64,000 nucleotides of DNA from an uncultured delta proteobacterium (GTDB lineage: Bacteria; Desulfobacterota; Binatia; Binatales; Binataceae). The stretch covers positions 96,001-160,000 of the forward strand of contig CAVRVY010000003.1 of assembly GCA_963724765.1 (NCBI GenBank), given 5' to 3'. The notes below the pieces were generated by a model, which saw only the letters and a program-made list of their open reading frames with translations, searched no databases and was not told the DNA's origin. Both the position numbers and the translations under genes were made by a program. This document shows positions 1-64,000 of the stretch, piece after piece; the first letter of the stretch is position 1, and every line of letters begins with the position of its first letter.

Positions 1-149
1 GTTATATAGAGCGATGCTAACTGGGTTGGCTGAAGGAGTCTGAGGTCGCACGCCAATGAACGTTACTTTGAAGCCGGCTCCGCAGGGGCGCAGCTTTGTA
101 GCGCGCATTTCCCAGGTGTAAAGTCAGCGTCAAAACAAGGACGATCGCG

Positions 150-349
150 ATGGACGAAGAGGAGAAGCTTCAGACCGTGTGGCGTTTCTACAAGGCCGCT
201 AACGATGGTGATCTTTTGGCATTGTCGAAGCTGATGACTGACGACGTGATTGGAAAGATGCCGGCGCTGGCTGAATCTTTACCCTCCGCGATGGTCTGAT
301 TTGCCGGTTCCGAGAGTACTCGTGGGAGGCGGGAGTAGCTAAGCAATAG
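150..349 (+). pseudogene. SnoaL/NTF2-like protein remnant with internal deletion
   Basis: MDEEEKLQTVWRFYKAANDGDLLALSKLMTDDV (SnoaL N-term) is joined out of frame to IFTLRDGLICRFREY (SnoaL C-term); the middle is missing. Confidence 0.55.
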
Positions 350-475
350 GACGAACTGTGAACTCATGCGGCGCTCGAGGAGCAACCGAATCGGGGATTC
401 TTGAAGAGGTCTGCCAAATTCTAATCGCCTGCGGTGCTGTTCGTGTTCCTGCTGCTGGTTCAAAAGGAAATTTGC

Positions 476-865
476 ATGAGCGGCGAGAGGGTTTTCGTTT
501 ACCAAGTCGGTGTCGCCTTGTGGCTCGCCCGGAACACGGCGACAGGATTTAGCGTCGCTGCAGAAAGCCGCGAGGCCGCAATTGCCAATTTCAAGCGCAT
601 CTGGGGCGGTCGCGCCGGTTTTACCTTCGTTGATGGGCCTCCTCCGCCTCCCCCGCGCCCTCGCTTCAGAACCGATGAAGCCGAAAAGCTCACGCCCGAG
701 AAAGAGTCTGCCGCCGAGCCCCAGCTCGATCACCCATTTGCCCACGTTTTCGCTGAAGAGCTCAAGCGCTTCCATCCTGACCACAACCCGCCCGACACCA
801 GCTGGTCGTGCGATGAAGTGGTGGCCGCATTGCTCCGGTTGCGTGAGGCGCATCGGGATGCTTAG
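476..865 (+). CDS. Hypothetical protein: HicB-like N-term, poly-Pro linker, C-terminal J-domain-like HPD segment
   Basis: ATG at 476; FSVAAESREAAIANF, PPPPPRP and FAEELKRFHPDHNP motifs. Confidence 0.5.
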   Translation: MSGERVFVYQVGVALWLARNTATGFSVAAESREAAIANFKRIWGGRAGFTFVDGPPPPPPRPRFRTDEAEKLTPEKESAAEPQLDHPFAHVFAEELKRFHPDHNPPDTSWSCDEVVAALLRLREAHRDA

Positions 866-883
866 CGACCACGGTCTCGTTCA

Positions 884-994
884 TGCCGCGCTATCGTCCA
901 AGTTCGTTTGTGTTCCGGAGGCTTCGGGGCTGGAGCTGCGGAGTAAGATGTCCGAAGCGGCGAATCGGGGGCAGGTTCTGAGTCCGAGAATCTA
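884..994. repeat. Diverged ~110 bp direct repeat, copy A
   Basis: tgccgcgctatcgtccaagttcgtttg...ggcttcggggctggagctgcggagtaagatg...caggttctgagtccg aligns with 1585-1695. Confidence 0.8.
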
Positions 995-1069
995 TAGAAG
1001 ACAGGGCGACAAGAACCGAGTATCGAAACCCAATAATGCACGGCGTGCGAGCGATGCACGCAGACGCTT

Positions 1070-1564
1070 ATGAGCAACGTACTGAATTATTTTGGAGCGG
1101 GTTCCAAACTCGAAGGCAAAATTCATCTTGCGGGCGCGACGAAGATCGACGGTTGCTTAGACGGTGAGCTGACCACCAGAAGCCCCCTGTTCATCGGTGA
1201 GCGAGCAGAGCTCAACGCTGAGATTAATGGCACCTCAATTGTAATCGCCGGCATCGTTAAAGGCACTATTACCGGAACGGAGCGCATCGAGCTTCGGCCG
1301 ACGGCTAAGGTGAATGGCAGTCTGACTTCACCAGCATTGGTGGTTAACGAAGGCGCCTATCTAGAAGGATATTGCTCGGTGAACCGGATGACCGCTCTCG
1401 AACGAGAGCCCGGGCCGTCGGAAACGGGCGAGCTTGGGAACGCACAGGTCTCATTCTTTATAACCGAGAAACAAAAAGCCCAGCTGCGGACCAGAGGCTA
1501 TGATGATGCTGAAATCGGCAAAATGAGGCCCGCTGAGGCGCATAGGCTTCTCGGGATTGTTTAA
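1070..1564 (+). CDS. Bactofilin (polymer-forming cytoskeletal protein) with C-terminal extension
   Basis: GSKLEGKIHLAGATKIDGCLDGEL...IELRPTAKVNGSLTSPALVVNEGAYLEG beta-helix pattern. Confidence 0.9.
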   Translation: MSNVLNYFGAGSKLEGKIHLAGATKIDGCLDGELTTRSPLFIGERAELNAEINGTSIVIAGIVKGTITGTERIELRPTAKVNGSLTSPALVVNEGAYLEGYCSVNRMTALEREPGPSETGELGNAQVSFFITEKQKAQLRTRGYDDAEIGKMRPAEAHRLLGIV

Positions 1565-1584
1565 AGCAAGTCGCGGCCTGATTC

Positions 1585-1695
1585 TGCCGCGCTATGGTCC
1601 GAGTACGTTTGCGCTTCTGGCGGCTTCGAGGCTGGGTCTGCGAAGTAAGATGATCGATGCCGTAATCCGGGACAGGTTCGGAGCCCGCAAAGCTA
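1585..1695. repeat. Diverged ~110 bp direct repeat, copy B
   Basis: tgccgcgctatggtccgagtacgtttg...ggcttcgaggctgggtctgcgaagtaagatg...caggttcggagcccg. Confidence 0.8.
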
Positions 1696-1848
1696 GCCTC
1701 GAAGTGCTGGCGTTCTTCGCGGTTCGGTTAGCAAACCGTTAGCAAGGGTTTCCAAGTAACTGGAATTGTTGAGTTTCTAGCCCGCTACCGGTCTGAGCAA
1801 ACGTATGGTGCAGCCCTTACGCACCCGGTCGCCTGCACCATTACCGGT

Positions 1849-2370
1849 TCAGCCCTGAATCACGTTGCCGTCCTGGTCGAACCTAAGCGCGGTCTGCTTG
1901 GCTCTCTCCAGGACTTCGGGCGACCAGGTGACGCGGCCAGGGTCGGTACCGCCGAGGATCGCCGTTAAGCAGGCGGGCTCCTTGCCGATGTTACGAAAGC
2001 CACGGATCACTCCCGGCGGCACGGAAATGGTATCCCAGGCTTCCAGAACGATCTCGTTTTCCCCGCGATCGCCCCAGACGATGGCCCATTGGCCGGAAAG
2101 CGGGGTGAAGACTTCGATCGTCAGGTGGCTGTGCAAAGCAGCACCCTTGCCCGGCTGGGCCTTGACGTAGGTCAGGTCGAAGTCGCGCGCATCGGGGATA
2201 GCGGGCCTCAGCGAGGCGTCCTCGGTCACACCGTTGCCGATCACGTTGTAGATCAGGCGTTCGTGACCGGGGATCTTGCTGTCCACGAATGCGTACTCGC
2301 TGGGTACCAGCCTCTTCCAGCGCGCAACCCGCTTGAGCATTTCCTCTTTGGAGACTTGCAGATTAGCCAT
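1849..2370 (-). CDS. Cupin domain protein
   Basis: GKGAALHSHLTIEVF...DTISVPPGVIRGFRN cupin motifs. Confidence 0.85.
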   Translation of the reverse strand: MANLQVSKEEMLKRVARWKRLVPSEYAFVDSKIPGHERLIYNVIGNGVTEDASLRPAIPDARDFDLTYVKAQPGKGAALHSHLTIEVFTPLSGQWAIVWGDRGENEIVLEAWDTISVPPGVIRGFRNIGKEPACLTAILGGTDPGRVTWSPEVLERAKQTALRFDQDGNVIQG

Positions 2371-2767
2371 ATAGATTTCTCCTTGTCGTAGCCGAAAATA
2401 CCGCAGGTCTGGACCAATACGGCTACACGATCGCCGTCGTACGGATCTCCACCATCAAGGCCGAAAAGGCAAGACGCTCTATCTGGACGATCGTCGAAGC
2501 CGGCGCAACAATTCCGGAATACACTTCGTGCTGGAGCCTGCCGCGAGCCACGCGCGCGAGACCGGAATCGGCGGGCAACAACCGAAACGATGGAACGCGC
2601 GAGGTTAAGCATGCCGGCGATATTGCAGCGGTGAATCCCCAAACTCTAGACTTTTCGCCGCCTTCGGAGTTTTCAGCAGGCACAGGAATCAAATAATGCT
2701 TAGCACTCACGATGAAGCGCCCATCGGGGGCGTGCATGGCGACCGATTGCTCAACTCGAACCTGAAT

Positions 2768-2990
2768 AAACTTCGATGAGAGTTCTGAGTCGACGCGGGA
2801 TTTGGCGACCAAACTGGCTCGGAATAACGCCTCCAGACTGTATCTGATGCACGTGGTCTTTCTGCCGTGTATCGGACCAGGGATTCCCTTGGGAGAGAAT
2901 TTTCAGCAGGGACAGGCTGATCGTGATGTAGCCGACGTTATTGCGCCCGTCAAAGAGCAGCGTCGAATATTCATTGTCTGGCATGATTCC
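2768..2990. pseudogene. Abutting fragments: universal stress protein N-term (+) and enoyl-CoA hydratase N-term (-)
   Basis: NFDESSESTRDLATKLARNNASRLYLMHVV on +; MPDNEYSTLLFDGRNNVGYITI on -. Confidence 0.4.
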
Positions 2991-3075
2991 CTCCTGGTCG
3001 GTGGCGAATCTGCGCAAATTAGATCAACCGCGCCCCCTTGCCCGCAAGGGCCGACAAGCTATATTGCACTCTTAG

Positions 3076-4349
3076 CAGGGTGCGGAAAAATGCCGAGTAG
3101 TCATGAGTTGCTCTGTTTCCACGACTCGATATTTTCAGGGTCGAGAGGCGCGTGAGGGCCGAGTGCGTCCGCGGCTCGCAGCTTCGCGACTCTGTTCAGG
3201 TAGTGACCACCGTCAGGGTGCGCATCCGCACCAGGTTGTAGGCTGCGGCGGCGAAGGTGAACATCCAACCGACCCGAGCAACTCCGCGATGACGAGTCTT
3301 GCGCAACAAAGCAACGGTCTTGAGCCAACCGAAGGCTTCTTCGACCCGCTTGCGCCGCCACTGGCTCAGCGCGTAGCCGGGGTGGCGGCTGGTACGCCGG
3401 TCGATCGCGGTCGCCGGCTTTTGCGCCACCTGCGGCGTGACTCGGTGGTCGCGCAGCTCGCGCACAAGCTCTTTGGCGTCGTAACCCTTGTCGGCACCGA
3501 GCGTCACCCGTCCAAAGCCCGGGAGCTTTTCCACCATCGCCAGCGCGGCCTCGCGTTCGGCGCGGCCGGTCGCCTGGGTCAACCGCGTGTTCACCACCAG
3601 ACCGTTGCGATTCTCCATCAGCACATGCCCCAGATAGCAGAGCCTGGCCTCGCGGCCGCTGGCCTTCCTATACAGTCGCGCCTGCGGGTCGGTAGTCGAT
3701 TGGTGGGTTGCGTTGGAGCGCCGCTCACCGTGGAAGTCGACGCTCGGATTGCCGGGATCATCCGGCGGAGTCTGCTTGTGGTCCTTGGGCTTGAAGCTCT
3801 TGTGTCCGGCCCAGGCCTCGATCAGGGTTCCATCGACCGTGAAGTGCTCAGCCGAGAGCAGATCCTGAGCTTGCGCCTGCGCCACCACTTGTTGAAAAAA
3901 GCCTTGCGCCACTTCGCCCGCGAGCAGCCGCTCCCGGTTCTTGGTGAACACCGTGACATCCCACACCGCATCGTCCATGCTGAGTCCCACGAACCAGCGG
4001 AACAGCAGGTTATAATCAAGCTGCTCCATCAGCATGCGCTCGCTGCGCACCGTGTAGAGCACTTGCAGCAAAAGCGCGCGCAACAGCTTCTCCGGCGGGA
4101 TCGACGGCCGCCCGCTCTTGGCGTAGAGCGCATCGAAACGCGGCCCCAACTCCTTAAGCGCCGCATCGACCATCACTCGAATCGCGCGCAGCGGATGATC
4201 CGTGGGCACACGGCGTTCTGCCGAAATGTAGCTGAACATCCCGCTCTGCTCGTGGTCCGTCCCGCGCATCACCACATCCTCCTCCGACGACGGTTACCCA
4301 TTCCTCTACATGCCATCAAAAAGAAATGCGATCCTTTTTCCGCATCCTG
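3076..4349 (-). mobile_element. Complete IS5-family insertion sequence
   Basis: Terminal IRs cagggtgcggaaaaa / tttttccgcatcctg; TTAG duplicated at 3072-3075 and 4350-4353. Confidence 0.92.
3196..4275 (-). CDS. IS5-family transposase (DUF772 + DDE)
   Basis: GRPSIPPEKLLRALLLQVLY, FTVDGTLI, LGADKGYD, RKRVEEAFGWLK. Confidence 0.95.
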   Translation of the reverse strand: MVMRGTDHEQSGMFSYISAERRVPTDHPLRAIRVMVDAALKELGPRFDALYAKSGRPSIPPEKLLRALLLQVLYTVRSERMLMEQLDYNLLFRWFVGLSMDDAVWDVTVFTKNRERLLAGEVAQGFFQQVVAQAQAQDLLSAEHFTVDGTLIEAWAGHKSFKPKDHKQTPPDDPGNPSVDFHGERRSNATHQSTTDPQARLYRKASGREARLCYLGHVLMENRNGLVVNTRLTQATGRAEREAALAMVEKLPGFGRVTLGADKGYDAKELVRELRDHRVTPQVAQKPATAIDRRTSRHPGYALSQWRRKRVEEAFGWLKTVALLRKTRHRGVARVGWMFTFAAAAYNLVRMRTLTVVTT

Positions 4350-4416
4350 TTAGGTCATTTGGGGAATGTCGGTTCAAAGCATTGACGCTGGGGTTGCAGA
4401 AGCGAAACATGGCATA

Positions 4417-4989
4417 ATGGATATCAATGAGGCGATCTCTGGCCGCCGCTCGGCGCGTGAATACACGGCACAAGCCGTTGATGAGCAAACCATCCGTCGT
4501 TTGATCGACGCCGCCGTGCACGCACCGAACGCGGTAAACCAACAGCCGTGGATGTTCACGGTCGTACGCGATCAGGGTCTGCTCGACAGGATCTCGCGCG
4601 ACGCCAAGTCCCATATGCTCGCGACCGTGCTGCCGACCATGCTCGCCGGCCCCCAGTCCGACCACTTCCGATCGCTGCTCAATGATCCGCATTTTCACAT
4701 CTTCTATCGCGCGCCGGTACTGATCTTGATTTCGGCGATCGCTCAAGGTCCCTGGATCGTCGAAGACTGCGCATTGGCGGCTGAGAATCTGATGCTTGCC
4801 GCGTATGCTGTTCGACTCGGCACGTGTTGGATTGGCTTCGCCCAGAGCTTCCTTAATACGTCGGACGGTAAGAAGGCGCTCGGTCTTTCTGCGACGTGGG
4901 TGGCAGTTGCACCAATCATCGTTGGCCATCCGAAGGCTGCGCCGCCGCCCGTCCCCCGCAAGGAGCCAGAGATCCGCTGGGTTGGCTGA
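4417..4989 (+). CDS. Nitroreductase family protein
   Basis: RRSAREY...APNAVNQQPWMF...ENLMLAAYAVRLGTCWIG. Confidence 0.92.
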   Translation: MDINEAISGRRSAREYTAQAVDEQTIRRLIDAAVHAPNAVNQQPWMFTVVRDQGLLDRISRDAKSHMLATVLPTMLAGPQSDHFRSLLNDPHFHIFYRAPVLILISAIAQGPWIVEDCALAAENLMLAAYAVRLGTCWIGFAQSFLNTSDGKKALGLSATWVAVAPIIVGHPKAAPPPVPRKEPEIRWVG

Positions 4990-5319
4990 CGATGCTCCTG
5001 GACCAGGCCGCCAACCTCTTAGTCAAGCATAAGGTCGGCGGGTTGCCACTCATGGACGGTGGAAAGCTTGTCGGCATCATTACGGCAATCGAAATGCTGC
5101 GGGTTTTCGGCGAAATGCTCGGTACTGCCGGCCACAGCGCCGGCGAAGGCGCGACGCGCGATGCTCGATCCGGCGATCATGGTCGCGCCTATGCTGTGGT
5201 TGTGCTCGCCCGACGCCAATGCGATAGGCGGCCAGCGGATCGTGGCGAACAAGTGGGATCCATCTCTGCCGGCGAACGAAGCGACGCGCCGCGCGTTCGG
5301 GCCACTGCCATGGACGTAA
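4990..5319 (+). pseudogene. CBS-domain fragment fused to SDR C-terminal fragment
   Basis: AANLLVKHKVGGLPLMDGGKLVGIIT (CBS), then DPAIMVAPMLWLCSPDANAIGGQRI (SDR tail). Confidence 0.5.
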
Positions 5320-5328
5320 GCGGGCACC

Positions 5329-5455
5329 TGTGCCTCCTGAAAACTCTGAAAACGCCGAAGCCTAGTGATTTGAGATCTCGAACACCATCGCCAAAACAGG
5401 CGGAAGCCCTGACGGTGCCATTGGACGACCGTGCCGGGCTTGACCAACATCATCA
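5329..5455 (-). mobile_element. Internally deleted rve-integrase-type IS remnant
   Basis: Terminus tgtgcctcctgaaaac, identical to 25801; VKPGTVVQWHRQGFRLFWRW resembles the transposase at 51.2-52.3 kb. Confidence 0.7.
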
Positions 5456-6080
5456 CGTTTCTATCTCCTTGCCGCAAAATGCGGACCGAAAAAAGGAAGC
5501 CCTGGCCCTCGCGCGAGACGTGCTCCGGGGAACGAAGTACGAAGAGGATTGACGGAGCGCCTTCAGGCGGAAGCTGAATCGCGAGGCCAACAAGGATCAG
5601 ATGAAATCCGAGCTCGCGTTTCCGCCCGATCAGTGTCAGGAAACCACAAATCTTCTTGAAGAGTTTGCCGACAAGCTCGAGGCCTCATGCGGTTTTCGCG
5701 GCAACGCGTCTGAACGTTAGCTTAGGTCCGATACGCAGCTATTGAGCGGCGGAACGACAAAGAGCGAGGGTCATTCCCAATTTCCTTTCTTCTCCAATTC
5801 CGACAGGGCGTCTTGGTAGATCTTCATCAGGTCGTCCGCGGCCGGCTCCGATTCGGCCATCTCAGGATTCTTCTTGTGCTCGGCCTGCGCCCTAACCCGC
5901 TCCTGATAGTAACGCAAGATTCCCGGCGTACGGTCGGCGAAGGCGGAGCGACGATCCTCGGCTGAAGGGCAATTAAAAATGACTGACCCCGAGCGTGCTG
6001 TCGAAGAACTGCGCTTTGGTGAGACAAAGTGGCTGGGCTGACCTTTCTGTCGCAACGGCATTGCCCTTTGCATTTCGCGT

Positions 6081-9017
6081 CTAGCGCAAAAGATCTCTAT
6101 AATCTGACACACCGCGTTTTCCTAGTTCATTGATAAGTCTAGTCGCTGTTTGCGCTGCCTCTCCTCCTTTACTCATAGCGCTAGATAGGACGGCTCTCAC
6201 GGGCTCGCGATTCAAGAACACGTGTAGAGTCTCTTCCTTCGCCTGCGCCAACCGTTCGAGGCATCGAATCGCCTCATCCGGAAATGCTGCACAGACTTCA
6301 GCTAGCCGCTCAAGTATGCCGTACGAGAATCGGTCTAGTGCTCTTGTGTCAAGCGCCGCAAGGGCAAGGGCCTCCTCAAGCTGACTTATAGCCCACGTAT
6401 CATCGAATACTGCAGAACGGAACCACTCGACGAAGGAAGCCATCTCCCTAGAATATTGAATTTTGCTTTCGGAACTTCTTGCCTCGGCCAAGCGGCATTC
6501 CCAAAGTCTTGTCAGTCTGGCGAGTAACTCTGCGTCGGGAGGTCGATCTGTTTTTTTCGATTCGAAAAGCCAGCGTCCAATGGCTTCTAGAGCGTATGCC
6601 CTAGCCTCCACCGGAGCGTGGGCGAAAAATCCAACGAGCAAAGGATCGTCAAGATGCAGCTTGCCTCGCCAATACATTCCCATCAAGTGTGCTGCAAGAT
6701 TTCCCTTGAGGTCGGCGCCTCTGGCTTTTAGTCGGGCGGGCTTTCCCAAACGCTCAATAGCAAGGGCGTACTGCGGGCGTAGCGTCAGAAACACGTCATC
6801 ATACGCTGGGCAAAAAGCCAGATATGTACTCCACGCAGCCTCCCAATAAAGCCAGGTGTTCGGGTCGTCCGGGAAAATCCTGCGAGCGTTGTCGGCGACC
6901 CATTTGGAATCAATCTGATGGAGCCATGGAAACCACCTGCCATAGATTGATCGAATAGATAGTGACGGCTCCAAATCGAGCGCTAGGTGCTTATCGAGCA
7001 CATCTCGTACCTCTGGCATTTCGACAAAGGTTGGGGTAGCGCCGCCGGTCTTTGCCTTTTCGAGAGAGTTACGCACCCAAATTGCGTAGTGGACGATTGC
7101 ATGCATAGCGACGCCACGTGTCGCATTTATAGAGATCTCAGAAGGCGCGCTATTACTTTCTAACTGTCGTGCTTCGCGATCAGGTTTTGGATCAGGATCA
7201 TCGGAAAGAGGGCCAAGGAGTCTCCAGACATCGTCTCGCAACTCAAACGGAATCTTACCTTTGTCTCCGGACATTGCCACCTCAAGAAGGTATGCAATGG
7301 CGTTCCTGGTCCAAGTCCAATCGCGATCCTCTTCTACCCAATATGGGACCTCGTTCAGTACATCCGCATCCGCTTGGCTCAGAATCCATGAACAGAGATC
7401 TAGCACGGGTTTCCATTCAAACGCCCGCCCTTTGCCGATCGCATCACGAAGGCCGTGCAACAGCGACCGCACATAAGTTGGGTGGCAAACGCTGAATGCT
7501 TGAGCGTGTCTCGCGAACCTTTCGGGATCGTCAGCGATCACAGATGTTAATTCACGTCCGAGCCCCTCTCGCGAGTCTCCCATAAAATCCCGAGACGGCT
7601 TCCAATCTCGTAAGTATGAGACGAGCGTCTCGACCGGCATTTCGCGGATGTCTTCCGGCTTAACGGGGCTGGACGGACCAACGAACTGCTGAACATAATG
7701 AGGAAACTCGATGTGCTTCTCGGCTGGAAATTCCTGAGCGAGCTTCTCGTAAAGCGCCTTCATAGAAGCAGGTACGCGCGCTTCAAACCAACTCAGACGA
7801 ATGAATTGCCATCGACGCTGCTCTTGCGCTGCTTGCTCGTCGGTCATTTTTTTGTCGAACGGCCAGTTTTTATGCGACTGTGCCCAACTCTCGTAGTTTG
7901 CCTTGAAGTACTCCGGTGGCGGCGGCTTGGCGATCCAATCTAAAATCATTTCTTGCCGATCGCCTGTTAGTCGAGCGAAGTATTGCCGCAAAACCAGCAC
8001 GTACTCGTGCCGGTAGTGTAGGTCATCAAATAGTTCCCGCTGCGTGAGAAATCGGGCCGCTATGGTCAGTGAGTCAGGTCCATCCAGGAAGACATTCAGG
8101 GCGTACAGAGCAACTCGCGTGAAGATGCTCCAAGCTGGCCGTCTCGCTTCCAAAGCTTCGATGACGCTCGGCAGCATCCCCACATCGGTTCGAATTATTT
8201 GTGTGGCAGCGTCGCGGACAGCGCTTACGAGCAGCGATTTTATTAGCGGTAACTGATTTTGCTCATGGTCTTCTACGGCGGGGTGCCAGATATACGACAA
8301 GTCCTCGGAACCTTCGTTCCGGGGTTGCCGGTGCGAAAGTTTAATGGCTTGGTCAAGTAGGTTGCAGAGTAAACTGAGGACGTCGGTACCGGCATTCGCG
8401 ACAAGCTCAGGGATATTCTTCTTAAGGATCTGTTCGTAATGCCAAAGGTCGAATCGAGCCCGAGGCTCTGGGAGTATGGGAAGCTCCGAATCGTCAGATC
8501 GTGGATCTGGTACCACCGCAAGAAGCGCTTGCGCTAGCCTCAATGCTTCCTTTGTTTTTCCACCACGTGCCAGATGGGCGGCTAAGGCACCAAACCTTTC
8601 GGCCAAGAATGTTAGTTGATAGGCTGGTTGCGTCCAATTGATAGCTACTTCGATCAAATCGGCAGCGACATCGGCAGGCATCGCGAGTGCTGCCTGAACG
8701 AGGTTCTCGTACACAAGAGGATTACCGTTTGCCGGTATTCTCTTTATGATCTCTTTGACGAGATCGGGTTTATGACCCGCCATGCGGGCAAGATATTGCG
8801 ATTCAGGCCATGGCGGAAATTGGACGGTCCCCTGCGACTCATCACGTATGACATCTGGCGGTTTAGTGAAAAGCTTCGCCTTCCAGAGAGGCTCAACCCA
8901 CTCCGGATTCTCTAGCCGATCGAAGAAGTAGCGGTAGTGAGCCTGCCGCGCGAGCTGTAGCGTGGCTTTCGCTACTTGCTCAGGAGTTGGCTTCTTCCAG
9001 GATTTTGTCGAGTTCAT
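6081..9017 (-). CDS. Large (~978 aa) predicted alpha-helical hypothetical protein, possible defence sensor
   Basis: Long ORF; likely start MNSTKSWKKPTPEQV overlaps the upstream gene; YFFDRLENPEWVEPL and WPESQYLARMA motifs; no NTPase motif seen. Confidence 0.8.
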   Translation of the reverse strand: MNSTKSWKKPTPEQVAKATLQLARQAHYRYFFDRLENPEWVEPLWKAKLFTKPPDVIRDESQGTVQFPPWPESQYLARMAGHKPDLVKEIIKRIPANGNPLVYENLVQAALAMPADVAADLIEVAINWTQPAYQLTFLAERFGALAAHLARGGKTKEALRLAQALLAVVPDPRSDDSELPILPEPRARFDLWHYEQILKKNIPELVANAGTDVLSLLCNLLDQAIKLSHRQPRNEGSEDLSYIWHPAVEDHEQNQLPLIKSLLVSAVRDAATQIIRTDVGMLPSVIEALEARRPAWSIFTRVALYALNVFLDGPDSLTIAARFLTQRELFDDLHYRHEYVLVLRQYFARLTGDRQEMILDWIAKPPPPEYFKANYESWAQSHKNWPFDKKMTDEQAAQEQRRWQFIRLSWFEARVPASMKALYEKLAQEFPAEKHIEFPHYVQQFVGPSSPVKPEDIREMPVETLVSYLRDWKPSRDFMGDSREGLGRELTSVIADDPERFARHAQAFSVCHPTYVRSLLHGLRDAIGKGRAFEWKPVLDLCSWILSQADADVLNEVPYWVEEDRDWTWTRNAIAYLLEVAMSGDKGKIPFELRDDVWRLLGPLSDDPDPKPDREARQLESNSAPSEISINATRGVAMHAIVHYAIWVRNSLEKAKTGGATPTFVEMPEVRDVLDKHLALDLEPSLSIRSIYGRWFPWLHQIDSKWVADNARRIFPDDPNTWLYWEAAWSTYLAFCPAYDDVFLTLRPQYALAIERLGKPARLKARGADLKGNLAAHLMGMYWRGKLHLDDPLLVGFFAHAPVEARAYALEAIGRWLFESKKTDRPPDAELLARLTRLWECRLAEARSSESKIQYSREMASFVEWFRSAVFDDTWAISQLEEALALAALDTRALDRFSYGILERLAEVCAAFPDEAIRCLERLAQAKEETLHVFLNREPVRAVLSSAMSKGGEAAQTATRLINELGKRGVSDYRDLLR

Positions 9018-9702
9018 CTGTAGTTTTGAAAAACTCTCGGAAGAAAGCGCCCAGCGCTGCCTCAAGACGTTCAAGGCAGCCCTTGACCATGTCCTCATCC
9101 GATGTCGAGTCGTCGGACGGCGGAGAAGGCCGATTTGATATATCAGACCCGGTCGCCGGAACATGCGCCCTGCCCACCGCCAGACGTCCTATTGCCCTCC
9201 ATTCCCTTCTCAAAAATGCAAAGCGAGCCTCAGCTGCCGGGTCGTCTGGTTCAATCATTTCAAACAGGCGATCCCATCTCCTATCATTGGCGTCGCGGCC
9301 CTCCGCATGAGTTCTGACAAGGACTCCCATCTTTAAGTACACGGATCGCGGCAATTTTACATCGGTGATCTTTGGGTTGCTTCCACTCTCCGGATCGGGT
9401 GGAAGCGTACCGTCCGATGGCAAACCATGTTTTCGCCAATCGTTTTCGATCTTATCGCAGAGATCCTGATACTGAATGTGAGCGGCCCGTGGGGCTCCCA
9501 TGGCGTCCGGCAGCCGATTTACAATTTCACGAATCGCATGCGCCACGAAGCGCACCTTACCGGGGAAGTGTGCCTCGGAGAGAATTCTTAAGGCTCCCTC
9601 GTACAGCTCCGCCAAATCAGATGCATGTCGACGGAGCGAATCCGCCACTTCCCTACGCAAGGGAGGCAAATCGTCGGTGACCTCGGCTGGGGGCGATTCC
9701 AT
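8980..9702 (-). CDS. Hypothetical protein, HEPN-like (pPIWI-associating nuclease-like) domain
   Basis: LAELYEGALRIL...VAHAIREIVNRLP...LAVGRAH helical pattern with conserved-looking RE and H residues. Confidence 0.6.
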   Translation of the reverse strand: MESPPAEVTDDLPPLRREVADSLRRHASDLAELYEGALRILSEAHFPGKVRFVAHAIREIVNRLPDAMGAPRAAHIQYQDLCDKIENDWRKHGLPSDGTLPPDPESGSNPKITDVKLPRSVYLKMGVLVRTHAEGRDANDRRWDRLFEMIEPDDPAAEARFAFLRREWRAIGRLAVGRAHVPATGSDISNRPSPPSDDSTSDEDMVKGCLERLEAALGAFFREFFKTTDELDKILEEANS

Positions 9703-9969
9703 TTAGTTGAAGTCACTTCGCGTGGGACGCTCGCAGCCTTGGCAACGGTCGCCAACAAGCTATCGGAGGGTCACTTCACCATACGTGCCATTAGCCGGAT
9801 TCAGATCCGTACGAACGGGGAGGGGGTCGGGTCGTGCCCAGACCGGCCCGACCTTGAGTCGGGCAAGCCCGCCCAAAGAACCGGGATCGTGGCCGCGCCT
9901 TCTCTTCCGCAACGGAGCAATCTAACATACTGGAACCAGCATTAACACCCGGCCCTATCCGCCTACAGC

Positions 9970-10396
9970 CTTAATCCGACTGCCGAGTGGATCGCTGGAC
10001 AGGTGACTGACGCTTTCCGCTGGGACGAAGCGCCAAATCATCTGATTCGCGACCGCGACGGGGCCTTCGGCCCAACCTACACTCATCGCATTCGGGCAAT
10101 GGGGATCCGGGATCATGCGGCCGCGCCGCGCTCACCGTGGCAGAATGGTCCCATCGAGCGCCTCATTGGCGATTCGGCGCGAAAGCGTCGATCACTTGGT
10201 CGTGTTCGACGAAGCGGACTTGCGTCGCGTTCTGAGGAATTACGCTTCCTATTACAACCAGGTCCGGACGCATCTCTCATTGGACAAGAATGCGCCCGAT
10301 TTTCGGCGTCCGCAGAAGCTCGGCCCATCGCAGCCATCCCAATTCTGGGTGGGCTGCATCACCAATATGTCAGGGTTTTGGTTTTCACTAAGCATA
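9970..10396 (+). mobile_element. rve-integrase IS 3' remnant (frameshifted)
   Basis: PTAEWIAGQVTDAF, LIRDRDGAFG, PRSPWQNGPIERLI, YYNQVRTHLSL, GGLHHQY. Confidence 0.8.
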
Positions 10397-10524
10397 ACCA
10401 GCGTTTTAGACTGTAGAGAACGGCGGTGGTGGTATCCTCGGCGAGCGCGTACGCCAGTTTGATACTGCTATTTGAGGGGGTCGGTCTGATCAGGGCGCAC
10501 ACGTCACTCAATCGAGGCCGCACG

Positions 10525-12315
10525 ATGACCAGACGCGTCGCTGTAGTACTCTGGTGTGGGGTTCTGCTTGGCGCTCTGATCGCGTCCACATTCTCGCAAG
10601 CGGCCGCGAAGGTAAACGAAAAATCCGAAGCCACGAATCGCCTTCTGACACTCGTCGCGGCGCAATTCCCGAATCTGACGGAGGCAGAGCGAGCGTTGCT
10701 CGTATTCGTCGACCTCAAGAAACGCGCTCAAGGCGACTTCGCGCTCGCCGGCCCCAGCGCAGCCGCCAGTGATATGAGCAACGATCCCGTGCATGCCGAT
10801 CAATGGAACCACGAGCGAGATGTTCGCGCCGAGTTGATTCGATGGCTGTCCGTCGACCTCGATGCTTCACGGCTGGTCGACCCACGCGGCATCCGTCTGC
10901 TCGGCGCGAGAGTCACGGGCCGACTCGATCTCTCACGGGTTCACGTCCCCTTCCCGATCGTTTTGCGCAACTGTGCGGTACCGGAGCGCATTAGTTTCGC
11001 GGCGACCAGTATTCTTTTCCTCGACTTAGGGGGCAGCCATATCGGCGAAATGGACGCCCCCGGGATCGAGGTTGATAGCGACCTCCGGCTCGACTCCGGG
11101 TTTCAGGCCGCGGGCGAAGTCAACGTCGCCGAAGCGCGAATCGGCGGCGCATTGCTCACCTCGGGCCGCTTCAAGAGCTCAGCCATCGATTTAGATTTGT
11201 TCGATCCGAAAAACACGCAGAGGCGAGCATTTTACGGGCTGCAGATGCGCGTGGGGGGCAGCCTGGTTTTCCGCCATGTACATATCGACGGCGGCATCGA
11301 GCTCAGCGGCTCCACTATTGGCGCAGACCTCATCCTCGATGGAAGTTTTGTTAATCCCGGAATGATGGCGATCGACGCTTCCAGCACCGATATTGCCGGG
11401 AACGTCATTATCGGCTACGGGGTGCCCTTCGTATCAGATGGTTTGGTGAATTTTGTCACGGCGAGGATCGGCACGGACTTCTTTGTGGCACAGGGGATAT
11501 TTTCAGGCGCGGCCCGCGAACGCCATGGGCTCGACGCATCCGGAATTTCTGTGAAGAACGCGCTGGTGTGGACCAATGTAGCACTGCCCAATGGCGGCTT
11601 TCTGAATTTGACCGGGGCCAGCGCCGAGGCGCTGATCGACGACGAACAAAGCTGGCCCGCGCCGGGTAGCCTCCTCATCGATGGTTTCACCTACACCGGA
11701 TTTTCCCAAATCGGCCCAATCAACGCCGCCGGCGATGCCGGCACGCGGCTGCGCTGGTTGCGGCTCCAGTCAGGGTTTCATTCGCAGCCCTACCGTCAAC
11801 TCGCCAAGATCTTGCGCGAAAGCGGCGACGAGCCGGGCGCGACTGAAGTGCTGATCGCCAGCGATGACTTAAACTACCGTCGTTTCGGTCTGTCCGGGCG
11901 GATCTGGGGTGCATTTCTGAACACGACCATCGGTTACGGGTATCAGCCGCTGCGCGCCATGGTGTGGTCATTTGCAGTCGTGATCTTCGGATCCTTGGTC
12001 GTAGCGACAGGCAAACGCGCGGGCGTGATGCGTTTTAGGTGGCCAGAGGACACACCGCCACCGCCTGGAGATCCAGCGGCGGGACTTCATCCAATGCTCT
12101 ACTCGCTTGACGTGTTTGTGCCGTTCGTAAATCTTCATCAGGAGAACTACTGGTGGCCTGATGAGACAGCGTCGGGCGAGTGCGCGATCTTCGGCCAGAG
12201 GGTGCCGGTTCGCGGCTCAGTGCTGCGCTACTATCTATGGCTACAAATCGTCGCTGGTTGGCTGCTGAGCGCGATCTTCATCGCTGGAGTGACCGGTTTA
12301 GTCAGGAGCGACTAG
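10525..12315 (+). CDS. Membrane-associated beta-solenoid hypothetical protein
   Basis: Signal-like N-term; Gly/hydrophobic repeats (GARVTGRLDLS, EARIGGAL); QPYRQLAKILRESGD; C-terminal TMs with YSLDVFVPFVNLHQENYWWP. Confidence 0.75.
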   Translation: MTRRVAVVLWCGVLLGALIASTFSQAAAKVNEKSEATNRLLTLVAAQFPNLTEAERALLVFVDLKKRAQGDFALAGPSAAASDMSNDPVHADQWNHERDVRAELIRWLSVDLDASRLVDPRGIRLLGARVTGRLDLSRVHVPFPIVLRNCAVPERISFAATSILFLDLGGSHIGEMDAPGIEVDSDLRLDSGFQAAGEVNVAEARIGGALLTSGRFKSSAIDLDLFDPKNTQRRAFYGLQMRVGGSLVFRHVHIDGGIELSGSTIGADLILDGSFVNPGMMAIDASSTDIAGNVIIGYGVPFVSDGLVNFVTARIGTDFFVAQGIFSGAARERHGLDASGISVKNALVWTNVALPNGGFLNLTGASAEALIDDEQSWPAPGSLLIDGFTYTGFSQIGPINAAGDAGTRLRWLRLQSGFHSQPYRQLAKILRESGDEPGATEVLIASDDLNYRRFGLSGRIWGAFLNTTIGYGYQPLRAMVWSFAVVIFGSLVVATGKRAGVMRFRWPEDTPPPPGDPAAGLHPMLYSLDVFVPFVNLHQENYWWPDETASGECAIFGQRVPVRGSVLRYYLWLQIVAGWLLSAIFIAGVTGLVRSD

Positions 12316-12512
12316 TGGTGGTTTTTGGAGTTTGTACTGTCGATACTCACTAACTATCCATAACAGCCATGGAACTGAATCCGCGTTGAAAAATGCGCCC
12401 CCCGCTGTATGAGGAATCTAGCGACTGACGCCAGCGCGGCCGGCGAGATTCTTCGCTACAGCACTTTGCGCTCAGAATGACATGGTGCACCGCTTTGCCT
12501 CGGTGCAGCTAG

Positions 12513-13106
<594 letters not shown>

Positions 13107-13602
13107 GCAGAGCGCGAGGGGGAAGCTGAACGCGTGCGGCTGCGTCAGTTTTACTCCGGGACCGCGGGGAAGATTGCGGCGTTGCGTCACCGGCGGGCTA
13201 GGCAACTCGTTGAGCGTGGCAAAGTTTCGGCTGTTTGCTGGCATCCTGGGCAAGATCACGGCGTTGCCGCGACCGGCGGGATAGGGTTCTTGGCGCTCAC
13301 CCTCAAGTCGCGCGAGCAAAAAGGACGATGTGAAACGCACCTGCAAATCGGGCACAGATGTGCTGGAGCAGGACCGGGAGCGCTCGAAACAACGCAAGCC
13401 GTCCGCTTCGGGGCCCAGGTTCGGTCAAGACCGGGAGCGAGGGGGCACGATCGCTTGCCCCATAGCTTGAGTGGGGCTATGAAAAAAATAGTTGGAGCGT
13501 CAAAATGATATGGATGGACCCAGCCCCGTTTTCTAAAACGGCCTCATGAAGGGCCAGGATGGTAATCTCGACCATCCGACAGAATAACGGGGAGGGTCCA
13601 AG

Positions 13603-14643
13603 GTGAAGGTTAAAACACTCGGCATCGACCTGGCAAAGGAGACGTTCGGACTGCACGGAGTAGACGCCCTTGGGCGAATGGTGGTGCACCAGCGGGTCAC
13701 GCGCAAGCACCTGCGGGGTTTTCTGGTGAAGCTGGAGCCGTGCCTGGTGGGGCTGGAAGCGTGCGGCTCGGCGCACTATTGGGCGCGAGAGATCGAGAAG
13801 CTGGGTCACACGGTTAAGCTGATGAGCCCGCAGTTCGTCATCCCCTACCGCAAGGGCAATAAGAATGACCCCAACGACGCCGAGGCGATCTGCGAGGCGG
13901 TAACCAGGCCGTCGATGCGCTTCGTACCGATCAAGCACGAAGAGCAACAGGATTTACAGGCGCTCCATCGGGTGCGCGAGCAGTTAGTCAAGAACCGCAC
14001 CGCACTGGCTAATCAGATTAGAGGGCTATTGCGTGAGCGCGGAGTAGTAGTGGCACAAGCGATCGCGCGGCTGCGCGCTGCCTTGCCGCTGATCCTGGAG
14101 GACCAGAGCAATCGCCTGAGTGGGCTGCTGCGCGAGCTTTTGGGCGAGATGGCCGAGCGGCTGCGGATGCTCGACGATCGTCTGCGGCAGTACGACCAGC
14201 GGATCGCGCACGTTTGCCAGCAGGACGAACGGTGCCGGCGGCTGGTTAAAGTCGAAGGCGTCGGTCCGCTGGTGGCGACGGCTGTGGTCGCGGCGATAGG
14301 TAATGCGCGGCAGTTCACCAACGGCCGCGAGCTCAGCGCCTGGCTGGGGCTGGTGCCGCGCGAGCACTCAAGCGGCCAGCGCACGATGTTGCTCGGCATC
14401 AGCAAGCGCGGCAATCGTTACCTGCGCACGCTGCTCATCCACGGGGCACGAGCTGCCACCCGCGTGGCTGAGCGCAAACGCGACCCGCGTAGTATCTGGC
14501 TGAGCCGGCTTAAGCTCAGAGGCGGGCCCAACGTGGCGGCGGTAGCCCTGGCCAACAAGAACGCGCGAGTGATGTGGGCACTGCTCGCTCGCGGCGACTC
14601 CTATCGGGTGCGGCCAGCGATGGACCGAGCGGCCGCGGCCTGA
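13603..14643 (+). CDS. IS110-family DEDD transposase/recombinase
   Basis: GIDLAK, GLEACG, KNDPNDAEAI, WLGLVPREHSSG, ISKRGNRYLR. Confidence 0.95.
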   Translation: MKVKTLGIDLAKETFGLHGVDALGRMVVHQRVTRKHLRGFLVKLEPCLVGLEACGSAHYWAREIEKLGHTVKLMSPQFVIPYRKGNKNDPNDAEAICEAVTRPSMRFVPIKHEEQQDLQALHRVREQLVKNRTALANQIRGLLRERGVVVAQAIARLRAALPLILEDQSNRLSGLLRELLGEMAERLRMLDDRLRQYDQRIAHVCQQDERCRRLVKVEGVGPLVATAVVAAIGNARQFTNGRELSAWLGLVPREHSSGQRTMLLGISKRGNRYLRTLLIHGARAATRVAERKRDPRSIWLSRLKLRGGPNVAAVALANKNARVMWALLARGDSYRVRPAMDRAAAA

Positions 14644-14899
14644 CAGGAGAAAATCAAGAACTGGAGTACCTGCCAAAGGTTGCGAAGGTGGTCTGGCAAT
14701 GTTGATGGCGAACCGGTCAGAACCGGCGTCTTCCAAACCTGTGAATTTCCAAGGCCCTTTAAGGCCGGCAAAACGGTAAGGTAATGAAGACGAGCGGAAA
14801 TCCATCAGGGCCCGGGGCAATCACAACGCCCCATTTACAGAGGCCGAATATACGGATGCAACCGGAATCCTGTCATCACGCTCGAGACCCCTTTGCACA
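14644..14899 (+). ncRNA. Putative seekRNA/bridge-RNA-encoding region
   Basis: Lies between the transposase stop and the right IR, as established for IS1111-type elements; structure not computed. Confidence 0.6.
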
Positions 14900-15004
14900 G
14901 GGGCTGGGTCCATATACGGAAATTTCGGATAAAGCGGAAATTCCGGCTACGGTCGTCCGGGCTTGTAACGTGTGGATCGGTAAGTAGGCATTGGAGAGAC
15001 GGCA

Positions 15005-16111
15005 ATGCCGAGTGACGCGACCTCATCGACGGAAAATCAACCAGCTCCCCTGAGCGTATCCAGCAGACTGGCGCGATTGGCGGGCATCGGCGTTGTCATA
15101 CTATGTGTCGTCGGAGGGTTTCTCTATTTAGGAGGCTGGTTCAATCCGCATGAACTAACGCCTGCGCGGTTCGCCACCGGTTTTGAAAAGGTCTACGGAA
15201 TCAACTCCGGTTTCCGTCGCAATCATGCCAAGGGCGTGTGCGTCGGAGGTTTTTTCGATAGCAATGGCCAGGGAACGCGCCTCTCGAAGGCCGTTCTGTT
15301 CCGGACCGGCCGCGTGCCGATCATCGGCCGCTTCTCGCTCGGCGGCGGCAATCCCTATGTTCGCGATACTCCCGACGCGATCCGTGGCCTAGGACTTCTC
15401 TTTCGGTCGCGCGATGGCGAAGAGTGGCGGACGGCGATGATCAATCGTCCGGTATTTCCGTTCAACACCCCGCAGGCCTTTTACGACAACTTGATTGCTT
15501 CGCAACCCGATCCCGACACGCATAAACCCGATCAGGAAAAAATGGCGGCGTTCGTGGCCAGCCATCCCGAATTTGTGCGGGCGGTAAAGATCATCCAAAG
15601 CCATCAGGTGTCGTCCGGTTTCGACAACAGCACTTTCAACGGCCTTAATGCGTTCCATTTCATCAACGCGGCCGATGTCTCGACGCCGGTTCGATGGTCG
15701 ATGGTGCCGGTGGATGCGTTTAAGCCTGAAGGCACGGCTCAATCCGCCAATCCCGACAAGAATTATCTCTTCGACGATTTCATCGCGCGGATTCATAGTG
15801 CGCCCGTGCAGTGGCGGCTGATCCTCACGGTTGGGCAACCCGGCGACCCTACCGACGATGCGACGATCCCATGGCTGGAAGATCGGGAGCACGTCGATGC
15901 CGGTACGCTAACCCTCGACGAAGTTGAGCCTGAGGCGCCTGGAAACTGTCGCGACATCAACTTCGATCCGTTGGTGTTGCCGGTCGGCATTGCACCGTCC
16001 GACGATCCTTTGCTCAGCGCTCGATCGGCAGTTTATTCGCAATCGTTTACAAGACGAGCGGGCGAGAAGAAGGAGCCGAGCGCGATCACGCCTTCGGACG
16101 TGCGAAAGTGA
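15005..16111 (+). CDS. Catalase-related peroxidase (SrpA-like)
   Basis: FRRNHAKGVCVGG, GRFSLGGG, SDDPLLSARSAVY; N-terminal TM. Confidence 0.92.
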   Translation: MPSDATSSTENQPAPLSVSSRLARLAGIGVVILCVVGGFLYLGGWFNPHELTPARFATGFEKVYGINSGFRRNHAKGVCVGGFFDSNGQGTRLSKAVLFRTGRVPIIGRFSLGGGNPYVRDTPDAIRGLGLLFRSRDGEEWRTAMINRPVFPFNTPQAFYDNLIASQPDPDTHKPDQEKMAAFVASHPEFVRAVKIIQSHQVSSGFDNSTFNGLNAFHFINAADVSTPVRWSMVPVDAFKPEGTAQSANPDKNYLFDDFIARIHSAPVQWRLILTVGQPGDPTDDATIPWLEDREHVDAGTLTLDEVEPEAPGNCRDINFDPLVLPVGIAPSDDPLLSARSAVYSQSFTRRAGEKKEPSAITPSDVRK

Positions 16112-16665
16112 GCGTCAGGATGACGACGGAGCCGCAGCAATTCCCGGTTTCCATGCGGTTTCTTCACTGGTTCATGGCCGCGATGGTGCTGACCATGCTC
16201 GGCATTGGTGTTGCCATGGTCGCGTCGCTCGCCGACTACCATTGGCTAGTATCAATCCATCGCCCAGTGGGGATCCTGATCTTGATTTTGGTGGTGATCC
16301 GGTTCGTGAACCGGCGCTTCAGCACCCTGCCTCCTTTTCCTGCGACGATGTCGTCTCAGGAGCGCTTCATTGCACACGCGTCGGAAATGTTGCTTTACAC
16401 ATTGCTGTTTGTGCAGCCTCTGGTCGGCTGGGGGATGTTGTCCGCGGCGCGCTATCCGATCGTACTGTATGGGCCGCTGCATCTTTTCCCCATCCTTCCG
16501 CATAGCGTGATGTTGTACGCGGTATTGCGGAAGGTGCACACGGTTCTCGCCTACCTCTTATTCCTCGCGTTCATCGCCCATTTTGGAGCTGTTCTGTTTC
16601 ACACGCTGATCCTGCGGGATCGGTTGTTCAACCGCATGGCGCCTTATAGAGTCCCCGCACGCTAG
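16108..16665 (+). CDS. Cytochrome b561-like protein
   Basis: RFLHW, IHRPVG, VHTVLAY, HFGAVLFH heme His residues in four TMs; coupled to the catalase gene. Confidence 0.9.
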   Translation: MSVRMTTEPQQFPVSMRFLHWFMAAMVLTMLGIGVAMVASLADYHWLVSIHRPVGILILILVVIRFVNRRFSTLPPFPATMSSQERFIAHASEMLLYTLLFVQPLVGWGMLSAARYPIVLYGPLHLFPILPHSVMLYAVLRKVHTVLAYLLFLAFIAHFGAVLFHTLILRDRLFNRMAPYRVPAR

Positions 16666-16966
16666 CGAGTTCCTGCAACACGGCACTCTACTCGCTGTCG
16701 ACGTGTGGCAATCGCGTATCAAAGCTTTGCGGCGCAGGGGGGCGGGGCCGTGCCAGCACAATTGCGTAGCTTGCCTGCCGCCTCTCCTCGCGAGAAGCGC
16801 CGATGGCCTCTGATTCCGATTTCAGCGCTCGCCCTAATTTTGTGGATCTAGTTCAAAGCAATCATCGATAGCTCCTTCACTCCAGACAGACTCGCCACTT
16901 CACTGCGCTACCGCAAGGCTTCTGCACGCGCCCTGTCCACGAAGCCATCGAGCAGTGTTCAACAGA

Positions 16967-16997
16967 GGGGCGAGGAGGGCAGCCCTCCTCGCGCCCC
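16967..16997. terminator. GC-rich palindrome between convergent genes
   Basis: gcgaggagggc-a-gccctcctcgc flanked by gggg/cccc; no U-tract. Confidence 0.4.
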
Positions 16998-17132
16998 ACC
17001 CCGGAAGCCCCGGGTGGATCAGCTTTACTTCGGCGATCTCGCCGAAAGGCGGGTCAGAATTAAATCGGCGTTGACAACTGCGAAAAAGTGCTGTGAGGCA
17101 ATGGGTTGGCGGAGGTTCGTTTTGCGTTATCT

Positions 17133-17381
17133 CTACGCTCGCGTTGCTCGTGCAACCGGGCGGACCACAGGGCAGGGCTTGTCGGTGCCGCAGAGATCCG
17201 GGTCGCGAGGCTCCAAGCTAGCCGGCCGTGCGGGAGCCGTGAGCCCGTGCTCGAATCGGACTATCAGCAATCGCTCACCTCGGTCGACAAGCGCGCGAGT
17301 CACTATCGCAGGCCACCAACTTCCGTCCCATACCCACACGGCGGCAATGGGCTCGATTTGCTTTGGTCGTGAAGCTTGCAC
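17133..17381 (-). CDS. Small hypothetical protein, SH3/Tudor-like beta pattern
   Basis: VWVWDGSWWPAIV...LLIVRFEHG. Confidence 0.45.
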   Translation of the reverse strand: MQASRPKQIEPIAAVWVWDGSWWPAIVTRALVDRGERLLIVRFEHGLTAPARPASLEPRDPDLCGTDKPCPVVRPVARATRA

Positions 17382-17621
17382 GGATGTCTCCTAACTTTAC
17401 TACAGTGCTCGACGGTCGCGCTTATTCATAAGTGCAGGAAAAGTCCCCGGCGGTACGTCGTCTGGGAGTACGCGCACAGCCGGGGAAAGGAGAGTCGTTT
17501 TGGGTCGGCCATCGGGGGCCATCAGCTGACGGGGGAGGAAGAGTCGCTCGCGCCCGGGCGTCGTCGAGGGTTGTCTTTTGAAGTGGTTGCTCACCGCTTG
17601 TCAATCGCTGCGTCTAGGCGA

Positions 17622-18053
17622 CTACTGTGAAACGAGCATCTGCGAGGTGGTGGTAAGTTTCAGAGCGACCGGCGAGAGGAAGGGTATTTGAAATTGATAC
17701 GTGTATGAGATTGTAACCTGCGCATCATCTTGCGACGGTAGAATATGGGGATCGGTGGGCCAACTCACACTTATGTCGGCTGGAGTCAAGTTGAGCGCGG
17801 GCGCGTAATTGATGGTGAGCTGCTGAATCTGCGAGGTGGTGGCCGGACTAGCGCTGGTGGGCGAATGCACAATGGCGTAACGTACCGCCTCGCGAGCCGC
17901 CGAACTGACCGTGTTGTAGTTGTAAACGGCTAAACCCATCTCCATAATGCCGAAGAGCAGTAAGAGCAACAGCATGGCCGACAAAGCGAATTCGACCATG
18001 GTTTGGCCCGCCCGATACTGTTTCTTAGAGAACGAAGCAGTACGAAGTTTCAT
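17622..18053 (-). CDS. tadE: TadE-family pseudopilin
   Basis: GQTMVEFAL + TM + AAREAVRYA. Confidence 0.9.
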   Translation of the reverse strand: MKLRTASFSKKQYRAGQTMVEFALSAMLLLLLLFGIMEMGLAVYNYNTVSSAAREAVRYAIVHSPTSASPATTSQIQQLTINYAPALNLTPADISVSWPTDPHILPSQDDAQVTISYTYQFQIPFLSPVALKLTTTSQMLVSQ

Positions 18054-18535
18054 TGCTCAACCTGCATGATGGCCTTGCCCGACAGCGTCGTCGAAGGGGG
18101 GATGCCGGGATAATTCACTAGCGTATGAAAGAGCGCCTGGGTGTCAACCTCAACGAAGGTTGCCTGTGGGTCGTTCGTACAATAGCTCGCCGTACAGGCC
18201 GCCACGGATGTTGACGACTCGCAAGTGCACTGGCTCGCGGTCGCGCCCAGACTGGTGATGTTCGACCCGTCCGTCTTGGCGGCTGCAATCATCCCGTTAA
18301 GATCGGCCGCAGTGATGACGGTTTGCGACCCATACTGGGCGCCGGCCCGCGCCGCGTTGTTCACTTCAACGCTCATGTAAAAGATCCGGCCAAAGTCGGC
18401 GCCGGCGAGCAGCAAAAGGACAAGCACAGGGATGGCGAACGCCAGCTCGACGGCGCTTTGGCCCCTTACGAAAAGGCCGCGCCGCAAGGCCCTTCGGAGC
18501 CCTGCTTTACGACAACAGCTATTCATAAAGCGCAT
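18050..18535 (-). CDS. tadE: TadE-family pseudopilin
   Basis: GQSAVELAF + TM + AARAGAQYG. Confidence 0.9.
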   Translation of the reverse strand: MRFMNSCCRKAGLRRALRRGLFVRGQSAVELAFAIPVLVLLLLAGADFGRIFYMSVEVNNAARAGAQYGSQTVITAADLNGMIAAAKTDGSNITSLGATASQCTCESSTSVAACTASYCTNDPQATFVEVDTQALFHTLVNYPGIPPSTTLSGKAIMQVEQ

Positions 18536-20120
18536 CCGACTGAATCGGCGATTGGCCGCCGAGCGACGAGTAATCGCTGCCGAGTGTCATCGTCGTAGTA
18601 CCAGTGAACTTGATGGTGTCGGCAATCAGGGACGTATAGCCCGATCCGCTGGAGGTGCCATCGTAGGCAAGTGCAGTGGTGGGAAAATAGAGCACCCCGT
18701 CGAAGGTGGAGCTTGAAGTGCCAGTGATGGTGCTCTGCGCTGAGCCGGCGGGGATCGAACGATCCTGCATGACGAGTATCCCCTTATACGGACCCGATGT
18801 GGGCGCACTAAGATTCGAGGTCGCGGTACCTTTCAAGCTGATTGGGCCGTAGGCGTATCCCGGACTCGTCGTGTCATAGAAAGTCACGCCCGTGCCTTGG
18901 AGTGTCGCGGTCCCGGTGACCGACAGACCGCCCCCCGCCAATACGTAAGTGCCAGGATTAAACGTAAGATTGGCGCTGCCGGTGACTGAAATACCGCCGT
19001 AATAGGTGCCTGGACTTAAAGTCAGCGTATTGGTCCCGGATATCAGGACAGGGCCGTCGAAGGTGTACTGTCCGCCCGGGTTGAAAGTTGTCGTAGCGGT
19101 TCCTTCGATATGAATGCTGTCGCCGCCGCCGCTACCCTGATACTGGCCGGGATTAAAAGTTATGCTGCCCGAGGTGCCATCCACGACAATACCGTCTCCA
19201 TAGGTTCCGCCGCTGAAGGTGGAGTTGCCGGTTCCTTGGATGGATACGCCTCCGGCGTAGACGCTCGGAGGCACTGTCACCGTTCCGTAAGTGCCGCTAA
19301 CGCTATAACTTCCGCTGCTGGTCGAACTTGCCGGGATGTAAGTGGCAACGCTGGGCTCCGCAAGCGAAATGAGGGGGTCCGGGGCGGCAGCAACTGCCGT
19401 GACCGGCTCCGGCGATACTGTGATAGTGCCGTGAGGAGTATAGTCGCCAACCACGCCAATAGAGTTGGCCGTAAAGTTCACGGTCCCGCTAAGATCGAGC
19501 GCGGTAGAACTGTTCGAGTTGTCGATTACGCCGCATTTGGCAGTGATGTTGGCGGTCCCGCTGACATATATAGCTTGCTGCGCGGCCGGGTCGAGAGAAT
19601 AGACGCAGGCCGGGCCATTGATCGTGCCGCTCACCGCCCGAGCGCTTACCTTCATTGAATTGTAGCCGAGCACCCGCAGAAAGTAGGTGGGCTCAGGTTG
19701 CGTGACTATGACTTCGACGTAATTCGAATTGCCGGCGTAGAGCCCGCTTGCGGGCGGATTATTAACCGCTATGGTCGCGCTGTTGGTGCCGTTGGTGAAG
19801 CCGTTGAGACTTGCGACGTTGTCAGCTGCCGACGCAATGCTTTCGCTGTTCCTAAGTGCCGTGGCACCCGCAATGGCGGCCGCGTCCGCAGCCGTCTGCA
19901 TGCGCCGCCGCCCGTTCCATAGCAGGCCCACGTCGGTAGCCAGAGCCGCGAACCCGATGAGGACGACCATTGCGATGGCTGTGAGAAACAGGAGTTGCCC
20001 GCAGGGTGATCCTCGTAAATTGCAAGAGTCTGCTCCCCCCTTTTTCTTGGAAGGTTCGGATGCGTGAGATTGTGACATCTGGCCAATCTCTTGTTCCGTT
20101 GCTGCTGTGCGAGCGCTCAT
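18519..20120 (-). CDS. TadG-like pilus protein with Gly/Thr-rich beta-helical C-term
   Basis: LATDVG...MQTAADAAAIAGA Tad N-domain; repeated (F/L)xPGxY motifs. Confidence 0.85.
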   Translation of the reverse strand: MSARTAATEQEIGQMSQSHASEPSKKKGGADSCNLRGSPCGQLLFLTAIAMVVLIGFAALATDVGLLWNGRRRMQTAADAAAIAGATALRNSESIASAADNVASLNGFTNGTNSATIAVNNPPASGLYAGNSNYVEVIVTQPEPTYFLRVLGYNSMKVSARAVSGTINGPACVYSLDPAAQQAIYVSGTANITAKCGVIDNSNSSTALDLSGTVNFTANSIGVVGDYTPHGTITVSPEPVTAVAAAPDPLISLAEPSVATYIPASSTSSGSYSVSGTYGTVTVPPSVYAGGVSIQGTGNSTFSGGTYGDGIVVDGTSGSITFNPGQYQGSGGGDSIHIEGTATTTFNPGGQYTFDGPVLISGTNTLTLSPGTYYGGISVTGSANLTFNPGTYVLAGGGLSVTGTATLQGTGVTFYDTTSPGYAYGPISLKGTATSNLSAPTSGPYKGILVMQDRSIPAGSAQSTITGTSSSTFDGVLYFPTTALAYDGTSSGSGYTSLIADTIKFTGTTTMTLGSDYSSLGGQSPIQSDALYE

Positions 20121-20164
20121 TTTTAAATCTCCCGGCTCTAGTTTAGGAGCGAGAAACTCGGCCT

Positions 20165-21061
20165 TTATAGCCGTGCCGCATTAACGTGATCGAGTTGCAG
20201 AGTATCGCCGCTTATAGAATGCCGCAGCTTGTTTCTAAGCGAGAGGTTCCTTTTGATAGTTACCGAGAAAGGCCTGCTCCTATTCTCGGTACCCATGATT
20301 AATTTGTCCGCATGCTGATGATCAATATGCAATCCGGCTCTCTCGACTAGCCCGATGTAATTAACGAACTCGGCACGCAGCCGGCTTTGACTGGTGCGCA
20401 GCAAATCTAGCTGTTTACCTAATTCAGCACGGTACCGGCCTCCCAGTTGGGCGCCCGAATACGCCAGAGCGCTTGCACCGAGAAGGCCCATCCACTCGTA
20501 TAGTCCGGTTGCGAATGGACTAGCAGACCAGACGGCGTTGATGCCAAACCAGGAAAGGCAGCCAAGTGTCAGCGCTCCTTGCCACCGGGCGCTCCATGGC
20601 ATCAGCGAGCCGCCAGCGACTAGAAGAAGCAGCGCCGACATGAGCAGCGGCTCGGTTTGCCCGGAACAGAGGCTAAGATAACTGGCGCTTACAAAGATAA
20701 GCCCGCAAAATCCAAAAACTAGCAGTCGCCAATTATAACGAAACCACACGGTCCAAGTGATGTAGAGGCATGCCGCACCGGCTACTAGGTTGAAAAGCTC
20801 GAACGGGTATACGGTGGCTGCCTGGACAGTTGAGGGTAGACTGATCCCTAATACAGCTCCCATCTCGAAAAGAATCACGAACAACACACCAGAGCGCACG
20901 AGCCGAGACAGCCAAGAGCGCTTGGTCTCTTCGCTTCTTAACACTTCGCGAAGAGATTGATAGGCATCCTGGCTCGAGTCATACTCCGGTCGGACTGGCC
21001 GTAGCCGGTGCTGAAATGCGTTCAATGCTAGATGTGAACTCGGTGATGCTGTCCTTGCCAC
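20165..21061 (-). CDS. Multi-TM membrane protein, probably the sensor part of a truncated signalling protein
   Basis: About six hydrophobic helices, LMPWSARWQG, then a coiled-coil; no output domain. Confidence 0.5.
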   Translation of the reverse strand: MARTASPSSHLALNAFQHRLRPVRPEYDSSQDAYQSLREVLRSEETKRSWLSRLVRSGVLFVILFEMGAVLGISLPSTVQAATVYPFELFNLVAGAACLYITWTVWFRYNWRLLVFGFCGLIFVSASYLSLCSGQTEPLLMSALLLLVAGGSLMPWSARWQGALTLGCLSWFGINAVWSASPFATGLYEWMGLLGASALAYSGAQLGGRYRAELGKQLDLLRTSQSRLRAEFVNYIGLVERAGLHIDHQHADKLIMGTENRSRPFSVTIKRNLSLRNKLRHSISGDTLQLDHVNAARL

Positions 21062-21410
21062 AAAGCCTCCAAAGAGTCGTAATTGTGGCTACAGCAAGAC
21101 CGATGCCGATCGCAAGTTTAACTTATTTTATGCAATGATAGGCAAAACTCACCTTTGACTTTGTCACCAGGCTTTCGAAGCGATGGAATATGCTTTACGC
21201 GCAGCATGGCGTTGCTACGATGCAACAACACCTTTATGATGCCTGATTCGCATTAATATGAGACAGAACCTGCCTTTTTGAGTGACTTAAGGCTTATCTG
21301 CGTACAGCGAGGTGCATCGATGCAACGATAAATGTCGCACAGACTGATGCAGGTATCCTGCGGTTCTACGCAGACAGCCGGACAAGTTGGATCAAATTAG
21401 TTGACTGCTA

Positions 21411-22560
21411 GTATTGTGTCCCACAAATAACTTTACAGGAGTGAGGCCCATCTGCTATGGTCCGGTGGAGGTTGAATGGGATGGGCAGGCCGAATGCAGC
21501 CTTGATGATTACTCAGTCGGAGCGGTCGCAACTGCGCTCGATCGTGCGTTCGCGCAGCCTGCCGCATTCGTTGGTGCGGCGCGCACAGATCGTGCTGCTG
21601 TCGGCCGCTGGCGCCGCCAACAGAGAGGTCGCCAGGCGCTGCGGGGTTAGTGCTCCGGTGGTCAGTCTGTGGCGCCAGCGTTATCAGCAACGCGGCATCG
21701 CCGGGCTGCACGCGGAACTTCGTCCGGGCCGACCGCGCAGCCATAGCGACGAACAGGTAGCGGGCTTGCTGCGCAAGGTACTGCACAGCAAGCCCGCCGT
21801 CGCCACCCACTGGAGCGTGCGCAGCGTGGCGGCGCATACTGGCATCTCCAAGAGCACGGTCGCGCGCTACTTCGCGCTGTTCGGCCTGCAACCACATCGG
21901 AGCAAGAGCTTTAAGCTGTCCACCGACCCGTTCTTCGTCGAAAAGGTCCGCGACATCGTTGGGCTTTATCTTAATCCGCCGGACAACGCGCTGGTATTGT
22001 GCGTGGATGAGAAGAGCCAGGTGCAGGCCTTGGAGCGCACCCAACCAGTGCTGCCAATGGGGCTCGGTTATGTCGAGGGAGTGACTCACGATTACTATCG
22101 TCACGGCACTACCACGCTCTTCGCGGCACTGGACATCGTCGACGGCGGGGTCATCTCCCAGTGCAAGCCGCGCCATCGCCACCAGGAATTCCTGAGCTTT
22201 TTGAAACATCTCGATGCTAATATGCCGGCCGATCTTGAACTGCACCTGATCGCCGACAACTACGCGACTCACAAGCATCCCAAAGTCAGAGCGTGGCTCG
22301 CCAGCCATCCGCGCTTTCACCTTCACTTCACGCCCACCTACTCAAGCTGGCTCAACCAGATCGAGCGCTGGTTCGCGCTTATCACCCAGCAAGCGATTCG
22401 CCGCGGCTCGTTCCGCAACGTCCGGGAACTGGTGGGGAAGATCGACGCCTACGTGGCTCATTACAATGCCCACAAGCGGCCCTTCGTCTGGACTGCCACC
22501 GCCGACTCGATATTCAACAAACTCCAGCGCATCTGTAAACTTATTAATGGGACACAACAC
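21411..22560 (+). mobile_element. Complete IS630-family IS
   Basis: IRs gtattgtgtcccacaaataa / ttattaatgggacacaacac with TA on both flanks. Confidence 0.92.
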
Positions 22561-22563
22561 TAG
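21481..22563 (+). CDS. IS630 transposase
   Basis: LCVDEKSQ, IADNYATHKHP, PTYSSWLNQIERWF. Confidence 0.95.
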   Translation: MGRPNAALMITQSERSQLRSIVRSRSLPHSLVRRAQIVLLSAAGAANREVARRCGVSAPVVSLWRQRYQQRGIAGLHAELRPGRPRSHSDEQVAGLLRKVLHSKPAVATHWSVRSVAAHTGISKSTVARYFALFGLQPHRSKSFKLSTDPFFVEKVRDIVGLYLNPPDNALVLCVDEKSQVQALERTQPVLPMGLGYVEGVTHDYYRHGTTTLFAALDIVDGGVISQCKPRHRHQEFLSFLKHLDANMPADLELHLIADNYATHKHPKVRAWLASHPRFHLHFTPTYSSWLNQIERWFALITQQAIRRGSFRNVRELVGKIDAYVAHYNAHKRPFVWTATADSIFNKLQRICKLINGTQH

Positions 22564-23134
22564 CTAATTGTTGGCCAATCTTGCCTCAGATTGGATGAGG
22601 CTCTTCGGATCGCACCCGTCGCTTCACAGATCAAGAACGCCAGCGCAAAAGAGGGGTGAAAATTGGCGGCGCCGCGATTCTGTCGACTGGCCTTTTGAAC
22701 GATCTAGACTCATGCAGCAGGGAAGTGCTGGCTTCCTGCGAATATCGCGGCCGTCGAAGTGAAGGTCTGGAGATCCGAGGGATTGCCTCACGGGTTCCGT
22801 AAGTGGGAAACGGATAATAGTGACCCCAAGGGCCTCGCCCAGGAAATGGCACAATTTGTTACCGACGTGAAAACCTGCGCGACCGTCCTTGTGCGGCGCG
22901 GAGCGGTGTGACGGACAGCGCTATGATGCGAAGAAGCCGGAAGAGGGGTTGGTTAAGAGAGAACAACTTCACGATTTTGGCTGAGAACGGCTTCATGATT
23001 TTGACAGTGTGCATACTTCTTGTTTTGGCTTGGATGGTGGGAGGGTTGTGACTTTTCCTAGCGACACTCACCGAGATGCCCGGCTTTTTTGTCCGACTCC
23101 ACCGCAACACCCGTCGCCGAAGTTCGCGAGCCCG

Positions 23135-23162
23135 TTGACGGCGTGACAGGCCGCGCTACAAT
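23135..23162 (+). promoter_or_regulatory. Sigma70-like promoter
   Basis: TTGACG-N16-TACAAT, about 30 bp before the small ORF at 23195. Confidence 0.4.
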
Positions 23163-23194
23163 CGGCGCATGCGACATATCAGAATCGCGTACAG

Positions 23195-23401
23195 ATGCCA
23201 GCTAAGACCAAACGGCTCGTGGGCACCCGCGTTTCAATTGATTCTCATCGAGGCGGTCAGATACGAATTTTGCCGCCGCTCTCGGCCGCCGATCCCAACC
23301 TGACGGTTCCGACCAAAGAACAGACTGAGGCTTACAGTGACGCGGCAGCGCGGGAGTGGTGTGCCAAGAACTATCGGGGCTGGCTGGCGCTGCCGGTTTA
23401 G
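23195..23401 (+). CDS. Small hypothetical protein
   Basis: 68-aa ATG ORF downstream of a promoter-like sequence. Confidence 0.35.
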   Translation: MPAKTKRLVGTRVSIDSHRGGQIRILPPLSAADPNLTVPTKEQTEAYSDAAAREWCAKNYRGWLALPV

Positions 23402-23429
23402 CGGCAATTTTTCGCAGCGTGTCCCCAAA

Positions 23430-23587
23430 GCGCGTCGCCCGCCGAATATCGCGAACCCTCTTCTCCGCCTCGTCCGCGTGCGTCTCCATTTTGGATCTCA
23501 TCTCCGCTCCTTTCGCGGTTACGATGAGCCCTAAACTCTCTCTTCCTCAATCACGCCCTTTTGTCCAACTTGTGCTGACGGGGAACA
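23430..23587 (-). mobile_element. IS3-family left-end remnant
   Basis: Terminus TGttccccgtcagcacaag; RBS plus OrfA start MRSKMETHADEAEKRVRDIRRATR, then truncated. Confidence 0.7.
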
Positions 23588-23796
23588 AAAAGAGCACCCA
23601 GCGCGTTCGCCTGAGCTCTGGGATGTCTCCTCCAGTTCTTGGGATTAGGCACAAGGTCTCCCGCTCGCACCCGACGAAGGTCCTTGATCCGGTCCCTAAT
23701 CTGTAGCGGTGTTCCCTCGCCAGCCTGGTCTGCAGTTACGCGGACGGTCGATTGCTGCTCGCTGTGAGAATCGGACAGTGTTTCTGTCGTCGCCAT
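23588..23796 (-). pseudogene. ParB-like N-terminal domain (phage methylase-type) cut by IS3
   Basis: IRDRIKDLRRVRAGDLVPNPKNWRRHPRAQANAL ends at the IS3 terminus. Confidence 0.65.
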
Positions 23797-23951
23797 GTTT
23801 CATTCCCCTCACTTGGACACGCCCGATCGCAGCTCCGCTATCTGTTCACGATCGCGTTGAGCGTGGCGGTGTTCGATGCGCGACGCTCTTTGCGCCGTGA
23901 TCAATAGCTTGAAGCGCGAATCGTGAGAGGGGAACTAATCGAGCGTCAACT

Positions 23952-24668
23952 TCAGCGAGTCCTTGCGGAAGTTGACGACCGTAAGGTGAGTTCGATGTAT
24001 CTCGCTAGCTCGACGACTGCTTTGCGGATGGTCTGCCGGCCGCCATTGAATTTGTACGAGGAATGTCGCGCGATCGATGCGAAGGGTTCGCTCTTGATCT
24101 GGTAACGTATCAGCCGGTCGAAGTGGCCGACGTCCCGTCGGCGCGGAGATCGTTTCAAGCCCGCGGCTAGCGCGGCAGCCTCGATGCGATTGCAGTAGAC
24201 GTCAAGCGCTTGGTTCACCTGTTGAAGAACGTCTTTCTTGAAGTCACGCCGCCGCCGCCACGTTGGATCGTGGTAGAACGGTCCGAGCTTTAGCGGCTCA
24301 AGCTTGAATGGGAAGAATCCCGCAAAAATGCCCGTGCGCTCAAATTCCCAGCCCCTAACCTCAGGATGAGCAACCCACCAGCGCAGGGTGTCGTGCGCGA
24401 GCAGCGTGCACCATCGATCGGTCAGGTGCCAGCGCTCTGCCCACGCTGCCAATGCACGTTCGTCATCGACGGACACATTGCGGAGCGTTGCGACCAATTC
24501 TGGTTGCAGCTCTGCGGCGCGTGCAAGGAAAAGCCTCCGATGCGCATCGGGCGCGCCAGGTACCAAGCCAGTACGGCCGTCAGAGGCGAATCCCGGTACA
24601 TAGAAATCGCCTAACGGCCACGCTAGCCCTGGTGACGTGATCGTGCCTTCTCTTGCCGCTGGTTTCAT
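23952..24668 (-). CDS. Hypothetical protein with C-terminal HTH-like segment
   Basis: 238-aa ORF with ggagg RBS; FASIARH...RQTIRKAVVELARYI. Confidence 0.6.
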   Translation of the reverse strand: MKPAAREGTITSPGLAWPLGDFYVPGFASDGRTGLVPGAPDAHRRLFLARAAELQPELVATLRNVSVDDERALAAWAERWHLTDRWCTLLAHDTLRWWVAHPEVRGWEFERTGIFAGFFPFKLEPLKLGPFYHDPTWRRRRDFKKDVLQQVNQALDVYCNRIEAAALAAGLKRSPRRRDVGHFDRLIRYQIKSEPFASIARHSSYKFNGGRQTIRKAVVELARYIELTLRSSTSARTR

Positions 24669-24854
24669 CCTCCGCCTCCCCTCCCGGGTTTCTTGGGGTC
24701 AGGAAACGCCAAGCCGAATGACTGTCGCCAGCTGTCCCCGGTTGAGAGGAAGCAGGCGACCAGAGACAACAAGTATAGCAACTCGTTGGTTCAGTTCAGG
24801 TGGCCGACCGTCGCGCCCAACTGTTTGGCGAAGCACGGTGCGTAGAAATAGGGG

Positions 24855-24982
24855 CGTGGCGCAGAGATGGACGCGAGATCCGCCTTGATCGTGCGACTCT
24901 GTCGGATCGCGTATGGTCCGAGCCCATCGAGAGAGTGGCAAAGGAGTGGGCGCTCTCTGGTCGCGGCTTAGCGAAGGCATGC
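24855..24982 (+). pseudogene. Fragment of an MGE-associated HTH hypothetical protein
   Basis: LDRATLSDRVWSEPIERVAKEWALSGRGLAKAC; no start, truncated. Confidence 0.4.
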
Positions 24983-25422
24983 GGTCCGTTTATCCCCACG
25001 CTACGGTCATGGCAATCGAAGGACTTTAGACGAACAGGTATGCAGGCCCCGGCATAGGACGGTCCTGAGCTGCCGTGGGCAAGGAGGTTTCTCATCATGA
25101 ACAGGGACACCGGTCTACCTTTCGCGTTGGGCACGGTTGGCGGTTCAGCCTCGAAGCAAATTGAAAGAATGGGAGCGCGATCGGGAGACACTGATAGCCG
25201 GTCATCGAAGGCCCCCCCCGACAGGACAGAGTTACAGAACAGGATTCCTTCATGAGCACACGGGCGGCGACGCTACGAGCCAACCGCGCGTAGTGGCCAA
25301 AGCCTGTAACCAAAAGCGTGACTGTTCGTCTTTAGCGTTCAGACGTGCAGTGCGCCGCACTCTCAAGGAGCTTTCGCGGTATGTGGGGCAATGATTCAGG
25401 ACCGGTCTGGGTCAAAGGCAAA

Positions 25423-25800
25423 ATGCGATTGCTTGAGTCGATTTTGGGCGTAATGGTCGTTCTGGCAGCGCTCGCATTTCAGTTGAACTTCGCACGAGCC
25501 GAGGAGCCGGATGCGACATCCTCGCCCGGCGCATTCGTGCTCAGCGGCAAGGACGATTACGTATTTCATTGCGCCTCGTGCCATGGGCTCGATGGCAGAG
25601 GCACTGGACCCGAAGCCGAGACATTGAAGGTCAAGCCGGCGAATCTGGTTCTATTATCGAAACGAAACGGCGGCAGCTTTCCGCAAAAGCGTGTATTCGC
25701 AGTGATCGACGGCCGCGAAGTGGTCCAAGCACACGGGACGCGTGATATGCCCGTGTGGGGCGAGAGCTTTGCGCCGGAGACGACTAACGCTTTCGACCCT
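25423..25800 (+). pseudogene. Cytochrome c, 3'-truncated by IS
   Basis: Signal peptide, CASCH, HGTRDMPVWG; interrupted at the IS terminus at 25801. Confidence 0.8.
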
Positions 25801-26120
25801 TGTGCCTCCTGAAAACCTTATCCGGGATGACGCGCGGATGGGCGTATGATAGTGAAGCGGCCTATGGTCGCGTTTCTGACTCAGCCGCTGCTTGCTATGC
25901 GGTCGCGGTTCGCGCGGCGAACGCGGCTTGGGGCCGAGAATCTCCTCCTGCGCCAGCAGCTGGTAGTTCTACGGCGCAAGTCCCCGACGCGCGTGAGACT
26001 GTGGAACATCGATCGCTTGCTGTTGGTATGGCTGTATCGACTTTACCCCTCGCTCCTGGACGCGATCATCATCGTCTAGCCGGAGACCGTGATCCGCTGG
26101 CACCGACGTGGTTTCCGGGC
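25801..26120 (+). mobile_element. rve-integrase IS 5' remnant
   Basis: Terminus tgtgcctcctgaaaac; AENLLLRQQLVVLRR...IIV*PETVIRWHRRGFR with an in-frame stop. Confidence 0.8.
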
Positions 26121-26240
26121 CGACCACGACTCCGTCATGCACCAGCACCGGCACCATCCCCGTTGGATTGATGGCCACGAACTCCGGCGTCAGATGCTGT
26201 TAGGTCCACCGTATGGCTGATCCATCAGCCCCTTCTCTTC
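26120..26240 (-). pseudogene. Glutathione S-transferase N-terminal fragment
   Basis: AINPTGMVPVLVHDGVVV. Confidence 0.5.
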
Positions 26241-26543
26241 TAGACAAAGGCGCTCCTTTTGCGAACAGTTCGACATCGAAAAGTGATAGAGATGAAGGCC
26301 CTTGAGATTGCGAGCCTCGGCGCTGTGCGAACTGATGATCGGCATTTCACTCGCTCTCCACGTGTTTTCAGCTGTCTTCCGCCTAAGCAGTCACGGCAAG
26401 CGTTGCGATTTCCGGGATTGCACCTATAACTACCGCTGCGAATCCGAGCCATTCCCCCGCGACAGGCTAGTAAAACACCTTCCGGTATTCACGTGCAGGG
26501 TGCCTGAAGCGTTCCATCGTACATGGAATGCTGCGTCATGCGA

Positions 26544-28097
26544 TCACCATCCTCCTGGCCCCCATCGTCGGCTCTTGATCAGTCTGCCAAGGCCGCCGTA
26601 TTCCCCACGCGGGCCATCGACATCCTGTTCGTCCCGGGACGACGGCCGACGTCGGTCCGACCGTACCGGTGTGTACGAGAACTCGCGGCGATTTGCCGCA
26701 AGGAAGGTGAACGCGCCACACGCCGCGTCGACCTGATCGTCGTGCGCATATTCTCGTTCGTCGGGACTGAACTGCTCGCACTCATCGAGGAACGCCTCGT
26801 TCCACGCGCCGCGCAGGATTTTGACGTTGCTCGCCTCCGCGGCCGCACGAAACGCCTGCGAGCGCTCGAACTTCGAGCCCCTGACCGGGTCGGCTTTAAT
26901 CGGATAGCCGAGCAGTACACCCCGGCGCATTGAGTCAATCCAAAGGGCGCTCCCGCTTCCAGGCTCCTGCTGCAGGACTATCGGAATGGTACGGGTGTCC
27001 TGACCAGCGATGTTGGCGATAAAGGTCTCGACCTCGTGCGGCGTCGCCTGAGCCCGCGCCACGTGCAGAATGTAGCCCATCCCATTACGGGCAATGCCGT
27101 ATTTGACGCCGACGGTAAAATCGCTGGTTTTCTTCTTCTGATAGGCTGTGTCCCAGTACCGAACTAGTGTCAGCTCCGCCGGGGCGTGATCGATGACCTC
27201 GAACCACTCACGCCGGAGCACGCCACGCGAAGAACGCGCCTCCCAGTCGCCTTTGAGGATGCGGGCGCGGGTTACGGGGTCCAGGTTAAGGAGAGACTTC
27301 TCGTAGTCTTCGCGATTGATATAGGGATTCTCGCTGAGCCGGGCGGGCACGAATATACGGTCGCCGGCAGGAGCTCTTAGGCGTTCAACGAATCTCCTTT
27401 TGACCCAATCATGACCCACGTTCCCGGGATTCGAAGCCGCACGCATGCGCAGTGGAATATGTGCGGCTTCTACGTGCTCAGTTTTCTTGCGCACGACGCG
27501 AAAGCGCTGACGTTCGAGCTCTATGCACTCGGAGTAATCTTTCTTACGCTGCTGGTGAACCCTATCGCGGTGACCTCGGGATAGCATTTCAATCTTACAA
27601 GCCGGACATGCAGGAGCGCGCAAACGCGCGAATAGATCGAGATAAACCTTCTCCGAGAATTGGGTTAGTTCGTCGACGCCGATAAAATGAAATTCAGCTG
27701 AAGCGTAGCGATCGATGTCACGTGATCCCGCCAAATAGCCGAAGGTGAGCGTCGCGCCGCTTGCGAACTGCCACTGGTTCTTGGACTCATTCCAGTGCAC
27801 GTCCTTACGTCCGCGGAGCCAGCCATGCGCTCGATCGAGCAGTGCATTAGGCAGGGTCAGATCGGCAACGTGCCGTCGAATGATAAGCGCGTGGTAGCCG
27901 GGTATGTCGGCGTATTGGAGCGCAGACATCAACAAAGCATCAGATTTGCCACCACCTCCGGCACCACCATAGAAGGCTTCGAGGCAGTCCAACAGCAGGA
28001 ACGCGGCCTGATGCGACGTTGGCACATGCGGTATAAATGTATTTAAGCGCGCCTCAAACGGATCGAGTTCGAGCGCAGGATTGCAACTATCCTTCAT
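26544..28097 (-). CDS. Phage terminase large subunit (Terminase_6-like)
   Basis: YGGAGGGGKS Walker A, IGVDELTQF Walker B, ASNPG, RYWDTA, HDDQVDA nuclease motif. Confidence 0.92.
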   Translation of the reverse strand: MKDSCNPALELDPFEARLNTFIPHVPTSHQAAFLLLDCLEAFYGGAGGGGKSDALLMSALQYADIPGYHALIIRRHVADLTLPNALLDRAHGWLRGRKDVHWNESKNQWQFASGATLTFGYLAGSRDIDRYASAEFHFIGVDELTQFSEKVYLDLFARLRAPACPACKIEMLSRGHRDRVHQQRKKDYSECIELERQRFRVVRKKTEHVEAAHIPLRMRAASNPGNVGHDWVKRRFVERLRAPAGDRIFVPARLSENPYINREDYEKSLLNLDPVTRARILKGDWEARSSRGVLRREWFEVIDHAPAELTLVRYWDTAYQKKKTSDFTVGVKYGIARNGMGYILHVARAQATPHEVETFIANIAGQDTRTIPIVLQQEPGSGSALWIDSMRRGVLLGYPIKADPVRGSKFERSQAFRAAAEASNVKILRGAWNEAFLDECEQFSPDEREYAHDDQVDAACGAFTFLAANRREFSYTPVRSDRRRPSSRDEQDVDGPRGEYGGLGRLIKSRRWGPGGW

Positions 28098-28162
28098 TAC
28101 GGTTTTTCGCTCTCTTCAGCCATCTGGCTTTTCGTTCGCTCCATTTATGTAAAGGTGGATCA

Positions 28163-28639
28163 TCAATCTTTCTTATTCGGTGGCGTATCGGAGTCTGATT
28201 CGTCGCTGCCTGCGGCGTCAGGAGTGAGGTAGCCAGCCCGCTGCAGAATTGTCGCGATCTCGAATTTGCGCTGATGCTTTTCCTCCGCCGACGGCGGCGG
28301 CGGAAGTGGTGAACGTTCGGCTACGGCTGAGCGCGAAGCTTGGTGTTCTTCGATTCTCGGAATCTGATGCGCCAGCAACAACTGCATGGCGCGATGGTCA
28401 CCCTGCGCCGCCTTGTTAACCAGCTGTTTAAGGGTTGCTTCCAGCTTGGTTAATGATCTCCGGACGCCGTTCTCCGAGACGATGACACGCTCCCGAAGGG
28501 CCTCGTCCAAGAGCGTCGATGCGTTTCGCGAGCCGCGTGGGCGACCTTTGATGTTTCCAGAGTGGCCCTTCTTGAATTGCGTATGTCGCGGCGGCTTGCC
28601 GTAGCCTATGTCGTAATCTCTGCCTTCTCTTGCTCGCAT
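28163..28639 (-). CDS. DUF5681 protein (terminase small subunit-like)
   Basis: IGYGKPPRHTQFKKGHSGNIKGRPRG, KQLVNKAAQGD; directly upstream of TerL. Confidence 0.85.
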   Translation of the reverse strand: MRAREGRDYDIGYGKPPRHTQFKKGHSGNIKGRPRGSRNASTLLDEALRERVIVSENGVRRSLTKLEATLKQLVNKAAQGDHRAMQLLLAHQIPRIEEHQASRSAVAERSPLPPPPSAEEKHQRKFEIATILQRAGYLTPDAAGSDESDSDTPPNKKD

Positions 28640-30006
28640 CCCTTTTCCTCCATCTCGGCTTGGACTTCGTTGAATGATCGCTCGGACGAGACATGACGGG
28701 CGTTATCGCGAGTAAACGCCTGCCATCGACGGATGATGGTGTCGACGTAAAGAGGATCTATTTCGAGTCCGTAACAGCGGCGCCCGGTGCGCTCTGCTGC
28801 GATGATTGTCGTGCCGCTGCCGAGAAATCCATCGAGCACGACATCCCGTCGTGAAGTGCAGTCTATGATCGCGTCTGCAACCAAGGCGACGGGTTTCACT
28901 GTTGGATGGAGCGCGAGCAGCCGGCCCTCATCCCCTGAACGCGAGAATGAATTCACCCCGGGATAATTCCAGACATTGCTCCGGTTGCGGCCATACTGCC
29001 CTAGCTGAACATTGTTCCGATGAGATCCGCGGCCGTGTTTGAATACGAATACCAACTCATGTCGGCTGCGATACAGCGATCCCATGCCTGCGTTATCTTT
29101 TGACCAGACGCAGAGGTTCTTTAGCTCCGTATAGACTTCGCGGCCAGCCGCCAACAGCTCAGCCATGTGCCTCCAGTCCATACATATGAAATGGAGCGCG
29201 CCCTCGACGCTATGCCGGGCGTGCAGTGAACAGGTTGTGGTGAGAAATGTCCTGAACTCGGCTTCGCTCATCTCACCAGAAGCCATCGCGAAATCGCGAT
29301 GTCGGACGGAGCCGAGACCGCTAACATTCCCATCGATTCGGACATTGTATGGTGGGTCGGTAAACACCATCTCTGCCTGCTCGGTCTGCATCAGCGCCGC
29401 ATAAGCGATTGGGTAGCGTGCATCCCCGCAATACACCCGATGCTCGCCCAACTGCCAAAGATCACCGGTACGCGTCACGGCCGGACCCAACGGGAGCGCC
29501 GACAGGTCATCGGCGTCATCCTTGTTCTCGTGCGTGGAGGAAGTTAGACCCTCGATTCGCATATCGATTTCGCCCATGTCGAAACCGATTGTCTCGAGGT
29601 CGAAATCGAGGTTCTGTACCGACAATTCCTTTAGTTGCTCAGCTAGCAATCGGTCATCCCAAACCGAGTTTTCCGTGAGTCGATTGTCGGCAATCATGAA
29701 TGCCCGCGCTTGAGCCTCGCTCAGATGGTTGAGGCAAATGGTGGGCACTTCGGTCCGGCCAAGCAGCTGGCAAGCCACGATACGGCCGTGGCCTGCGATA
29801 ACCTTTCCTTTTGCATCCACCAGCACCGGCACGTTGAAGCCGAAGGTCTCGATGCTGCGCGCGATCTGGCGGATCTGCCTGGGGCTATGCGCGCGCGGGT
29901 TCTGGGGATCGAGCTTGAGCTCGGAAATCGGACGATAGGCTACCTGAACCCGCAGGCCGGGCTTATCGAGCCCTCTCGTGAAATGTCGAGCAGCTGATTT
30001 TGTCAT
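28606..30006 (-). CDS. ParB-N domain + N6/N4 DNA methyltransferase
   Basis: NPRAHS...IAGHGR...IADNRL (ParB); TDPPY, HPTVKP, DGFLGSGTT; start inferred from the paralog's leader. Confidence 0.93.
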   Translation of the reverse strand: MTKSAARHFTRGLDKPGLRVQVAYRPISELKLDPQNPRAHSPRQIRQIARSIETFGFNVPVLVDAKGKVIAGHGRIVACQLLGRTEVPTICLNHLSEAQARAFMIADNRLTENSVWDDRLLAEQLKELSVQNLDFDLETIGFDMGEIDMRIEGLTSSTHENKDDADDLSALPLGPAVTRTGDLWQLGEHRVYCGDARYPIAYAALMQTEQAEMVFTDPPYNVRIDGNVSGLGSVRHRDFAMASGEMSEAEFRTFLTTTCSLHARHSVEGALHFICMDWRHMAELLAAGREVYTELKNLCVWSKDNAGMGSLYRSRHELVFVFKHGRGSHRNNVQLGQYGRNRSNVWNYPGVNSFSRSGDEGRLLALHPTVKPVALVADAIIDCTSRRDVVLDGFLGSGTTIIAAERTGRRCYGLEIDPLYVDTIIRRWQAFTRDNARHVSSERSFNEVQAEMEEKGCEQEKAEITT

Positions 30007-30135
30007 AAGCAGTTTCATAGCTCCCAAAATCTCGGTCGAGAGAAGTAATTGCTCGAGTCGTACGTGCTCCGGTACGTGTTCCAATACATTATCGATTTGA
30101 CGCTAGGTTCTATAATTCTCTACAATGATTTGATT

Positions 30136-31014
30136 ATGACAACACTCGAACGATGGGACTGGGTCAATCTCGGCGATAACGAAGGACGTGTGGACCGCCC
30201 GTCAGCGGGGCTTGCTTGGTCCACCCCTTCAGCCGCCGAGCTTGACGGCGAGTGGTTGCTTTTTCTCTATCGGATGCGCGTTCTTCGGCGTGGCTTACGT
30301 GCGTTTCAGGTTCGCACGGTGAAGGCGAGCGCTGGGCTGCTCACCGAATTCATCCAGCTTGAAGAGGCGCCTGCGGAGCGTATTCTCGCTTATGCTCACC
30401 GGCACGGTCCGTTTGGCTTCTGCCAGCATGGCGACCCCAGCCACCGTGTTCTTTCCGAGGGCTGCCCTGCGGCGGTCGCCACGACTGGCGCCGGCCAAGT
30501 CGCCGTCCGTGAAGCTCTCCAGTGGTGGCGCAACCTCGCGGGTCACGCCCGCGCGCTGCTCAACGCAGCGGCTCAACTGTTCAAGGGCCGAGTCGATGAC
30601 ATAACTCTCGTGCGGCTCAATCCTGGACTGCTTCTTAGGCCGATGCGGGTGCTCAGGGCTGCGCGGCGCGACCCGGCGCCCTTCGTCGCCTATGGTATGG
30701 AACTCTGGCTGCGCTTCTTTCAGGTGCGGCCGCGCGCCACCTACAATCCGCGGCGTAAGCGGTTCGAGATGAGAATTAGCGGTTCGTCGGCGCTGGCGGG
30801 CGCGCTGGCACTGCAAATCATGCTCGCGCTGACGCGCTCAGCCGGCATTGCGGTATGCTCGGGCTGCGGTAGGGTATTCCCGCCTTCCCGGCGACCCAAC
30901 CCCAATAGGAACACCTACTGCGACGCCTGTGGAATCAGAGCCGCCTGGCGCGAAGCGCAGGCTCGCCGACGTGAGAGAGAAAGCAATAAGTCGCAAGGCC
31001 GAAGGAATGCATAG
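30136..31014 (+). CDS. Hypothetical protein with C-terminal CGNR-like Zn finger
   Basis: CSGCGRVF...YCDACGIRAAWREAQARRR; close paralog at 44429-45301 fixes the start MTTLERWDW. Confidence 0.85.
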   Translation: MTTLERWDWVNLGDNEGRVDRPSAGLAWSTPSAAELDGEWLLFLYRMRVLRRGLRAFQVRTVKASAGLLTEFIQLEEAPAERILAYAHRHGPFGFCQHGDPSHRVLSEGCPAAVATTGAGQVAVREALQWWRNLAGHARALLNAAAQLFKGRVDDITLVRLNPGLLLRPMRVLRAARRDPAPFVAYGMELWLRFFQVRPRATYNPRRKRFEMRISGSSALAGALALQIMLALTRSAGIAVCSGCGRVFPPSRRPNPNRNTYCDACGIRAAWREAQARRRERESNKSQGRRNA

Positions 31015-31178
31015 ACATGCGGCGCCGATCTCGCACGCCTAGATCGTCGATTGGCAGAACGGACAGCTGACAAACCGCGAATCGTCGTGGCGAGGTATCG
31101 ATAATCATTTTCGAGACAACACTTCCGCGTCCCGCTCGCTAGCTCATCTTGGTTGCGGCAGGGCTCCCAAAGGCTCGC

Positions 31179-31361
31179 TCCCTGATCCGAAGAGGATCAG
31201 GGAATCTGAATTCCCTGATCCACGATCGAAATTCCCTGTTCCGATCTCTAGGGAATTCTCCAGAAAAGCTTAATGCCCACGCGAGGTTTTCACGCCGCTG
31301 GACGCCGAAATAGCCCTGAAAAGACGAAATTCCCTGTATTTACCTTGTTGATCAGGGAATT
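31179..31361. repeat. Array of (AAT)TCCCTG/CAGGGA(ATT) boxes, copy 1
   Basis: Boxes at about 31179, 31198, 31209, 31230, 31249, 31328 and 31353 in direct and inverted orientation. Confidence 0.9.
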
Positions 31362-31368
31362 GCTCGAT

Positions 31369-31410
31369 GGAGACTGGTTCGCATCAGACTGCATCATCCG
31401 CCACACAGTC
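31369..31410. other. Putative att core resembling a tRNA 3' end, copy 1
   Basis: ggagactGGTTCGcatcagactgcatcaTCCGCCAcacagtc, about 230 bp past the recombinase stop; inverted homolog at 43749-43788. Confidence 0.6.
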
Positions 31411-31638
31411 TGGCATGCTTCCCTACATTATGGAGAAGCGATGAAATCGGCGCGTGGGGCGCGATTCACGCGCGGCCGTGGACGCGGAGAATGCCAACGG
31501 CAGGGGCTGAGCGTGAAAATCGCTTAGAATTCTCTGTTCGCGATTTTGGCATGTCCATCTGCGAACCGGCCGACATTTTGCGGAGAAGCGTTCTCGGGAA
31601 GAACGCTGCCTGACGCAAGCAACTACGCCCGCGTGAGT

Positions 31639-33327
31639 CTATCGGGATTCCAGAGCTTGCTGCTGCGCACTCCAGAGCGGAGGGAGTTCGATTCTCTGGG
31701 TCATCGCTAGAGTGCTGAGGTCTGCGGGCTGCCGGCCTTCGACGATCGCCTCGACAATCCTGGGCGCCAGGAACGCCAGCCGCATCACGCGCCGCACGTG
31801 ACGGGCCGTAAGATGTTCTCGCCTGGCTATCTCGCCGATCGACCGCGCCCGACCCGCCAACAGATCGTTGGACCATCGATACGCACGGGCGGTCGCGTCG
31901 AGCAGCGGTAGATCGATGCGTGCTAAGGATGCGGCGTCACCATCAATGATCAGCCGCATCTCAACGCCGCGCCGCTTCATCCGCATCGGGACGAATCGAC
32001 TTAGCGCGGGTTCGTTCGGAGTCGCGACATCACGCCCTTCATCGGACGAGATCGGCAATTTGATAGAAATCTGGATGCCGTCCTTCTTGAGTCCGACACG
32101 TTCGATCAGCCGGGTCAGTGCTGATGCAGCTTCCGCTTCGGATCGCAGACTTTGAATCCAAGCTTCGGCGACCTTGAAGATGGAAGGCAATCGGTTCGCA
32201 TCTATGTTGAGCTCCTCGATCGCTCCGGCGATTGCCGCTCGATCACTGAGAATCTGCTGAGTCGCGGCGCGAACGGCTCGTTCAAGCTCCGGTGCAGATA
32301 CGCGCCACCCGCGCCGCTCATCTTGTACCGACCCTCTGACCAATCCACGCGAGACGTAGTAACGATAGTGGCGCGTCCCCTTTACCGCGCCCTGCACATA
32401 CAGGGGCTCGCCGTTCTCGTCGAACAGTTTACCCGCGAGCGGGCTGGGCGGCGCCTTGGTTGGGCGTTCGCGATGCGTGGCGGCTTGATCGCGCAAGCGC
32501 AGTTGGACCTTCTCCCAGAGCTCGCGGCTCACTATTGGCTGGTGCTGCCCTGGATGGCGTTCCTTCTTGTGGCGGATCTCGCCGAGGTAGATCGGGTTCG
32601 ACAGCAGCTCATAAAGAGCTCCGCGCGAGAATTGCCGACCTCCAGATCGCACGCCGTTTTTCGACACCCGGACTTTGGAGACAATCTCGCGGCGCTTTAA
32701 ATCGTTTCTCAGGAGCCTGACGGAACCGAGTTCGAGATATCGCTCGTAGATGTGTTTCACTGTCACGGCTTCGGGCCGATTGACTACCAGCCGGCGATCG
32801 CGGACGTCGTAGCCCAGTGGCGATACCCCGCCCATCCACATTCCCTTGCGCTTGGAGGCGGCGATCTTGTCCCGGATCCGCTCGCCCGTTACTTCCCGCT
32901 CGAATTGCGCGAACGAAAGCAGGACATTCAGCGTGAGTCGGCCCATCGAAGTGGTCGTGTTGAATTGCTGCGTGACTGCAACAAACGAAACGCCGCGCGC
33001 GTCGAACACCTCGACCATCTTGGCGAAGTCGGCAAGCGAGCGCGTGAGGCGATCGACCTTGTAAACGACCACCACGTCGACGAGTCTCCGCCTGATATCT
33101 TCCAACAGGTGTTGAAGGGCGGGACGTTCCATCGTCCCGCCCGAAAGGCCGCCATCATCGTAGGCGGTCTTGATGAGCCGCCAGCCCTCGCCCGTCTGGC
33201 TCTTGATGAATGCCTCACACGCCTCGCGCTGCGCATGCAGGGAGTTGAAGTCCTGCTCCAGCCCTTCTTCGGAAGACTTCCGCGTGTAGACCGCGCAGCG
33301 TCGTGTTCGCGACCTAGCGTGTTCCAT
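31639..33327 (-). CDS. Large serine recombinase
   Basis: CAVYTRKSS catalytic motif, VYKVDRLTRS, FAQFEREVTGERIRDK, PLGYD, LSNPIYLG. Confidence 0.95.
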   Translation of the reverse strand: MEHARSRTRRCAVYTRKSSEEGLEQDFNSLHAQREACEAFIKSQTGEGWRLIKTAYDDGGLSGGTMERPALQHLLEDIRRRLVDVVVVYKVDRLTRSLADFAKMVEVFDARGVSFVAVTQQFNTTTSMGRLTLNVLLSFAQFEREVTGERIRDKIAASKRKGMWMGGVSPLGYDVRDRRLVVNRPEAVTVKHIYERYLELGSVRLLRNDLKRREIVSKVRVSKNGVRSGGRQFSRGALYELLSNPIYLGEIRHKKERHPGQHQPIVSRELWEKVQLRLRDQAATHRERPTKAPPSPLAGKLFDENGEPLYVQGAVKGTRHYRYYVSRGLVRGSVQDERRGWRVSAPELERAVRAATQQILSDRAAIAGAIEELNIDANRLPSIFKVAEAWIQSLRSEAEAASALTRLIERVGLKKDGIQISIKLPISSDEGRDVATPNEPALSRFVPMRMKRRGVEMRLIIDGDAASLARIDLPLLDATARAYRWSNDLLAGRARSIGEIARREHLTARHVRRVMRLAFLAPRIVEAIVEGRQPADLSTLAMTQRIELPPLWSAQQQALESR

Positions 33328-33808
33328 CGCGGCGTTCCTCTTGTGATCGCTTGAGGCCGAAGAACAACGGCCCCGACCATCGAGTCCCGGTGATCTCGCG
33401 CGCGACTCCCGAGAGCGAACGATAACGCTTGCTCCGGAAGCAAAATCCTTTTTCGAGAACGCTTACTTGACGGCTGATACCGCGCCATTCACGCACCAGC
33501 ACCGCGCCGGGCCGCACGATGCGAGACGGTTCCGCGGCCAAAGACGACTCGTTAGCGCCATCATGGGCCAACTCGGCCAGCACGCGTCGGGTTGAGGGCT
33601 TAAGACCGCCAAAAGCCTTTTCCTGGAGGCGATATGCGATCGCGCGCGTCAGGAACGATCGGCTGATATCGCGCGACGGCGCCTTTCCGAACATAGCTTT
33701 CCAGCGCTCGCGGAGTTCGTCGATGCCTAGCTTCGACAGGCTGGCAATTTCCGACGCGAGGGTTTCACGGTCCCGAACCTGTCGCTTCATAGTCGTTTCT
33801 CTCGACAC
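33314..33808 (-). CDS. DUF2924 protein
   Basis: AIAYRLQEKAFGGL, GAVLVREWRG, SLSGVAREITGTRWSGPLFFGL; overlaps the recombinase start. Confidence 0.9.
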   Translation of the reverse strand: MSRETTMKRQVRDRETLASEIASLSKLGIDELRERWKAMFGKAPSRDISRSFLTRAIAYRLQEKAFGGLKPSTRRVLAELAHDGANESSLAAEPSRIVRPGAVLVREWRGISRQVSVLEKGFCFRSKRYRSLSGVAREITGTRWSGPLFFGLKRSQEERRDGTR

Positions 33809-34156
33809 TTCTCGGCTTTCAACTCGGCTTCAAAACTCATATGTGCTCCTCCTTGAGCCGCGCTATTTGCTGCCCCAATGACACACACATTGCTCGATTC
33901 GCGACATACAGCCAGTCGTGCGCGGCGCGCGACTTGGGCATTTACGCTCTCATTAGACCTCGTTTTCTCTGCTGCGATTTCGCTGGTTTCATTCGCCTTC
34001 CAATCGCCTCGATCAGACTGTCGATTCGGGCCAATAGCCGGCTTCTCCCTTTTCTGCGCGAATGACGTTGGAAAAACCGGGGAAACCACTCGCTTCACGC
34101 GCCGACCAGAGCAAACATCCCGACGAGCCCTTACGGCTCAAGGAGATTTAGAGGGA

Positions 34157-34441
34157 ATGGAACACGCGAAACAGGCGAACGGAAGCGGGCATGAACTATC
34201 GATCGGACATTCTCCATCTTCGGCCGGGAAGAAAGCTGTCCGGAAAAAGGCTGAGTCCCCACGGCCGCTCCGGAAGGAGGCGGGCAGCAAGTCGAAATCA
34301 GGGAAACTGGGTTGCCGCTATTGCGGGAGCGATGACCTGGCTCCGAGTTTCATCAAGCGGCGGGATCGGCGATGCCGCAAGTGTTTCAGTAAACGCTATG
34401 GGTCGGCGGCCCGGGCGAGGAAGGCGAAGGTCAAGAAATAG
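34157..34441 (+). CDS. Small basic protein with CxxC...CxxC
   Basis: aggag/gaggg RBS; CRYCGSDDLAPSFIKRRDRRCRKC; followed by a terminator. Confidence 0.7.
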   Translation: MEHAKQANGSGHELSIGHSPSSAGKKAVRKKAESPRPLRKEAGSKSKSGKLGCRYCGSDDLAPSFIKRRDRRCRKCFSKRYGSAARARKAKVKK

Positions 34442-34464
34442 TTCGAACATGACTTCGGATGAGT

Positions 34465-34498
34465 GGCCGGGCTCGAAAGGGCTCGGCCCCTTTCGTTT
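34465..34498 (+). terminator. Intrinsic terminator
   Basis: ggccgggctc-gaaa-gggctcggcc hairpin followed by tttcgttt. Confidence 0.65.
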
Positions 34499-34642
34499 AA
34501 GGCTTGGTCTAGGAGCGAGGCTCTACGAAACTGGTAACACTTCGCCCTTCAAGTTGTCCAAATAGGCTGCGGCCTTTGGGAGTCGGTTGCACGCTATTCG
34601 ATAGCGCCCAGAATCTCATGCACTCAGGGAGGTTGCCTCCGT

Positions 34643-36357
34643 ATGTATCGCGACGTGGTGCAATGGTCGAAGATCCGACATCGGATTCTGGTGAAAGGCG
34701 ACTCGCGTCGCCAGGTTGCCCGCGAGACTGGCATCAGCACGAATACCATCGACAAGATGCTTGCCCATCGCCACCCGCTCCCATATGGGCCAAGAAGCCA
34801 TAGATATCCAAGGCTAGGGGCACACGTGGCCTCGATCCGCCGGATGCTCCAGAAGAACGCTGGTCTCCCGCCCTCGGCCCGGCTCTCAGTCAAGGACATT
34901 TACGAACGGGTTCGTGATGAGGAAGGCTTCCTCGGTGGATACAGCACGGTGAGCGACTATGTTCGTCCGCCCGCGAGCGATGAAGACTGCATCTGGAAAC
35001 AACCTTACGATTTGCTGATATTGCTCGAGAAGAAGCGTGTGCTCGACTTTTTAGTCTTGCTTTCTTGCGCCGATCCACCCGTCATCTCGCCGGCTCGAAA
35101 AAAGCAGTTCTTTCATGATGTCGGTCGGGTGATCGGCATCAACCCGAAGCCCAACAACAGAGCAGCGCTCCGAAGCGCCGCGTTCGAGTGGATGCGCTCC
35201 GTCCTTCAGAAGGAAATCAGCGACGACGCCCTGCGTCGCGAGATAGGTGACCTGCCCGACCTCAACCGCTTGCTACGCCGCCTGTATGAAGGACGCCTAT
35301 CCGATCGCAACCGGGTCAATGGTCGTTCTGGCGAGCCGACGCGGTCTGAGCAGCCGAATGATCTGCAGTTTTCTCGATATCGACAATAAATCCTGTCGAA
35401 AATATCTTCAGAGCTTCGAGCGCGGGGATTATACAGAGTTATTCGCGCTTCAAATCAAGCCTAACCGGAAGTTCGACGATGAGGTGATCAAGAAGGCGAT
35501 CTTCGGCCTCATGCACGAGCCCCCGTCCAATCACGGCATCAATCGCACGACTTGGATCATGGCCGACCTGTCTCGGGTACTGAGAGAAACAGGCAGACCC
35601 GCCTGCCCCGACGTGATCCGGAAGATCACGAAAGCAGCGGGATACCGCTGGCGCAAGGCTCGAGTCGTACTAACATCGAGCGACCCCGAATACTCCAAGA
35701 AACTCGATCGCATCCGCTCGATCCTCTCCGGGCTTTGTCCGGACGAAGCGTTCTTCTCGATCGACGAATTCGGTCCCTTCGCCGTGAAGATGAAGCCTGG
35801 CCGCACACTCACTGCCCCCGGCGAGCAGCGCATTGTGCCGCAGTGGCAGAAATCCCGCGGCTCTCTGATCCTGACGGCGGCGCTTGAGCTGTCCGGCAAC
35901 CAAGTCACCCACTTCTACAGCGCGAACAAAAATACAACCGAGATGATCCGAATGATGGAGCTTCTGGTCGAGCAATATCGCGACCGGCGGAAGGTGTATC
36001 TCTCATGGGATGCAGCCTCCTGGCACATCTCGAAGCGATTGTTTGAGCATGTCGAAAGCCTTAATGCGGTTGCCGCTAGGGGCGCTGCACCGATCATCGA
36101 GACCGTTCCATTGCCGTCAGGTGCTCAGTTCCTGAATGATTGAATCCGTCTTCAGCGGGATGGCTCGCGCGATCATCCACAACAGTGACTACCAGACACT
36201 CGATGACGCGAAGACAGCGATCAATCGATACTTTGAAGAACGGAACGCGCACTTTAGGCAGCATCCCAGAAGAGCCGGAAAGAAGATCTGGGGCAAGGAG
36301 CGCGCACCCGCCACTTTTTCCGAAGCAAACAATTGCAAGGATTCACGTTACCGGTAA
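34643..36357 (+). pseudogene. IS630-like transposase with IstA-like N-terminal HTH, two frameshifts
   Basis: SRRQVARETGISTNTIDKML; FFSIDEFGP, LSWDAASWH, FLN/IESVF; breaks near 35315 and 36138. Confidence 0.75.
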
Positions 36358-36998
36358 CGGTGGCTACTTGCCTCGGTCATCGATCAAAATGCATTCTCAA
36401 ACGGGCGCCGGCTATGGTCGTCAGCTCGACGATTCTTGATGGCTTACTGACCGCTGCATAAGTCGCCTGTCAGTTCGAATTTGACTCGCTCCGCCATGCA
36501 GTCTCAGGTTTGAGGCATTCTCCTGGGATGACCGCAAAAAAGCGCGCGTGTGGGGCCGATGCGCGCGCCTCACCGGCACCAGAGAGACCTCACATGTCGA
36601 GTTATGCCGCGTGACTTCGATTTTCTCTCCGTGGGCGATCGGCTATGTCTTGCTCATTGAACAAGTCCGGGCGATGCTCGATAACGATTTTCTCCAGGCT
36701 CAGGCCGCCCCGTCGCTTGGACCGCTGAGCGCATTGTCGCGGTACAGCGGCAACGGGCGCACGAGCAGGCGCTGGCGTCGGTCAAGCCTAGGAGGTACCG
36801 CCGGCACGGCCGACGCTGAAGGACAGGTGGTGCTCGGACTTGGTGCACCGACGCAATCGCAACCAACACCTTGTCCCAAGGGCCTCACTGGCCTCCGTTT
36901 TCCCGCGCCTAGCCGAGCCGGCGCGACGGTTATGGCCATGCTCGCTGGCAAGGCCGTCGAAGTAGGCGGCGCACCGGCACAACTTTGTCCCGGCTGAA

Positions 36999-37373
36999 TT
37001 AGAATGAATTTCCGATTTCAATAATGTAGCCGTCCGGGTCGGCGAAATAAGCGTAGGCAACACCGGGCGCGTGTTCGCCGCGGCTCAGCAGTTTTCCACC
37101 AGCTCGTTCGACCTGCTCCACGCCATCATCCAGCTGGCCCTTGTCGGTGAGTGCGAAGCCGAAATGCGACACACCGCCGCCTCCAATCGGCTCACTCTTG
37201 TCGACTTCGCAGAGCGTGATTGTGTCGTGGACGCCTGGCGAGCCGAGGAATACCATCCGCTGGCCTTCCCAAAATTTGACCTCAAGGCCGAATGCCTCCT
37301 GGTAGAACCTGCGTGAGCGTTGGATGTCACTGACGTTCAGGTTGATGTGATTAAGTCCGCGCGACTTGACCAT
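36999..37373 (-). CDS. VOC/glyoxalase family protein
   Basis: LNHINLNVSD..SRRFY, SHFGF, YFADPDGYIIE. Confidence 0.92.
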   Translation of the reverse strand: MVKSRGLNHINLNVSDIQRSRRFYQEAFGLEVKFWEGQRMVFLGSPGVHDTITLCEVDKSEPIGGGGVSHFGFALTDKGQLDDGVEQVERAGGKLLSRGEHAPGVAYAYFADPDGYIIEIGNSF

Positions 37374-37529
37374 AGGTTGGCCTCCTGAACTCGGCGTCCC
37401 GCGACTCACGCTCTCGCCCTGCGTTTGCTATTTTGCACGCTAGAGCGCGCGATCGGAATCGCGGAGCGGATCCCTAAGCGGACCGCGTATGGAGGCGTAT
37501 ACCTGGGGCGTGCGAGCGTCGGGCCTCGT

Positions 37530-38309
37530 TCATTTTCGATACTTGCCGAAATCCGGCTTGCGCCGCTCCATGAAGGCGTTGCGCCCTTCCATCGATTCCT
37601 CATTGCCGTAGTACAGCCCAAGCGCGGTCATCCCGAGCGCGCCGATTCCCTTGACGTGATCGGTTTCGGCATTGAACGAAGCCTTGGCGATCCGAAGCGC
37701 GGTCGGGCTCATCGCGAGCATCTCGCGCGCCCACGCGCACGCCTCATCCATCAGTTGCGCTGCGGGGACGACCTTGTTTACCAGTCCCATCGCGAGCGCC
37801 TCCTCGGCCGAGTACTGGCGGCAGAGATACCAGATCTCTCTCGCCTTCTTTTCGCCTATCAGGCGCGTCAGGTACGCGGTGCCAAAGCCCGGGTCGACGC
37901 TGCCGACGCGCGGCCCAACCTGTCCGAAGCGGGCCGTGTCGGCGGCGATCGTGAGATCGCATACGACGTGCAGAACGTGGCCGCCGCCGATGGCGTAGCC
38001 GTTGACCGCGGCGATGACGGGCTTCGGGATGTCGCGGATGATTGCGTGGAATTCGTCAACATTCATCCCGCCCTGGTAACCGCCGCCGCTGCGAATCGAC
38101 TGATCGCCTCCGGAACTGAACGCGCGTCCCGCGCCGGTCAGAATGACGACCCCGATCGTGCGGTCGTACCATGCGTCGCGAAATGCGTCGATCATCTCGT
38201 GCACGGTCTTTCCTCGAAACGCGTTGAGGACGTCGGGCCGGTTCATCGTTACGGTCGCGATGCCTTCGGCCTTGTCATAGATGATGTCTTCGTACGGCAT
38301 TGGATTCAC
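37530..38309 (-). CDS. Crotonase family, 2-ketocyclohexanecarboxyl-CoA hydrolase (BadI)/MenB-like
   Basis: FSSGGDQS, GYAIGGGHVLHVVCD, GSVDPGFGT (BadI-type rather than MenB GSFD). Confidence 0.8.
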   Translation of the reverse strand: MNPMPYEDIIYDKAEGIATVTMNRPDVLNAFRGKTVHEMIDAFRDAWYDRTIGVVILTGAGRAFSSGGDQSIRSGGGYQGGMNVDEFHAIIRDIPKPVIAAVNGYAIGGGHVLHVVCDLTIAADTARFGQVGPRVGSVDPGFGTAYLTRLIGEKKAREIWYLCRQYSAEEALAMGLVNKVVPAAQLMDEACAWAREMLAMSPTALRIAKASFNAETDHVKGIGALGMTALGLYYGNEESMEGRNAFMERRKPDFGKYRK

Positions 38310-38584
38310 TCCCCGGGTTGGCGCGCGGCGATTTCAATTTCGGTCGGCGGGCGCGCGATGCCAATTCTCTGGCGGACTCTACGCCAAATCGGTCACACGA
38401 GCTCTTCGCGCGCGGCAGCCAGGTAGTCCGGTCCTTGCCGCCGGCGTCGAGCGCCTGCAGGACGTCGAGGCGATCAGGAGATCCGCTACGGACGACAGAA
38501 CGAGCCAGCGGCTTGGCGCGGACCACGACCACAGGCGTTGGCGTTCACGAAGGGCGTAGAGCGCAGCGCGGAGACCGGCGTTAC

Positions 38585-39658
38585 TCATGATACGGCCTCG
38601 GCTTTCAGGACGAGGCGGCCGGTGACCTTGCCGTCACGCAGGCGCATCAGTGCTTCGTAGGCGCGGCTCTGCGGCACCGTGGCGACCGGCAGCGCCGGCA
38701 GCTCGCCATCCTGAGCGAGCTTGACCAGCTCCCGCAGTTCCTTTGGGTTGCCGACATAGCTGCCCTGAACGGTCAGCGCGCGGATCGCCATGATCGGCAG
38801 CGGCAGCATCAGTTCGCCGCCGAACAGGCCGACCTGGATCAGCTTGCCACCCTTCGCCAAGGCGCTGAAGGCGAAGCGAGCGGTGGCGGTGCCGTTCACC
38901 AGATCGATCACGGCAAGCACCGGGCCGCCAGCGGCTTCGATGATGCGCTTGGTCACGGTCGGGCCGTCGCCGCTGCCGTCCACCACCTTGTGCGCACCGG
39001 CCTTCAGCGCCGCATCGCGCTTTTCGGCGCTGACATCGACGCTGATGATGTTCTGATGCTTCAACGCCTTCAGCACCGCGATCGCGTTCAGGCCCAATCC
39101 GCCCGCGCCCACCAGCACGATCGGCTGCGTCGGGGTTAGCGGCATCGCCTTTTTGATGGCGGAAAAGACCGTGATGCCGGAGCAGGCATAGGTCGCGGCG
39201 ACCGCGGGATCAAGCGTGCCAGGATCGACCAGATGACGTGGATGCGGGGCAACGACGTGCGTGCCGTAGCCGCCGTTCTGGTATACGCCCAGGCTGCGGT
39301 TCGCGACCGCGCACATGTTGTCCTCTTCGGCCAGGCATTTCTCGCATTTGCCGCAGCCCAGCCACGGGAAGACGATGCGCAGGTCACCGACCTTCACACC
39401 CTTCGCATCAGGACCCAGCTTCACCACGCGGCCGACGATCTCGTGCCCCATTGCCAGCGGCAGGACCACGCCACGATCGGTCAGCGACATCCTCTGGCCG
39501 CCGCCGACGTCGTAATAGCCCTCCCAGATATGCAGGTCGGAGTGGCAGACCCCACAATGCGTGACTTCGAGGAGGATCTCGGTGCCCGTCGGCTCCGGCG
39601 TCGGCAACTCGATTTCCTTCAGGGGCTGCCCGTTTTCTACCACGGCCCATGCGCGCAT
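38585..39658 (-). CDS. Zn-dependent alcohol dehydrogenase
   Basis: CHSD, GHE, CxxCxxC...C, GAGGLG. Confidence 0.95.
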   Translation of the reverse strand: MRAWAVVENGQPLKEIELPTPEPTGTEILLEVTHCGVCHSDLHIWEGYYDVGGGQRMSLTDRGVVLPLAMGHEIVGRVVKLGPDAKGVKVGDLRIVFPWLGCGKCEKCLAEEDNMCAVANRSLGVYQNGGYGTHVVAPHPRHLVDPGTLDPAVAATYACSGITVFSAIKKAMPLTPTQPIVLVGAGGLGLNAIAVLKALKHQNIISVDVSAEKRDAALKAGAHKVVDGSGDGPTVTKRIIEAAGGPVLAVIDLVNGTATARFAFSALAKGGKLIQVGLFGGELMLPLPIMAIRALTVQGSYVGNPKELRELVKLAQDGELPALPVATVPQSRAYEALMRLRDGKVTGRLVLKAEAVS

Positions 39659-39738
39659 GTTTGTCTCCTGCTTTCTGACGTTTGCTAGATGGATAGCGCG
39701 TGGCGCGGATTAAGCAAGACCGGGCTCTGCCGGTTAGA

Positions 39739-39840
39739 ATGGTGGCGGCCATCGCTGTCGTGGTCTATGGCATCTACGCGGCTATGGGCAATAACATCGG
39801 TTCACTCGCCAGTGGCGTCGATTCCGCTCTGACCAAACGT
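39739..39840 (+). pseudogene. Flp pilin fragment
   Basis: AAIAVVVYGIYAAMGNNIGSLASGVDSAL; the N-terminal G-xx-EY motif is missing. Confidence 0.45.
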
Positions 39841-40322
39841 GTAAAGGCAGGATTAGTCTGGCTAGTGCCGTTGGTGTTCGGCCCTGCATTCGCTCCGGTC
39901 TCCGGTAATCTGCGCCCGCGCCAGCGCCGGGATCGTGAGCAGCGCGAGAAGTAGAAGCGAACTTAGCCAACGCACGATCAGCATGCCGGGTAAGCGAAAA
40001 CGGACTGCGGGCGCAGGAGCGCCAGGCGCCGCGATCACGAGCAAAGAACCGATCCAACGCTTCATTACCATCCCCCTTGCCGATAGCCCCAATCGCCACC
40101 GAATCTGCCGGGGCGAAGGCCGCGTTATCGCGTTATAATGGTTCGTGATCTGCATCGTGGAGAGCGGGTAAGTATAAAAAGCCACGTCCGCGATGATGAT
40201 CCCGGAGGTCGTGTACCCGTTGCCGTTATCCAATCCCGAACTGAACCCGCCGCCGCCTGTGCTCGGGGAACCTCCGCCCGATTCCGCCACGCCCGATCCG
40301 CCGTCCACGCGCGCGCGTTCGC

Positions 40323-40799
40323 GTGGACGGCTGCACTGATCGGAGCGGCATCACCGGCGTGATGCGCGCGGCGTTCGATTGCGCGCTGAATTTCGCACGG
40401 ACCGACAAACGATCCGGGCCGGTGCCGGTGATCGAGTACCAGAATGTCGGCTACATGCTGGCGGATCTGAAAATGAGAATCGAAGCGGCGCGCTATCTCA
40501 CCTGGAAGGCGTGCCATTACTTCGATGCCACCGGCGGGCTCGGCGAGGAACTTCCGATCATCACCAAGGTATATTGCTCGGAGCTTGCGGTGCAGGTTGT
40601 GTACGACGCGATGCGGCTGGTAGGTGCCGACAGCTACACCGACATGCAGCCGCTGACGGGGCTGATGCAGGACGCGCTCGCCTTTCCTCTCTACGACGGC
40701 GGCAACATGGGCGTCAGGCGCCGGCAATTGCGCGCGATCTTCCGCACGCCGGGGTACGATCCGATGGCGGCCACGGAGGGGCGGCCACCGACGCGCTGA
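40323..40799 (+). pseudogene. Acyl-CoA dehydrogenase C-terminal fragment
   Basis: YQNVGYMLADLKMRIEAAR, AMRLVGADSY, LYDGGNMGVRRRQL. Confidence 0.8.
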
Positions 40800-40921
40800 C
40801 CCGGCAGCGCTAGGGGTTGCGTTGCGGCTCGAGCGGCAGGCTCGCCCGTCCCGGTCAGCGCGGACGAGTCGCTATGCACCGTGCCCATCGGTTAGACGCG
40901 GCGCCTGGCGACTCATTGGCA

Positions 40922-41203
40922 TCAGAAATCGGCGGGGACAGACTTCAGCAACTTGCGGTCCGCTGGGCTGAGCGCAGCGTTGGCCTGGTCGAATGCGCGT
41001 TGCGCCTCACGGCACTCCTGCAGGGCGGCCGCGACCGCTGAGCCGTCCGGCCAGCTGTTCGGGTCGAAAGGCGTTGTCGACGGCCCATCCCTGAGCGACC
41101 TCAGCAACCTCTCGGCCTTGTCCAACATATCCGAGAGCTGTTCTTCCGCGTCGGTCGCACGTGCCTTCGCTTTCAACCAGGCTAGAACTTGTTCGTCCGG
41201 CAT
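40922..41203 (-). CDS. Small helical hypothetical protein
   Basis: 93-aa ORF with gaggga RBS. Confidence 0.5.
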   Translation of the reverse strand: MPDEQVLAWLKAKARATDAEEQLSDMLDKAERLLRSLRDGPSTTPFDPNSWPDGSAVAAALQECREAQRAFDQANAALSPADRKLLKSVPADF

Positions 41204-41350
41204 TTTTAGATCCCTCTTCGCGGTAGGTATCTTCGACGAACGTGGCGATTAAAATAATCTTTCTCGGAACGGAAGGAAAAAGAAAAGTGCAGACCCTCTC
41301 GGATCCGCCCTCATCGGCCCGGGAAGCCCTTCGCGGGGGACAGGACAGGC

Positions 41351-41508
41351 TCGACACTACTTTTGCCCAAGGTGCGGTGTGGCGGTTTTGCGTAATCCCC
41401 GCACTTCACCCGATACTAAATTTTCGGTCAATGTCCGCTGTCTTGCGGGGGTTGACGTGTCGAAGCTAAAGGTCACGCAATTCGATGGTCGCAACAAGCT
41501 TAAGGTTT
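41351..41508 (+). pseudogene. GFA/Mss4-like protein C-terminal fragment
   Basis: RHYFCPRCGV...SVNVRCLAGVD...FDGRN. Confidence 0.6.
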
Positions 41509-41689
41509 AAGGAAAGATCGTCGCAGCTCTAAACTCAAACCGTAACGTAGTGATGATGCTTCCCCCCTGGCCAACGATCGCCAATCGGAGATGGCCGCTT
41601 CGCGGATTCAAGTCCAGATCTACTCCCGTAGCCGATGAGCAGGGACAAGTGCCTGTGAGCACTTTGTCAGCATCATCCAAGGAGACGCC

Positions 41690-41794
41690 GAGAAAGCTGT
41701 CTTCGCATCTTTTGCTGCCATATTTCACAATTGCCCGAATTGCCGCATTGAGTCCCGGACAATCTCCACCGCCAGTCAGTACGCCTATCTTCAT
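41690..41794 (-). pseudogene. pfkA: 6-phosphofructokinase N-terminal fragment
   Basis: [23 protein letters not shown], after which homology is lost. Confidence 0.75.
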
Positions 41795-42607
41795 AGCCCC
41801 TCCTTCTTTGATGCAGATTGTTGCCTGTTACGTAGGAAAAATACACGGGGTTTCGCGATTTGAAGCCGGCGATAGCCTAAAGAACGCACCGAAAAGGCCG
41901 GAGTCATAAGGGCTCCACGCTTGCCGGCTTGACCAGCACCATCGCATTCAGGCAATACGGCCGGCCACAACGGATAGAGCGGGACCCCAGACTGCTGCGC
42001 GACTGGCGCGGCGCCCAACATCAAGTGATCGTCCGTGAGCACGGCGTCGAGTTTCAGGGGGAGACGACGCTCCAACAAAAAAATTAAAGCGGAAGCGCCA
42101 TGAAAGGTTCCTATTGCTCGCTTTCCTTGGTCGATGGGCGATTGGAGGGCGAATGGGGGCCGGCGAAATCGCAGAAGAAAACTAGATTCAGTAATAGCGG
42201 GAGTTGGCCGAAGGGCACCGGCTCGGTTCCTCGACAGAGAGAATCGAGCATTAATTACCTGCTGCTGGCCGAAACTGAGATTCTCCGGTGGGCGCCCCCT
42301 CTCAGACGCGCTGGACGCGCGCGGAGAAAGAGCAGATCGACGCTCGACCACGACATCGACCAGCCTGCCGCGCTCCCGAGAAGGGTTTTACTTATCGGGA
42401 GTATCTTCGCCGACGTCCGATCCCGGCAACTTGCCAGCTTTGGGCAAACTTGTCACCCGATGCCGAATCTCACCAGTCACTACCATTTGTAGCAGGACTC
42501 GGTCCGTGTTGGGGGGCAACGCACGCCTGAACTCAATCTTGTTCCGAATGCTGAAGGGTTTGGACTCAGCTAATGCCCGGATAGCGACGGTGGTAGTAAC
42601 CGTCGAG

Positions 42608-43246
42608 CTATGCTGCCGGCCGCTGGCCCGTACCACGGAGGTTATAGGCCATCAATAGCAAGTCGTGGCAACGACCTTCGCGATCTTCTGCCCAGTCTGG
42701 CAGCAGCGCTTCCACATGAAAGCCCAGCCTCTCGAACAGCGCCCGGGCGCTTTTATGGTCCGCCACCATCTGCACGGTGATTTTTCTAAGGTCCAAAATG
42801 CCGGCCAGGGCCACAATCTCCGCGCAGAGCCCCTCTCCGAGGCCCCTGGATTGCCACTCGGGTGCTATGTTGATCTGAATCTCGCCGACCTTTCGCGTCC
42901 ATCGAAGCGGGTTCACGTGGAGGCTGGCGTAACCCGACAACGTGCCGTCAGGCTCGGCCAAAAGAGTGACCGTGGCGCCCTTCTCGATACTCTTTATCCA
43001 CTCGTCCACGTTCGCCGGGTGCGTGATATCACTGCGCAGAAAGAGCAGGTCTTCCTGGGGAAGGCTATACGCGAACTGGAGCATTGCGGCCTTGTCTGCC
43101 GCACCCATCAGCCGCAGCGAAACTGGCCGGACCTGAGGCTGGCCACCCGGCCTTACGCGCAAAAACGAGGGCCCTGCTGGCACTTGGCCTTCGTCCAACT
43201 CAATATTTTTAGGATAGCGCTGGCTGATCTCCGGTTTCGTACCCAT
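42608..43246 (-). CDS. GNAT N-acetyltransferase
   Basis: PEWQSRGLG acetyl-CoA loop, ARALFERLGF. Confidence 0.85.
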   Translation of the reverse strand: MGTKPEISQRYPKNIELDEGQVPAGPSFLRVRPGGQPQVRPVSLRLMGAADKAAMLQFAYSLPQEDLLFLRSDITHPANVDEWIKSIEKGATVTLLAEPDGTLSGYASLHVNPLRWTRKVGEIQINIAPEWQSRGLGEGLCAEIVALAGILDLRKITVQMVADHKSARALFERLGFHVEALLPDWAEDREGRCHDLLLMAYNLRGTGQRPAA

Positions 43247-43579
43247 AAGGTTGAGACCTCCTTGGTCGCGATAACAATTCGCTCCCGCCGAGGCTGCGTG
43301 GCACGAGAGTCAGGCAGCTTTGAATCCAGGCGCAAACCTTGATGCAGCTTGGCACAAACACAAGATAGCAGATGGCGTCACCAACGCCCAAGCCATGATG
43401 CAGCGGTCGCCGGTCTTTGCAGGCAGAGCACAGGTTCCTAACGAGCGAACTGGCGCTTGGAGGAATCCGAGACAACCAGCGTCTCACGGGGGCCCCTTGC
43501 AAGATTCCGATTCCGTGTCTCACCCCTCTTGGGACCGTAACGTCGCGGCTGGCGCGAGCCCGTGGAAAGCTCGCGAGGC

Positions 43580-43705
43580 AATGAAAGACTCCTGGTCGAA
43601 GGCATGGTGGCTGAGGCCGTTAAGCAGGGCAAGCTCTGGCTCACAACAGGACAAGCCAGCATTCTTGCCGAAGAAATTCCGGCGGGACTTTCACTGACGA
43701 CGCGC
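43580..43705 (+). pseudogene. Possible collapsed C-terminal remnant of a serine recombinase
   Basis: AEAVKQGKLW..TGQASI..IPAGLSLT loosely echoes the C-term of 31639-33327; same position relative to the att-like core. Confidence 0.3.
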
Positions 43706-43748
43706 GCGCGGACTTCGAGCAATTCTCCGAGAAGTACAAAAACTGATG

Positions 43749-43788
43749 GACTATGGTGGATGACACAGTCTGCTGCGAACCATTCTCC
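43749..43788. other. Putative att core, copy 2 (inverted relative to copy 1)
   Basis: gactatggtggatgacacagtctgctgcgaaccattctcc vs the reverse complement of copy 1, gactgtgtggcggatgatgcagtctgatgcgaaccagtctcc. Confidence 0.6.
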
Positions 43789-43795
43789 GCGGGCA

Positions 43796-43991
43796 AATTC
43801 CCTGATCAGCAGGAAAAAACAGGGAATTCCCTCGATTTTAGCCCGAACCTGAGCCTCCGGGCAGGGAAAAGGCCTTGATCCACTGCAGGTTTTTGAACGA
43901 ATTCCCTACTCCAGCGAACAGGGAATTTTCAAAGCCTCACAGGGAATTAAATGGGTGCATCAGGGAATTTCTTGGAGCGGTTTAGGGAAAA
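43796..43991. repeat. Array of AATTCCCT/CAGGGAATT boxes, copy 2
   Basis: Boxes at 43796, 43820, 43862, 43900, 43919, 43940, 43961 and 43983; the last four are spaced 21, 21 and 22 bp. Confidence 0.9.
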
Positions 43992-44428
43992 CCGTATTCA
44001 AGCTTCTTCGTGGGCGAAGAGTACAGCCCCGAGGGTCTAGACTCCTCCAGCATCACGGGAGGTCCCGCTTCCTGGCTGCCGAAATCTTAACTTACAATTC
44101 GAATCCGATAGGTCACCTGGAAGCATGACGCGAGCGGCATCTACCAGGCAGGAAACCGCGCGCATAGGAAACAGGTTCCCATCTACGGCGTAGAGCCGCC
44201 GAGAGAAGCAATGGCAACACTGGAAGGTCCATGATGCCGAGAAGATTCTTGCTATTCTTCCCATTCCTAATCGGGTGTCGAGCCTTGCACCCCGCACCGT
44301 TTAGGCGGGGTGGATCTTGCAAACGTCCTCGCACCGCCACCGTCTCTCGATTCCGCCAATTTCCCAACCCAAGCCGGTCGATGGTCTGCTAGGTGCCCGT
44401 TGTCCCAAACGATCGATAACGGCAGGAT

Positions 44429-45301
44429 CTATGCTGTGTTTGTCCGCCTCGCTGTTAACTTCCGCGCGCGTCGACGTGCCTGTGCTTCCCGCCAAGCGGC
44501 CCTGATACCACAGGCGTTGCAATAGGCATTTCTGTTCGAATTGGGCCGCCGAGAGGGTGCGAAGAGCTTTCCACAACTGGAGCAGACCGCAATGCCGGCC
44601 GAGCGCGTCACCGCGAGCATGATCTGCATTGCCAGCGCGCCCGGTAAGGGCGGCGCACCGCCGATCCGGATTTCAAAGCGCTTGCGCCGCGGATTGTAAG
44701 AGACCCGCGGGCGCACCTGAAAAAAACGCAGCCACAGTTCCATTCCATAGGCGACGAAGGACGCGGGGTCGCGCCGCGCAGCCCTCAGGCGCGGCGCCGA
44801 AAACAAAAGCTGCGGGTTGAGCCGGGCCAGGGTTAGGTCATCGACTCGGCCCTTGGAGAGCTGGGCCGCCGTGTTGAGCAGCGCGCGGGCGTGGCCTGCA
44901 AGATTGCGCCACCACTGAAGCGCCTCACGCACAGCGGTTTGACCGGCGCCGGTGGTGCAAACGGCCGCAGCGCAGCCCTCGGGACGAAGGCGGTGGCTGG
45001 GATCGCCATGCTCGCAGAAACCGAACCGGCCGTACCGGCGAGCGTAATCGAGAATGCGCTCGGCCGGGGCCTCGTCGAGCTTGACGAATTCGGTAAGCAC
45101 GCCGGCGGCCGCCTCGACTTTGCGAAATTGGAGCACGCGTCTGCCGCGTCTCAAAGTACGTATCGGATAGCGAAAAAGCAGCCATTGACCGTCGAGCTCG
45201 ACCTCAGGGGCAGCGGACCAATTAGGCACCGCTGCTGGGCGATCCACCCGTCCTTCGTCGTCGCCGAGAGCCACCCAGTCCCACCACTCTAGTTTTGTCA
45301 T
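44429..45301 (-). CDS. Hypothetical protein with CGNR-like Zn finger, paralog of 30136-31014
   Basis: Long identical stretches (AVREALQWWRNLAGHARALLN, FVAYGMELWLRFFQVRPR); CSSCG...YCNACG. Confidence 0.87.
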   Translation of the reverse strand: MTKLEWWDWVALGDDEGRVDRPAAVPNWSAAPEVELDGQWLLFRYPIRTLRRGRRVLQFRKVEAAAGVLTEFVKLDEAPAERILDYARRYGRFGFCEHGDPSHRLRPEGCAAAVCTTGAGQTAVREALQWWRNLAGHARALLNTAAQLSKGRVDDLTLARLNPQLLFSAPRLRAARRDPASFVAYGMELWLRFFQVRPRVSYNPRRKRFEIRIGGAPPLPGALAMQIMLAVTRSAGIAVCSSCGKLFAPSRRPNSNRNAYCNACGIRAAWREAQARRRARKLTARRTNTA

Positions 45302-45415
45302 AGTCGAATCATCTTAAAAAATTTCACCGACGAACGCCAAGTCAATAGGATCGCTAAAAGTGCAGCGCGGGCGACCACTTCGTCCGACGAGATTTGGGAG
45401 GGTTGAAACCCACTC

Positions 45416-46792
45416 ATGCAGAAACAAGGCGACAGGCGACTTTCCACAAGCTCAGTAGACCAGGCCCGAGGCCGGGTCCAGGTAACTTATCGTCGGCTTT
45501 CCGAGCTCAGGCTCGATCCCAACAACCCGCGGACACATAGCCAAAAGCAGATCCGCCAAATCGCCCACAGTATCCAAACCTTCGGCTTCAACGTCCCGAT
45601 TTTGGTCGATTCCAAGGGCAAAGTGATCGCCGGTCACGGCCGCGTCATGGCCTGTCAGCAGTTAGGCTGGACCGAGGTTCCAACCATCACTCTCGAGCAT
45701 TTGAGCGAAGCGCAAGCTAAGGCATTCATGATTGCCGATAACCGACTGACCGAGAACTCGACTTGGGACGACCGCCTTCTGGCCGAGCAACTGAAGGAGC
45801 TCTCGGCAATCGAGCTCAACTTCAATCTCGAGGCCATCGGCTTCGAGACCGCTGAGATCGATTTGCGCATCGAGAGTCTGAGGGCGGATAGCGACCAACG
45901 AGAGGATCCCGCGGACCTCCTTACAGCCATACCGGCCGAGCCGCCAGTGAGTCGACCAGGCGATCTCCTTCTGCTAGGCAGGCATCGGGTGTACTGCGGC
46001 AGCGCGCTCGAGCAAGCCTCCTACACCGCCCTGATGAGGGAGGAACAGGGCGCGATGGTGTTCACCGACCCACCGTATAACGTCGCCATCAAGGGCAACG
46101 TTAGCGGTCTCGGCGCCATTCGCCACCGCGACTTCGCGATGGCCTCAGGCGAGATGGACGAGGCTCAATACGCCGCTTTCCTCACCCACGCCTGCTCGCT
46201 GCTTGCCCTCCACAGCGCAGATGGCGCGCTGCACTTCATCTTTATGGATTGGCGGCACATCGGTGAGCTACTTGCGGCGGGTCGGAGCGTGTACGCGGAC
46301 CTGAAGGGCATGTGTGTCTGGGTCAAAAACCATACCGGTATGGGAGCGTTCTATCGCAGCCGCCACGAGCTGGTCTTCGTCTTCAAGCACGGCCGTGGGT
46401 CCCACCGCAACAACGTCCTACTAGGCAAATATGGCCGCGATCGCACCAACGTATGGAGTTACCCGAGCCCTCGCACGCCCAGCGAAGAAGGCAACCTGCT
46501 TGCGTTGCATCCCACGGTGAAGCCGGTGCGGCTGGTCGCCGATGCCATCCTGGACTGCACCGCGCGCGGCGACATCGTGGTCGATGCCTTCCTCGGCAGC
46601 GGCACCACCGTCATCGCCGCCGAACGTGTGGGCCGGCACTGCTACGGACTCGAGCTCGACCCAATCTACGTCGACACGATCGTGAGGCGCTGGCAAGCCT
46701 ATACGGGCGAGGCCGCCCGCGATGCATCAAGCGGGAGATCATTCAACGAGTTGGAAGCCGAGCGAACGGAGGAGGTGCGCAATGTCCGCTGA
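45416..46792 (+). CDS. ParB-N domain + N6/N4 DNA methyltransferase
   Basis: IAGHGR, IADNRL, TDPPY, HPTVKP, DAFLGSGTT; paralog of 28606-30006. Confidence 0.93.
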   Translation: MQKQGDRRLSTSSVDQARGRVQVTYRRLSELRLDPNNPRTHSQKQIRQIAHSIQTFGFNVPILVDSKGKVIAGHGRVMACQQLGWTEVPTITLEHLSEAQAKAFMIADNRLTENSTWDDRLLAEQLKELSAIELNFNLEAIGFETAEIDLRIESLRADSDQREDPADLLTAIPAEPPVSRPGDLLLLGRHRVYCGSALEQASYTALMREEQGAMVFTDPPYNVAIKGNVSGLGAIRHRDFAMASGEMDEAQYAAFLTHACSLLALHSADGALHFIFMDWRHIGELLAAGRSVYADLKGMCVWVKNHTGMGAFYRSRHELVFVFKHGRGSHRNNVLLGKYGRDRTNVWSYPSPRTPSEEGNLLALHPTVKPVRLVADAILDCTARGDIVVDAFLGSGTTVIAAERVGRHCYGLELDPIYVDTIVRRWQAYTGEAARDASSGRSFNELEAERTEEVRNVR

Positions 46793-47129
46793 AATGGGCT
46801 ACGGGAAGCCGCCGCGGGCGACTCGGTTCCGCAAAGGTCAATCGGGGAACCCCAGGGGCCGGCCGCGCGGCTCAAGAAGTTTCGCGAGCCTGATGGAGGA
46901 GGCGCTCGCCGAGCCGGTAATAATAAATGAGAACGGGCGACGGAAGAAAGCAACAAAGCTGCAAGCGATCGTTAAACAGCTGGTGAATAAAGCTGCTCAA
47001 GGTGATCATCGCTCGATTCAACTTTTGATGGCATTCACTGAGCGACAACAACTGTTAGGCAAAGACGGAAAGCCCATAACAATAGTTGAGCTGCTTTCCG
47101 CGATAGGTCCAATTTCTGATGAAGACTGA
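46782..47129 (+). CDS. DUF5681 protein (terminase small subunit-like)
   Basis: GYGKPPRATRFRKGQSGNPRGRPRG, KQLVNKAAQGD. Confidence 0.85.
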   Translation: MSAEMGYGKPPRATRFRKGQSGNPRGRPRGSRSFASLMEEALAEPVIINENGRRKKATKLQAIVKQLVNKAAQGDHRSIQLLMAFTERQQLLGKDGKPITIVELLSAIGPISDED

Positions 47130-48741
47130 AAAGCACGAACTCTCCCCTCAACAGAAGACGTTGGCACGTAGGGTGGTCACCGACCCCGTGCTGTTCGGCA
47201 CCAATGTCCTCGGCGCTCAGCTCTGGGAACAACAGATTGAAATACTGCATTCAATCCAGAACTGTCGACGAACCGTCATAAGATCCTGCCATGGCGTGGG
47301 CAAGACTTACGCCTTGGCCGTGGCCGCACTTTGGTGGTTAGCGCGCTACCCTGACGGAATTGTTCTGACTACCTCATCGACCTTCCGCCAGGTCAAAACC
47401 CAGTTGTGGTCAGAGATTCATCGCCTCATTGCGCAGGCGAGGGTTCACTATCCCGAACTCAAAAGTACGGAGCTCAGGCTGCGTGACGACAGCAACTTCG
47501 CTTTGGGTTTCTCGACCGACCGATCTGCAAACTTTCAGGGGTATCATGGCAAGCATGTCCTGATCATCGCGGACGAGGCGCCGGGGATCGAGTCCGGCGT
47601 TTGGGACGCGATTGCGGGTACCATGGCTGGCGGCAAAGTGCATATCGTGATGGCCGGAAATCCCACTCTACCATCGGGTGCCTTCTATGACGCGTTCACG
47701 CGAGAACGGGAACTATGGAATTGTATTACTATCGACGCATTCGACTCGCCGAACTTAAAAGACATCGGGCTCGACGAGCTTCTGCAGATGGATCCAGCGG
47801 AGGGCGGACTCTTGGACCAGAATCCGATGCCTTACCTGGTGACCAAACGCTGGGTTTTCGATCAGTATAGGGCATGGTGGCATGGCGACGAACGCAGCTC
47901 GCCCAACTGGGTCTCGCGCGTGCGCGGCCAATTCCCCGACCAGGCACAGAACGCTCTCGTGAAACTGCGCTGGTTGGAGCGCGCCAAGGAGCGCGTTCTT
48001 CGCACTCCGGTGCAAGATAAGGCGGCCAGCCTGGTAGCCGGAGTGGACGTTGGCGGCGGAGAAGCGGAAACGGTCGTTTATGTCTGCGAGTCCAAGCCGC
48101 ACGACTTCAAGATCATCGCCATGGGGGCGTGGCGCTGCGAGGACACGCGCGGCGACGTGGTCCGGTTCTTGGCCTCGTACCGCGGACGCCTTCGTTCCGT
48201 TCGAGTTGATGCGATCGGGATGGGTCACAACTTTGGCCTGCATCTCAGGGACGAGAGATTTCCGGTCGAGCTGGTCAACGTCGGCATGGCATGTGAGAGT
48301 CGTCCGGAATGGCCCGAGAACGATCCTGCCGGGCGATTCGTGAATCTAAAGGCACAGTACTATCAGGAGCTGGCCGATGCGTTCGAGCGCAACGAGGTAC
48401 AGGGTTTGAGAGACGATGTGACTATAGACCAACTGACCGGCATCTTGTACGAAGTTGATTCTCACGGAAGAATTAAGATCGAAAGCAAGGAAAGCGCCCG
48501 GGCGCGCGGAATTCCCTCGCCCGATCGCGCCGAGGCGCTCATGCTCGCGCTTTGCAAACCGCCGCAGAAATACGAATGGTACTCGATCCGCGATTTTCCA
48601 CGTTTGAGGTCGGGTTCTGCCCAGAGGCTGGGTGATCAATGTGGAGGATTAGCATATATGGGCTTCAGAGAGGTCCCCCATGACCCTGCGGAGGACATAC
48701 CGCTGAGAGGGAGATGGCCGCGCGGCTGGGAGGTATTCTGA
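47119..48741 (+). CDS. Phage terminase large subunit (different subfamily from 26544-28097)
   Basis: RSCHGVGKT Walker A, IIADEAPG Walker B, AGNP, AGVDVG, SPDRAEAL nuclease motif. Confidence 0.92.
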   Translation: MKTEKHELSPQQKTLARRVVTDPVLFGTNVLGAQLWEQQIEILHSIQNCRRTVIRSCHGVGKTYALAVAALWWLARYPDGIVLTTSSTFRQVKTQLWSEIHRLIAQARVHYPELKSTELRLRDDSNFALGFSTDRSANFQGYHGKHVLIIADEAPGIESGVWDAIAGTMAGGKVHIVMAGNPTLPSGAFYDAFTRERELWNCITIDAFDSPNLKDIGLDELLQMDPAEGGLLDQNPMPYLVTKRWVFDQYRAWWHGDERSSPNWVSRVRGQFPDQAQNALVKLRWLERAKERVLRTPVQDKAASLVAGVDVGGGEAETVVYVCESKPHDFKIIAMGAWRCEDTRGDVVRFLASYRGRLRSVRVDAIGMGHNFGLHLRDERFPVELVNVGMACESRPEWPENDPAGRFVNLKAQYYQELADAFERNEVQGLRDDVTIDQLTGILYEVDSHGRIKIESKESARARGIPSPDRAEALMLALCKPPQKYEWYSIRDFPRLRSGSAQRLGDQCGGLAYMGFREVPHDPAEDIPLRGRWPRGWEVF

Positions 48742-48975
48742 GATCTGAGTTTGGGCTTGTCTCTACTGAAAACTCCGAAAGCATTGAAAAGTCTGGCGAT
48801 TCACCCTGGCCCGCCGTTGTGTGGGTACGTGGGGAGAACTGTGTTCTCAGAAGAACCGGATTCGTTTGTCGTGAGCCTCCCTTTAGGTATAAATCTTTTC
48901 AAGATCGGAAAGTTATTGCACGTGCCACACAACCGTGTCCGAATCGGACGGCCATAAACCCAACGGAGTTCATTC

Positions 48976-49158
48976 ATGGACGCCTATCTGGATCGTATCG
49001 CTCCTGAGAAATTAACGGTCCTCTGCGCAAGCGGGTTTTTCCTCGACGATAGAAGGCTGACATTTATCGACGAATACGGGGCGGAGCTTTCTATCGAAGA
49101 GGTCGAGGAAAACAACGTACGCTGGCTGAAGCGCCGGATCGGTGAGGTCGGACACTGA
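48976..49158 (+). CDS. Small hypothetical protein
   Basis: 60-aa ORF with ggag RBS. Confidence 0.35.
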   Translation: MDAYLDRIAPEKLTVLCASGFFLDDRRLTFIDEYGAELSIEEVEENNVRWLKRRIGEVGH

Positions 49159-49299
49159 TAGGCTGCTGCCGGAGTCTTTTCAGGAACGCGCAAGCGTTAA
49201 AGCGGCGTGCGTAAAGTCCGCGCGTGGCAAGTCGAACACTCGTCCACATCTACATCACGAACTCGAAGGGAACACGAAATTAGTAATCTGTTTCGACGA

Positions 49300-51112
49300 T
49301 CATTTCGTAACGGGGGCGGTGAGGCCGGCGCCATCCTCGAGTGCTGCTTCATGGTCCAAGCTCGAGCCGAGCCTAAGCACCCGCGTGTGAAATTTTCGGA
49401 GGCTCGGCCGGTGGCCAAGACTGACGACGGTCGTCGGCATCCGCGCGAGCCTCGCATACAGGAGTTCCTCGTTTCCCGGATCGAGCGCGCTGGTCGCTTC
49501 GTCGAGGAACGCATAGCGCGGACGGTTGAACAGAAGCCGCGCGAAAGCTAGCCGCTGCAGCTCGCCGGCGGAAAGCACGTCCACCCAATGCATCTCGGCG
49601 TCCAGTCCGCCGAATCGCGCCGGCAGATCGGCCAGATTCACCTCCTTCAGCGCCTCGAGTTGTTCCTCTTCGGTGGCGTCCTCCGCGCTCGGGTAGCGGA
49701 GCTGATCGCGCAGTGATCCGAGGATCATGTACGGGCGCTGCGGCAGGAACATGATCTGGTCCAGCGGTGGACGCTCGATACGTCCGCTGCCGAAGTCCCA
49801 AAGTCCGGCGACCGCGCGCATCAACGAGGTCTTGCCCACGCCGCTCGGACCCATGACCAGCAGCGCGTCGCCCTCGTTAACCGCCGTTGAAAGCCCGTCG
49901 AGCAGCGTCCGCGACCGATCCGGCGTCATCAGCGTCAGGTTTTTAAGCGCAAGGCGTCCGTCCTCGACCACCTCGATCCGCTCCGCGCCGTCGGGTTCGG
50001 GAGCATCAGTCTTCTCGCATTCTTTCTTGAACGTCGCGAGACGGTTGACCACCGACGCATAGTCAGTGAGGCTTTGGAAACGGTCGATCACCAGTGACAG
50101 AGAGCTTTGAAGCACCGCGAACGCGTAAGCGGCCTGGGTGAATTCACCCAACTTGAAATGCCCGGAAAAGTACGCGCCTGCGAGGACGAAATAAGGCACG
50201 AGATTCGCCGCGTCGTCATAGGATTCGGTGAAGAAGGTGAGATGGCGCTGCCACAGAATCAACAATTTGAAGTTGCGCAGCACGCGCGCAAAGTGGCTGC
50301 TCAACTGACGCGCCTCGTCGCGGGTGCCTTGATAGAGCGCGATCTGTTCGGCGTTGTCGCGTGCGTGCACGAGCGCGAAGCGGTAATCAGCCTCGTAGCG
50401 TTGCTGATCGAAATTGATCAGCACGAGGCGCCTGCCGATTATGACCGTCAGCCAGGTACCGACGGCAGCGTAGCCGACCAAGCACACTGCCAACCCATGA
50501 CGAGATCGACCACAGGATTCCGAAAAACGTTGCGGCGGTGACGAGCGCGCTCAGCATTACCATCGAGTAGGTCAGCGCGCCGGTCGTGAAGCTGTTGATA
50601 TCCTCACTGATTCGCTGGTCGGGATTGTCGACGGAGCGATCGCGCATGATGCGGTAGAGCGCGTTCTTGTGCAAGCTAAGCCGGACGAACCGCTCGGTCA
50701 TCCAGTCGCGCCATTCGATCCCCAGCAGCCCGGTCAGGTAGGGATGAAAAGCTGCGATGGGCACGAAGATAACGATCCATACGACATACAGAAGCATCAA
50801 GTGATAAAAGTGCGCAGCATCCTTGGCCTGCAGCGAGTTCATCACATCGCGCGAGACATAGCTGAAGATGGCTCGCATCCCGGTCGTGCCCAGGCTCAAA
50901 GCCACCACGATCGCTAGTAGCCCGAGAGCCCGGGCCCGCTTTTCGGAGGTCCAGTAGGGCCTCACCAGGCTCCAGAGCCCCTTCCAAAACACACGGTCGA
51001 ACTTGCCCACCGCTGCCTCCGATTCACCCGCAGCAATTCCAGTAGGGGCTTCATAGAACGGCGCCGAGCCGGCGCTTGCGAGGCTGCTGAACCGTCGAAT
51101 GATTCTGCGGAC
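49300..51112 (-). pseudogene. YddA/BacA-like fused ABC transporter, frameshifted; 5' end abuts an IS
   Basis: [37 protein letters not shown]; frameshift in a GGG run near 50495. Confidence 0.85.
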
Positions 51113-52328
51113 TGTGCTCCGCAAAAATTAGCGGCGTGACTTGAAACGGGAAAAATAGCAGCCAAAGTGAAAGGAGAAGATCGAAGACGAAGGACATCGG
51201 TGCATCATGAATTTCTGCGCGTGCTGGCTGAACTTGTTTGCCGATTTGCTCCGCTTCCTGTTTCTCGGGTTACGATCCAGAAGCTCGCTCGCGGCCGAGA
51301 ATCTGTTTCCTGCGCAAACAGCTCGGTTTCTACCAGGAGCGCAGAATCAAGCCCTGCCGGATCTCCCATCCAACGCGTTTGACCCTGCTGTGGCTCAGCC
51401 GCTGGTTCGATTGGCGCGGCGCTCTAACCGTCGTGACGCCGAGGACCTTCATCGGTTGGCACCGCCAGGGCTTCCGGTTTTACTGGCGCCGGAAGTGCCA
51501 AGCTGGCCGACCGCCGATTCCGCTGGAGCTCCAACATTTGATTCGCCGGATGGCGCGCGAGAATCCCTCGTGGGGTGAGGAGCGCATTGCAAACGAATTG
51601 CTGCTGAAGCTCGGCCTGCGCGTGTCGCCGCGCACGATCCGGAAGTATCTGCCAAAGTCGCCGGCCCCGCCCGGTGGCAACCCGCGCCACGATCAGCGCT
51701 GGTCCACCTTTCTGAAGAATCACGCGGCGGCCATCATCCCCTGTGACTTCTACGTCGTCGCGAGCGCGACTTTCCGGTTGTTTTACGTGTTGGTGGTCAT
51801 GGAACACGCTTCGCGCCGAATTATTCACCTTAACGTGACCGCGCATCCAACCGCCGCCTGGACCCTCCAGCAGCTGCGTGAGGCCATCCCGTCAGACCAC
51901 GCGTATCGATTTATCCTCCACGACCGCGACGCAATCTTCTCCCCCGGATTCGATGAGTCGCTCGCGCACCTCGACCTTGAGATCATCACAACGCCCGTGC
52001 GGAGCCCGCAAGCGAATGCACTCTGCGAAAGACTCATCGGGAACCTTCGGCGGGAGTGCCTCGATTGGATTATTCCGTTGACCGAGGACCATCTGCGACG
52101 AACCCTGTGGTCGTGGCTACCGCATTACAATCGCGGCCGGCCACACACATCGTTAGGACCCGGCTTTCCCGTTCCGCGTCAGCATTGCCCCGTGCAGGTG
52201 CAACGCCAGCGGCATCGCTTCGACCGGCCCAGCCGCGTCGTGGCGCACCCCGTCTTGAACGGACTTCACCATGAGTACAGCCTCTCGGCCCGCGCTGCAT
52301 GACGATCGTGGTGTTTTTGCGGACCACA
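51113..52328 (+). mobile_element. rve-integrase-type IS with IRs; transposase (~51207-52302) frameshifted near 51310
   Basis: IRs tgtgctccgcaaaaa / tttttgcggaccaca; ENPSWGEERI, CDF, HDRDAIF, ERLIGNLRRECLD. Confidence 0.85.
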
Positions 52329-52535
52329 ACTTGCGCAGAGCTTCCCTAGATGGGTGCATGAGGCTCTGGTGATGGAGTTGCTGCATCTCGATCGGCTGTC
52401 GCAAGCCAGCCGGAAAATCGGGTCGGGAACAACGCAATCCCGAGTGAGTTCGAACAGATGCGCGGAAATGGACCAGTCATCAGGCACTGTGTCTTTTGGC
52501 GCCACAGATCCTATCGCCATCACTCTCGATAATTG

Positions 52536-54824
52536 CTAACCCAGAGGGCACGCCGTTGTCTGATGCCGGCGGAGCTCGTGCTGTCGGCCGTTCACTAACA
52601 GCGTCATTGAGTCGTCTGTTTCCAATGTTGCTTGGAGAAGGCGATCCTGACCGTCGATCCTGATCTTCAGGCGGCGGCCACGCCACTCAATTCCAAAACT
52701 CAGGCTTCGCCAACTCGCAGGCAGTTTGGGGTCAAGGGCGAGCCCATCAGTTCGTAGTGACAGCCCGGCGAAGCCAAATACCGCCGTCAACCAGGTACCT
52801 CCGAGAGCAGCCATGTGCAGCCCTCCGGCGATCGCCGTGTGCGTATCGGCGAGGTCTATCGCCACGGCGTGCTGGAAATAGCGCAATGCCATCTCGGAAT
52901 AACCCAGCCTGGCCGCAACCAGCGCATGCATGGCGCCGCTGAGCGAACTACCGTGGCTGCAGCGCGGTTCGTAGTAGCGAAAGTTCGCCGCTGCGCTGTC
53001 ACCGGGGAATTCCTCCGGCAGCAACCCGAGGAGAGCTACAACGTCGGCTTGCTTGATCACTTTAGTCCGTTGCGTCCGCTGTCGTCCGAGTACGACGTCC
53101 ATGGGCACAGAGCGGCCCTCGTAAGCCGAAAGATCGATGTCCTCAAGGCCGAAGAACCCTGCGAATTGCTCGAACAGCCCAGTTTGCGGACTCCAGCCGG
53201 TCGCCATCGTCTGTGCCACGGTCCGCCACTGCGCGAGTTCGGTATCGGTCAAGCCAAGACGTGATGAGAAGCCGGCCCAGTGGTCGGGCCAGCGTTCCCG
53301 CAATATTGCGGCCACATCCAGCGCCCGCCGGATGTTCCAGCGCGCCATCACATTGGTGAACGCGTTGTCGTCGATTTGCTCGTGATACTCGTCCGGTCCG
53401 ATCACACCGCGGATGTGGCAGTAGCCGTCAGGTTCCGGTTGAGCGCGGCTCGACCAGAACCTGCCTGTCTCGAGGATGATCTCGGCCCCGGCGTCTAGCA
53501 GAAATTGTTCGTCTTTAGTCGCCTCCCAGTACTGCCAGACCGCGTACGCGATGTCTGCGGTAATGTGCTGCTCCTGCTTCCCGCAAAGAACATCCACAAT
53601 ATGACCATCGGGACAGACAACCTGCTGAGGAGTCGCTTCCGCACCGCTATCGGCGGATTCCCAGGCGTACATGGCGCCACGCCAACCCATCGCGGCCGCC
53701 TTCGCCCGCGCTCCATCGATGGTCCAAAAACGATACATGAGCAGCGCACGGGCCGCTTCTGGCCAGGTCAATGTATAGAACGGCAGCAGATAGATTTCGG
53801 TATCCCAGAACACGTGCCCGTTGTAGTCTTCGCCAGTTAGCCCACGCGCTCCGATGGAAACGCGCTCGTCGGCTGGGTTGGCCGCGCTAGTGAGGTGGTA
53901 CACGGCGAAGCGCAACGCCTGCTCCGCGGCCGGGGCTCCCCCGATTTCGATTTGGCTTCGCTGCCATCGCTCTGCCCAAGCTGCCTCGTGTTCCTGGACA
54001 ACCTTGTTCCAGCCGAGCCGTTTGGCTGCTCCAAGCTTCTCCGAAGCAACTGGCCCAGGGTCCGCATCGTGCGTGTCGCCTCTCGCTACCGCAATCAACC
54101 GCACAAGGCGCACTGTCTGGCCGGGGCGAGTCTTCCAGTGCCAGGACCACGCAAACGGTCCGGGCTTGGCCGGCGCGATGTCGGTGCCGTCGATCTGCAA
54201 CGAGGAGGCAGCGGCGACGGCGAGGCGTTTGCCCGAATACCTGGTCCGCCAGGTGCCGAGGTCTTGCTCCAGACGCTCGGTCACTAGCCCGAGACCTAGC
54301 CCTTCGAACGATGCTTCCAGGGTGAGCTCGATTTTCCCTTCCTCGATTTCCAAATTCACCACGTGGAGTCCGATCGCGCGCTCTCGTAATGATACGAGGC
54401 GCAGCGTTCGTGCGCGGACGGCTACAGTCGGGTGGTCGGCCAGCCGACCTCCGGTGAGCAATACGCCTCGTCGCATGTCGAGCGTCGCGCTGGGGGAGGT
54501 GACTTCCGAAAGGTCGTGGACGAGCGGTTCGCCAGTGGTAATGATGCGCACCTGCAGCCAGCCCGGGGCGGCGAGGAGTCTCGGTATCGGGTGATCAGGG
54601 CCCGTGGTGTCGAACAGACCGGCAATATAGGTGCGATGGGGCTCGATCCAGCGCCATCCGTGACCGACAGCGGGTCCTCCTCGAACCCCGAGGAAGCCGT
54701 TGCTCGTAGCAAAGCGTGCCTCGTAGATCTCTTCGCGAACCGGGTCATATCCCCATTTGGCAAGCAACCACGTGGGATCACTCGTGGGTTCGAGCAAGCT
54801 TTCCATCTCAAACAGACCCATCAC
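52536..54824 (-). CDS. Glycoside hydrolase family 65 (disaccharide phosphorylase/hydrolase)
   Basis: GHVFWDTE, GPDEYHE, KQADV, HGSSLS. Confidence 0.95.
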   Translation of the reverse strand: MMGLFEMESLLEPTSDPTWLLAKWGYDPVREEIYEARFATSNGFLGVRGGPAVGHGWRWIEPHRTYIAGLFDTTGPDHPIPRLLAAPGWLQVRIITTGEPLVHDLSEVTSPSATLDMRRGVLLTGGRLADHPTVAVRARTLRLVSLRERAIGLHVVNLEIEEGKIELTLEASFEGLGLGLVTERLEQDLGTWRTRYSGKRLAVAAASSLQIDGTDIAPAKPGPFAWSWHWKTRPGQTVRLVRLIAVARGDTHDADPGPVASEKLGAAKRLGWNKVVQEHEAAWAERWQRSQIEIGGAPAAEQALRFAVYHLTSAANPADERVSIGARGLTGEDYNGHVFWDTEIYLLPFYTLTWPEAARALLMYRFWTIDGARAKAAAMGWRGAMYAWESADSGAEATPQQVVCPDGHIVDVLCGKQEQHITADIAYAVWQYWEATKDEQFLLDAGAEIILETGRFWSSRAQPEPDGYCHIRGVIGPDEYHEQIDDNAFTNVMARWNIRRALDVAAILRERWPDHWAGFSSRLGLTDTELAQWRTVAQTMATGWSPQTGLFEQFAGFFGLEDIDLSAYEGRSVPMDVVLGRQRTQRTKVIKQADVVALLGLLPEEFPGDSAAANFRYYEPRCSHGSSLSGAMHALVAARLGYSEMALRYFQHAVAIDLADTHTAIAGGLHMAALGGTWLTAVFGFAGLSLRTDGLALDPKLPASWRSLSFGIEWRGRRLKIRIDGQDRLLQATLETDDSMTLLVNGRQHELRRHQTTACPLG

Positions 54825-55555
54825 GCCGCACGACGACTGAGCCGGCCGGCCGCCAGCTCGTCCACGGCGATTTCATCGAGGCTTGTCACTACCACATCGG
54901 CGCCGGCCGCCCGCAGCACATCGGAATCGTTAAGCCGGGCAACCCCGAGCACTATCATGCCGCCGGCACGCGCCGCCTCGACTCCGGCTGGCGCGTCCTC
55001 GACCACGAAGCATTTTGCAGGCGGCAGTTTCAGCTCTGCGGCGGCCAACAGGAAGATTGCCGGATCCGGCTTGCCCCGGGGCAGATCGCGTCCGCAGACG
55101 TTAACGGTGAACATGTCCAGTAAACTCCCGCCGGTTTCCAGGGATATCGCCTGCATCATCTGATTGGCATTGTGCGAAGATGAGGCCACGGCCATTGGCC
55201 AGCCCAGCTCGTGAACGGCCTGAACGAAGCGGATGGCGTCAGGGAAAGCAGCGAAATCCCTGGCATGGATCAGCTCCTCGAGCCTTTTCTGCTTGCATTC
55301 GGCGTAAGCGAAGGCGCGCTGTTTGGCGGCTGGTACTCCCAAAGCCTCCAGAACGGCAATAGCGCCGCTGAGCCGCGGTTTGCCCGCGACACGACTCTCG
55401 TAGAGTTCGGTGGTCAGACGCTCTGGATCAGCGAAGCCCCCAAGCGCCTCCCGCCACGCCCGCTCATGGGGCGACGCCAGCAGGACACCATCGACGTCAA
55501 AAATGGCCGCCGCCAAGCTACATTTGGTTGTTTTCAAATCGGCCAAGGACATCAC
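54821..55555 (-). CDS. HAD hydrolase, beta-phosphoglucomutase-like
   Basis: FDVDGVL, ASSS, GKPDP, VEDA..G; coupled to the GH65 gene. Confidence 0.88.
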   Translation of the reverse strand: MMSLADLKTTKCSLAAAIFDVDGVLLASPHERAWREALGGFADPERLTTELYESRVAGKPRLSGAIAVLEALGVPAAKQRAFAYAECKQKRLEELIHARDFAAFPDAIRFVQAVHELGWPMAVASSSHNANQMMQAISLETGGSLLDMFTVNVCGRDLPRGKPDPAIFLLAAAELKLPPAKCFVVEDAPAGVEAARAGGMIVLGVARLNDSDVLRAAGADVVVTSLDEIAVDELAAGRLSRRAA

Positions 55556-57750
55556 TTTTGAGTCTCAGCTTTGTCACGGCGGGGGCGCACGAGAACAACA
55601 ACTGACCTAGCGGCCACTTTGTAGCGTACCGACGACAGTGACTCGCCGTGGTCTGTCTCGGAGATGTCTTCCGGCGCGCTGCGAGAAGTGTCGATTGCCT
55701 TAAGCCAATCCTCCACGGCTCCCTCTTGGACGATGAAATCAAGATCTTGCCAAAATGCATTGATCATTACATACAAATCGTCATCACCGACCTGTGACCC
55801 GCTCAAGAAAAAAGCCAGTGTATGGGAATCGTGGGAAAGATCAGGTTGCCCAGTGACTCCGTACCAGCGTACGTCGTCCGCCCAGAAACCACTGCGCCCG
55901 ATCGAGGGATGGCGCTTGCGAAAAGCGATCATATGCTTGAAGAATCGGAAAATATCCCGGTTCAGCTCAAGACGGCCCCAATCGAGCCAGACAGTTTCAT
56001 CGTCCCTCCTGTATGGGTTGGGATCGCCGCGCTGGGTATTCATGAATTCATCCCCTGCTCGGAACATCGGGGTTCCGTTCGCAAGCATCAGAAGAGAGAA
56101 GAAGTTCTTCACCTGACGCTTGCGAAGCGCAATCACATCTTCGGGAACATCCGAGTCACCTTCCCAGCCACAGTTCCAGCTCCCTTGGCTATCGTTGGTG
56201 TAGGAGACGAGGTCATTCAGGGACATGCCGTCGTGGCAGGTTACAAAATTCACACTTTGTGACGGACGAGAGGCATTCGCGAGATCATCCGGAAACAGGT
56301 CGGTGCTACCATAGAGCCTGGTCATGACAGCTGAAACCAGTCCGTTATCGCCTTTGACGAAACCACGGAGGTCGTCGCGAAATTTCCCGTTCCACTGCTG
56401 CCAGCCCAGCCCTGGAAACGAACGGCCCAGCACATACCCGCTACCAGGCTCGCCTTGCCAGGGTTCCGCTATCAATCGGACGTTTTTGGCGAAATAGCCG
56501 GTGATTTCTGCGATGATGGCGGGATCGTGGTAATTTAGGGAGCCGCTGCTGTCGCGCATGAAGATCGAGGCGAGGTCGAAACGAAACCCGTCTACGCCGA
56601 TCTCGGTGGCCCAATAATGCAAACTGTCAAACACTAATTTGCGAACCAGTGGGTGGGCATTGCGCAGATCATTGCCGCACGCGCTGAAGTTCACGTACTG
56701 GCTCAAATCGTTCGGGTCGAGTGCGTAATATGTCGAATCGTCAATGCCTCGGAAACTATACGTAGGACCACTCCGGTCGCCTTCCGTGGTATGGTTGTAG
56801 ACGACGTCTAGTATCACCTCGATTCCGGCGCGATGAAGAGCCTCCACCATTTCTCGAAATTCGCCGGGCGCAGCATGAGCGTCAGCGTTTTCTGCGTATA
56901 AGTGGTGCGGAGCGAAGAAGCCCAGGGGCATATACCCCCAGTGACTTCCCTCTTGCGGATCGCACTGATGAACCGGCATGAGCTCGACAGCGGTGACCCC
57001 AAGCTCTTTGAGATAGGGGACCATAGCACCGACGCCCGCGTATGTCCCGCGAGTTGGGTCATCCAGCTTACAGCTTGAATGTCTCGTGAAGTTGCGCACG
57101 TGCAGCTCGTAGATTACCGAATCATGAGTGTGTCGCAGCACACCTGTTTGCGCAGCCACAGCTTCGAAAGTTCTGTCGGGCAGAATACCTAGGGGAGCCT
57201 TGCCGTCATTCGGACCCGGCGCACACGCTGCTCTGCGGCTGAAATCGGGTGGTAGAAAGATCCGACGGGCATACGGATCGAACAGTATTTTGCTATCGTC
57301 GAAACGATCTCCCGTCACTGGATTGAACGGACCGTCAAGTTTGTAGGCATAGTACCTCGCCTCTCCGATTTCTGCGGCAGGCACCAACATGTGCCAGACT
57401 CTCGACGTCTTGTTGGTCGGAAAACTAAATCGATATACCTTCGCCGGGATGGTGAAATTCGGCTCTTGATAGAGGAGAAGCGACGCCGACGTGGCGTTCT
57501 TGGAATAGATGGAGAAGTTGTAAGCCTGCTCCGACGCAAACCATGTAGCTCCGAGCGGCAATGCGGAACCTTCTACGCGGCTCCAGTTGTCGAGGGTGAT
57601 GCGATTTTGGTTTGAGGACATGTCCTCTGGCTTCCAATGGATTCGTTTGTCAGTGGTCTGCATAACCTGGGGTTTGAGCCCCTTCTCTAACGCCTTGCCA
57701 TTATGCGGCCCCGGCGCCGCGATAATGGATGGCCCCGGCGAAGCTGACAA
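55552..57750 (-). CDS. glgX: Glycogen debranching enzyme/isoamylase (GH13); true start probably ~57621-57663
   Basis: DVVYNHT, DGFRFDLA, IAEPW, FVTCHDG. Confidence 0.92.
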   Translation of the reverse strand: MSASPGPSIIAAPGPHNGKALEKGLKPQVMQTTDKRIHWKPEDMSSNQNRITLDNWSRVEGSALPLGATWFASEQAYNFSIYSKNATSASLLLYQEPNFTIPAKVYRFSFPTNKTSRVWHMLVPAAEIGEARYYAYKLDGPFNPVTGDRFDDSKILFDPYARRIFLPPDFSRRAACAPGPNDGKAPLGILPDRTFEAVAAQTGVLRHTHDSVIYELHVRNFTRHSSCKLDDPTRGTYAGVGAMVPYLKELGVTAVELMPVHQCDPQEGSHWGYMPLGFFAPHHLYAENADAHAAPGEFREMVEALHRAGIEVILDVVYNHTTEGDRSGPTYSFRGIDDSTYYALDPNDLSQYVNFSACGNDLRNAHPLVRKLVFDSLHYWATEIGVDGFRFDLASIFMRDSSGSLNYHDPAIIAEITGYFAKNVRLIAEPWQGEPGSGYVLGRSFPGLGWQQWNGKFRDDLRGFVKGDNGLVSAVMTRLYGSTDLFPDDLANASRPSQSVNFVTCHDGMSLNDLVSYTNDSQGSWNCGWEGDSDVPEDVIALRKRQVKNFFSLLMLANGTPMFRAGDEFMNTQRGDPNPYRRDDETVWLDWGRLELNRDIFRFFKHMIAFRKRHPSIGRSGFWADDVRWYGVTGQPDLSHDSHTLAFFLSGSQVGDDDLYVMINAFWQDLDFIVQEGAVEDWLKAIDTSRSAPEDISETDHGESLSSVRYKVAARSVVVLVRPRRDKAETQK

Positions 57751-58030
57751 AATGGGTCGACGGCCAGAATTGCATTATTCGCTGCAAAGTGTCGGGCATA
57801 CTGCCTAGCGGCGTCGTACTGCCGGACAGGAGACTCAGAAGGATGAAGACCGGCTGCGGCATCGAGCTGATCTGCGAAGCGATCATTATGCTCAGGGAGG
57901 TGATCGAAGAGAGATAGACCGCCACTCCGCCTGCGAACAGCGCCAACGAACCGGCGATCGGCACGCCAAGCAGACCTTTTACGACAAAAATCAATGACAA
58001 CACCGCAGCGCTGACGATCACGAGAAGCCC
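57705..58030 (-). pseudogene. Internal fragment of a YhhJ-like ABC permease
   Basis: GSLALFAGG, LLSGSTTPLGSMP..LQRIMQFWPSTHFV..IHYRGAG. Confidence 0.7.
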
Positions 58031-58034
58031 TCGG

Positions 58035-58165
58035 GCAGGGTATTCCCGTGCGGCTCAGGTTGTGCGTCGTTTCTCCAAGCGAGGCGTTGTTCCCGCCCAG
58101 TTGGCGGACATTGGAAGAAGCCGGATCGGAGAACCAGATAACTGGACGAGTCCCTGCGGACATAC
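58035..58165 (-). pseudogene. PEP synthase N-terminal fragment
   Basis: VIWF...LGGNNASLGETTHNL..GIP resembles the PpsA GGKNASLGEM motif. Confidence 0.55.
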
Positions 58166-58207
58166 TCTGTTCCTCCGTGAACCTACGAGCTTCTGGCAAA
58201 TGCCTAT

Positions 58208-58323
58208 GCCATGAAGGTGATTGTCTTACGGAAGCGCGCCAGCGCGACACCGAACAAGATCGAACCAATCAGGCCGAGCGCGGCAAATTGTTTCCAAACC
58301 AGCGAGAATCCAGCGCCACGGAA
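58208..58323 (-). repeat. Near-identical duplicate of the yhhJ 3' end (58816-58931)
   Basis: gccatgaaggtgattgtcttacggaagcgcgccagcgcga...gcgcggcaaattgtttccaaaccag occurs twice. Confidence 0.9.
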
Positions 58324-58329
58324 TTCTGA

Positions 58330-58767
58330 TCATGGCACCACGAGTACAAGAGAGGGTGCCAGTGACACCAGCTTCTGAGATACGCTCCCTAACAGTAATC
58401 CCGCTAGCTGCCCTCGTCCTCTCCGTCCGACTACTATGATGTCGGTCCGTTCCCGTCGAGCCATGTCCATAATGGCTTCCGCCACGTCACCGGAACCAGA
58501 CGATGTTCGCACCTTTGCTACCCCGATACTCTCGGCCCGTTCTTTAGCTTCGACCAAAATGCGTGTTTCCAGCAATTCCAACCCTTCATCAACTCCTCCC
58601 TCGGCTCGCGCCAATTCGCTCCATTTTGCTGGAGGAAGAGTATTCTCAGGAAGAGTGAGAATCAGCAAGTCGCAATCCAAAGCCTTTGCCATTTCGGCAG
58701 CAGCGGTCACAGCACGACTACCGCCAGACGATCCATCTGTCGCCACCAACATTCGTGATATTGGCAT
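58330..58767 (-). CDS. Universal stress protein
   Basis: LVATDGS, DIIVVGRRGRG..LLGSVSQKL. Confidence 0.93.
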   Translation of the reverse strand: MPISRMLVATDGSSGGSRAVTAAAEMAKALDCDLLILTLPENTLPPAKWSELARAEGGVDEGLELLETRILVEAKERAESIGVAKVRTSSGSGDVAEAIMDMARRERTDIIVVGRRGRGQLAGLLLGSVSQKLVSLAPSLVLVVP

Positions 58768-58811
58768 TTGTTATTCCATGGCACGAGCTATTCTTTTTTT
58801 CCAGCCCCCGT

Positions 58812-60029
58812 TCACGCCATGAAGGTGATTGTCTTACGGAAGCGCGCCAGCGCGATACCGAACAATACAGAGCCAATCACGGCGAGCGCGGCAAATTGTT
58901 TCCAAACCAGGGAGAATCCAGCGCCACGGAACAGGATAGCTTGTCCCAGCGTGACCAAGTGAGTCGTCGGCGCGGCGAGCATCACAATTTGTACGGGCTC
59001 GGGCATGCTCTCTCGCGGAGTGAAGCCGCCCGACAACAACACTAGGGGGAGCAGCACCAGGATCATCAGTAAGCCGAATTGCGGCATGGAGCGAGCGAAG
59101 GTCGCCAAGAAGATACCGAGGGTCGTAGTGGCAAAAAGTTCAATCCCGGCACCGGCCAGAAAAAGCGCGATTGACCCCTCGAGCGGAACCGACATCGCTA
59201 TGTGTACTACAAATACGAGAGACAATCCGCAGACCGCGAGCACGACCAGGGCCATCGACCAGATTTTGCTCGTCATAATCTCGAACGGGGTGACCGGCAT
59301 CACGAGCAGATGCTCTACCGTGCCGTGCTCGCGCTCACGAATGAGAGCGGCGCCGGTAAGGACAATCGAGAGCATCGTAACCTCGTTGATGATTTCGCAC
59401 ACCGCGCCAAACCATAGCCTTTCGAGATTCGGATTGAAGCGCACGTATAGGGCAAGATCGGGCACTTCCACCCCGCTCTGCGGCCAATCTTTGGACTCAG
59501 TCGAACGTCCCACATAGGCACCCGCGGTGATGGCTCGACCGGATGGGGGATAACCCGCGGGTTGCGTGCCGGCGGGCTTGTAGTGCTTTACGAAGGCGTC
59601 GACCTCGGCACTGATGATGTTCTGAATATACCCGCCCCCGGTGAACGCCTGATGCATGCGTGTCGCATCAACGTTGAGTTGGACTCGAGGGTTTCGCCCC
59701 GCCATGACATCGCGCTCGAAGTCCGGTGGGATGTCCACGGCGAAGGTATCAGACCCGGCGTCCATCCGTGCATCCATTCGATCCCGGCTGATAAGCGCGG
59801 GTCGCATAAACTGGGGCGGGAAAAAAGCATCAATGATCCGCGCGGAAAGCTGCGACTGATCCTCGTCCACAATCGCGATCGGAACCTTGCTGAGCGTTTC
59901 CGGTATCGACTTGCCCACCGCGTAAACTGAAAGGGTAAACGCCCATGTAATAAGGGCTATCATGACCGGGTCATGGGCCAGGCTGCGAAGTTCCTTGATG
60001 CCAAGATTCCAGATGTTCGCCAGGCGCAT
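58812..60029 (-). CDS. yhhJ: ABC-2 permease YhhJ-like
   Basis: NLGIKELRSL, IREREHGTVEHLLVMP. Confidence 0.9.
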   Translation of the reverse strand: MRLANIWNLGIKELRSLAHDPVMIALITWAFTLSVYAVGKSIPETLSKVPIAIVDEDQSQLSARIIDAFFPPQFMRPALISRDRMDARMDAGSDTFAVDIPPDFERDVMAGRNPRVQLNVDATRMHQAFTGGGYIQNIISAEVDAFVKHYKPAGTQPAGYPPSGRAITAGAYVGRSTESKDWPQSGVEVPDLALYVRFNPNLERLWFGAVCEIINEVTMLSIVLTGAALIREREHGTVEHLLVMPVTPFEIMTSKIWSMALVVLAVCGLSLVFVVHIAMSVPLEGSIALFLAGAGIELFATTTLGIFLATFARSMPQFGLLMILVLLPLVLLSGGFTPRESMPEPVQIVMLAAPTTHLVTLGQAILFRGAGFSLVWKQFAALAVIGSVLFGIALARFRKTITFMA

Positions 60030-60032
60030 CGC

Positions 60033-62864
60033 TTAAGTCTCCTGCTTCTTCAGCAGCAGCGTGGTCGCGGCGACCATTACCAGCCCAGCCAGCAGCAATG
60101 GGATATAGAACGCTCGCAGGTCCCAGAAGCCCAGTGCCTTTGAAAAAGTTCCTCGTGAAATCTGGATGTAATAAGTAGTGGGATAGATTGCGCCGATGAA
60201 CTTTCCGAATCCTCCCAGGCTGGATACCGGGTCGAGAACTCCGCAGAACTGCATGGCTGGTACAAGTGTTAGTATCGCAGCTCCAAAGATTGCTGCGATC
60301 TGACTTCGAGTGAAGCTGGATATCAGCAGCCCAAACGCGGTGGCGGCGTTCACATATAACAGGCTCCCTATTGCCAGCGCCAGGAAACTGCCCTTGAGAG
60401 GCACCCCGAACACCGTGATTCCCATCAATAGCAGCAGCACAAAATTCACCATCGCGATGGCTACATACGGAAGCTGTTTGCCAAGCAGGAACTCAAGCCG
60501 GGTTACCGGGGTAACGTAGAGATTGACGATGGAGCCGAGCTCCTTTTCCCGCACCACACTGAGAGCGGCCAGCATCGCGGGGATCATCATCAGCAGCAGC
60601 GGGATCACTGCGGGAACCATGGCCGGCAGGCTCCGGACATCCGGGTTATAGCGGTAACGAATTTCGACCGTGGCTAGAGTGCCCTCGGGAGACATCCCTG
60701 GTGTCTTCTCGGAGGAAACCCCTGGAATATGCGAGACACGACCTTGCATATTGGCCAGCCATTGCGAATGTACAATCTGAACATAGCTGCGGATGGTCTC
60801 GCCGCGGGTAGGATTGGCGCCGTCGATCCAGGCTCCGATCCGCGCAGTTCGACCACGGGCCAGATCGCGTCCGAAATGCGGCGGAATTTCGAGCGCGAGA
60901 CTCAGCTCGCCTGAACGCATACGCCGGTCCAGCTCTGCATAGTCGCGAATCGGACCGTGCTCGATGAAATAACGTGGTGAGCCGATGAATTGAAGCGCGT
61001 AGTTATTACTAGTCTCGGTTTGATCCCGATCGAGTACAGCAAATGACAGGTGCTCCACGTCCAGGGTGATGCCATACCCCATGACGAGCATAAGGATGAG
61101 GGTGCCGAGCAGCGCCAGCGCCGCGCGCATCGGATCGCGCCGCAGCTCGAGCGACTCGCGGCGCGTATAACTGAACATCCGCCCAAAATCGAAACCGGAA
61201 CGGGGCCTTGCTTCTTGCGCTTCCGACAAACCCTGTTCAGGCGCTCGAGTGCTGGCCGAGACCGCGGGCTTGGATGATACCGCAGGCTTGGATGAGGAAG
61301 GGGGCTGGCCTTTCACGCCAGTCGCTTCTTCGAGATAGGAGATAAAGGCATCCTCCAGTGTTGCTGCTCCGCGCTTCTTAACCACTGCGCTGGGAGCATC
61401 ACTGACCAGCACCCGCCCGGCATTCATTAAGGATATGCGATCACAGCGCTCGGCCTCGTTCATGAAATGCGTCGAGACGAAGATGGTGACCTGGTCGCGG
61501 CGCGAAAGCTCGAGCAGAATTTGCCAGAACCCGTCACGCGCGACAGGATCGACCCCGGAAGTGGGCTCGTCCAGGATCAGCATCTCCGGGTGATGGATCA
61601 TCGCCACTGCCAGCGAGAGGCGTTGGCGTTGGCCCATCGGCAGCGCGGACGGAAACGCGTCTATCACCGACGCCAGATCGAACCGCTTCACCATCTCCTG
61701 AACGCGCGCCAGGATCATCTCAGCGGGGACCTGGAAAAGGCGCGCGTGAAGCTCGAGGTTCTGGCGAACGGTCAATTCGGTATAGAGCGAGAAGGCCTGC
61801 GACATGTAACCGACCCGGCGACGGGTAGCGAGGTCGTTTGGATCGAGGAGCTGGCCGAATAACCGAGCTTGCCCCTCGGTGGGTGCGAGCAGCCCGGTCA
61901 TCATTTTCATCGTGGTCGTCTTGCCACAACCATTGGAGCCGAGGAATCCGAAAATTTCGCCACGTTCAATATTGAAGCTGACATGATCGACGGCCGTAAA
62001 GTCGCCGAACCGCATCGTCAGGTCCTTGGCTTCAATGGCGACGGCGCCGCCTTCCGTCACCCGACGCGGCTTAATCTCCACCGCGCGATGGCCGCGCCGT
62101 TTTTCTTCGGGTAGCAGTTCGATAAATGCAGCCTCCAGCGAAGTCGTGCTGGTGCGCGAAAGCAGTTCTTGCAGTGAACCGGTTGCGAGCACGTGACCGG
62201 CGTCCATTGCCATCAGCCAGTCAAACCGCGAGGCTTCTTCCATGTAAGCGGTAGCCACCATGACGCTCATGCCGGGCCGCTCTACCCGGATGCGCGCGAT
62301 CAGTTCCCAGAATTGGCGCCGTGAAAGGGGATCAACACCGGTGGTCGGCTCATCGAGGATGAGAAAATCCGGGTCGTGGATCAGAGCGCAGCACAAGCCA
62401 AGCTTCTGCTTCATCCCGCCGGAGAGCTTGCCGGCTGGGCGGTCGGCAAATGGGGCCAAACCTGTACTTTCCAGGAGCTGGGCAATACGTCGTTGGCGGT
62501 TCTCCTGAGAATGACCGAACAGGCGGCCAAAGAAGTCGATATTCTCGAACACCGACAGCGTTGCGTAGAGATTCCCACCGAGACCCTGCGGCATATACGC
62601 GATGCGCGGACACACCGCCCGGCGATGATCCGCTGAGGCCATGTCTCCGCCGAGCACCATGACCTGCCCGGTCTGTACGGCGTGTGCGCCGGCAAGGAGC
62701 GAAAGCAGGCTTGATTTGCCGACACCATCCGGACCGATCACGCCCACCATGCAATCTGCAGGGACGTCCAGAGTAATGCCATCCAGTGCCTGCGTTCTGC
62801 CATAACGCAGGCTCACGTCGCGAAGCCGGGCGACCGGCGGCACATTCTGGCGACCATTGCTCAT
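60033..62864 (-). CDS. rbbA: RbbA dual-ATPase/permease ABC protein
   Basis: GPDGVGKS and GSNGCGKT NBDs, [10 protein letters not shown]-terminal VREKELGS permease. Confidence 0.93.
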
Positions 62865-63964
62865 TGTGGTTGGCTAATTGGCGGTGGCAGCCGAGTCTGC
62901 AGATCGCTGGGCCACTCTGCGTGGGGATCGAGCCGGACATAAGCCATGCCGGGCAGGCCCGTCTTGACCTGGCTGAGGTACTGGCGGAGTAACTCCGGTG
63001 CGATCTGGCCTTTGATCCGGAACGTCAGCTTTTGGCGTTCTTCCGCGGTCTCCACCGTCTTGGGAGTGAACTGGGCGACGTTGGCGACAAAGCTTACTTT
63101 GGCCGGGATGACGAACTGGGGGACGGCGTCGAGTACGATCCGCACGTCGGCGCCAACGGCCACTTGGCCCGCCACTTTGTCGGGCAGGAAGAAGGTCATG
63201 TACACGTCGCTCAGATTGACCAGATTCAGCACACGCCCACCCGCTCCGAGAACTTCGCCCGGCTCCGCGACGCGGTACTGCACGCGTCCGTTCACCGATG
63301 AACGAAGCTGGCTGTCGTCAATATTCGCCTGGATGCGCTGGATGGTCGCTCGTTCTGCGTCCACCTTGGCCCGCGCATCAAGGACTTCGGAGGTGGCCGA
63401 ACCGACAGCAGCGTCGGCAGCTGCGGCTTGCGCCTCGGCCGCACTGACCGCTGCCTCCGCGCTCTTAAAATCTGCGCGAGCGTTATCCAGAGCCTGGACC
63501 GTGACAAAGTCTTTCGGGGCCAGCGCCTGGGTTCGCAGGAAGAGCTTCTGAGCGGCATCAAGCTCTGCTTTTCGTTGCGCTATAACTGCGATTGCGGCGG
63601 TCTTATCGGCGCGCCGTTGCGCTACCTGGCTCTGAGCGGTCGCGACGCCGACAACCGCGCTCTGAAGCTGGGCTTCCGCCTCCCTGCGCTGTGCCATAAG
63701 CACGTCGGTGTCCATTTGGACCAGAAGCTGCCCGGGGCGGACGAGATCGCCTTCGTGCACCGTGACGGTCCGGATACGTTCCGCAATTTTGGCGTCAACG
63801 TCGACCTCGGTCGCTTCGATGCGGCCGTTCCCGCTTGCGAAACCTTCCGGCAAACCTTTCGGTTTAAGAAGCTGCCAAGCCAAAAAAGCAATGGCGCAGG
63901 CGGCGACAATGAGGGTGGTCCTTACCCACCAAGCGCGTTTCTGTAGAAATCCAAAGGATGCCAT
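62861..63964 (-). CDS. yhiI: HlyD-family periplasmic adaptor (YhiI-like)
   Basis: [33 protein letters not shown]. Confidence 0.9.
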
Positions 63965-64000
63965 GTCAGTTCGCCTCAGACCGCAGCTGAGCGATGTGTT

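Follow-up and report, generated by a model that had tools for sequence, protein, structure and literature searches.

The window, the whole 64-kb stretch of DNA that was analysed, contained two copies of the same gene cassette in mutually inverted orientations (26.5 to 31.4 kb and 43.7 to 48.7 kb). In copy 1 (W1), the gene for an intact large terminase subunit of 517 aa, TerL1 (26544..28097, minus strand; Pfam Terminase_6C, E = 1.6e-10, and Terminase_6N; phrog_979, 1.6e-98), was preceded by genes for a TerS-like small protein with a DUF5681 N-domain and the TerL1-linked kind of C-terminal tail (28163..28639, minus; PF18932, 2.9e-22) and a ParB-N6/N4 DNA methyltransferase (28606..30084, minus, likely start 30006; N6_N4_Mtase, 1.3e-28; ParB_N, 2e-4; phrog_498, 3e-124). 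A divergent Zn-finger regulator-like gene (30049..31014, plus, likely start 30136) was followed by an array of CAGGGAATT repeats in both orientations (31198..31361) and by a recombination-type site (31366..31410, plus, a conserved core with approximate bounds). Copy 2 (W2) comprised a second site (~43790-43746, minus), a second array of CAGGGAATT repeats (43796..43969), a Zn-finger regulator-like gene encoding 290 aa (44429..45301, minus), a ParB-N6/N4 DNA methyltransferase gene (45416..46792, plus; N6_N4_Mtase, 5.5e-28; ParB_N, 4.8e-7), a TerS-like small protein gene (46722..47129, plus, likely start 46785; PF18932, 2.9e-24) whose product joins a DUF5681 N-domain to the tail common to TerL2-linked partners, and an intact gene for TerL2 (47119..48741, plus; 540 aa; phrog_2, 1.2e-30), a member of the cassette clade described below. 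IS elements and pseudogenes were abundant in the window.

Gene, array and core coordinates bore out the mirrored order of core, array and Zn-finger gene diverging from methyltransferase, DUF5681 and TerL genes that a first-pass annotation of this DNA had described. The paralogy that it had proposed was confirmed by identities of 75% between the Zn-finger proteins, 68% between the methyltransferases and 61% between the DUF5681 proteins, the last over the first 90 residues only; DNA identity between the copies was 71% over 2,622 nt and 83% over a 77-nt core. The annotated repeat array was also real, with 26 CAGGGAATT matches (at most one mismatch) in the window versus an expected 11.9 ± 3.9, a count reached in none of 100 shuffles, and all nine exact matches lay inside the two arrays. 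Equally, the reported lack of phage genes held, since a Pfam scan of 75 window ORFs detected no portal, capsid, tail, lysis or replicase family and 21 window ORFs had no structural-gene match in PHROGs. The terminases, however, lie outside this paralogy. The best BLASTP E value between TerL1 and TerL2 was only 0.12 and the two matched different TerL families, by which a paralogous relationship was ruled out. Alignment of TerL1 with phage TerLs gave ~40% identity across 88% of the TerL1 length.

The 45-bp recombination-type site was present once per locus, at the upstream edge of the cassette, in 12 loci. Its arms, CAGACTG and CAGTCTG, are inverted around ..TCCGCCA, and the left arm resembles the 3' end of tRNA-Ser. 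At copy 1, a 3.2-kb unit (31397..34608, minus) joined site 1 at 31397-31403 and contained the gene for SerRec (31639-33327, minus), in which both the Resolvase catalytic domain (PF00239, 2.2e-38) and the Recombinase domain (PF07508, 5.7e-16) of large serine recombinases were found, a DUF2924 gene (33314-33808, minus; 8.3e-46) and orf187 (33878-34441, plus). A second, 99.4%-identical unit was located in the same genome at C2:55310-58522, abutting the 3' end of tRNA-Ser(CGA), and the unit in W1 started inside the site exactly where the C2 unit met the tRNA-Ser 3' end. Both units started within ..TCCGCCA, with no matching arm at the other end. In sequencing runs X1 and X6, loose ends carrying tRNA letters preceded position 31397, and no trustworthy joint for excision or circles was present in the sequencing-run contigs examined, which included these two. 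As judged from these comparisons of sequence, SerRec, DUF2924 and orf187 form a unit that is mobile separately from the cassette.

This mobility bears on the DUF2924-recombinase pair that had been annotated at the core. The pair adjoined copy 1, where the unit probably arrived recently, and was lacking at copy 2, which retained only short relics: ~55 nt resembling the left end of the unit next to site 2 (43700..43790, minus, for site and relic together) and 45 nt (42137..42181, minus) that were 82% identical to 33965-34008 inside orf187. The pair is thus not a fixed part of the cassette. SerRec or DUF2924 occurred near the cassette in all seven IMG/VR contigs and many genome loci, and a large serine recombinase lay beside many cassettes, with several having none within the fetched stretch; its position and orientation relative to the cassette varied among loci. 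Within cassettes the site was whole and not split, contrary to what would be expected if the element were simply integrated between attL and attR. SerRec weakly matched the CcrB, XisF and CcrA models (133 bits versus a CcrB cut-off of 900). It resembled the Ccr (SCCmec) and XisF recombinases in its Resolvase and Recombinase domains and in site-specific junctions at a defined core, but differed in scoring far under the cut-offs, in always occurring with DUF2924 and in targeting tRNA-Ser 3' ends or look-alikes.

The cassette order (45-bp site, short-repeat array, divergent regulator, then genes for ParB-methyltransferase, TerS-like protein and TerL) recurred across genomes. The methyltransferase, small protein and TerL trio was detected in 16 of 17 TerL2-type loci from 11 genomes and also in the TerL1-type loci L044 and L045. 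Cassette genes occurred together in 7/7 IMG/VR contigs, which are computational viral calls and not proof of encapsidation; the contig end cut L051 and L054 within or before TerL. Portal, capsid, protease or tail families were found downstream of TerL in none of the 17 TerL2-type loci (ORFs of at least 100 aa within 8 kb), portal or capsid continuation in none of the 6 TerL1-type loci and head genes in none of 39 upstream ORFs, while two of five distant TerL2 relatives (43 to 45% identity) carried Phage_portal and a prohead protease. Searches in and next to the cassettes detected no primase, helicase or Rep family. To be packaged, a small element of this kind would depend on concatemers or on initiation in situ. 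Cassettes were multi-copy and differently positioned in different genomes, and their variable flanks included housekeeping genes that extended to the site itself. TerL was often followed by genes resembling defence or accessory cargo: TIR, a type I restriction subunit, Mrr, an REase-like protein, a Tle1-like hydrolase and a 5-hmdU kinase together with MazG.

The TerL2-type gene was intact in 13/17 loci and broken in 4/17. Three of the six TerL1-type loci were broken (L045, L046 and L048), and another, L047, had a shorter TerL (~430 aa) and a different gene order. The 15 full-length cassette TerL2 proteins (460 aa or more) formed one clade with 100/100 support and a branch length of 0.96, and the Walker A, Walker B and nuclease Asp motifs were invariant. 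Pairwise dN/dS values were 0.07 to 0.23, with a value of 0.225 for the least saturated pair (dS 0.30); on these ratios, cassette TerL2 is under purifying selection. The first-pass annotation had treated continuation into portal or capsid genes in the closest loci, or relaxed selection on TerL, as signs of a decayed prophage. Neither was observed, and the lack of portal continuation together with purifying selection on TerL therefore supported its proposal of a defined unit rather than random prophage decay.

The small protein occupies the TerS position immediately before TerL, and no TerS family model matched it in Pfam, PHROGs and further family profiles. The tail GKDGxPxTxVxLLxxxGPIxDE was present in 13/13 small proteins linked to cassette TerL2, whatever their N-domain, and missing from the four linked to other TerLs (alignment A2). 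Along its entire length, the copy 1 protein shared 70% identity with that of L044, which likewise precedes a TerL1-type gene. A model of the small protein-TerL2 complex scored 0.73 versus 0.01 for the best control. Of 157 solved complexes, 116 attained this mark, as did 2 of 215 mismatched pairs; the three runs had 65% or more of their contacts in common, with a partner pLDDT of at least 53. The modelled interface placed tail residues 111-131 of small protein 2 on the TerL2 N-domain, which supports binding of TerL by the tail as predicted.

Array motifs followed the other end of the small protein. CAGGGAAT arrays occurred only alongside DUF5681-type N-domains (W1, W2, L024, L035 and L044) and GGTTGAC arrays only alongside the 175-aa type (10 loci); no locus combined at least two copies of one motif with at least two of the other. 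Regulator type and TerL type were each independent of the array motif, and the divergent regulator slot held either Zn-finger proteins or cI-like HTH repressors in the same position. The structure model of Zn-finger protein 2 (pLDDT 61.6) had as its best fold match 3h0n (E = 2.3e-3), a DUF1470 fold with an ABATE domain and a treble-clef Zn finger; the available text of PMC2954205 describes the DUF1470 protein as a putative transcription regulator. These patterns of co-occurrence indicated that cassette parts are swapped as matched sets, the TerS-like tail with the TerL type and the array motif with the N-domain. Overall, the cassette has been conserved as a unit whose parts are exchanged as modules and whose TerL is maintained by selection, and it looks like a working unit and not the wreckage of a dead virus.

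Several known systems share parts of this design. To our knowledge, described phage satellites either borrow the large terminase of the helper or, as cfPICIs, also build their own capsids. cfPICIs are described, in the accessible parts of two reports, as integrative elements with their own terS and terL, whose TerLs lie in clades apart from phage TerL (bioRxiv 10.1101/2022.09.08.507074; PMC10085698). The cassette too brings TerS-like and TerL genes, but cfPICIs have their own capsid, protease, portal and head-tail connectors, and none of these families was found in cassettes. Classical PICIs and SaPIs, along with other satellites whose own TerS redirects packaging, by the consulted portion of the second report, rely on the TerL of the helper and have a primase-replicase, and the PICI core set in SatelliteFinder includes an integrase, primase-replicase and small terminase subunit (PMC10085698). 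The cassette resembles these elements in being a small unit with a regulator, a candidate integrase near many copies, a TerS-like protein, a putative cognate cis site and accessory or defence cargo beside it, and differs in its full TerL and methylase and in that no replicase was found. Leptospira phage LE3 carries a DUF5681-like gene directly before TerL and a portal gene after TerL. LE3 and, as far as the excerpted source describes them, Wolbachia WO phages resemble the cassette in the order of a ParB-like or ParB-methylase gene, a small protein of the DUF5681 type and TerL, but portal and head genes follow TerL there and never in the cassette family loci examined. As far as we know, lateral transduction has been seen with complete prophages or PICIs, whereas in-situ packaging from cassettes is only what we infer. 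The likeness is that neighbouring genes, defence genes among them, could be packaged by a terminase from a pac site in the chromosome (excerpts of PMC12829572).

The best explanation, with a chance that falls somewhat short of even, is that the cassette is a helper-dependent, satellite-like packaging module. The small protein would be a small terminase whose N-domain reads the array as a pac-like site and whose C-terminal tail recruits the matching TerL. Once the regulator was relieved, the terminase would start packaging at the array and fill helper-phage procapsids with cassette and adjacent DNA, much as a satellite does or as happens in lateral transduction; the methylase would mark the packaged DNA so that it is protected on entering the next host, and SerRec units on or beside the site would provide integration and rearrangement. 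No match to HK97-type portal or capsid families or to SPP1- or lambda-type portals (PF04860, PF05065, PF05133 and PF05136) was found in the window's genome (completeness 97%). The sole portal family found there was Mu-type (C2:271874-273043 and C1:461664), so that no resident helper was evident in this genome.

It is possible, although we regard it as doubtful, that the cassette is a "terminase-only hitcher" with a whole motor (TerS plus TerL), a pac-like array and a protective methylase, taking only empty procapsids and tails from a helper. Swapping TerL with the TerS tail would then retune the motor to other helper portals, swapping the TerS N-domain with the array would retune what is packaged, and the array at the cassette edge beside the SerRec landing site could promote high-frequency transfer of neighbouring cargo, including defence genes. 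If so, a complete terminase, cis array and methylase alone would constitute a third satellite strategy, distinct from those described so far, and a simple, testable model of the evolution of packaging specificity (TerS N-domain and array) and motor docking (TerS tail and TerL) as exchangeable parts. Were packaging to occur in situ, it could also account for why neighbouring defence and accessory genes are mobile in soil bacteria with no obvious conjugative or viral vehicle.

We consider it unlikely that the cassette is instead an anti-phage module, in which the terminase competes with or pre-empts packaging by an infecting phage (at portal docking or concatemer cutting), the methylase marks self DNA as in restriction-modification and transfer is not the selected function. 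TerL conservation with intact nuclease motifs, the constant pairing of methylase with TerL and the defence-type neighbours (TIR, Mrr and the type I restriction subunit) speak for such a role, and known satellites disturb helper packaging, according to the accessible text of two sources (bioRxiv 10.1101/2022.09.08.507074; PMC9618062). However, PADLOC-DB 2.0 had no model matching TerL, the small protein or the Zn-finger protein and returned only generic type II or orphan methyltransferase models for the methylase, and a cis array that tracks the TerS-like N-domain and lies next to a recombination site is more readily explained by self-packaging than by an attack on foreign DNA. The anti-phage and packaging readings are not mutually exclusive, and a terminase acting as an immune effector would be new.

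Quite improbable is an origin as inert leftovers, the attP-proximal ends of temperate phages with ParB-methylase, DUF5681, TerL and serine recombinase genes in a WO-like layout, spread by IS activity and recombination and now functionless. Several cassette copies are broken, IS elements and pseudogenes abound in the region, and the same kinds of gene continue to a portal in real phages (LE3; WO-type, in the excerpted PMC10299305). Against this, portal genes were present in 0 of 23 loci, with each copy ending at the TerL stop, the capsid-less TerL2 proteins diversified as one clade under the low dN/dS values given above, parts were swapped as matched sets, and flanks differed among loci up to the site. 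Domesticated packaging genes of a gene-transfer-agent-like system with head and tail genes elsewhere in the genome, which would account for a TerL conserved without adjacent structural genes, can hardly be entertained given the HK97-type portal and capsid and SPP1- and lambda-type portals left unmatched in the window's genome, the multi-copy, differently placed cassettes that behave as mobile elements and the two unrelated TerL families in the same slot.

Whether the cassette serves packaging or defence, its family gives DUF5681 a likely role. DUF2924, similarly, would be the constant partner gene of a large serine recombinase that targets tRNA-Ser; Wolbachia WO-type prophages likewise pair DUF2924 with a serine recombinase in the portion of the source available (PMC10299305).

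The first-pass annotation had described two mirrored terminase-methylase cassettes, and this layout was borne out by gene calls and family scans of the window. In copy 1 (W1), genes for the large terminase TerL1 (26544-28097, minus strand), a DUF5681 protein (28163-28639, minus) and a ParB-N6/N4 methylase (28606-30084, minus), each detected by gene call and family scan, were followed by a Zn-finger gene detected by gene call (30049-31014, plus), an array of CAGGGAATT repeats (31198-31361) and a conserved core (about 31366-31410). The inverted copy 2 (W2) comprised a core (about 43790-43746), an array (43796-43969), a Zn-finger gene (44429-45301, minus; gene call) and, by gene call and family scan, a methylase (45416-46792, plus), a DUF5681 protein (46722-47129, plus) and TerL2 (47119-48741, plus). 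A large serine recombinase (SerRec; 31639-33327, minus) and a DUF2924 gene (33314-33808, minus) read toward the core of copy 1; this pair had been assigned to both copies but was present beside copy 1 only. At the DNA level, the copies were 71% identical over 2.6 kb and 83% identical over a 77-nt core. Their proposed paralogy held for the Zn-finger proteins (75% identity) and methylases (68%), and for the DUF5681 proteins (61%) over the first 90 residues only, because the tails differ. It did not extend to TerL1 and TerL2, which were not related (best BLASTP E value, 0.12) and each matched a different TerL family. All nine exact copies of CAGGGAATT in the window lay inside the two arrays, and the motif was enriched over shuffled sequence (26 matches versus 11.9 ± 3.9, with 26 reached in none of 100 shuffles). 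Promoter and terminator scans gave counts not above those of shuffles. A proposed homology between orf187 (33878-34441) and a 186-aa ORF (41791-42351) was dropped, as the proteins are not homologous.

Recurrence of the cassette was examined by searching TerL2 in 401 genomes of the class. Matches at E ≤ 1e-30 were obtained in 27 genomes, a tally that counts the window's own genome (G000) and one unpublished genome, which gave no fetched loci and entered no further result; 23 of the 27 belonged to the family of the window's genome, of which 94 further genomes were in the searched set. Twenty loci were fetched by the TerL2 search and one, L019, through the Zn-finger protein. The TerL2-type set, with TerL at least 59% identical to TerL2 and copy 2 counted in, comprised 17 loci from 11 genomes. 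Upstream of TerL, 16 of these loci had a methylase gene, whole or in pieces, and 16 of 17 encoded a small protein between methylase and TerL. The TerL frame was fully open in 13, the remaining four being broken by a frameshift, a split or an IS element. As the first-pass annotation had reported, portal, capsid, tail, lysis and replicase families were absent from the 75 window ORFs scanned. The same held downstream of TerL across the set, with a portal, capsid, protease or tail family in 0 of 17 loci, of which two had less than 3 kb of downstream sequence. This Pfam scan covered ORFs of at least 100 aa in the 8 kb past TerL (140 ORFs, plus scans of L019 and the window). The genes found there were variable: alongside IS elements and ordinary metabolic genes, they comprised cI-like repressors, a group II intron reverse transcriptase, a TIR protein, Mrr, a type I restriction subunit, a restriction-endonuclease-like protein and a 5-hmdU kinase with MazG. 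No structural genes were detected among 39 ORFs upstream of the cassettes, which included the housekeeping genes MreB, RNase II and M50 peptidase near the cassette edge. TerL1-type genes were rarer than TerL2-type genes (5 of 401 genomes), and none of the six loci (copy 1 and L044 to L048) had structural genes after TerL; L044 carried an intact methylase/small protein/TerL trio 70 to 74% identical to that of copy 1. Seven IMG/VR contigs, found by TerL2 or the methylase, all carried cassette genes, with SerRec in seven and DUF2924 in six; no head genes were present within these contigs, which are short and viral by computational call. Among five distant TerL2 relatives (35 to 45% identity), two (L039 and L040) had Phage_portal and prohead protease genes after TerL.

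Full-length cassette TerL2 proteins (≥460 aa; n = 15) formed one clade with support of 100/100 and a branch length of 0.96, and this branch set them apart from the group containing the two portal-linked genes. Since portal neighbours are lacking throughout the clade, its divergence is most simply read as having taken place in a capsid-less condition. Pairwise dN/dS values within the clade were 0.07 to 0.23, indicating purifying and not relaxed selection; the least saturated pair had a dS of 0.30 and a dN/dS of 0.225. Cassette TerL2 showed no variation in the Walker A and Walker B motifs or in the three Asp motifs of the nuclease. Overall, the cassette is very probably a real, recurrent and selected unit in its anatomy.

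Its function was considered against known systems. According to three reports, satellites use the TerL of their helper, the exception being cfPICIs, whose genes extend to capsid, portal and connectors (PMC9618062; bioRxiv 10.1101/2022.09.08.507074; PMC10085698). PADLOC and NCBIfam gave no system-level match for the cassette. In line with the earlier statement that no functional description of the unit was known, none turned up among the openly available articles listed by full-text searches, in which DUF2924 appeared in Wolbachia papers only. A helper-dependent packaging module would be the best fit, a reading that we hold tentatively. A role in packaging interference or defence appears rather unlikely; restriction-type genes and a TIR protein occur past TerL in some loci, and PADLOC recognized no such system in the cassette. 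That the cassettes are inert leftovers, the other main rival reading, is less plausible still, with four broken TerL frames on one side and purifying selection with invariant catalytic motifs on the other.

The proposed packaging module would include a small terminase, and the small protein encoded before TerL was examined as a candidate. Leptospira phage LE3 carries a DUF5681-like gene overlapping the TerL start, with a ParB-like gene upstream and a portal gene after TerL. An alignment of the cassette proteins contained two types of N-terminal domain, a basic DUF5681 type and a 175-aa type that opens with a helix-turn-helix-like stretch. The tail GKDGxPxTxVxLLxxxGPIxDE was present in all 13 small proteins linked to cassette TerL2, with either N-domain; those of copy 2 and L024 had a DUF5681 N-domain yet a TerL2-type tail, and the TerL1-linked proteins of copy 1 and L044 shared a common tail unlike the TerL2-linked one. 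A complex of the N-terminal 300 residues of TerL2 with small-protein residues 60 to 135 was modelled and scored 0.73 (best control, 0.01), a value that 116 of 157 solved complexes attained, compared with 2 of 215 mismatched pairs. Contact agreement over three runs was at least 65%, partner pLDDT was at least 53, and the modelled TerL2 interface comprised tail residues 111 to 131. The model supports predicted binding of the small-protein tail to TerL2, and we regard this protein as a candidate small terminase of modular build.

The type of N-domain was matched by the repeat arrays, whose motifs were of CAGGGAATT and GGTTGACA kinds. Arrays of CAGGGAAT (two to five copies) lay upstream of the methylase in copies 1 and 2, L024, L035 and L044, all five with a DUF5681 N-domain. 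GGTTGAC arrays (three to six copies, 14- to 18-bp spacing) were present in ten loci, all of the 175-aa type (L026, L028, L029, L030, L031, L032, L034, L036, L043 and L051). No locus had both motifs at two or more copies each, and no array was found in the available stretch of five other DUF5681 and six other 175-aa loci. Array type was independent of both the regulator and the TerL type. As the arrays co-vary with the N-domain, their likeliest reader is this domain or the co-varying ParB-methylase, and the array may have a pac-like role.

The gene divergent from the methylase encoded a Zn-finger protein in both window copies, L019, L036 and L038, a more distant protein retaining the C-terminal Zn ribbon in L028, L030 and L043, and a cI-like HTH repressor in L024, L035, L044 and L051; no divergent regulator gene was present in L031, L032 or L034. 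The Zn-finger protein had no Pfam match above cut-off and no PHROG or PADLOC family, and gave only weak Zn-ribbon matches to solved structures and unnamed clusters in the protein atlas. The sole fold match of its structure model was the DUF1470 protein 3h0n (E = 2.3e-3), which counts as a lead because model confidence was modest (pLDDT, 61.6); 3h0n is described as having an ABATE domain and a treble-clef Zn finger and as likely DNA-binding (PMC2954205). Searches with the Zn-finger protein detected one close locus in genome contigs (L017, with an adjacent IS and without methylase) and none in viral contigs. More distant relatives lay directly upstream of tyrosine integrases and opposite primase-like genes in other islands. 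We regard the Zn-finger protein, with moderate confidence, as a regulator.

At the cassette's upstream boundary, 12 loci each contained a single recombination-type site of about 45 bp; L026 and L051 were added by alignment. Its consensus, GAGAGCAGTTCGCA(G/T)CAGACTGCGTCATCCGCCA(N3)CAGTCTG, holds the inverted repeat CAGACTG/CAGTCTG. Window positions 31397-34608 (SerRec, DUF2924 and orf187) were 99.4% identical to C2:55310-58522 on another contig of the genome. The C2 copy abuts, with its left end, a tRNA-Ser(CGA) gene that terminates in ..TCCGCCA; the left end of the window unit adjoins the cassette-core sequence ..CATCATCCGCCA. The recombinase pair of copy 1 is therefore a small, separately mobile unit. 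TRNA-like letters directly preceded 31397 in contigs of runs from two studies. Roughly ten complete DUF2924-SerRec pairs, along with fragments, were present in the genome, and several SerRec copies had a tRNA-Ser gene or tRNA-like 3' fragment about 240 to 310 nt past the recombinase stop. Judged from these junctions, the unit appears to target the 3' ends of tRNA-Ser genes and similar sequences. Copy 2 retained about 55 nt resembling the unit's end and a 45-nt orf187 piece. Scanning the window for tRNAs and Rfam families returned no match, nor did ARAGORN on 12 loci or Rfam on three loci; the tRNA-like core and the tRNA-like fragments beside other recombinase copies are thus not recognizable RNA genes.

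A recombinase was near the cassette in L024, L025, L031, L032, L043, L047, L048 and all seven IMG/VR contigs. Its position and orientation varied between loci, so no single element map is claimed. A strict map of attL-recombinase-cargo-TerL-TerS-MTase-array-attR was not adopted; among the loci named here it fitted L031 and L056 only, the recombinase unit being placed or oriented otherwise in L025, L050, L052 and L053 to L055. Sequencing-run alignments covered four runs from three studies, all as contigs, and uncovered stretches were not used as evidence. These contigs showed neither a circular junction nor an inversion between the two sites, and none of the listed joints was trustworthy, as their sides of only 21 to 24 letters led us to disregard them. 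Window 31397-36500, the SerRec unit with an adjoining IS630-like element, matched contigs of X6 and X15 at 95 to 99% identity, and the recombinase unit therefore seems widespread; these are soil metagenome and rhizosphere RNA-library runs of other studies, the RNA-library contigs being perhaps DNA carry-over. At C1:665477+, C3:226597+, C4:1583469- and C4:1661667- of the genome, near-identical fragments resembling tRNA 3' ends (..GGCAGTTCGAATTCA..TCCGCCA-like) flanked SerRec; ARAGORN called none of them, and they seem part of another repeated sequence. A tRNA/tmRNA-like 3' end (..GGTTCAATTCCCCCCGCCTCCACCA) lay about 140 nt outside the site at about 1990-2020 of L035, with no ARAGORN or Rfam gene call.

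Several other features were observed around the cassettes. A repeat of about 325 bp just downstream of TerL1 (25800-26124) had about 20 genome copies at 75 to 93% identity and looks MITE-type. An IS630-family element (21405-22563; DDE_3 transposase, 368 aa) had seven more copies at 99.9 to 100% identity, spread over all four contigs, and a second, frameshifted IS630-like copy was at 34643-36143. The 1.4 kb at 23588-24986, with two ORFs (131 and 238 aa) of no known kind, was 98% identical to C4:1667295-1668692, where both genes lie immediately before the methylase of the L031 cassette. A split SbmA/BacA-type ABC transporter (49300-50493, 50387-51124) began about 80 nt after TerL2, and window 48822-51030 was 96% identical to C4:1580589-1582780, beside another SerRec-DUF2924-orf187 unit. 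Between the cassettes, a 95-aa ORF (41507-41794, minus) matched the first 35 phosphofructokinase positions only and is a gene fragment; long ORFs at 6081-9164 (minus; 1,027 aa) and 10426-12315 (plus; 629 aa) had no Pfam match. The cargo past TerL in L033 (G213:C1) forms a neighbourhood of DNA hypermodification and restriction genes, including one for a protein with a 5-hmdU DNA kinase helical domain, one for a protein with a MazG C-terminal domain and one for a type I restriction R subunit. The IMG/VR contig L056 encoded, between TerL and DUF2924-SerRec, a protein (4587-5831, minus) whose hydrolase domain is Tle1-like, of the T6SS phospholipase type. A third TerL2-like gene in the genome (L049, G000:C4:1243000-1262000; 37% identity) had no head genes and lay between a primase/polymerase-like gene and genes for 707-aa methyltransferase-like and 980-aa hydrolase-like proteins; this locus may be another kind of terminase-bearing island.

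Follow-up and report, generated by a model that had tools for sequence, protein, structure and literature searches.

The two non-coding arrays of short repeated boxes in the window, the 64-kb stretch of DNA analyzed here, are probably P arms of ~200 bp belonging to the attachment (att) sites of islands that encode a large serine recombinase (LSR) and a DUF2924 protein, and such an arm would be bound by the LSR/DUF2924 module together with IHF in a lambda-like manner. Given that the array lies at a fixed distance from a core and that the crossover is placed within this core, we assign the array to the P arm, a role that appears to hold in most copies, not all; from the sequence pattern we infer that the arm is bound and that it is required. 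Judged from the sequence, mobile islands carrying the arm insert at the ends of tRNA genes, where repeated integration at one tRNA leaves P.P' junctions such as that of module A and island ends are P.B' sites such as that of module B. The initial annotation had read the arrays as a protein-loading platform and offered an origin, a pac/cos-type site, or an att arm as options; the platform reading is supported, the att arm is the best supported of the three given its fixed distance to the crossover core, and the gene neighborhoods lend no support to the origin or to the pac/cos site.

Box Arrays and Attachment Cores in the Window

Nine exact matches to AATTCCCTG occur in the window, all of them inside two array clusters, against a shuffle expectation of 0.33 on average and 2 at most (100 shuffles). 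The two gene modules that host these arrays are inverted and 70–81% complementary. Array A (31177..31361, minus strand, read outward from its core) begins with a first box (31353-31361), a degenerate middle box, and a third box (31328-31336), this first pair (31328-31361) spanning 34 nt; a 70-nt spacer (31258..31327) separates it from an inverted fourth box (31249-31257), which opens a second pair (31230-31257) spanning 28 nt. Direct boxes lie at 31230-31238, 31209-31217, and 31177-31184, the first two with a period of 21, and an extra inverted box (31198-31206) forms a further inverted pair (31179-31206). Array B (43796..43991, plus strand) repeats this arrangement with a first box (43796-43804), a degenerate middle box, and a third box (43820-43828) in a first pair (43796-43828) that spans 33 nt, a 71-nt spacer (43829-43899), an inverted fourth box (43900-43908), a second pair (43900-43927) that again spans 28 nt, and direct boxes at 43919, 43940, 43961, and, in degenerate form, 43983. 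The geometry first described for these arrays, in which the boxes are kept while the spacers differ, the first pair and the gap each change by a single nucleotide, the second pair keeps its span, and direct boxes follow at a 21–22 bp period, is thus borne out. The additional box within the first pair is exact in 35 of the 55 core-bearing arrays among the matches listed and degenerate in both window copies. The box motif of the arrays may resemble the Noc half-site. A hidden Markov model of the array found no third copy in the window, and ARAGORN and Rfam found no tRNA or Rfam match there.

In both window copies, 25 nt separate the first box from an att-type core. The consensus of this core, GGTTCG-N5-GACTG-N6-CC-N6-CAGTC, mimics a tRNA 3' end and is pseudo-palindromic; the dinucleotide at its center matches the two bases before the tRNA NCCA end, which the P' half restores; GACTG-N6-GG-N6-CAGTC with both halves exact is present in 17/55 core-bearing arrays (matches listed). 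In P halves, the GGTTCG motif, which reproduces the tRNA T-loop, is displaced outward by 3 bp (spacing of 17 in 44 of the 46 scored) relative to tRNA halves (spacing of 14 in 4/4 tRNAs and in site C, below); one Ralstonia tRNA-like half has a spacing of 11. Core A (31370..31410, plus strand) is a complete P.P' core, either attP-type or a tandem junction, composed of GAGAC (31370-31374), GGTTCG (31376-31381), GACTG (31387-31391), and CAGTC (31406-31410), with a putative crossover CC at 31398-31399 assigned by analogy with the Sphingobium junctions described below, and its P' arm (31411..31638, plus strand) extends from the core to the recombinase stop codon. Core B (43747..43787, plus strand) has a P half only (attR-type), with a putative crossover GG at 43758-43759, CAGTC at 43766-43770, and CGAACC at 43776-43781. 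A third site, C (36472..36503, plus strand), is of B.P' type and has no array and no full tRNA; a tRNA-like half with tRNA spacing is followed by a putative crossover CC (36491-36492) and a P' half with CAGTC (36499-36503), and the P' arm beyond it (36504..36735, plus strand) has a GAGAC box and is weakly similar to P' arm A (2/500 shuffles score as high). On the core side, GAGAC boxes average 1.6 per 230 nt at the 15 complete junctions, compared with 0.35 at 37 other sites and 0.31 at random. Sites C and B would fit an inversion pair in their half-site types and orientation; given that the left flank of site B has a borderline likeness to P' arm A (22/500 shuffles), site B could alternatively represent a junction that has decayed.

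The position of the crossover follows from the Sphingobium plasmid AP027331.1, where the C-terminal ends of two LSR genes are each followed by a P' arm. These two arms are related and are identical over 31 nt up to TGGCTG; past this motif, the first runs into tRNA-Gln, whereas a P half and an array follow the second. That the 31-nt arm end is joined once to tRNA-Gln and once to core plus array places the crossover in this core. The far end of a Bradyrhizobium plasmid element could not be matched because its LSR is interrupted by an IS.

Homologous Arrays and Their Spacing

A pattern scan of GTDB, in which the search pattern itself fixes boxes 1 and 3, returned at least 123 matches at no fewer than 121 loci, 80 of which have flanks (up to 10 kb on each side). 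The same array lies beside the fixed core in 53 of the GTDB matches listed, and among these matches the hosts of core-bearing arrays are Alphaproteobacteria, Acidobacteriota, and Binatota. Core scores of at least 11 are found beside 55 of the 125 matches listed (53 from GTDB and 2 from the window) compared with 2 of 5000 random positions, and the core is 23–25 nt from the first box in 45/55 core-bearing arrays listed. Some listed arrays lack a core, and at five loci the array is on the tRNA-proximal side, 90–170 nt from the crossover. Among the matches listed, a set of 39 plain ones, largely from Bacillota and Bacteroidota, resembles terminator hairpins (at least three extra complementary pairs in 28/39) and was set aside as background.

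Spacing is regular among the matches listed: the gap is 68–72 nt in 38 of the 40 arrays with an inverted box (79 examined), and box-to-box periods are 21–22 nt in 65/100 and 11 nt in 14/100, with a phase coherence of 0.59–0.66 at periods of 10.5–11, 0.17 at 9.5, and 0.36 at 12. An IHF-like motif with at most two mismatches to the IHF consensus occurs in one register of the spacer in 14/46 arrays (shuffle mean 0.39, maximum 4); the match is poor in both window copies, spacer A having at least three mismatches. The initial annotation had named a structured RNA with CCCUG/CAGGG stems as an alternative, and the predicted folds of single strands are indeed more stable than those of shuffled sequences (z −2.63 and −2.31); however, this alternative fails the covariation tests and its probability is close to negligible. 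RNAalifold of 35 sequences recovers only the invariant stem of the search pattern, with 0/9 compensatory pairs, and three named helices are without excess covariation (0.104 versus 0.099 in shuffles, 127/500 of which score as high as the arrays). In addition, the predicted folds of the two window copies are not alike, there are more direct than inverted boxes, no Rfam match attains the gathering score, and spacing tracks DNA helical repeats. Taken together, spacing in helical multiples, a fixed IHF-like register, and the lack of stem covariation point to DNA sites rather than RNA.

Family genes are encoded within the flanks of 12/35 core arrays, 8/20 coreless arrays, and 0/26 plain hairpins (loci listed). 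The initial annotation was to be abandoned if spacing proved variable in homologs or if arrays occurred genome-wide apart from the named genes; spacing is conserved, but most arrays have none of these genes within their flanks (23 of the 35 flanked core arrays listed). This absence fits an arm located across the island from its integrase, or one left behind by a decayed island. By blastn, array A had no match in plasmids and phages and array B had only chance-level matches in plasmids, which we attribute to the variable spacers; a query from array locus L014 retrieved three plasmid records, all of which carry an array.

The Recombinase and Its Predicted Partner

P' arm A is followed by the gene for a 562-residue LSR (31639..33327, minus strand) composed of Resolvase (E 2e-38) and Recombinase (E 6e-16) Pfam domains and structurally similar to the Bxb1 (Z 16.9) and A118 (Z 16.4) integrases; a Foldseek search gave E 5e-17. 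Its extra C-terminal domain (residues ~473–562, bases ~31639–31911, minus strand) is ParB/SopB-like: it matches the DNA-binding domains of Spo0J, ParB, KorB, and SopB over ~80 residues (rmsd 2.7–3.5) with Z-scores of 5.8–6.5, which lie in the range that the tool calls common, and SoPB_HTH/HTH_ParB models match 5/15 homologs (E 0.002–0.13). The DUF2924 protein (33314..33808, minus strand), which has a SAP/HeH-like N-domain and a RAMA-like C-domain, is the predicted partner of this C-terminal domain, and the LSR directly follows DUF2924 in 14/15 loci. Three ESMFold2 runs on LSR residues 165–562 with DUF2924 scored 0.75, whereas no control exceeded 0.00, with contact agreement of at least 80% and partner pLDDT of at least 71; the mark set for a docking model was reached by 116/157 solved pairs and 2/215 mismatched pairs. 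The model, whose interface is LSR 476–553 with DUF2924 14–81, supports a predicted binding of DUF2924 to the LSR C-terminal HTH domain. That this contact covers part of the second helix of the HTH is a point against the P-arm reading.

The DUF2924 monomer model is of low confidence (pLDDT 57). Foldseek returned no match to it at E 0.001 or better in the PDB and BFVD, VIA matches were SAP/HeH-like (Z 4–6.7) or, for the C-terminal half, to CcrM (Z 3.9), and RAMA matches were weak and below the cut-off in 5/9 homologs. The available text of one report describes the RAMA domains of CcrM and MPND as touching the backbone with no base-specific contacts (PMC9963953). Bases are more likely to be read by the ParB-like HTH than by the RAMA-like domain. 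The initial proposal of DUF2924 as a candidate binder is retained in the form of a plausible part of a binding module, based on the docking model and on DUF2924–LSR synteny. With 6/11 inner branches open, the LSR tree was too poorly resolved to show whether arrays mark one clade. The whole genome of AcaML1 encodes DUF2924 and a split LSR yet contains no array (its right end is disrupted by an IS), and no array lies within 20 kb on either side of the LSR/DUF2924 match in regions from Paracoccus, Erythrobacteraceae, Ralstonia, two Shinella, one Sphingobium, and one Sphingopyxis; the arm is thus not universal in the family.

Gene Neighborhoods of the Arrays

Array A is neighbored by a lineage-restricted Zn-finger protein whose gene is convergent on it (30049..31014, plus strand), a ParB-N/N6-N4 DNA methyltransferase (MTase; 28606..30084, minus strand), a DUF5681 protein in the terminase-small-subunit position, with a putative function (28163..28639, minus strand), and a terminase large subunit (TerL; 26544..28097, minus strand). 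The corresponding genes of array B are those of the Zn-finger protein (44429..45301, minus strand), the MTase (45416..46792, plus strand), DUF5681 (46722..47129, plus strand), and TerL (47119..48741, plus strand). The Zn-finger protein, initially a candidate binder, was rejected as a general one: it is encoded in 0/80 flanked loci listed, its family search yielded 58 proteins (one named Binataceae), and it has no similarity to the CGNR protein beside array locus L052.

The main rival to the P arm, which we consider unlikely, is a cos/pac packaging site abutting the att site, where DUF5681 would bind the boxes, IHF would bend the spacer as it does at lambda cosB, TerL would cut nearby, and a helper capsid would package the island. 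Both window copies adjoin MTase–DUF5681–TerL modules, the MTase is the commonest array neighbor (within 6 kb of 12/53 array loci listed), TerL is present in six flanked loci listed, and neither window module contains a capsid or replication gene by Pfam. An inverted box with direct boxes and IHF also resembles, as we assume, lambda cosB. However, the distance between array and MTase varies from ~0.1 to 6 kb in the GTDB loci listed and is 22 kb in Sphingobium, whereas the distance to the att core is fixed to within a few bases, and the position relative to a terminase small-subunit gene is likewise variable, with distances up to >20 kb and no such gene near most arrays. DUF5681, also initially proposed as binder, is near 11 array loci only (6/35 core and 5/20 coreless, loci listed), and the two terminases of the window have different best PHROG families, yet the boxes are identical.

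The 21–22-nt periods, the ParB-like HTH fold of the LSR C-terminus, and the ParB-N domain of the MTase would suit a centromere- or iteron-like site that serves the maintenance or replication of an excised circle through either of these domains. We regard such a site as highly unlikely given that 0/114 neighboring proteins scanned match a Rep, primase, or helicase family, that the spacer has a GC content of 49% with no strongly AT-rich unwinding element, and that the distance to the crossover need not be fixed for this function. Pfam identified no Rep initiator in the window (131/179 ORFs scanned), and 20,307 nt contained no DnaA box, an uninformative absence given that only 0.35 is expected. 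An IHF-looped operator array controlling, for example, the integrase operon across attP or the MTase–terminase operon has a comparably low probability: a cooperative repressor could use phased boxes in direct and inverted orientation and the MTase reads away from the array in 10/12 cases, but there is no consistent regulator among the neighbors, the nearest window gene is convergent, array A contains no promoter-like site, and the geometry is tied to the crossover.

Proposed Mechanism and Implications

For the P arm, we propose that the module of LSR C-terminal HTH and DUF2924 would bind the ANCAGGGAA boxes, which form a proximal triplet followed by a distal phased cluster, that IHF would bend the 70-bp spacer, and that the arm would thereby fold back on the recombinase at the core. 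The resulting intasome would resemble that of lambda and would license synapsis or set direction (integration or excision). More tentatively, the system could be a widespread two-subunit heterobivalent serine integrase in which an LSR with a ParB-like HTH tail and DUF2924 assemble a lambda-like intasome on an IHF-bent phased arm of 200 bp, read the universal tRNA T-loop as their outer motif, and thereby target several tRNA 3' ends and stack islands in tandem. On this model, DUF2924 would receive its first functional assignment, as a DNA-binding directionality or architectural factor for a serine integrase.

Large serine integrases are valued for, and described as, requiring just a short and simple site without an arm, from which the arm described here departs. 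If our reading is true, a large subfamily of serine integrases has also evolved a lambda-style architecture (conserved arm, extra HTH, and syntenic partner), and DUF2924 gains a testable role; the literature searched, mostly outside subscription journals, held no description of the array or of DUF2924 function. LSR mining with minimal sites and no partner would presumably score these enzymes as inactive. As a non-coding marker, the array would flag where islands end in Alphaproteobacteria, Acidobacteriota, and Binatota from soil, and a T-loop-reading enzyme could serve as a broad-host tRNA-targeting tool.

Comparison with Known Systems

Serine recombinases controlled by accessory sites and a host bending protein include those of Tn3/Sin res (HU) and the Hin/Gin enhancer (Fis); these are small serine recombinases involved in resolution or inversion, unlike the integrase-type enzyme considered here, which would target tRNA ends. 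The large serine integrases (Bxb1, phiC31, A118/LI, and TP901-1) share the Resolvase and Recombinase domains and fold and a pseudo-palindromic core with a central dinucleotide; their outer motif, too, occupies different positions in P and B halves (PMC3783163). Their sites are 40–50 bp and typically without accessory sites (PMC11795197; PMC1470463), whereas here a ~200-bp conserved arm is fixed to the core, which argues against a minimal site free of accessory sites and host factors, and a further, ParB-like HTH domain is appended to the enzyme. The shift also differs: the ZD motif is described as moving by 5 bp between attP and attB (PMC3783163, in part), compared with 3 bp here (17 versus 14), if GGTTCG is taken as the ZD motif. 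DUF2924 is predicted to dock on the extra C-terminal domain, unlike known RDFs, which are predicted at the DBD2/coiled-coil junction; known LSR directionality factors do not bind DNA according to the relevant sections of two accounts (PMC11795197; PMC1470463).

Tycheposons are depicted as integrative elements associated with tRNAs that form tandem junctions; some carry terS, and an LSR is found in a minority (10.1101/2020.12.28.424599). In comparison with tycheposons and PICI-like elements, terS-like DUF5681, TerL, and the ParB-MTase occur together here, and a replication or capsid gene was not detected in the window elements, which are incomplete; the passages of the tycheposon account considered here (10.1101/2020.12.28.424599) describe no att-arm array. 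AcaML1 and phage WO modules encode a homologous LSR with DUF2924 directly upstream (PMC10299305). In AcaML1 the C-terminal domain is encoded by separate "small subunit" genes, and the genome ends in a CCACCA direct repeat.

In the tyrosine recombinase of lambda the arm-binding domain is N-terminal, whereas the enzyme here is a serine recombinase and its proposed arm binder would be a C-terminal HTH together with a separate protein. Lambda attP is ~230–250 bp long and combines a core with arm sites that recur in direct and inverted orientation, interspersed with IHF sites (PMC1470463), and the sequence pattern described here likewise has repeated arm sites and an IHF-like site at a fixed phase from the core. 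The extra HTH domain and the predicted partner would be consistent with an integrase that, as in lambda, spans core and arm sites. Based on this analogy, we infer that the array site would work like lambda attP but is not a lambda-type member.

Two box arrays adjoin a conserved core

The CAGGGAA-type boxes and all of the spacings described in the initial annotation are present in the sequence, and exact matches to AATTCCCTG occur nine times in the window, all within two clusters, against an expectation of 0.33. Each cluster sits in one of two inverted, homologous modules, A (array 31177..31361) and B (array 43796..43991), which have in common genes for a Zn-finger protein, a ParB-N DNA methyltransferase (MTase), DUF5681, and a terminase large subunit; module A additionally encodes DUF2924 and a 562-aa large serine recombinase (LSR). 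Where homologues of DUF2924 and the Zn-finger protein are named, they come from Binataceae. The terminase large subunits (26544-28097 and 47119-48741) have different best PHROG families, though the MTase and Zn-finger genes are homologous between the modules, and array A alone is closed by a perfect 25-nt hairpin-forming inverted pair (31179-31203). The region is rich in mobile elements, the modules being surrounded by transposase/IS-type genes (DDE/DUF772, IstB, IS110, two DDE_3, and one rve integrase-core; 3199-4275, 12522-13103, 13603-14640, 21457-22563, 34643-36143, and 51238-52302). A 116-nt direct repeat, 93% identical (58208-58323 and 58816-58931), flanks a universal stress protein gene.

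Alignment of modules A and B reveals a conserved block, set 25 nt away from box 1 in each, which reads GGTTCG-N5-GACTG-N6-CC-N6-CAGTC on the tRNA-sense strand. This core is complete in module A (31376-31410), where the LSR gene ends 229 nt past it, and is represented by its P half only in module B (43758-43781). At a third site, site C (36472-36503), a tRNA-like half is joined to a P' half without an array. No tRNA or Rfam match was found in the window.

The core as the predicted crossover site

The Sphingobium plasmid AP027331.1 carries DUF2924-LSR followed by a P' arm running into tRNA-Gln and, at a distance of 64 kb, the C-terminal remnant of an LSR that leads into a related P' arm and then a P half with a CAGGGAA array. 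The last 31 nt of the two P' arms are identical, and divergence begins exactly after the central dinucleotide. Such a layout, with tRNA.P' at the end and P.P' at the join between two islands, is the footprint of tandem integration at a single tRNA, and we conclude from these sequences that the crossover lies in the core. Among the matches listed, core hexamers match several tRNA ends (TGGCGG in 22/55, TGGTGG in 17/55, and TGGCTG in 7/55), and 17 nt separate the T-loop motif from the crossover in 44 of the 46 P halves scored; the distance is 14 nt in 4/4 tRNAs and site C. A second box type, GAGAC, occurs on the P' side of complete junctions. The same succession, from the LSR end through the P' arm and core to the array, is seen again in loci L017, L033, L073, and L127 and at a second site in L010. 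Module A is thus an intact attP or a junction, and module B represents an attR-type end. Sites C (36472-36735) and B (43747-43781) point towards each other from either end of a 7.3-kb stretch of metabolic cargo; opposite in orientation and with half-site types that would suit it, they may be the product of an attB x attP inversion of that stretch.

An IS element sits within the att core of L073 (10060-10590), both halves of which are still recognisable, and in L113 (301-601) tRNA-Arg(CCG) is followed by a P' half, with outward-pointing box arrays both 5' and 3'. Pseudo-tRNA half-site junctions centred on CGCTGG occur six times in 20 kb of L006 (3547, 9769, 9885, 11249, 18519, and 18682) and also in L044 (3045) and L068 (1344); these may be proliferating non-autonomous att repeats. 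Fragments of tRNA 3' tails without a full tRNA are found in L134 (5623, 16271, and 19383), L076 (13924), and L080 (2046), and most are joined to P' halves, resembling site C. Same-orientation core-plus-array pairs 5-7 kb apart (L095/L096, on one contig, 4.7 kb; L045, 4905 and 10001; L010, 10001 and 17135) suggest cassette-like tandem stacks.

Conservation of the array

A GTDB scan with the first inverted pair as the pattern returned at least 121 loci, at least 80 of them with flanks of up to 10 kb on each side. Among the matches listed (125, comprising 123 from GTDB and two from the window), 55 have a core, compared with 2/5000 in the null; another 31 are arrays in which no core was scored, and the remaining 39 are plain hairpins, of which 28 have a complementary spacer. 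By record title, the core-bearing loci among the matches listed are mostly from Alphaproteobacteria and Acidobacteriota; the rest are from Binatus soli and from a small number of proteobacterial bins that are of other lineages or unassigned.

The spacing is kept in homologues: among the matches listed, the core lies 23-25 nt from the first box in 45/55, and 68-72 nt separate box 3 from the inverted box in 38 of the 40 arrays having one (79 examined). The second inverted pair spans 27-28 nt in 35/37 of the matches listed, and the position of the first distal direct box is 87-90 in 45/69, 98-99 in 11, and 109-112 in 4. Box periods among the matches listed are 21-22 in 65/100 and 11 in 14, phase coherence peaks at 10.5-11, and an A stands two bases ahead of CAGGGAA in 98 of the 106 distal boxes listed. 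An IHF-like motif occurs in a single register in 14/46 spacers among the matches listed (shuffle mean 0.39, maximum 4) and is a poor match in both window copies. At the sequence level, the array geometry is conserved, and the phenomenon is real and widespread.

Arrays without a recognisable core include L025, L108, L114, L052, L065, and L106. The Acidobacteriota coreless arrays are compact, with boxes at 62, 73, and 84, and the L052 array adjoins an ABATE/CGNR zinc-finger gene. A second layout, with the array tRNA-proximal, was seen in five loci among the matches listed, including L018 (4948-5237), L019 (10001-10295), L078 (1-207), and L087 (301-520); in these four the array and the tRNA 3' end are separated by up to ~170 nt, and the recombinase lies beyond the array in three.

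The alternative of a structured RNA with paired stems was assessed on an alignment of 35 of the 55 core arrays listed, mostly of standard spacing. RNAalifold recovered only the stem of the search pattern, with no compensatory pairs in the 35 copies, and covariation in the three named helices was no higher than in shuffles. The window copies fold more stably than shuffles (z -2.6 and -2.3), yet their structures differ between copies. We therefore regard the array as a set of putative DNA sites and not as an RNA.

Neighbouring genes and candidate binders

Family genes (LSR C-domain, DUF2924, MTase, and DUF5681) occur in the flanks of 12/35 core arrays, 8/20 coreless arrays, and 0/26 hairpins among the matches listed, L045 being counted in both array classes, so most arrays are orphans within their flanks. 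The commonest neighbour among the matches listed is the ParB-MTase (12/53), which reads away from the array in 10 cases and at variable distance. The Zn-finger protein, one of the binders proposed initially, can be set aside as a general binder, since its gene is present in 0/80 flanked loci among the matches listed. An origin had also been proposed; none of the 114 neighbouring proteins scanned is a Rep, primase, or helicase.

DUF2924 is immediately ahead of the LSR in 14/15 loci. The LSR model (pLDDT 89) has the standard domains and an extra C-terminal domain (PHROG 14161) that aligns with the DNA-binding domains of Spo0J/ParB/KorB/SopB (Z 5.8-6.5), has weak Pfam support in 5/15 homologues, and is encoded as a separate gene in AcaML1 and Ralstonia. 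AcaML1 has two free copies of this domain, and its genome end is a CCACCA-containing direct repeat (L125 21347-22200; L126 4330-4364). The DUF2924 model (pLDDT 57) has a SAP/HeH-like N-domain, and 5/9 homologues give weak RAMA hits. ESMFold2 docked this N-domain on LSR residues 476-553, where the predicted interface takes in F519, P522, W552, and the conserved LAFLAP motif, with a score of 0.75 (best control 0.00), run agreement of at least 80% of contacts, and partner pLDDT of at least 71; the mark applied, reached by 116/157 solved and 2/215 mismatched pairs, is only roughly valid for the alignments used here. The modelling supports a predicted two-subunit enzyme of LSR and DUF2924 that would have one or two DNA-binding domains to spare. 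Given that the RAMA domains of CcrM and MPND are described, in the passages available from PMC9963953, as binding DNA without base-specific contacts, the ParB-like HTH is by analogy the likelier base reader. The predicted DUF2924 contact overlaps part of the second helix of this HTH, and DUF2924 could instead gate binding.

Proposed mechanism and comparison with known systems

The loci establish conserved phased boxes, a fixed tie to the crossover core, tRNA targeting, an extra domain, and synteny. We posit that LSR dimers would occupy the core, that the HTH/DUF2924 module would bind the proximal triplet and the distal cluster, that IHF would bend the spacer, and that the folded arm would license synapsis or set direction. 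We consider it very probable that the array is physically an att arm, and somewhat favour a role in recombination through the HTH/DUF2924 module. A terminase site next to att is the leading alternative; both window modules encode a terminase large subunit, and portal and capsid genes were not detected with either. Counting against our mechanism are the absence of the array from the complete AcaML1 genome and from the vicinity of seven other homologous regions, the tRNA-proximal layout, the coreless arrays, and the poorly supported branching of the LSR tree.

Our literature search, supplements aside, found no account of the box array or of DUF2924 function; the available part of PMC10299305 places a recombinase downstream of DUF2924 and says nothing more on the pair. 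As far as the consulted portions of the sources extend, known LSR sites are 40-50 bp (PMC11795197) and typically without accessory sites (PMC1470463), and known recombination directionality factors (RDFs) are predicted to act at the DBD2/coiled-coil junction, generally without a DNA-binding role (PMC11795197). The 3-bp shift of the T-loop motif (17 vs 14) parallels the 5-bp ZD shift that an excerpt of PMC3783163 gives for LI integrase. In its predicted way of working, the system resembles lambda attP without being a member of that system; by enzyme and core it belongs with the large serine integrases, from which it differs in its arm, 3-bp shift, extra domain, and the predicted docking place of its partner.
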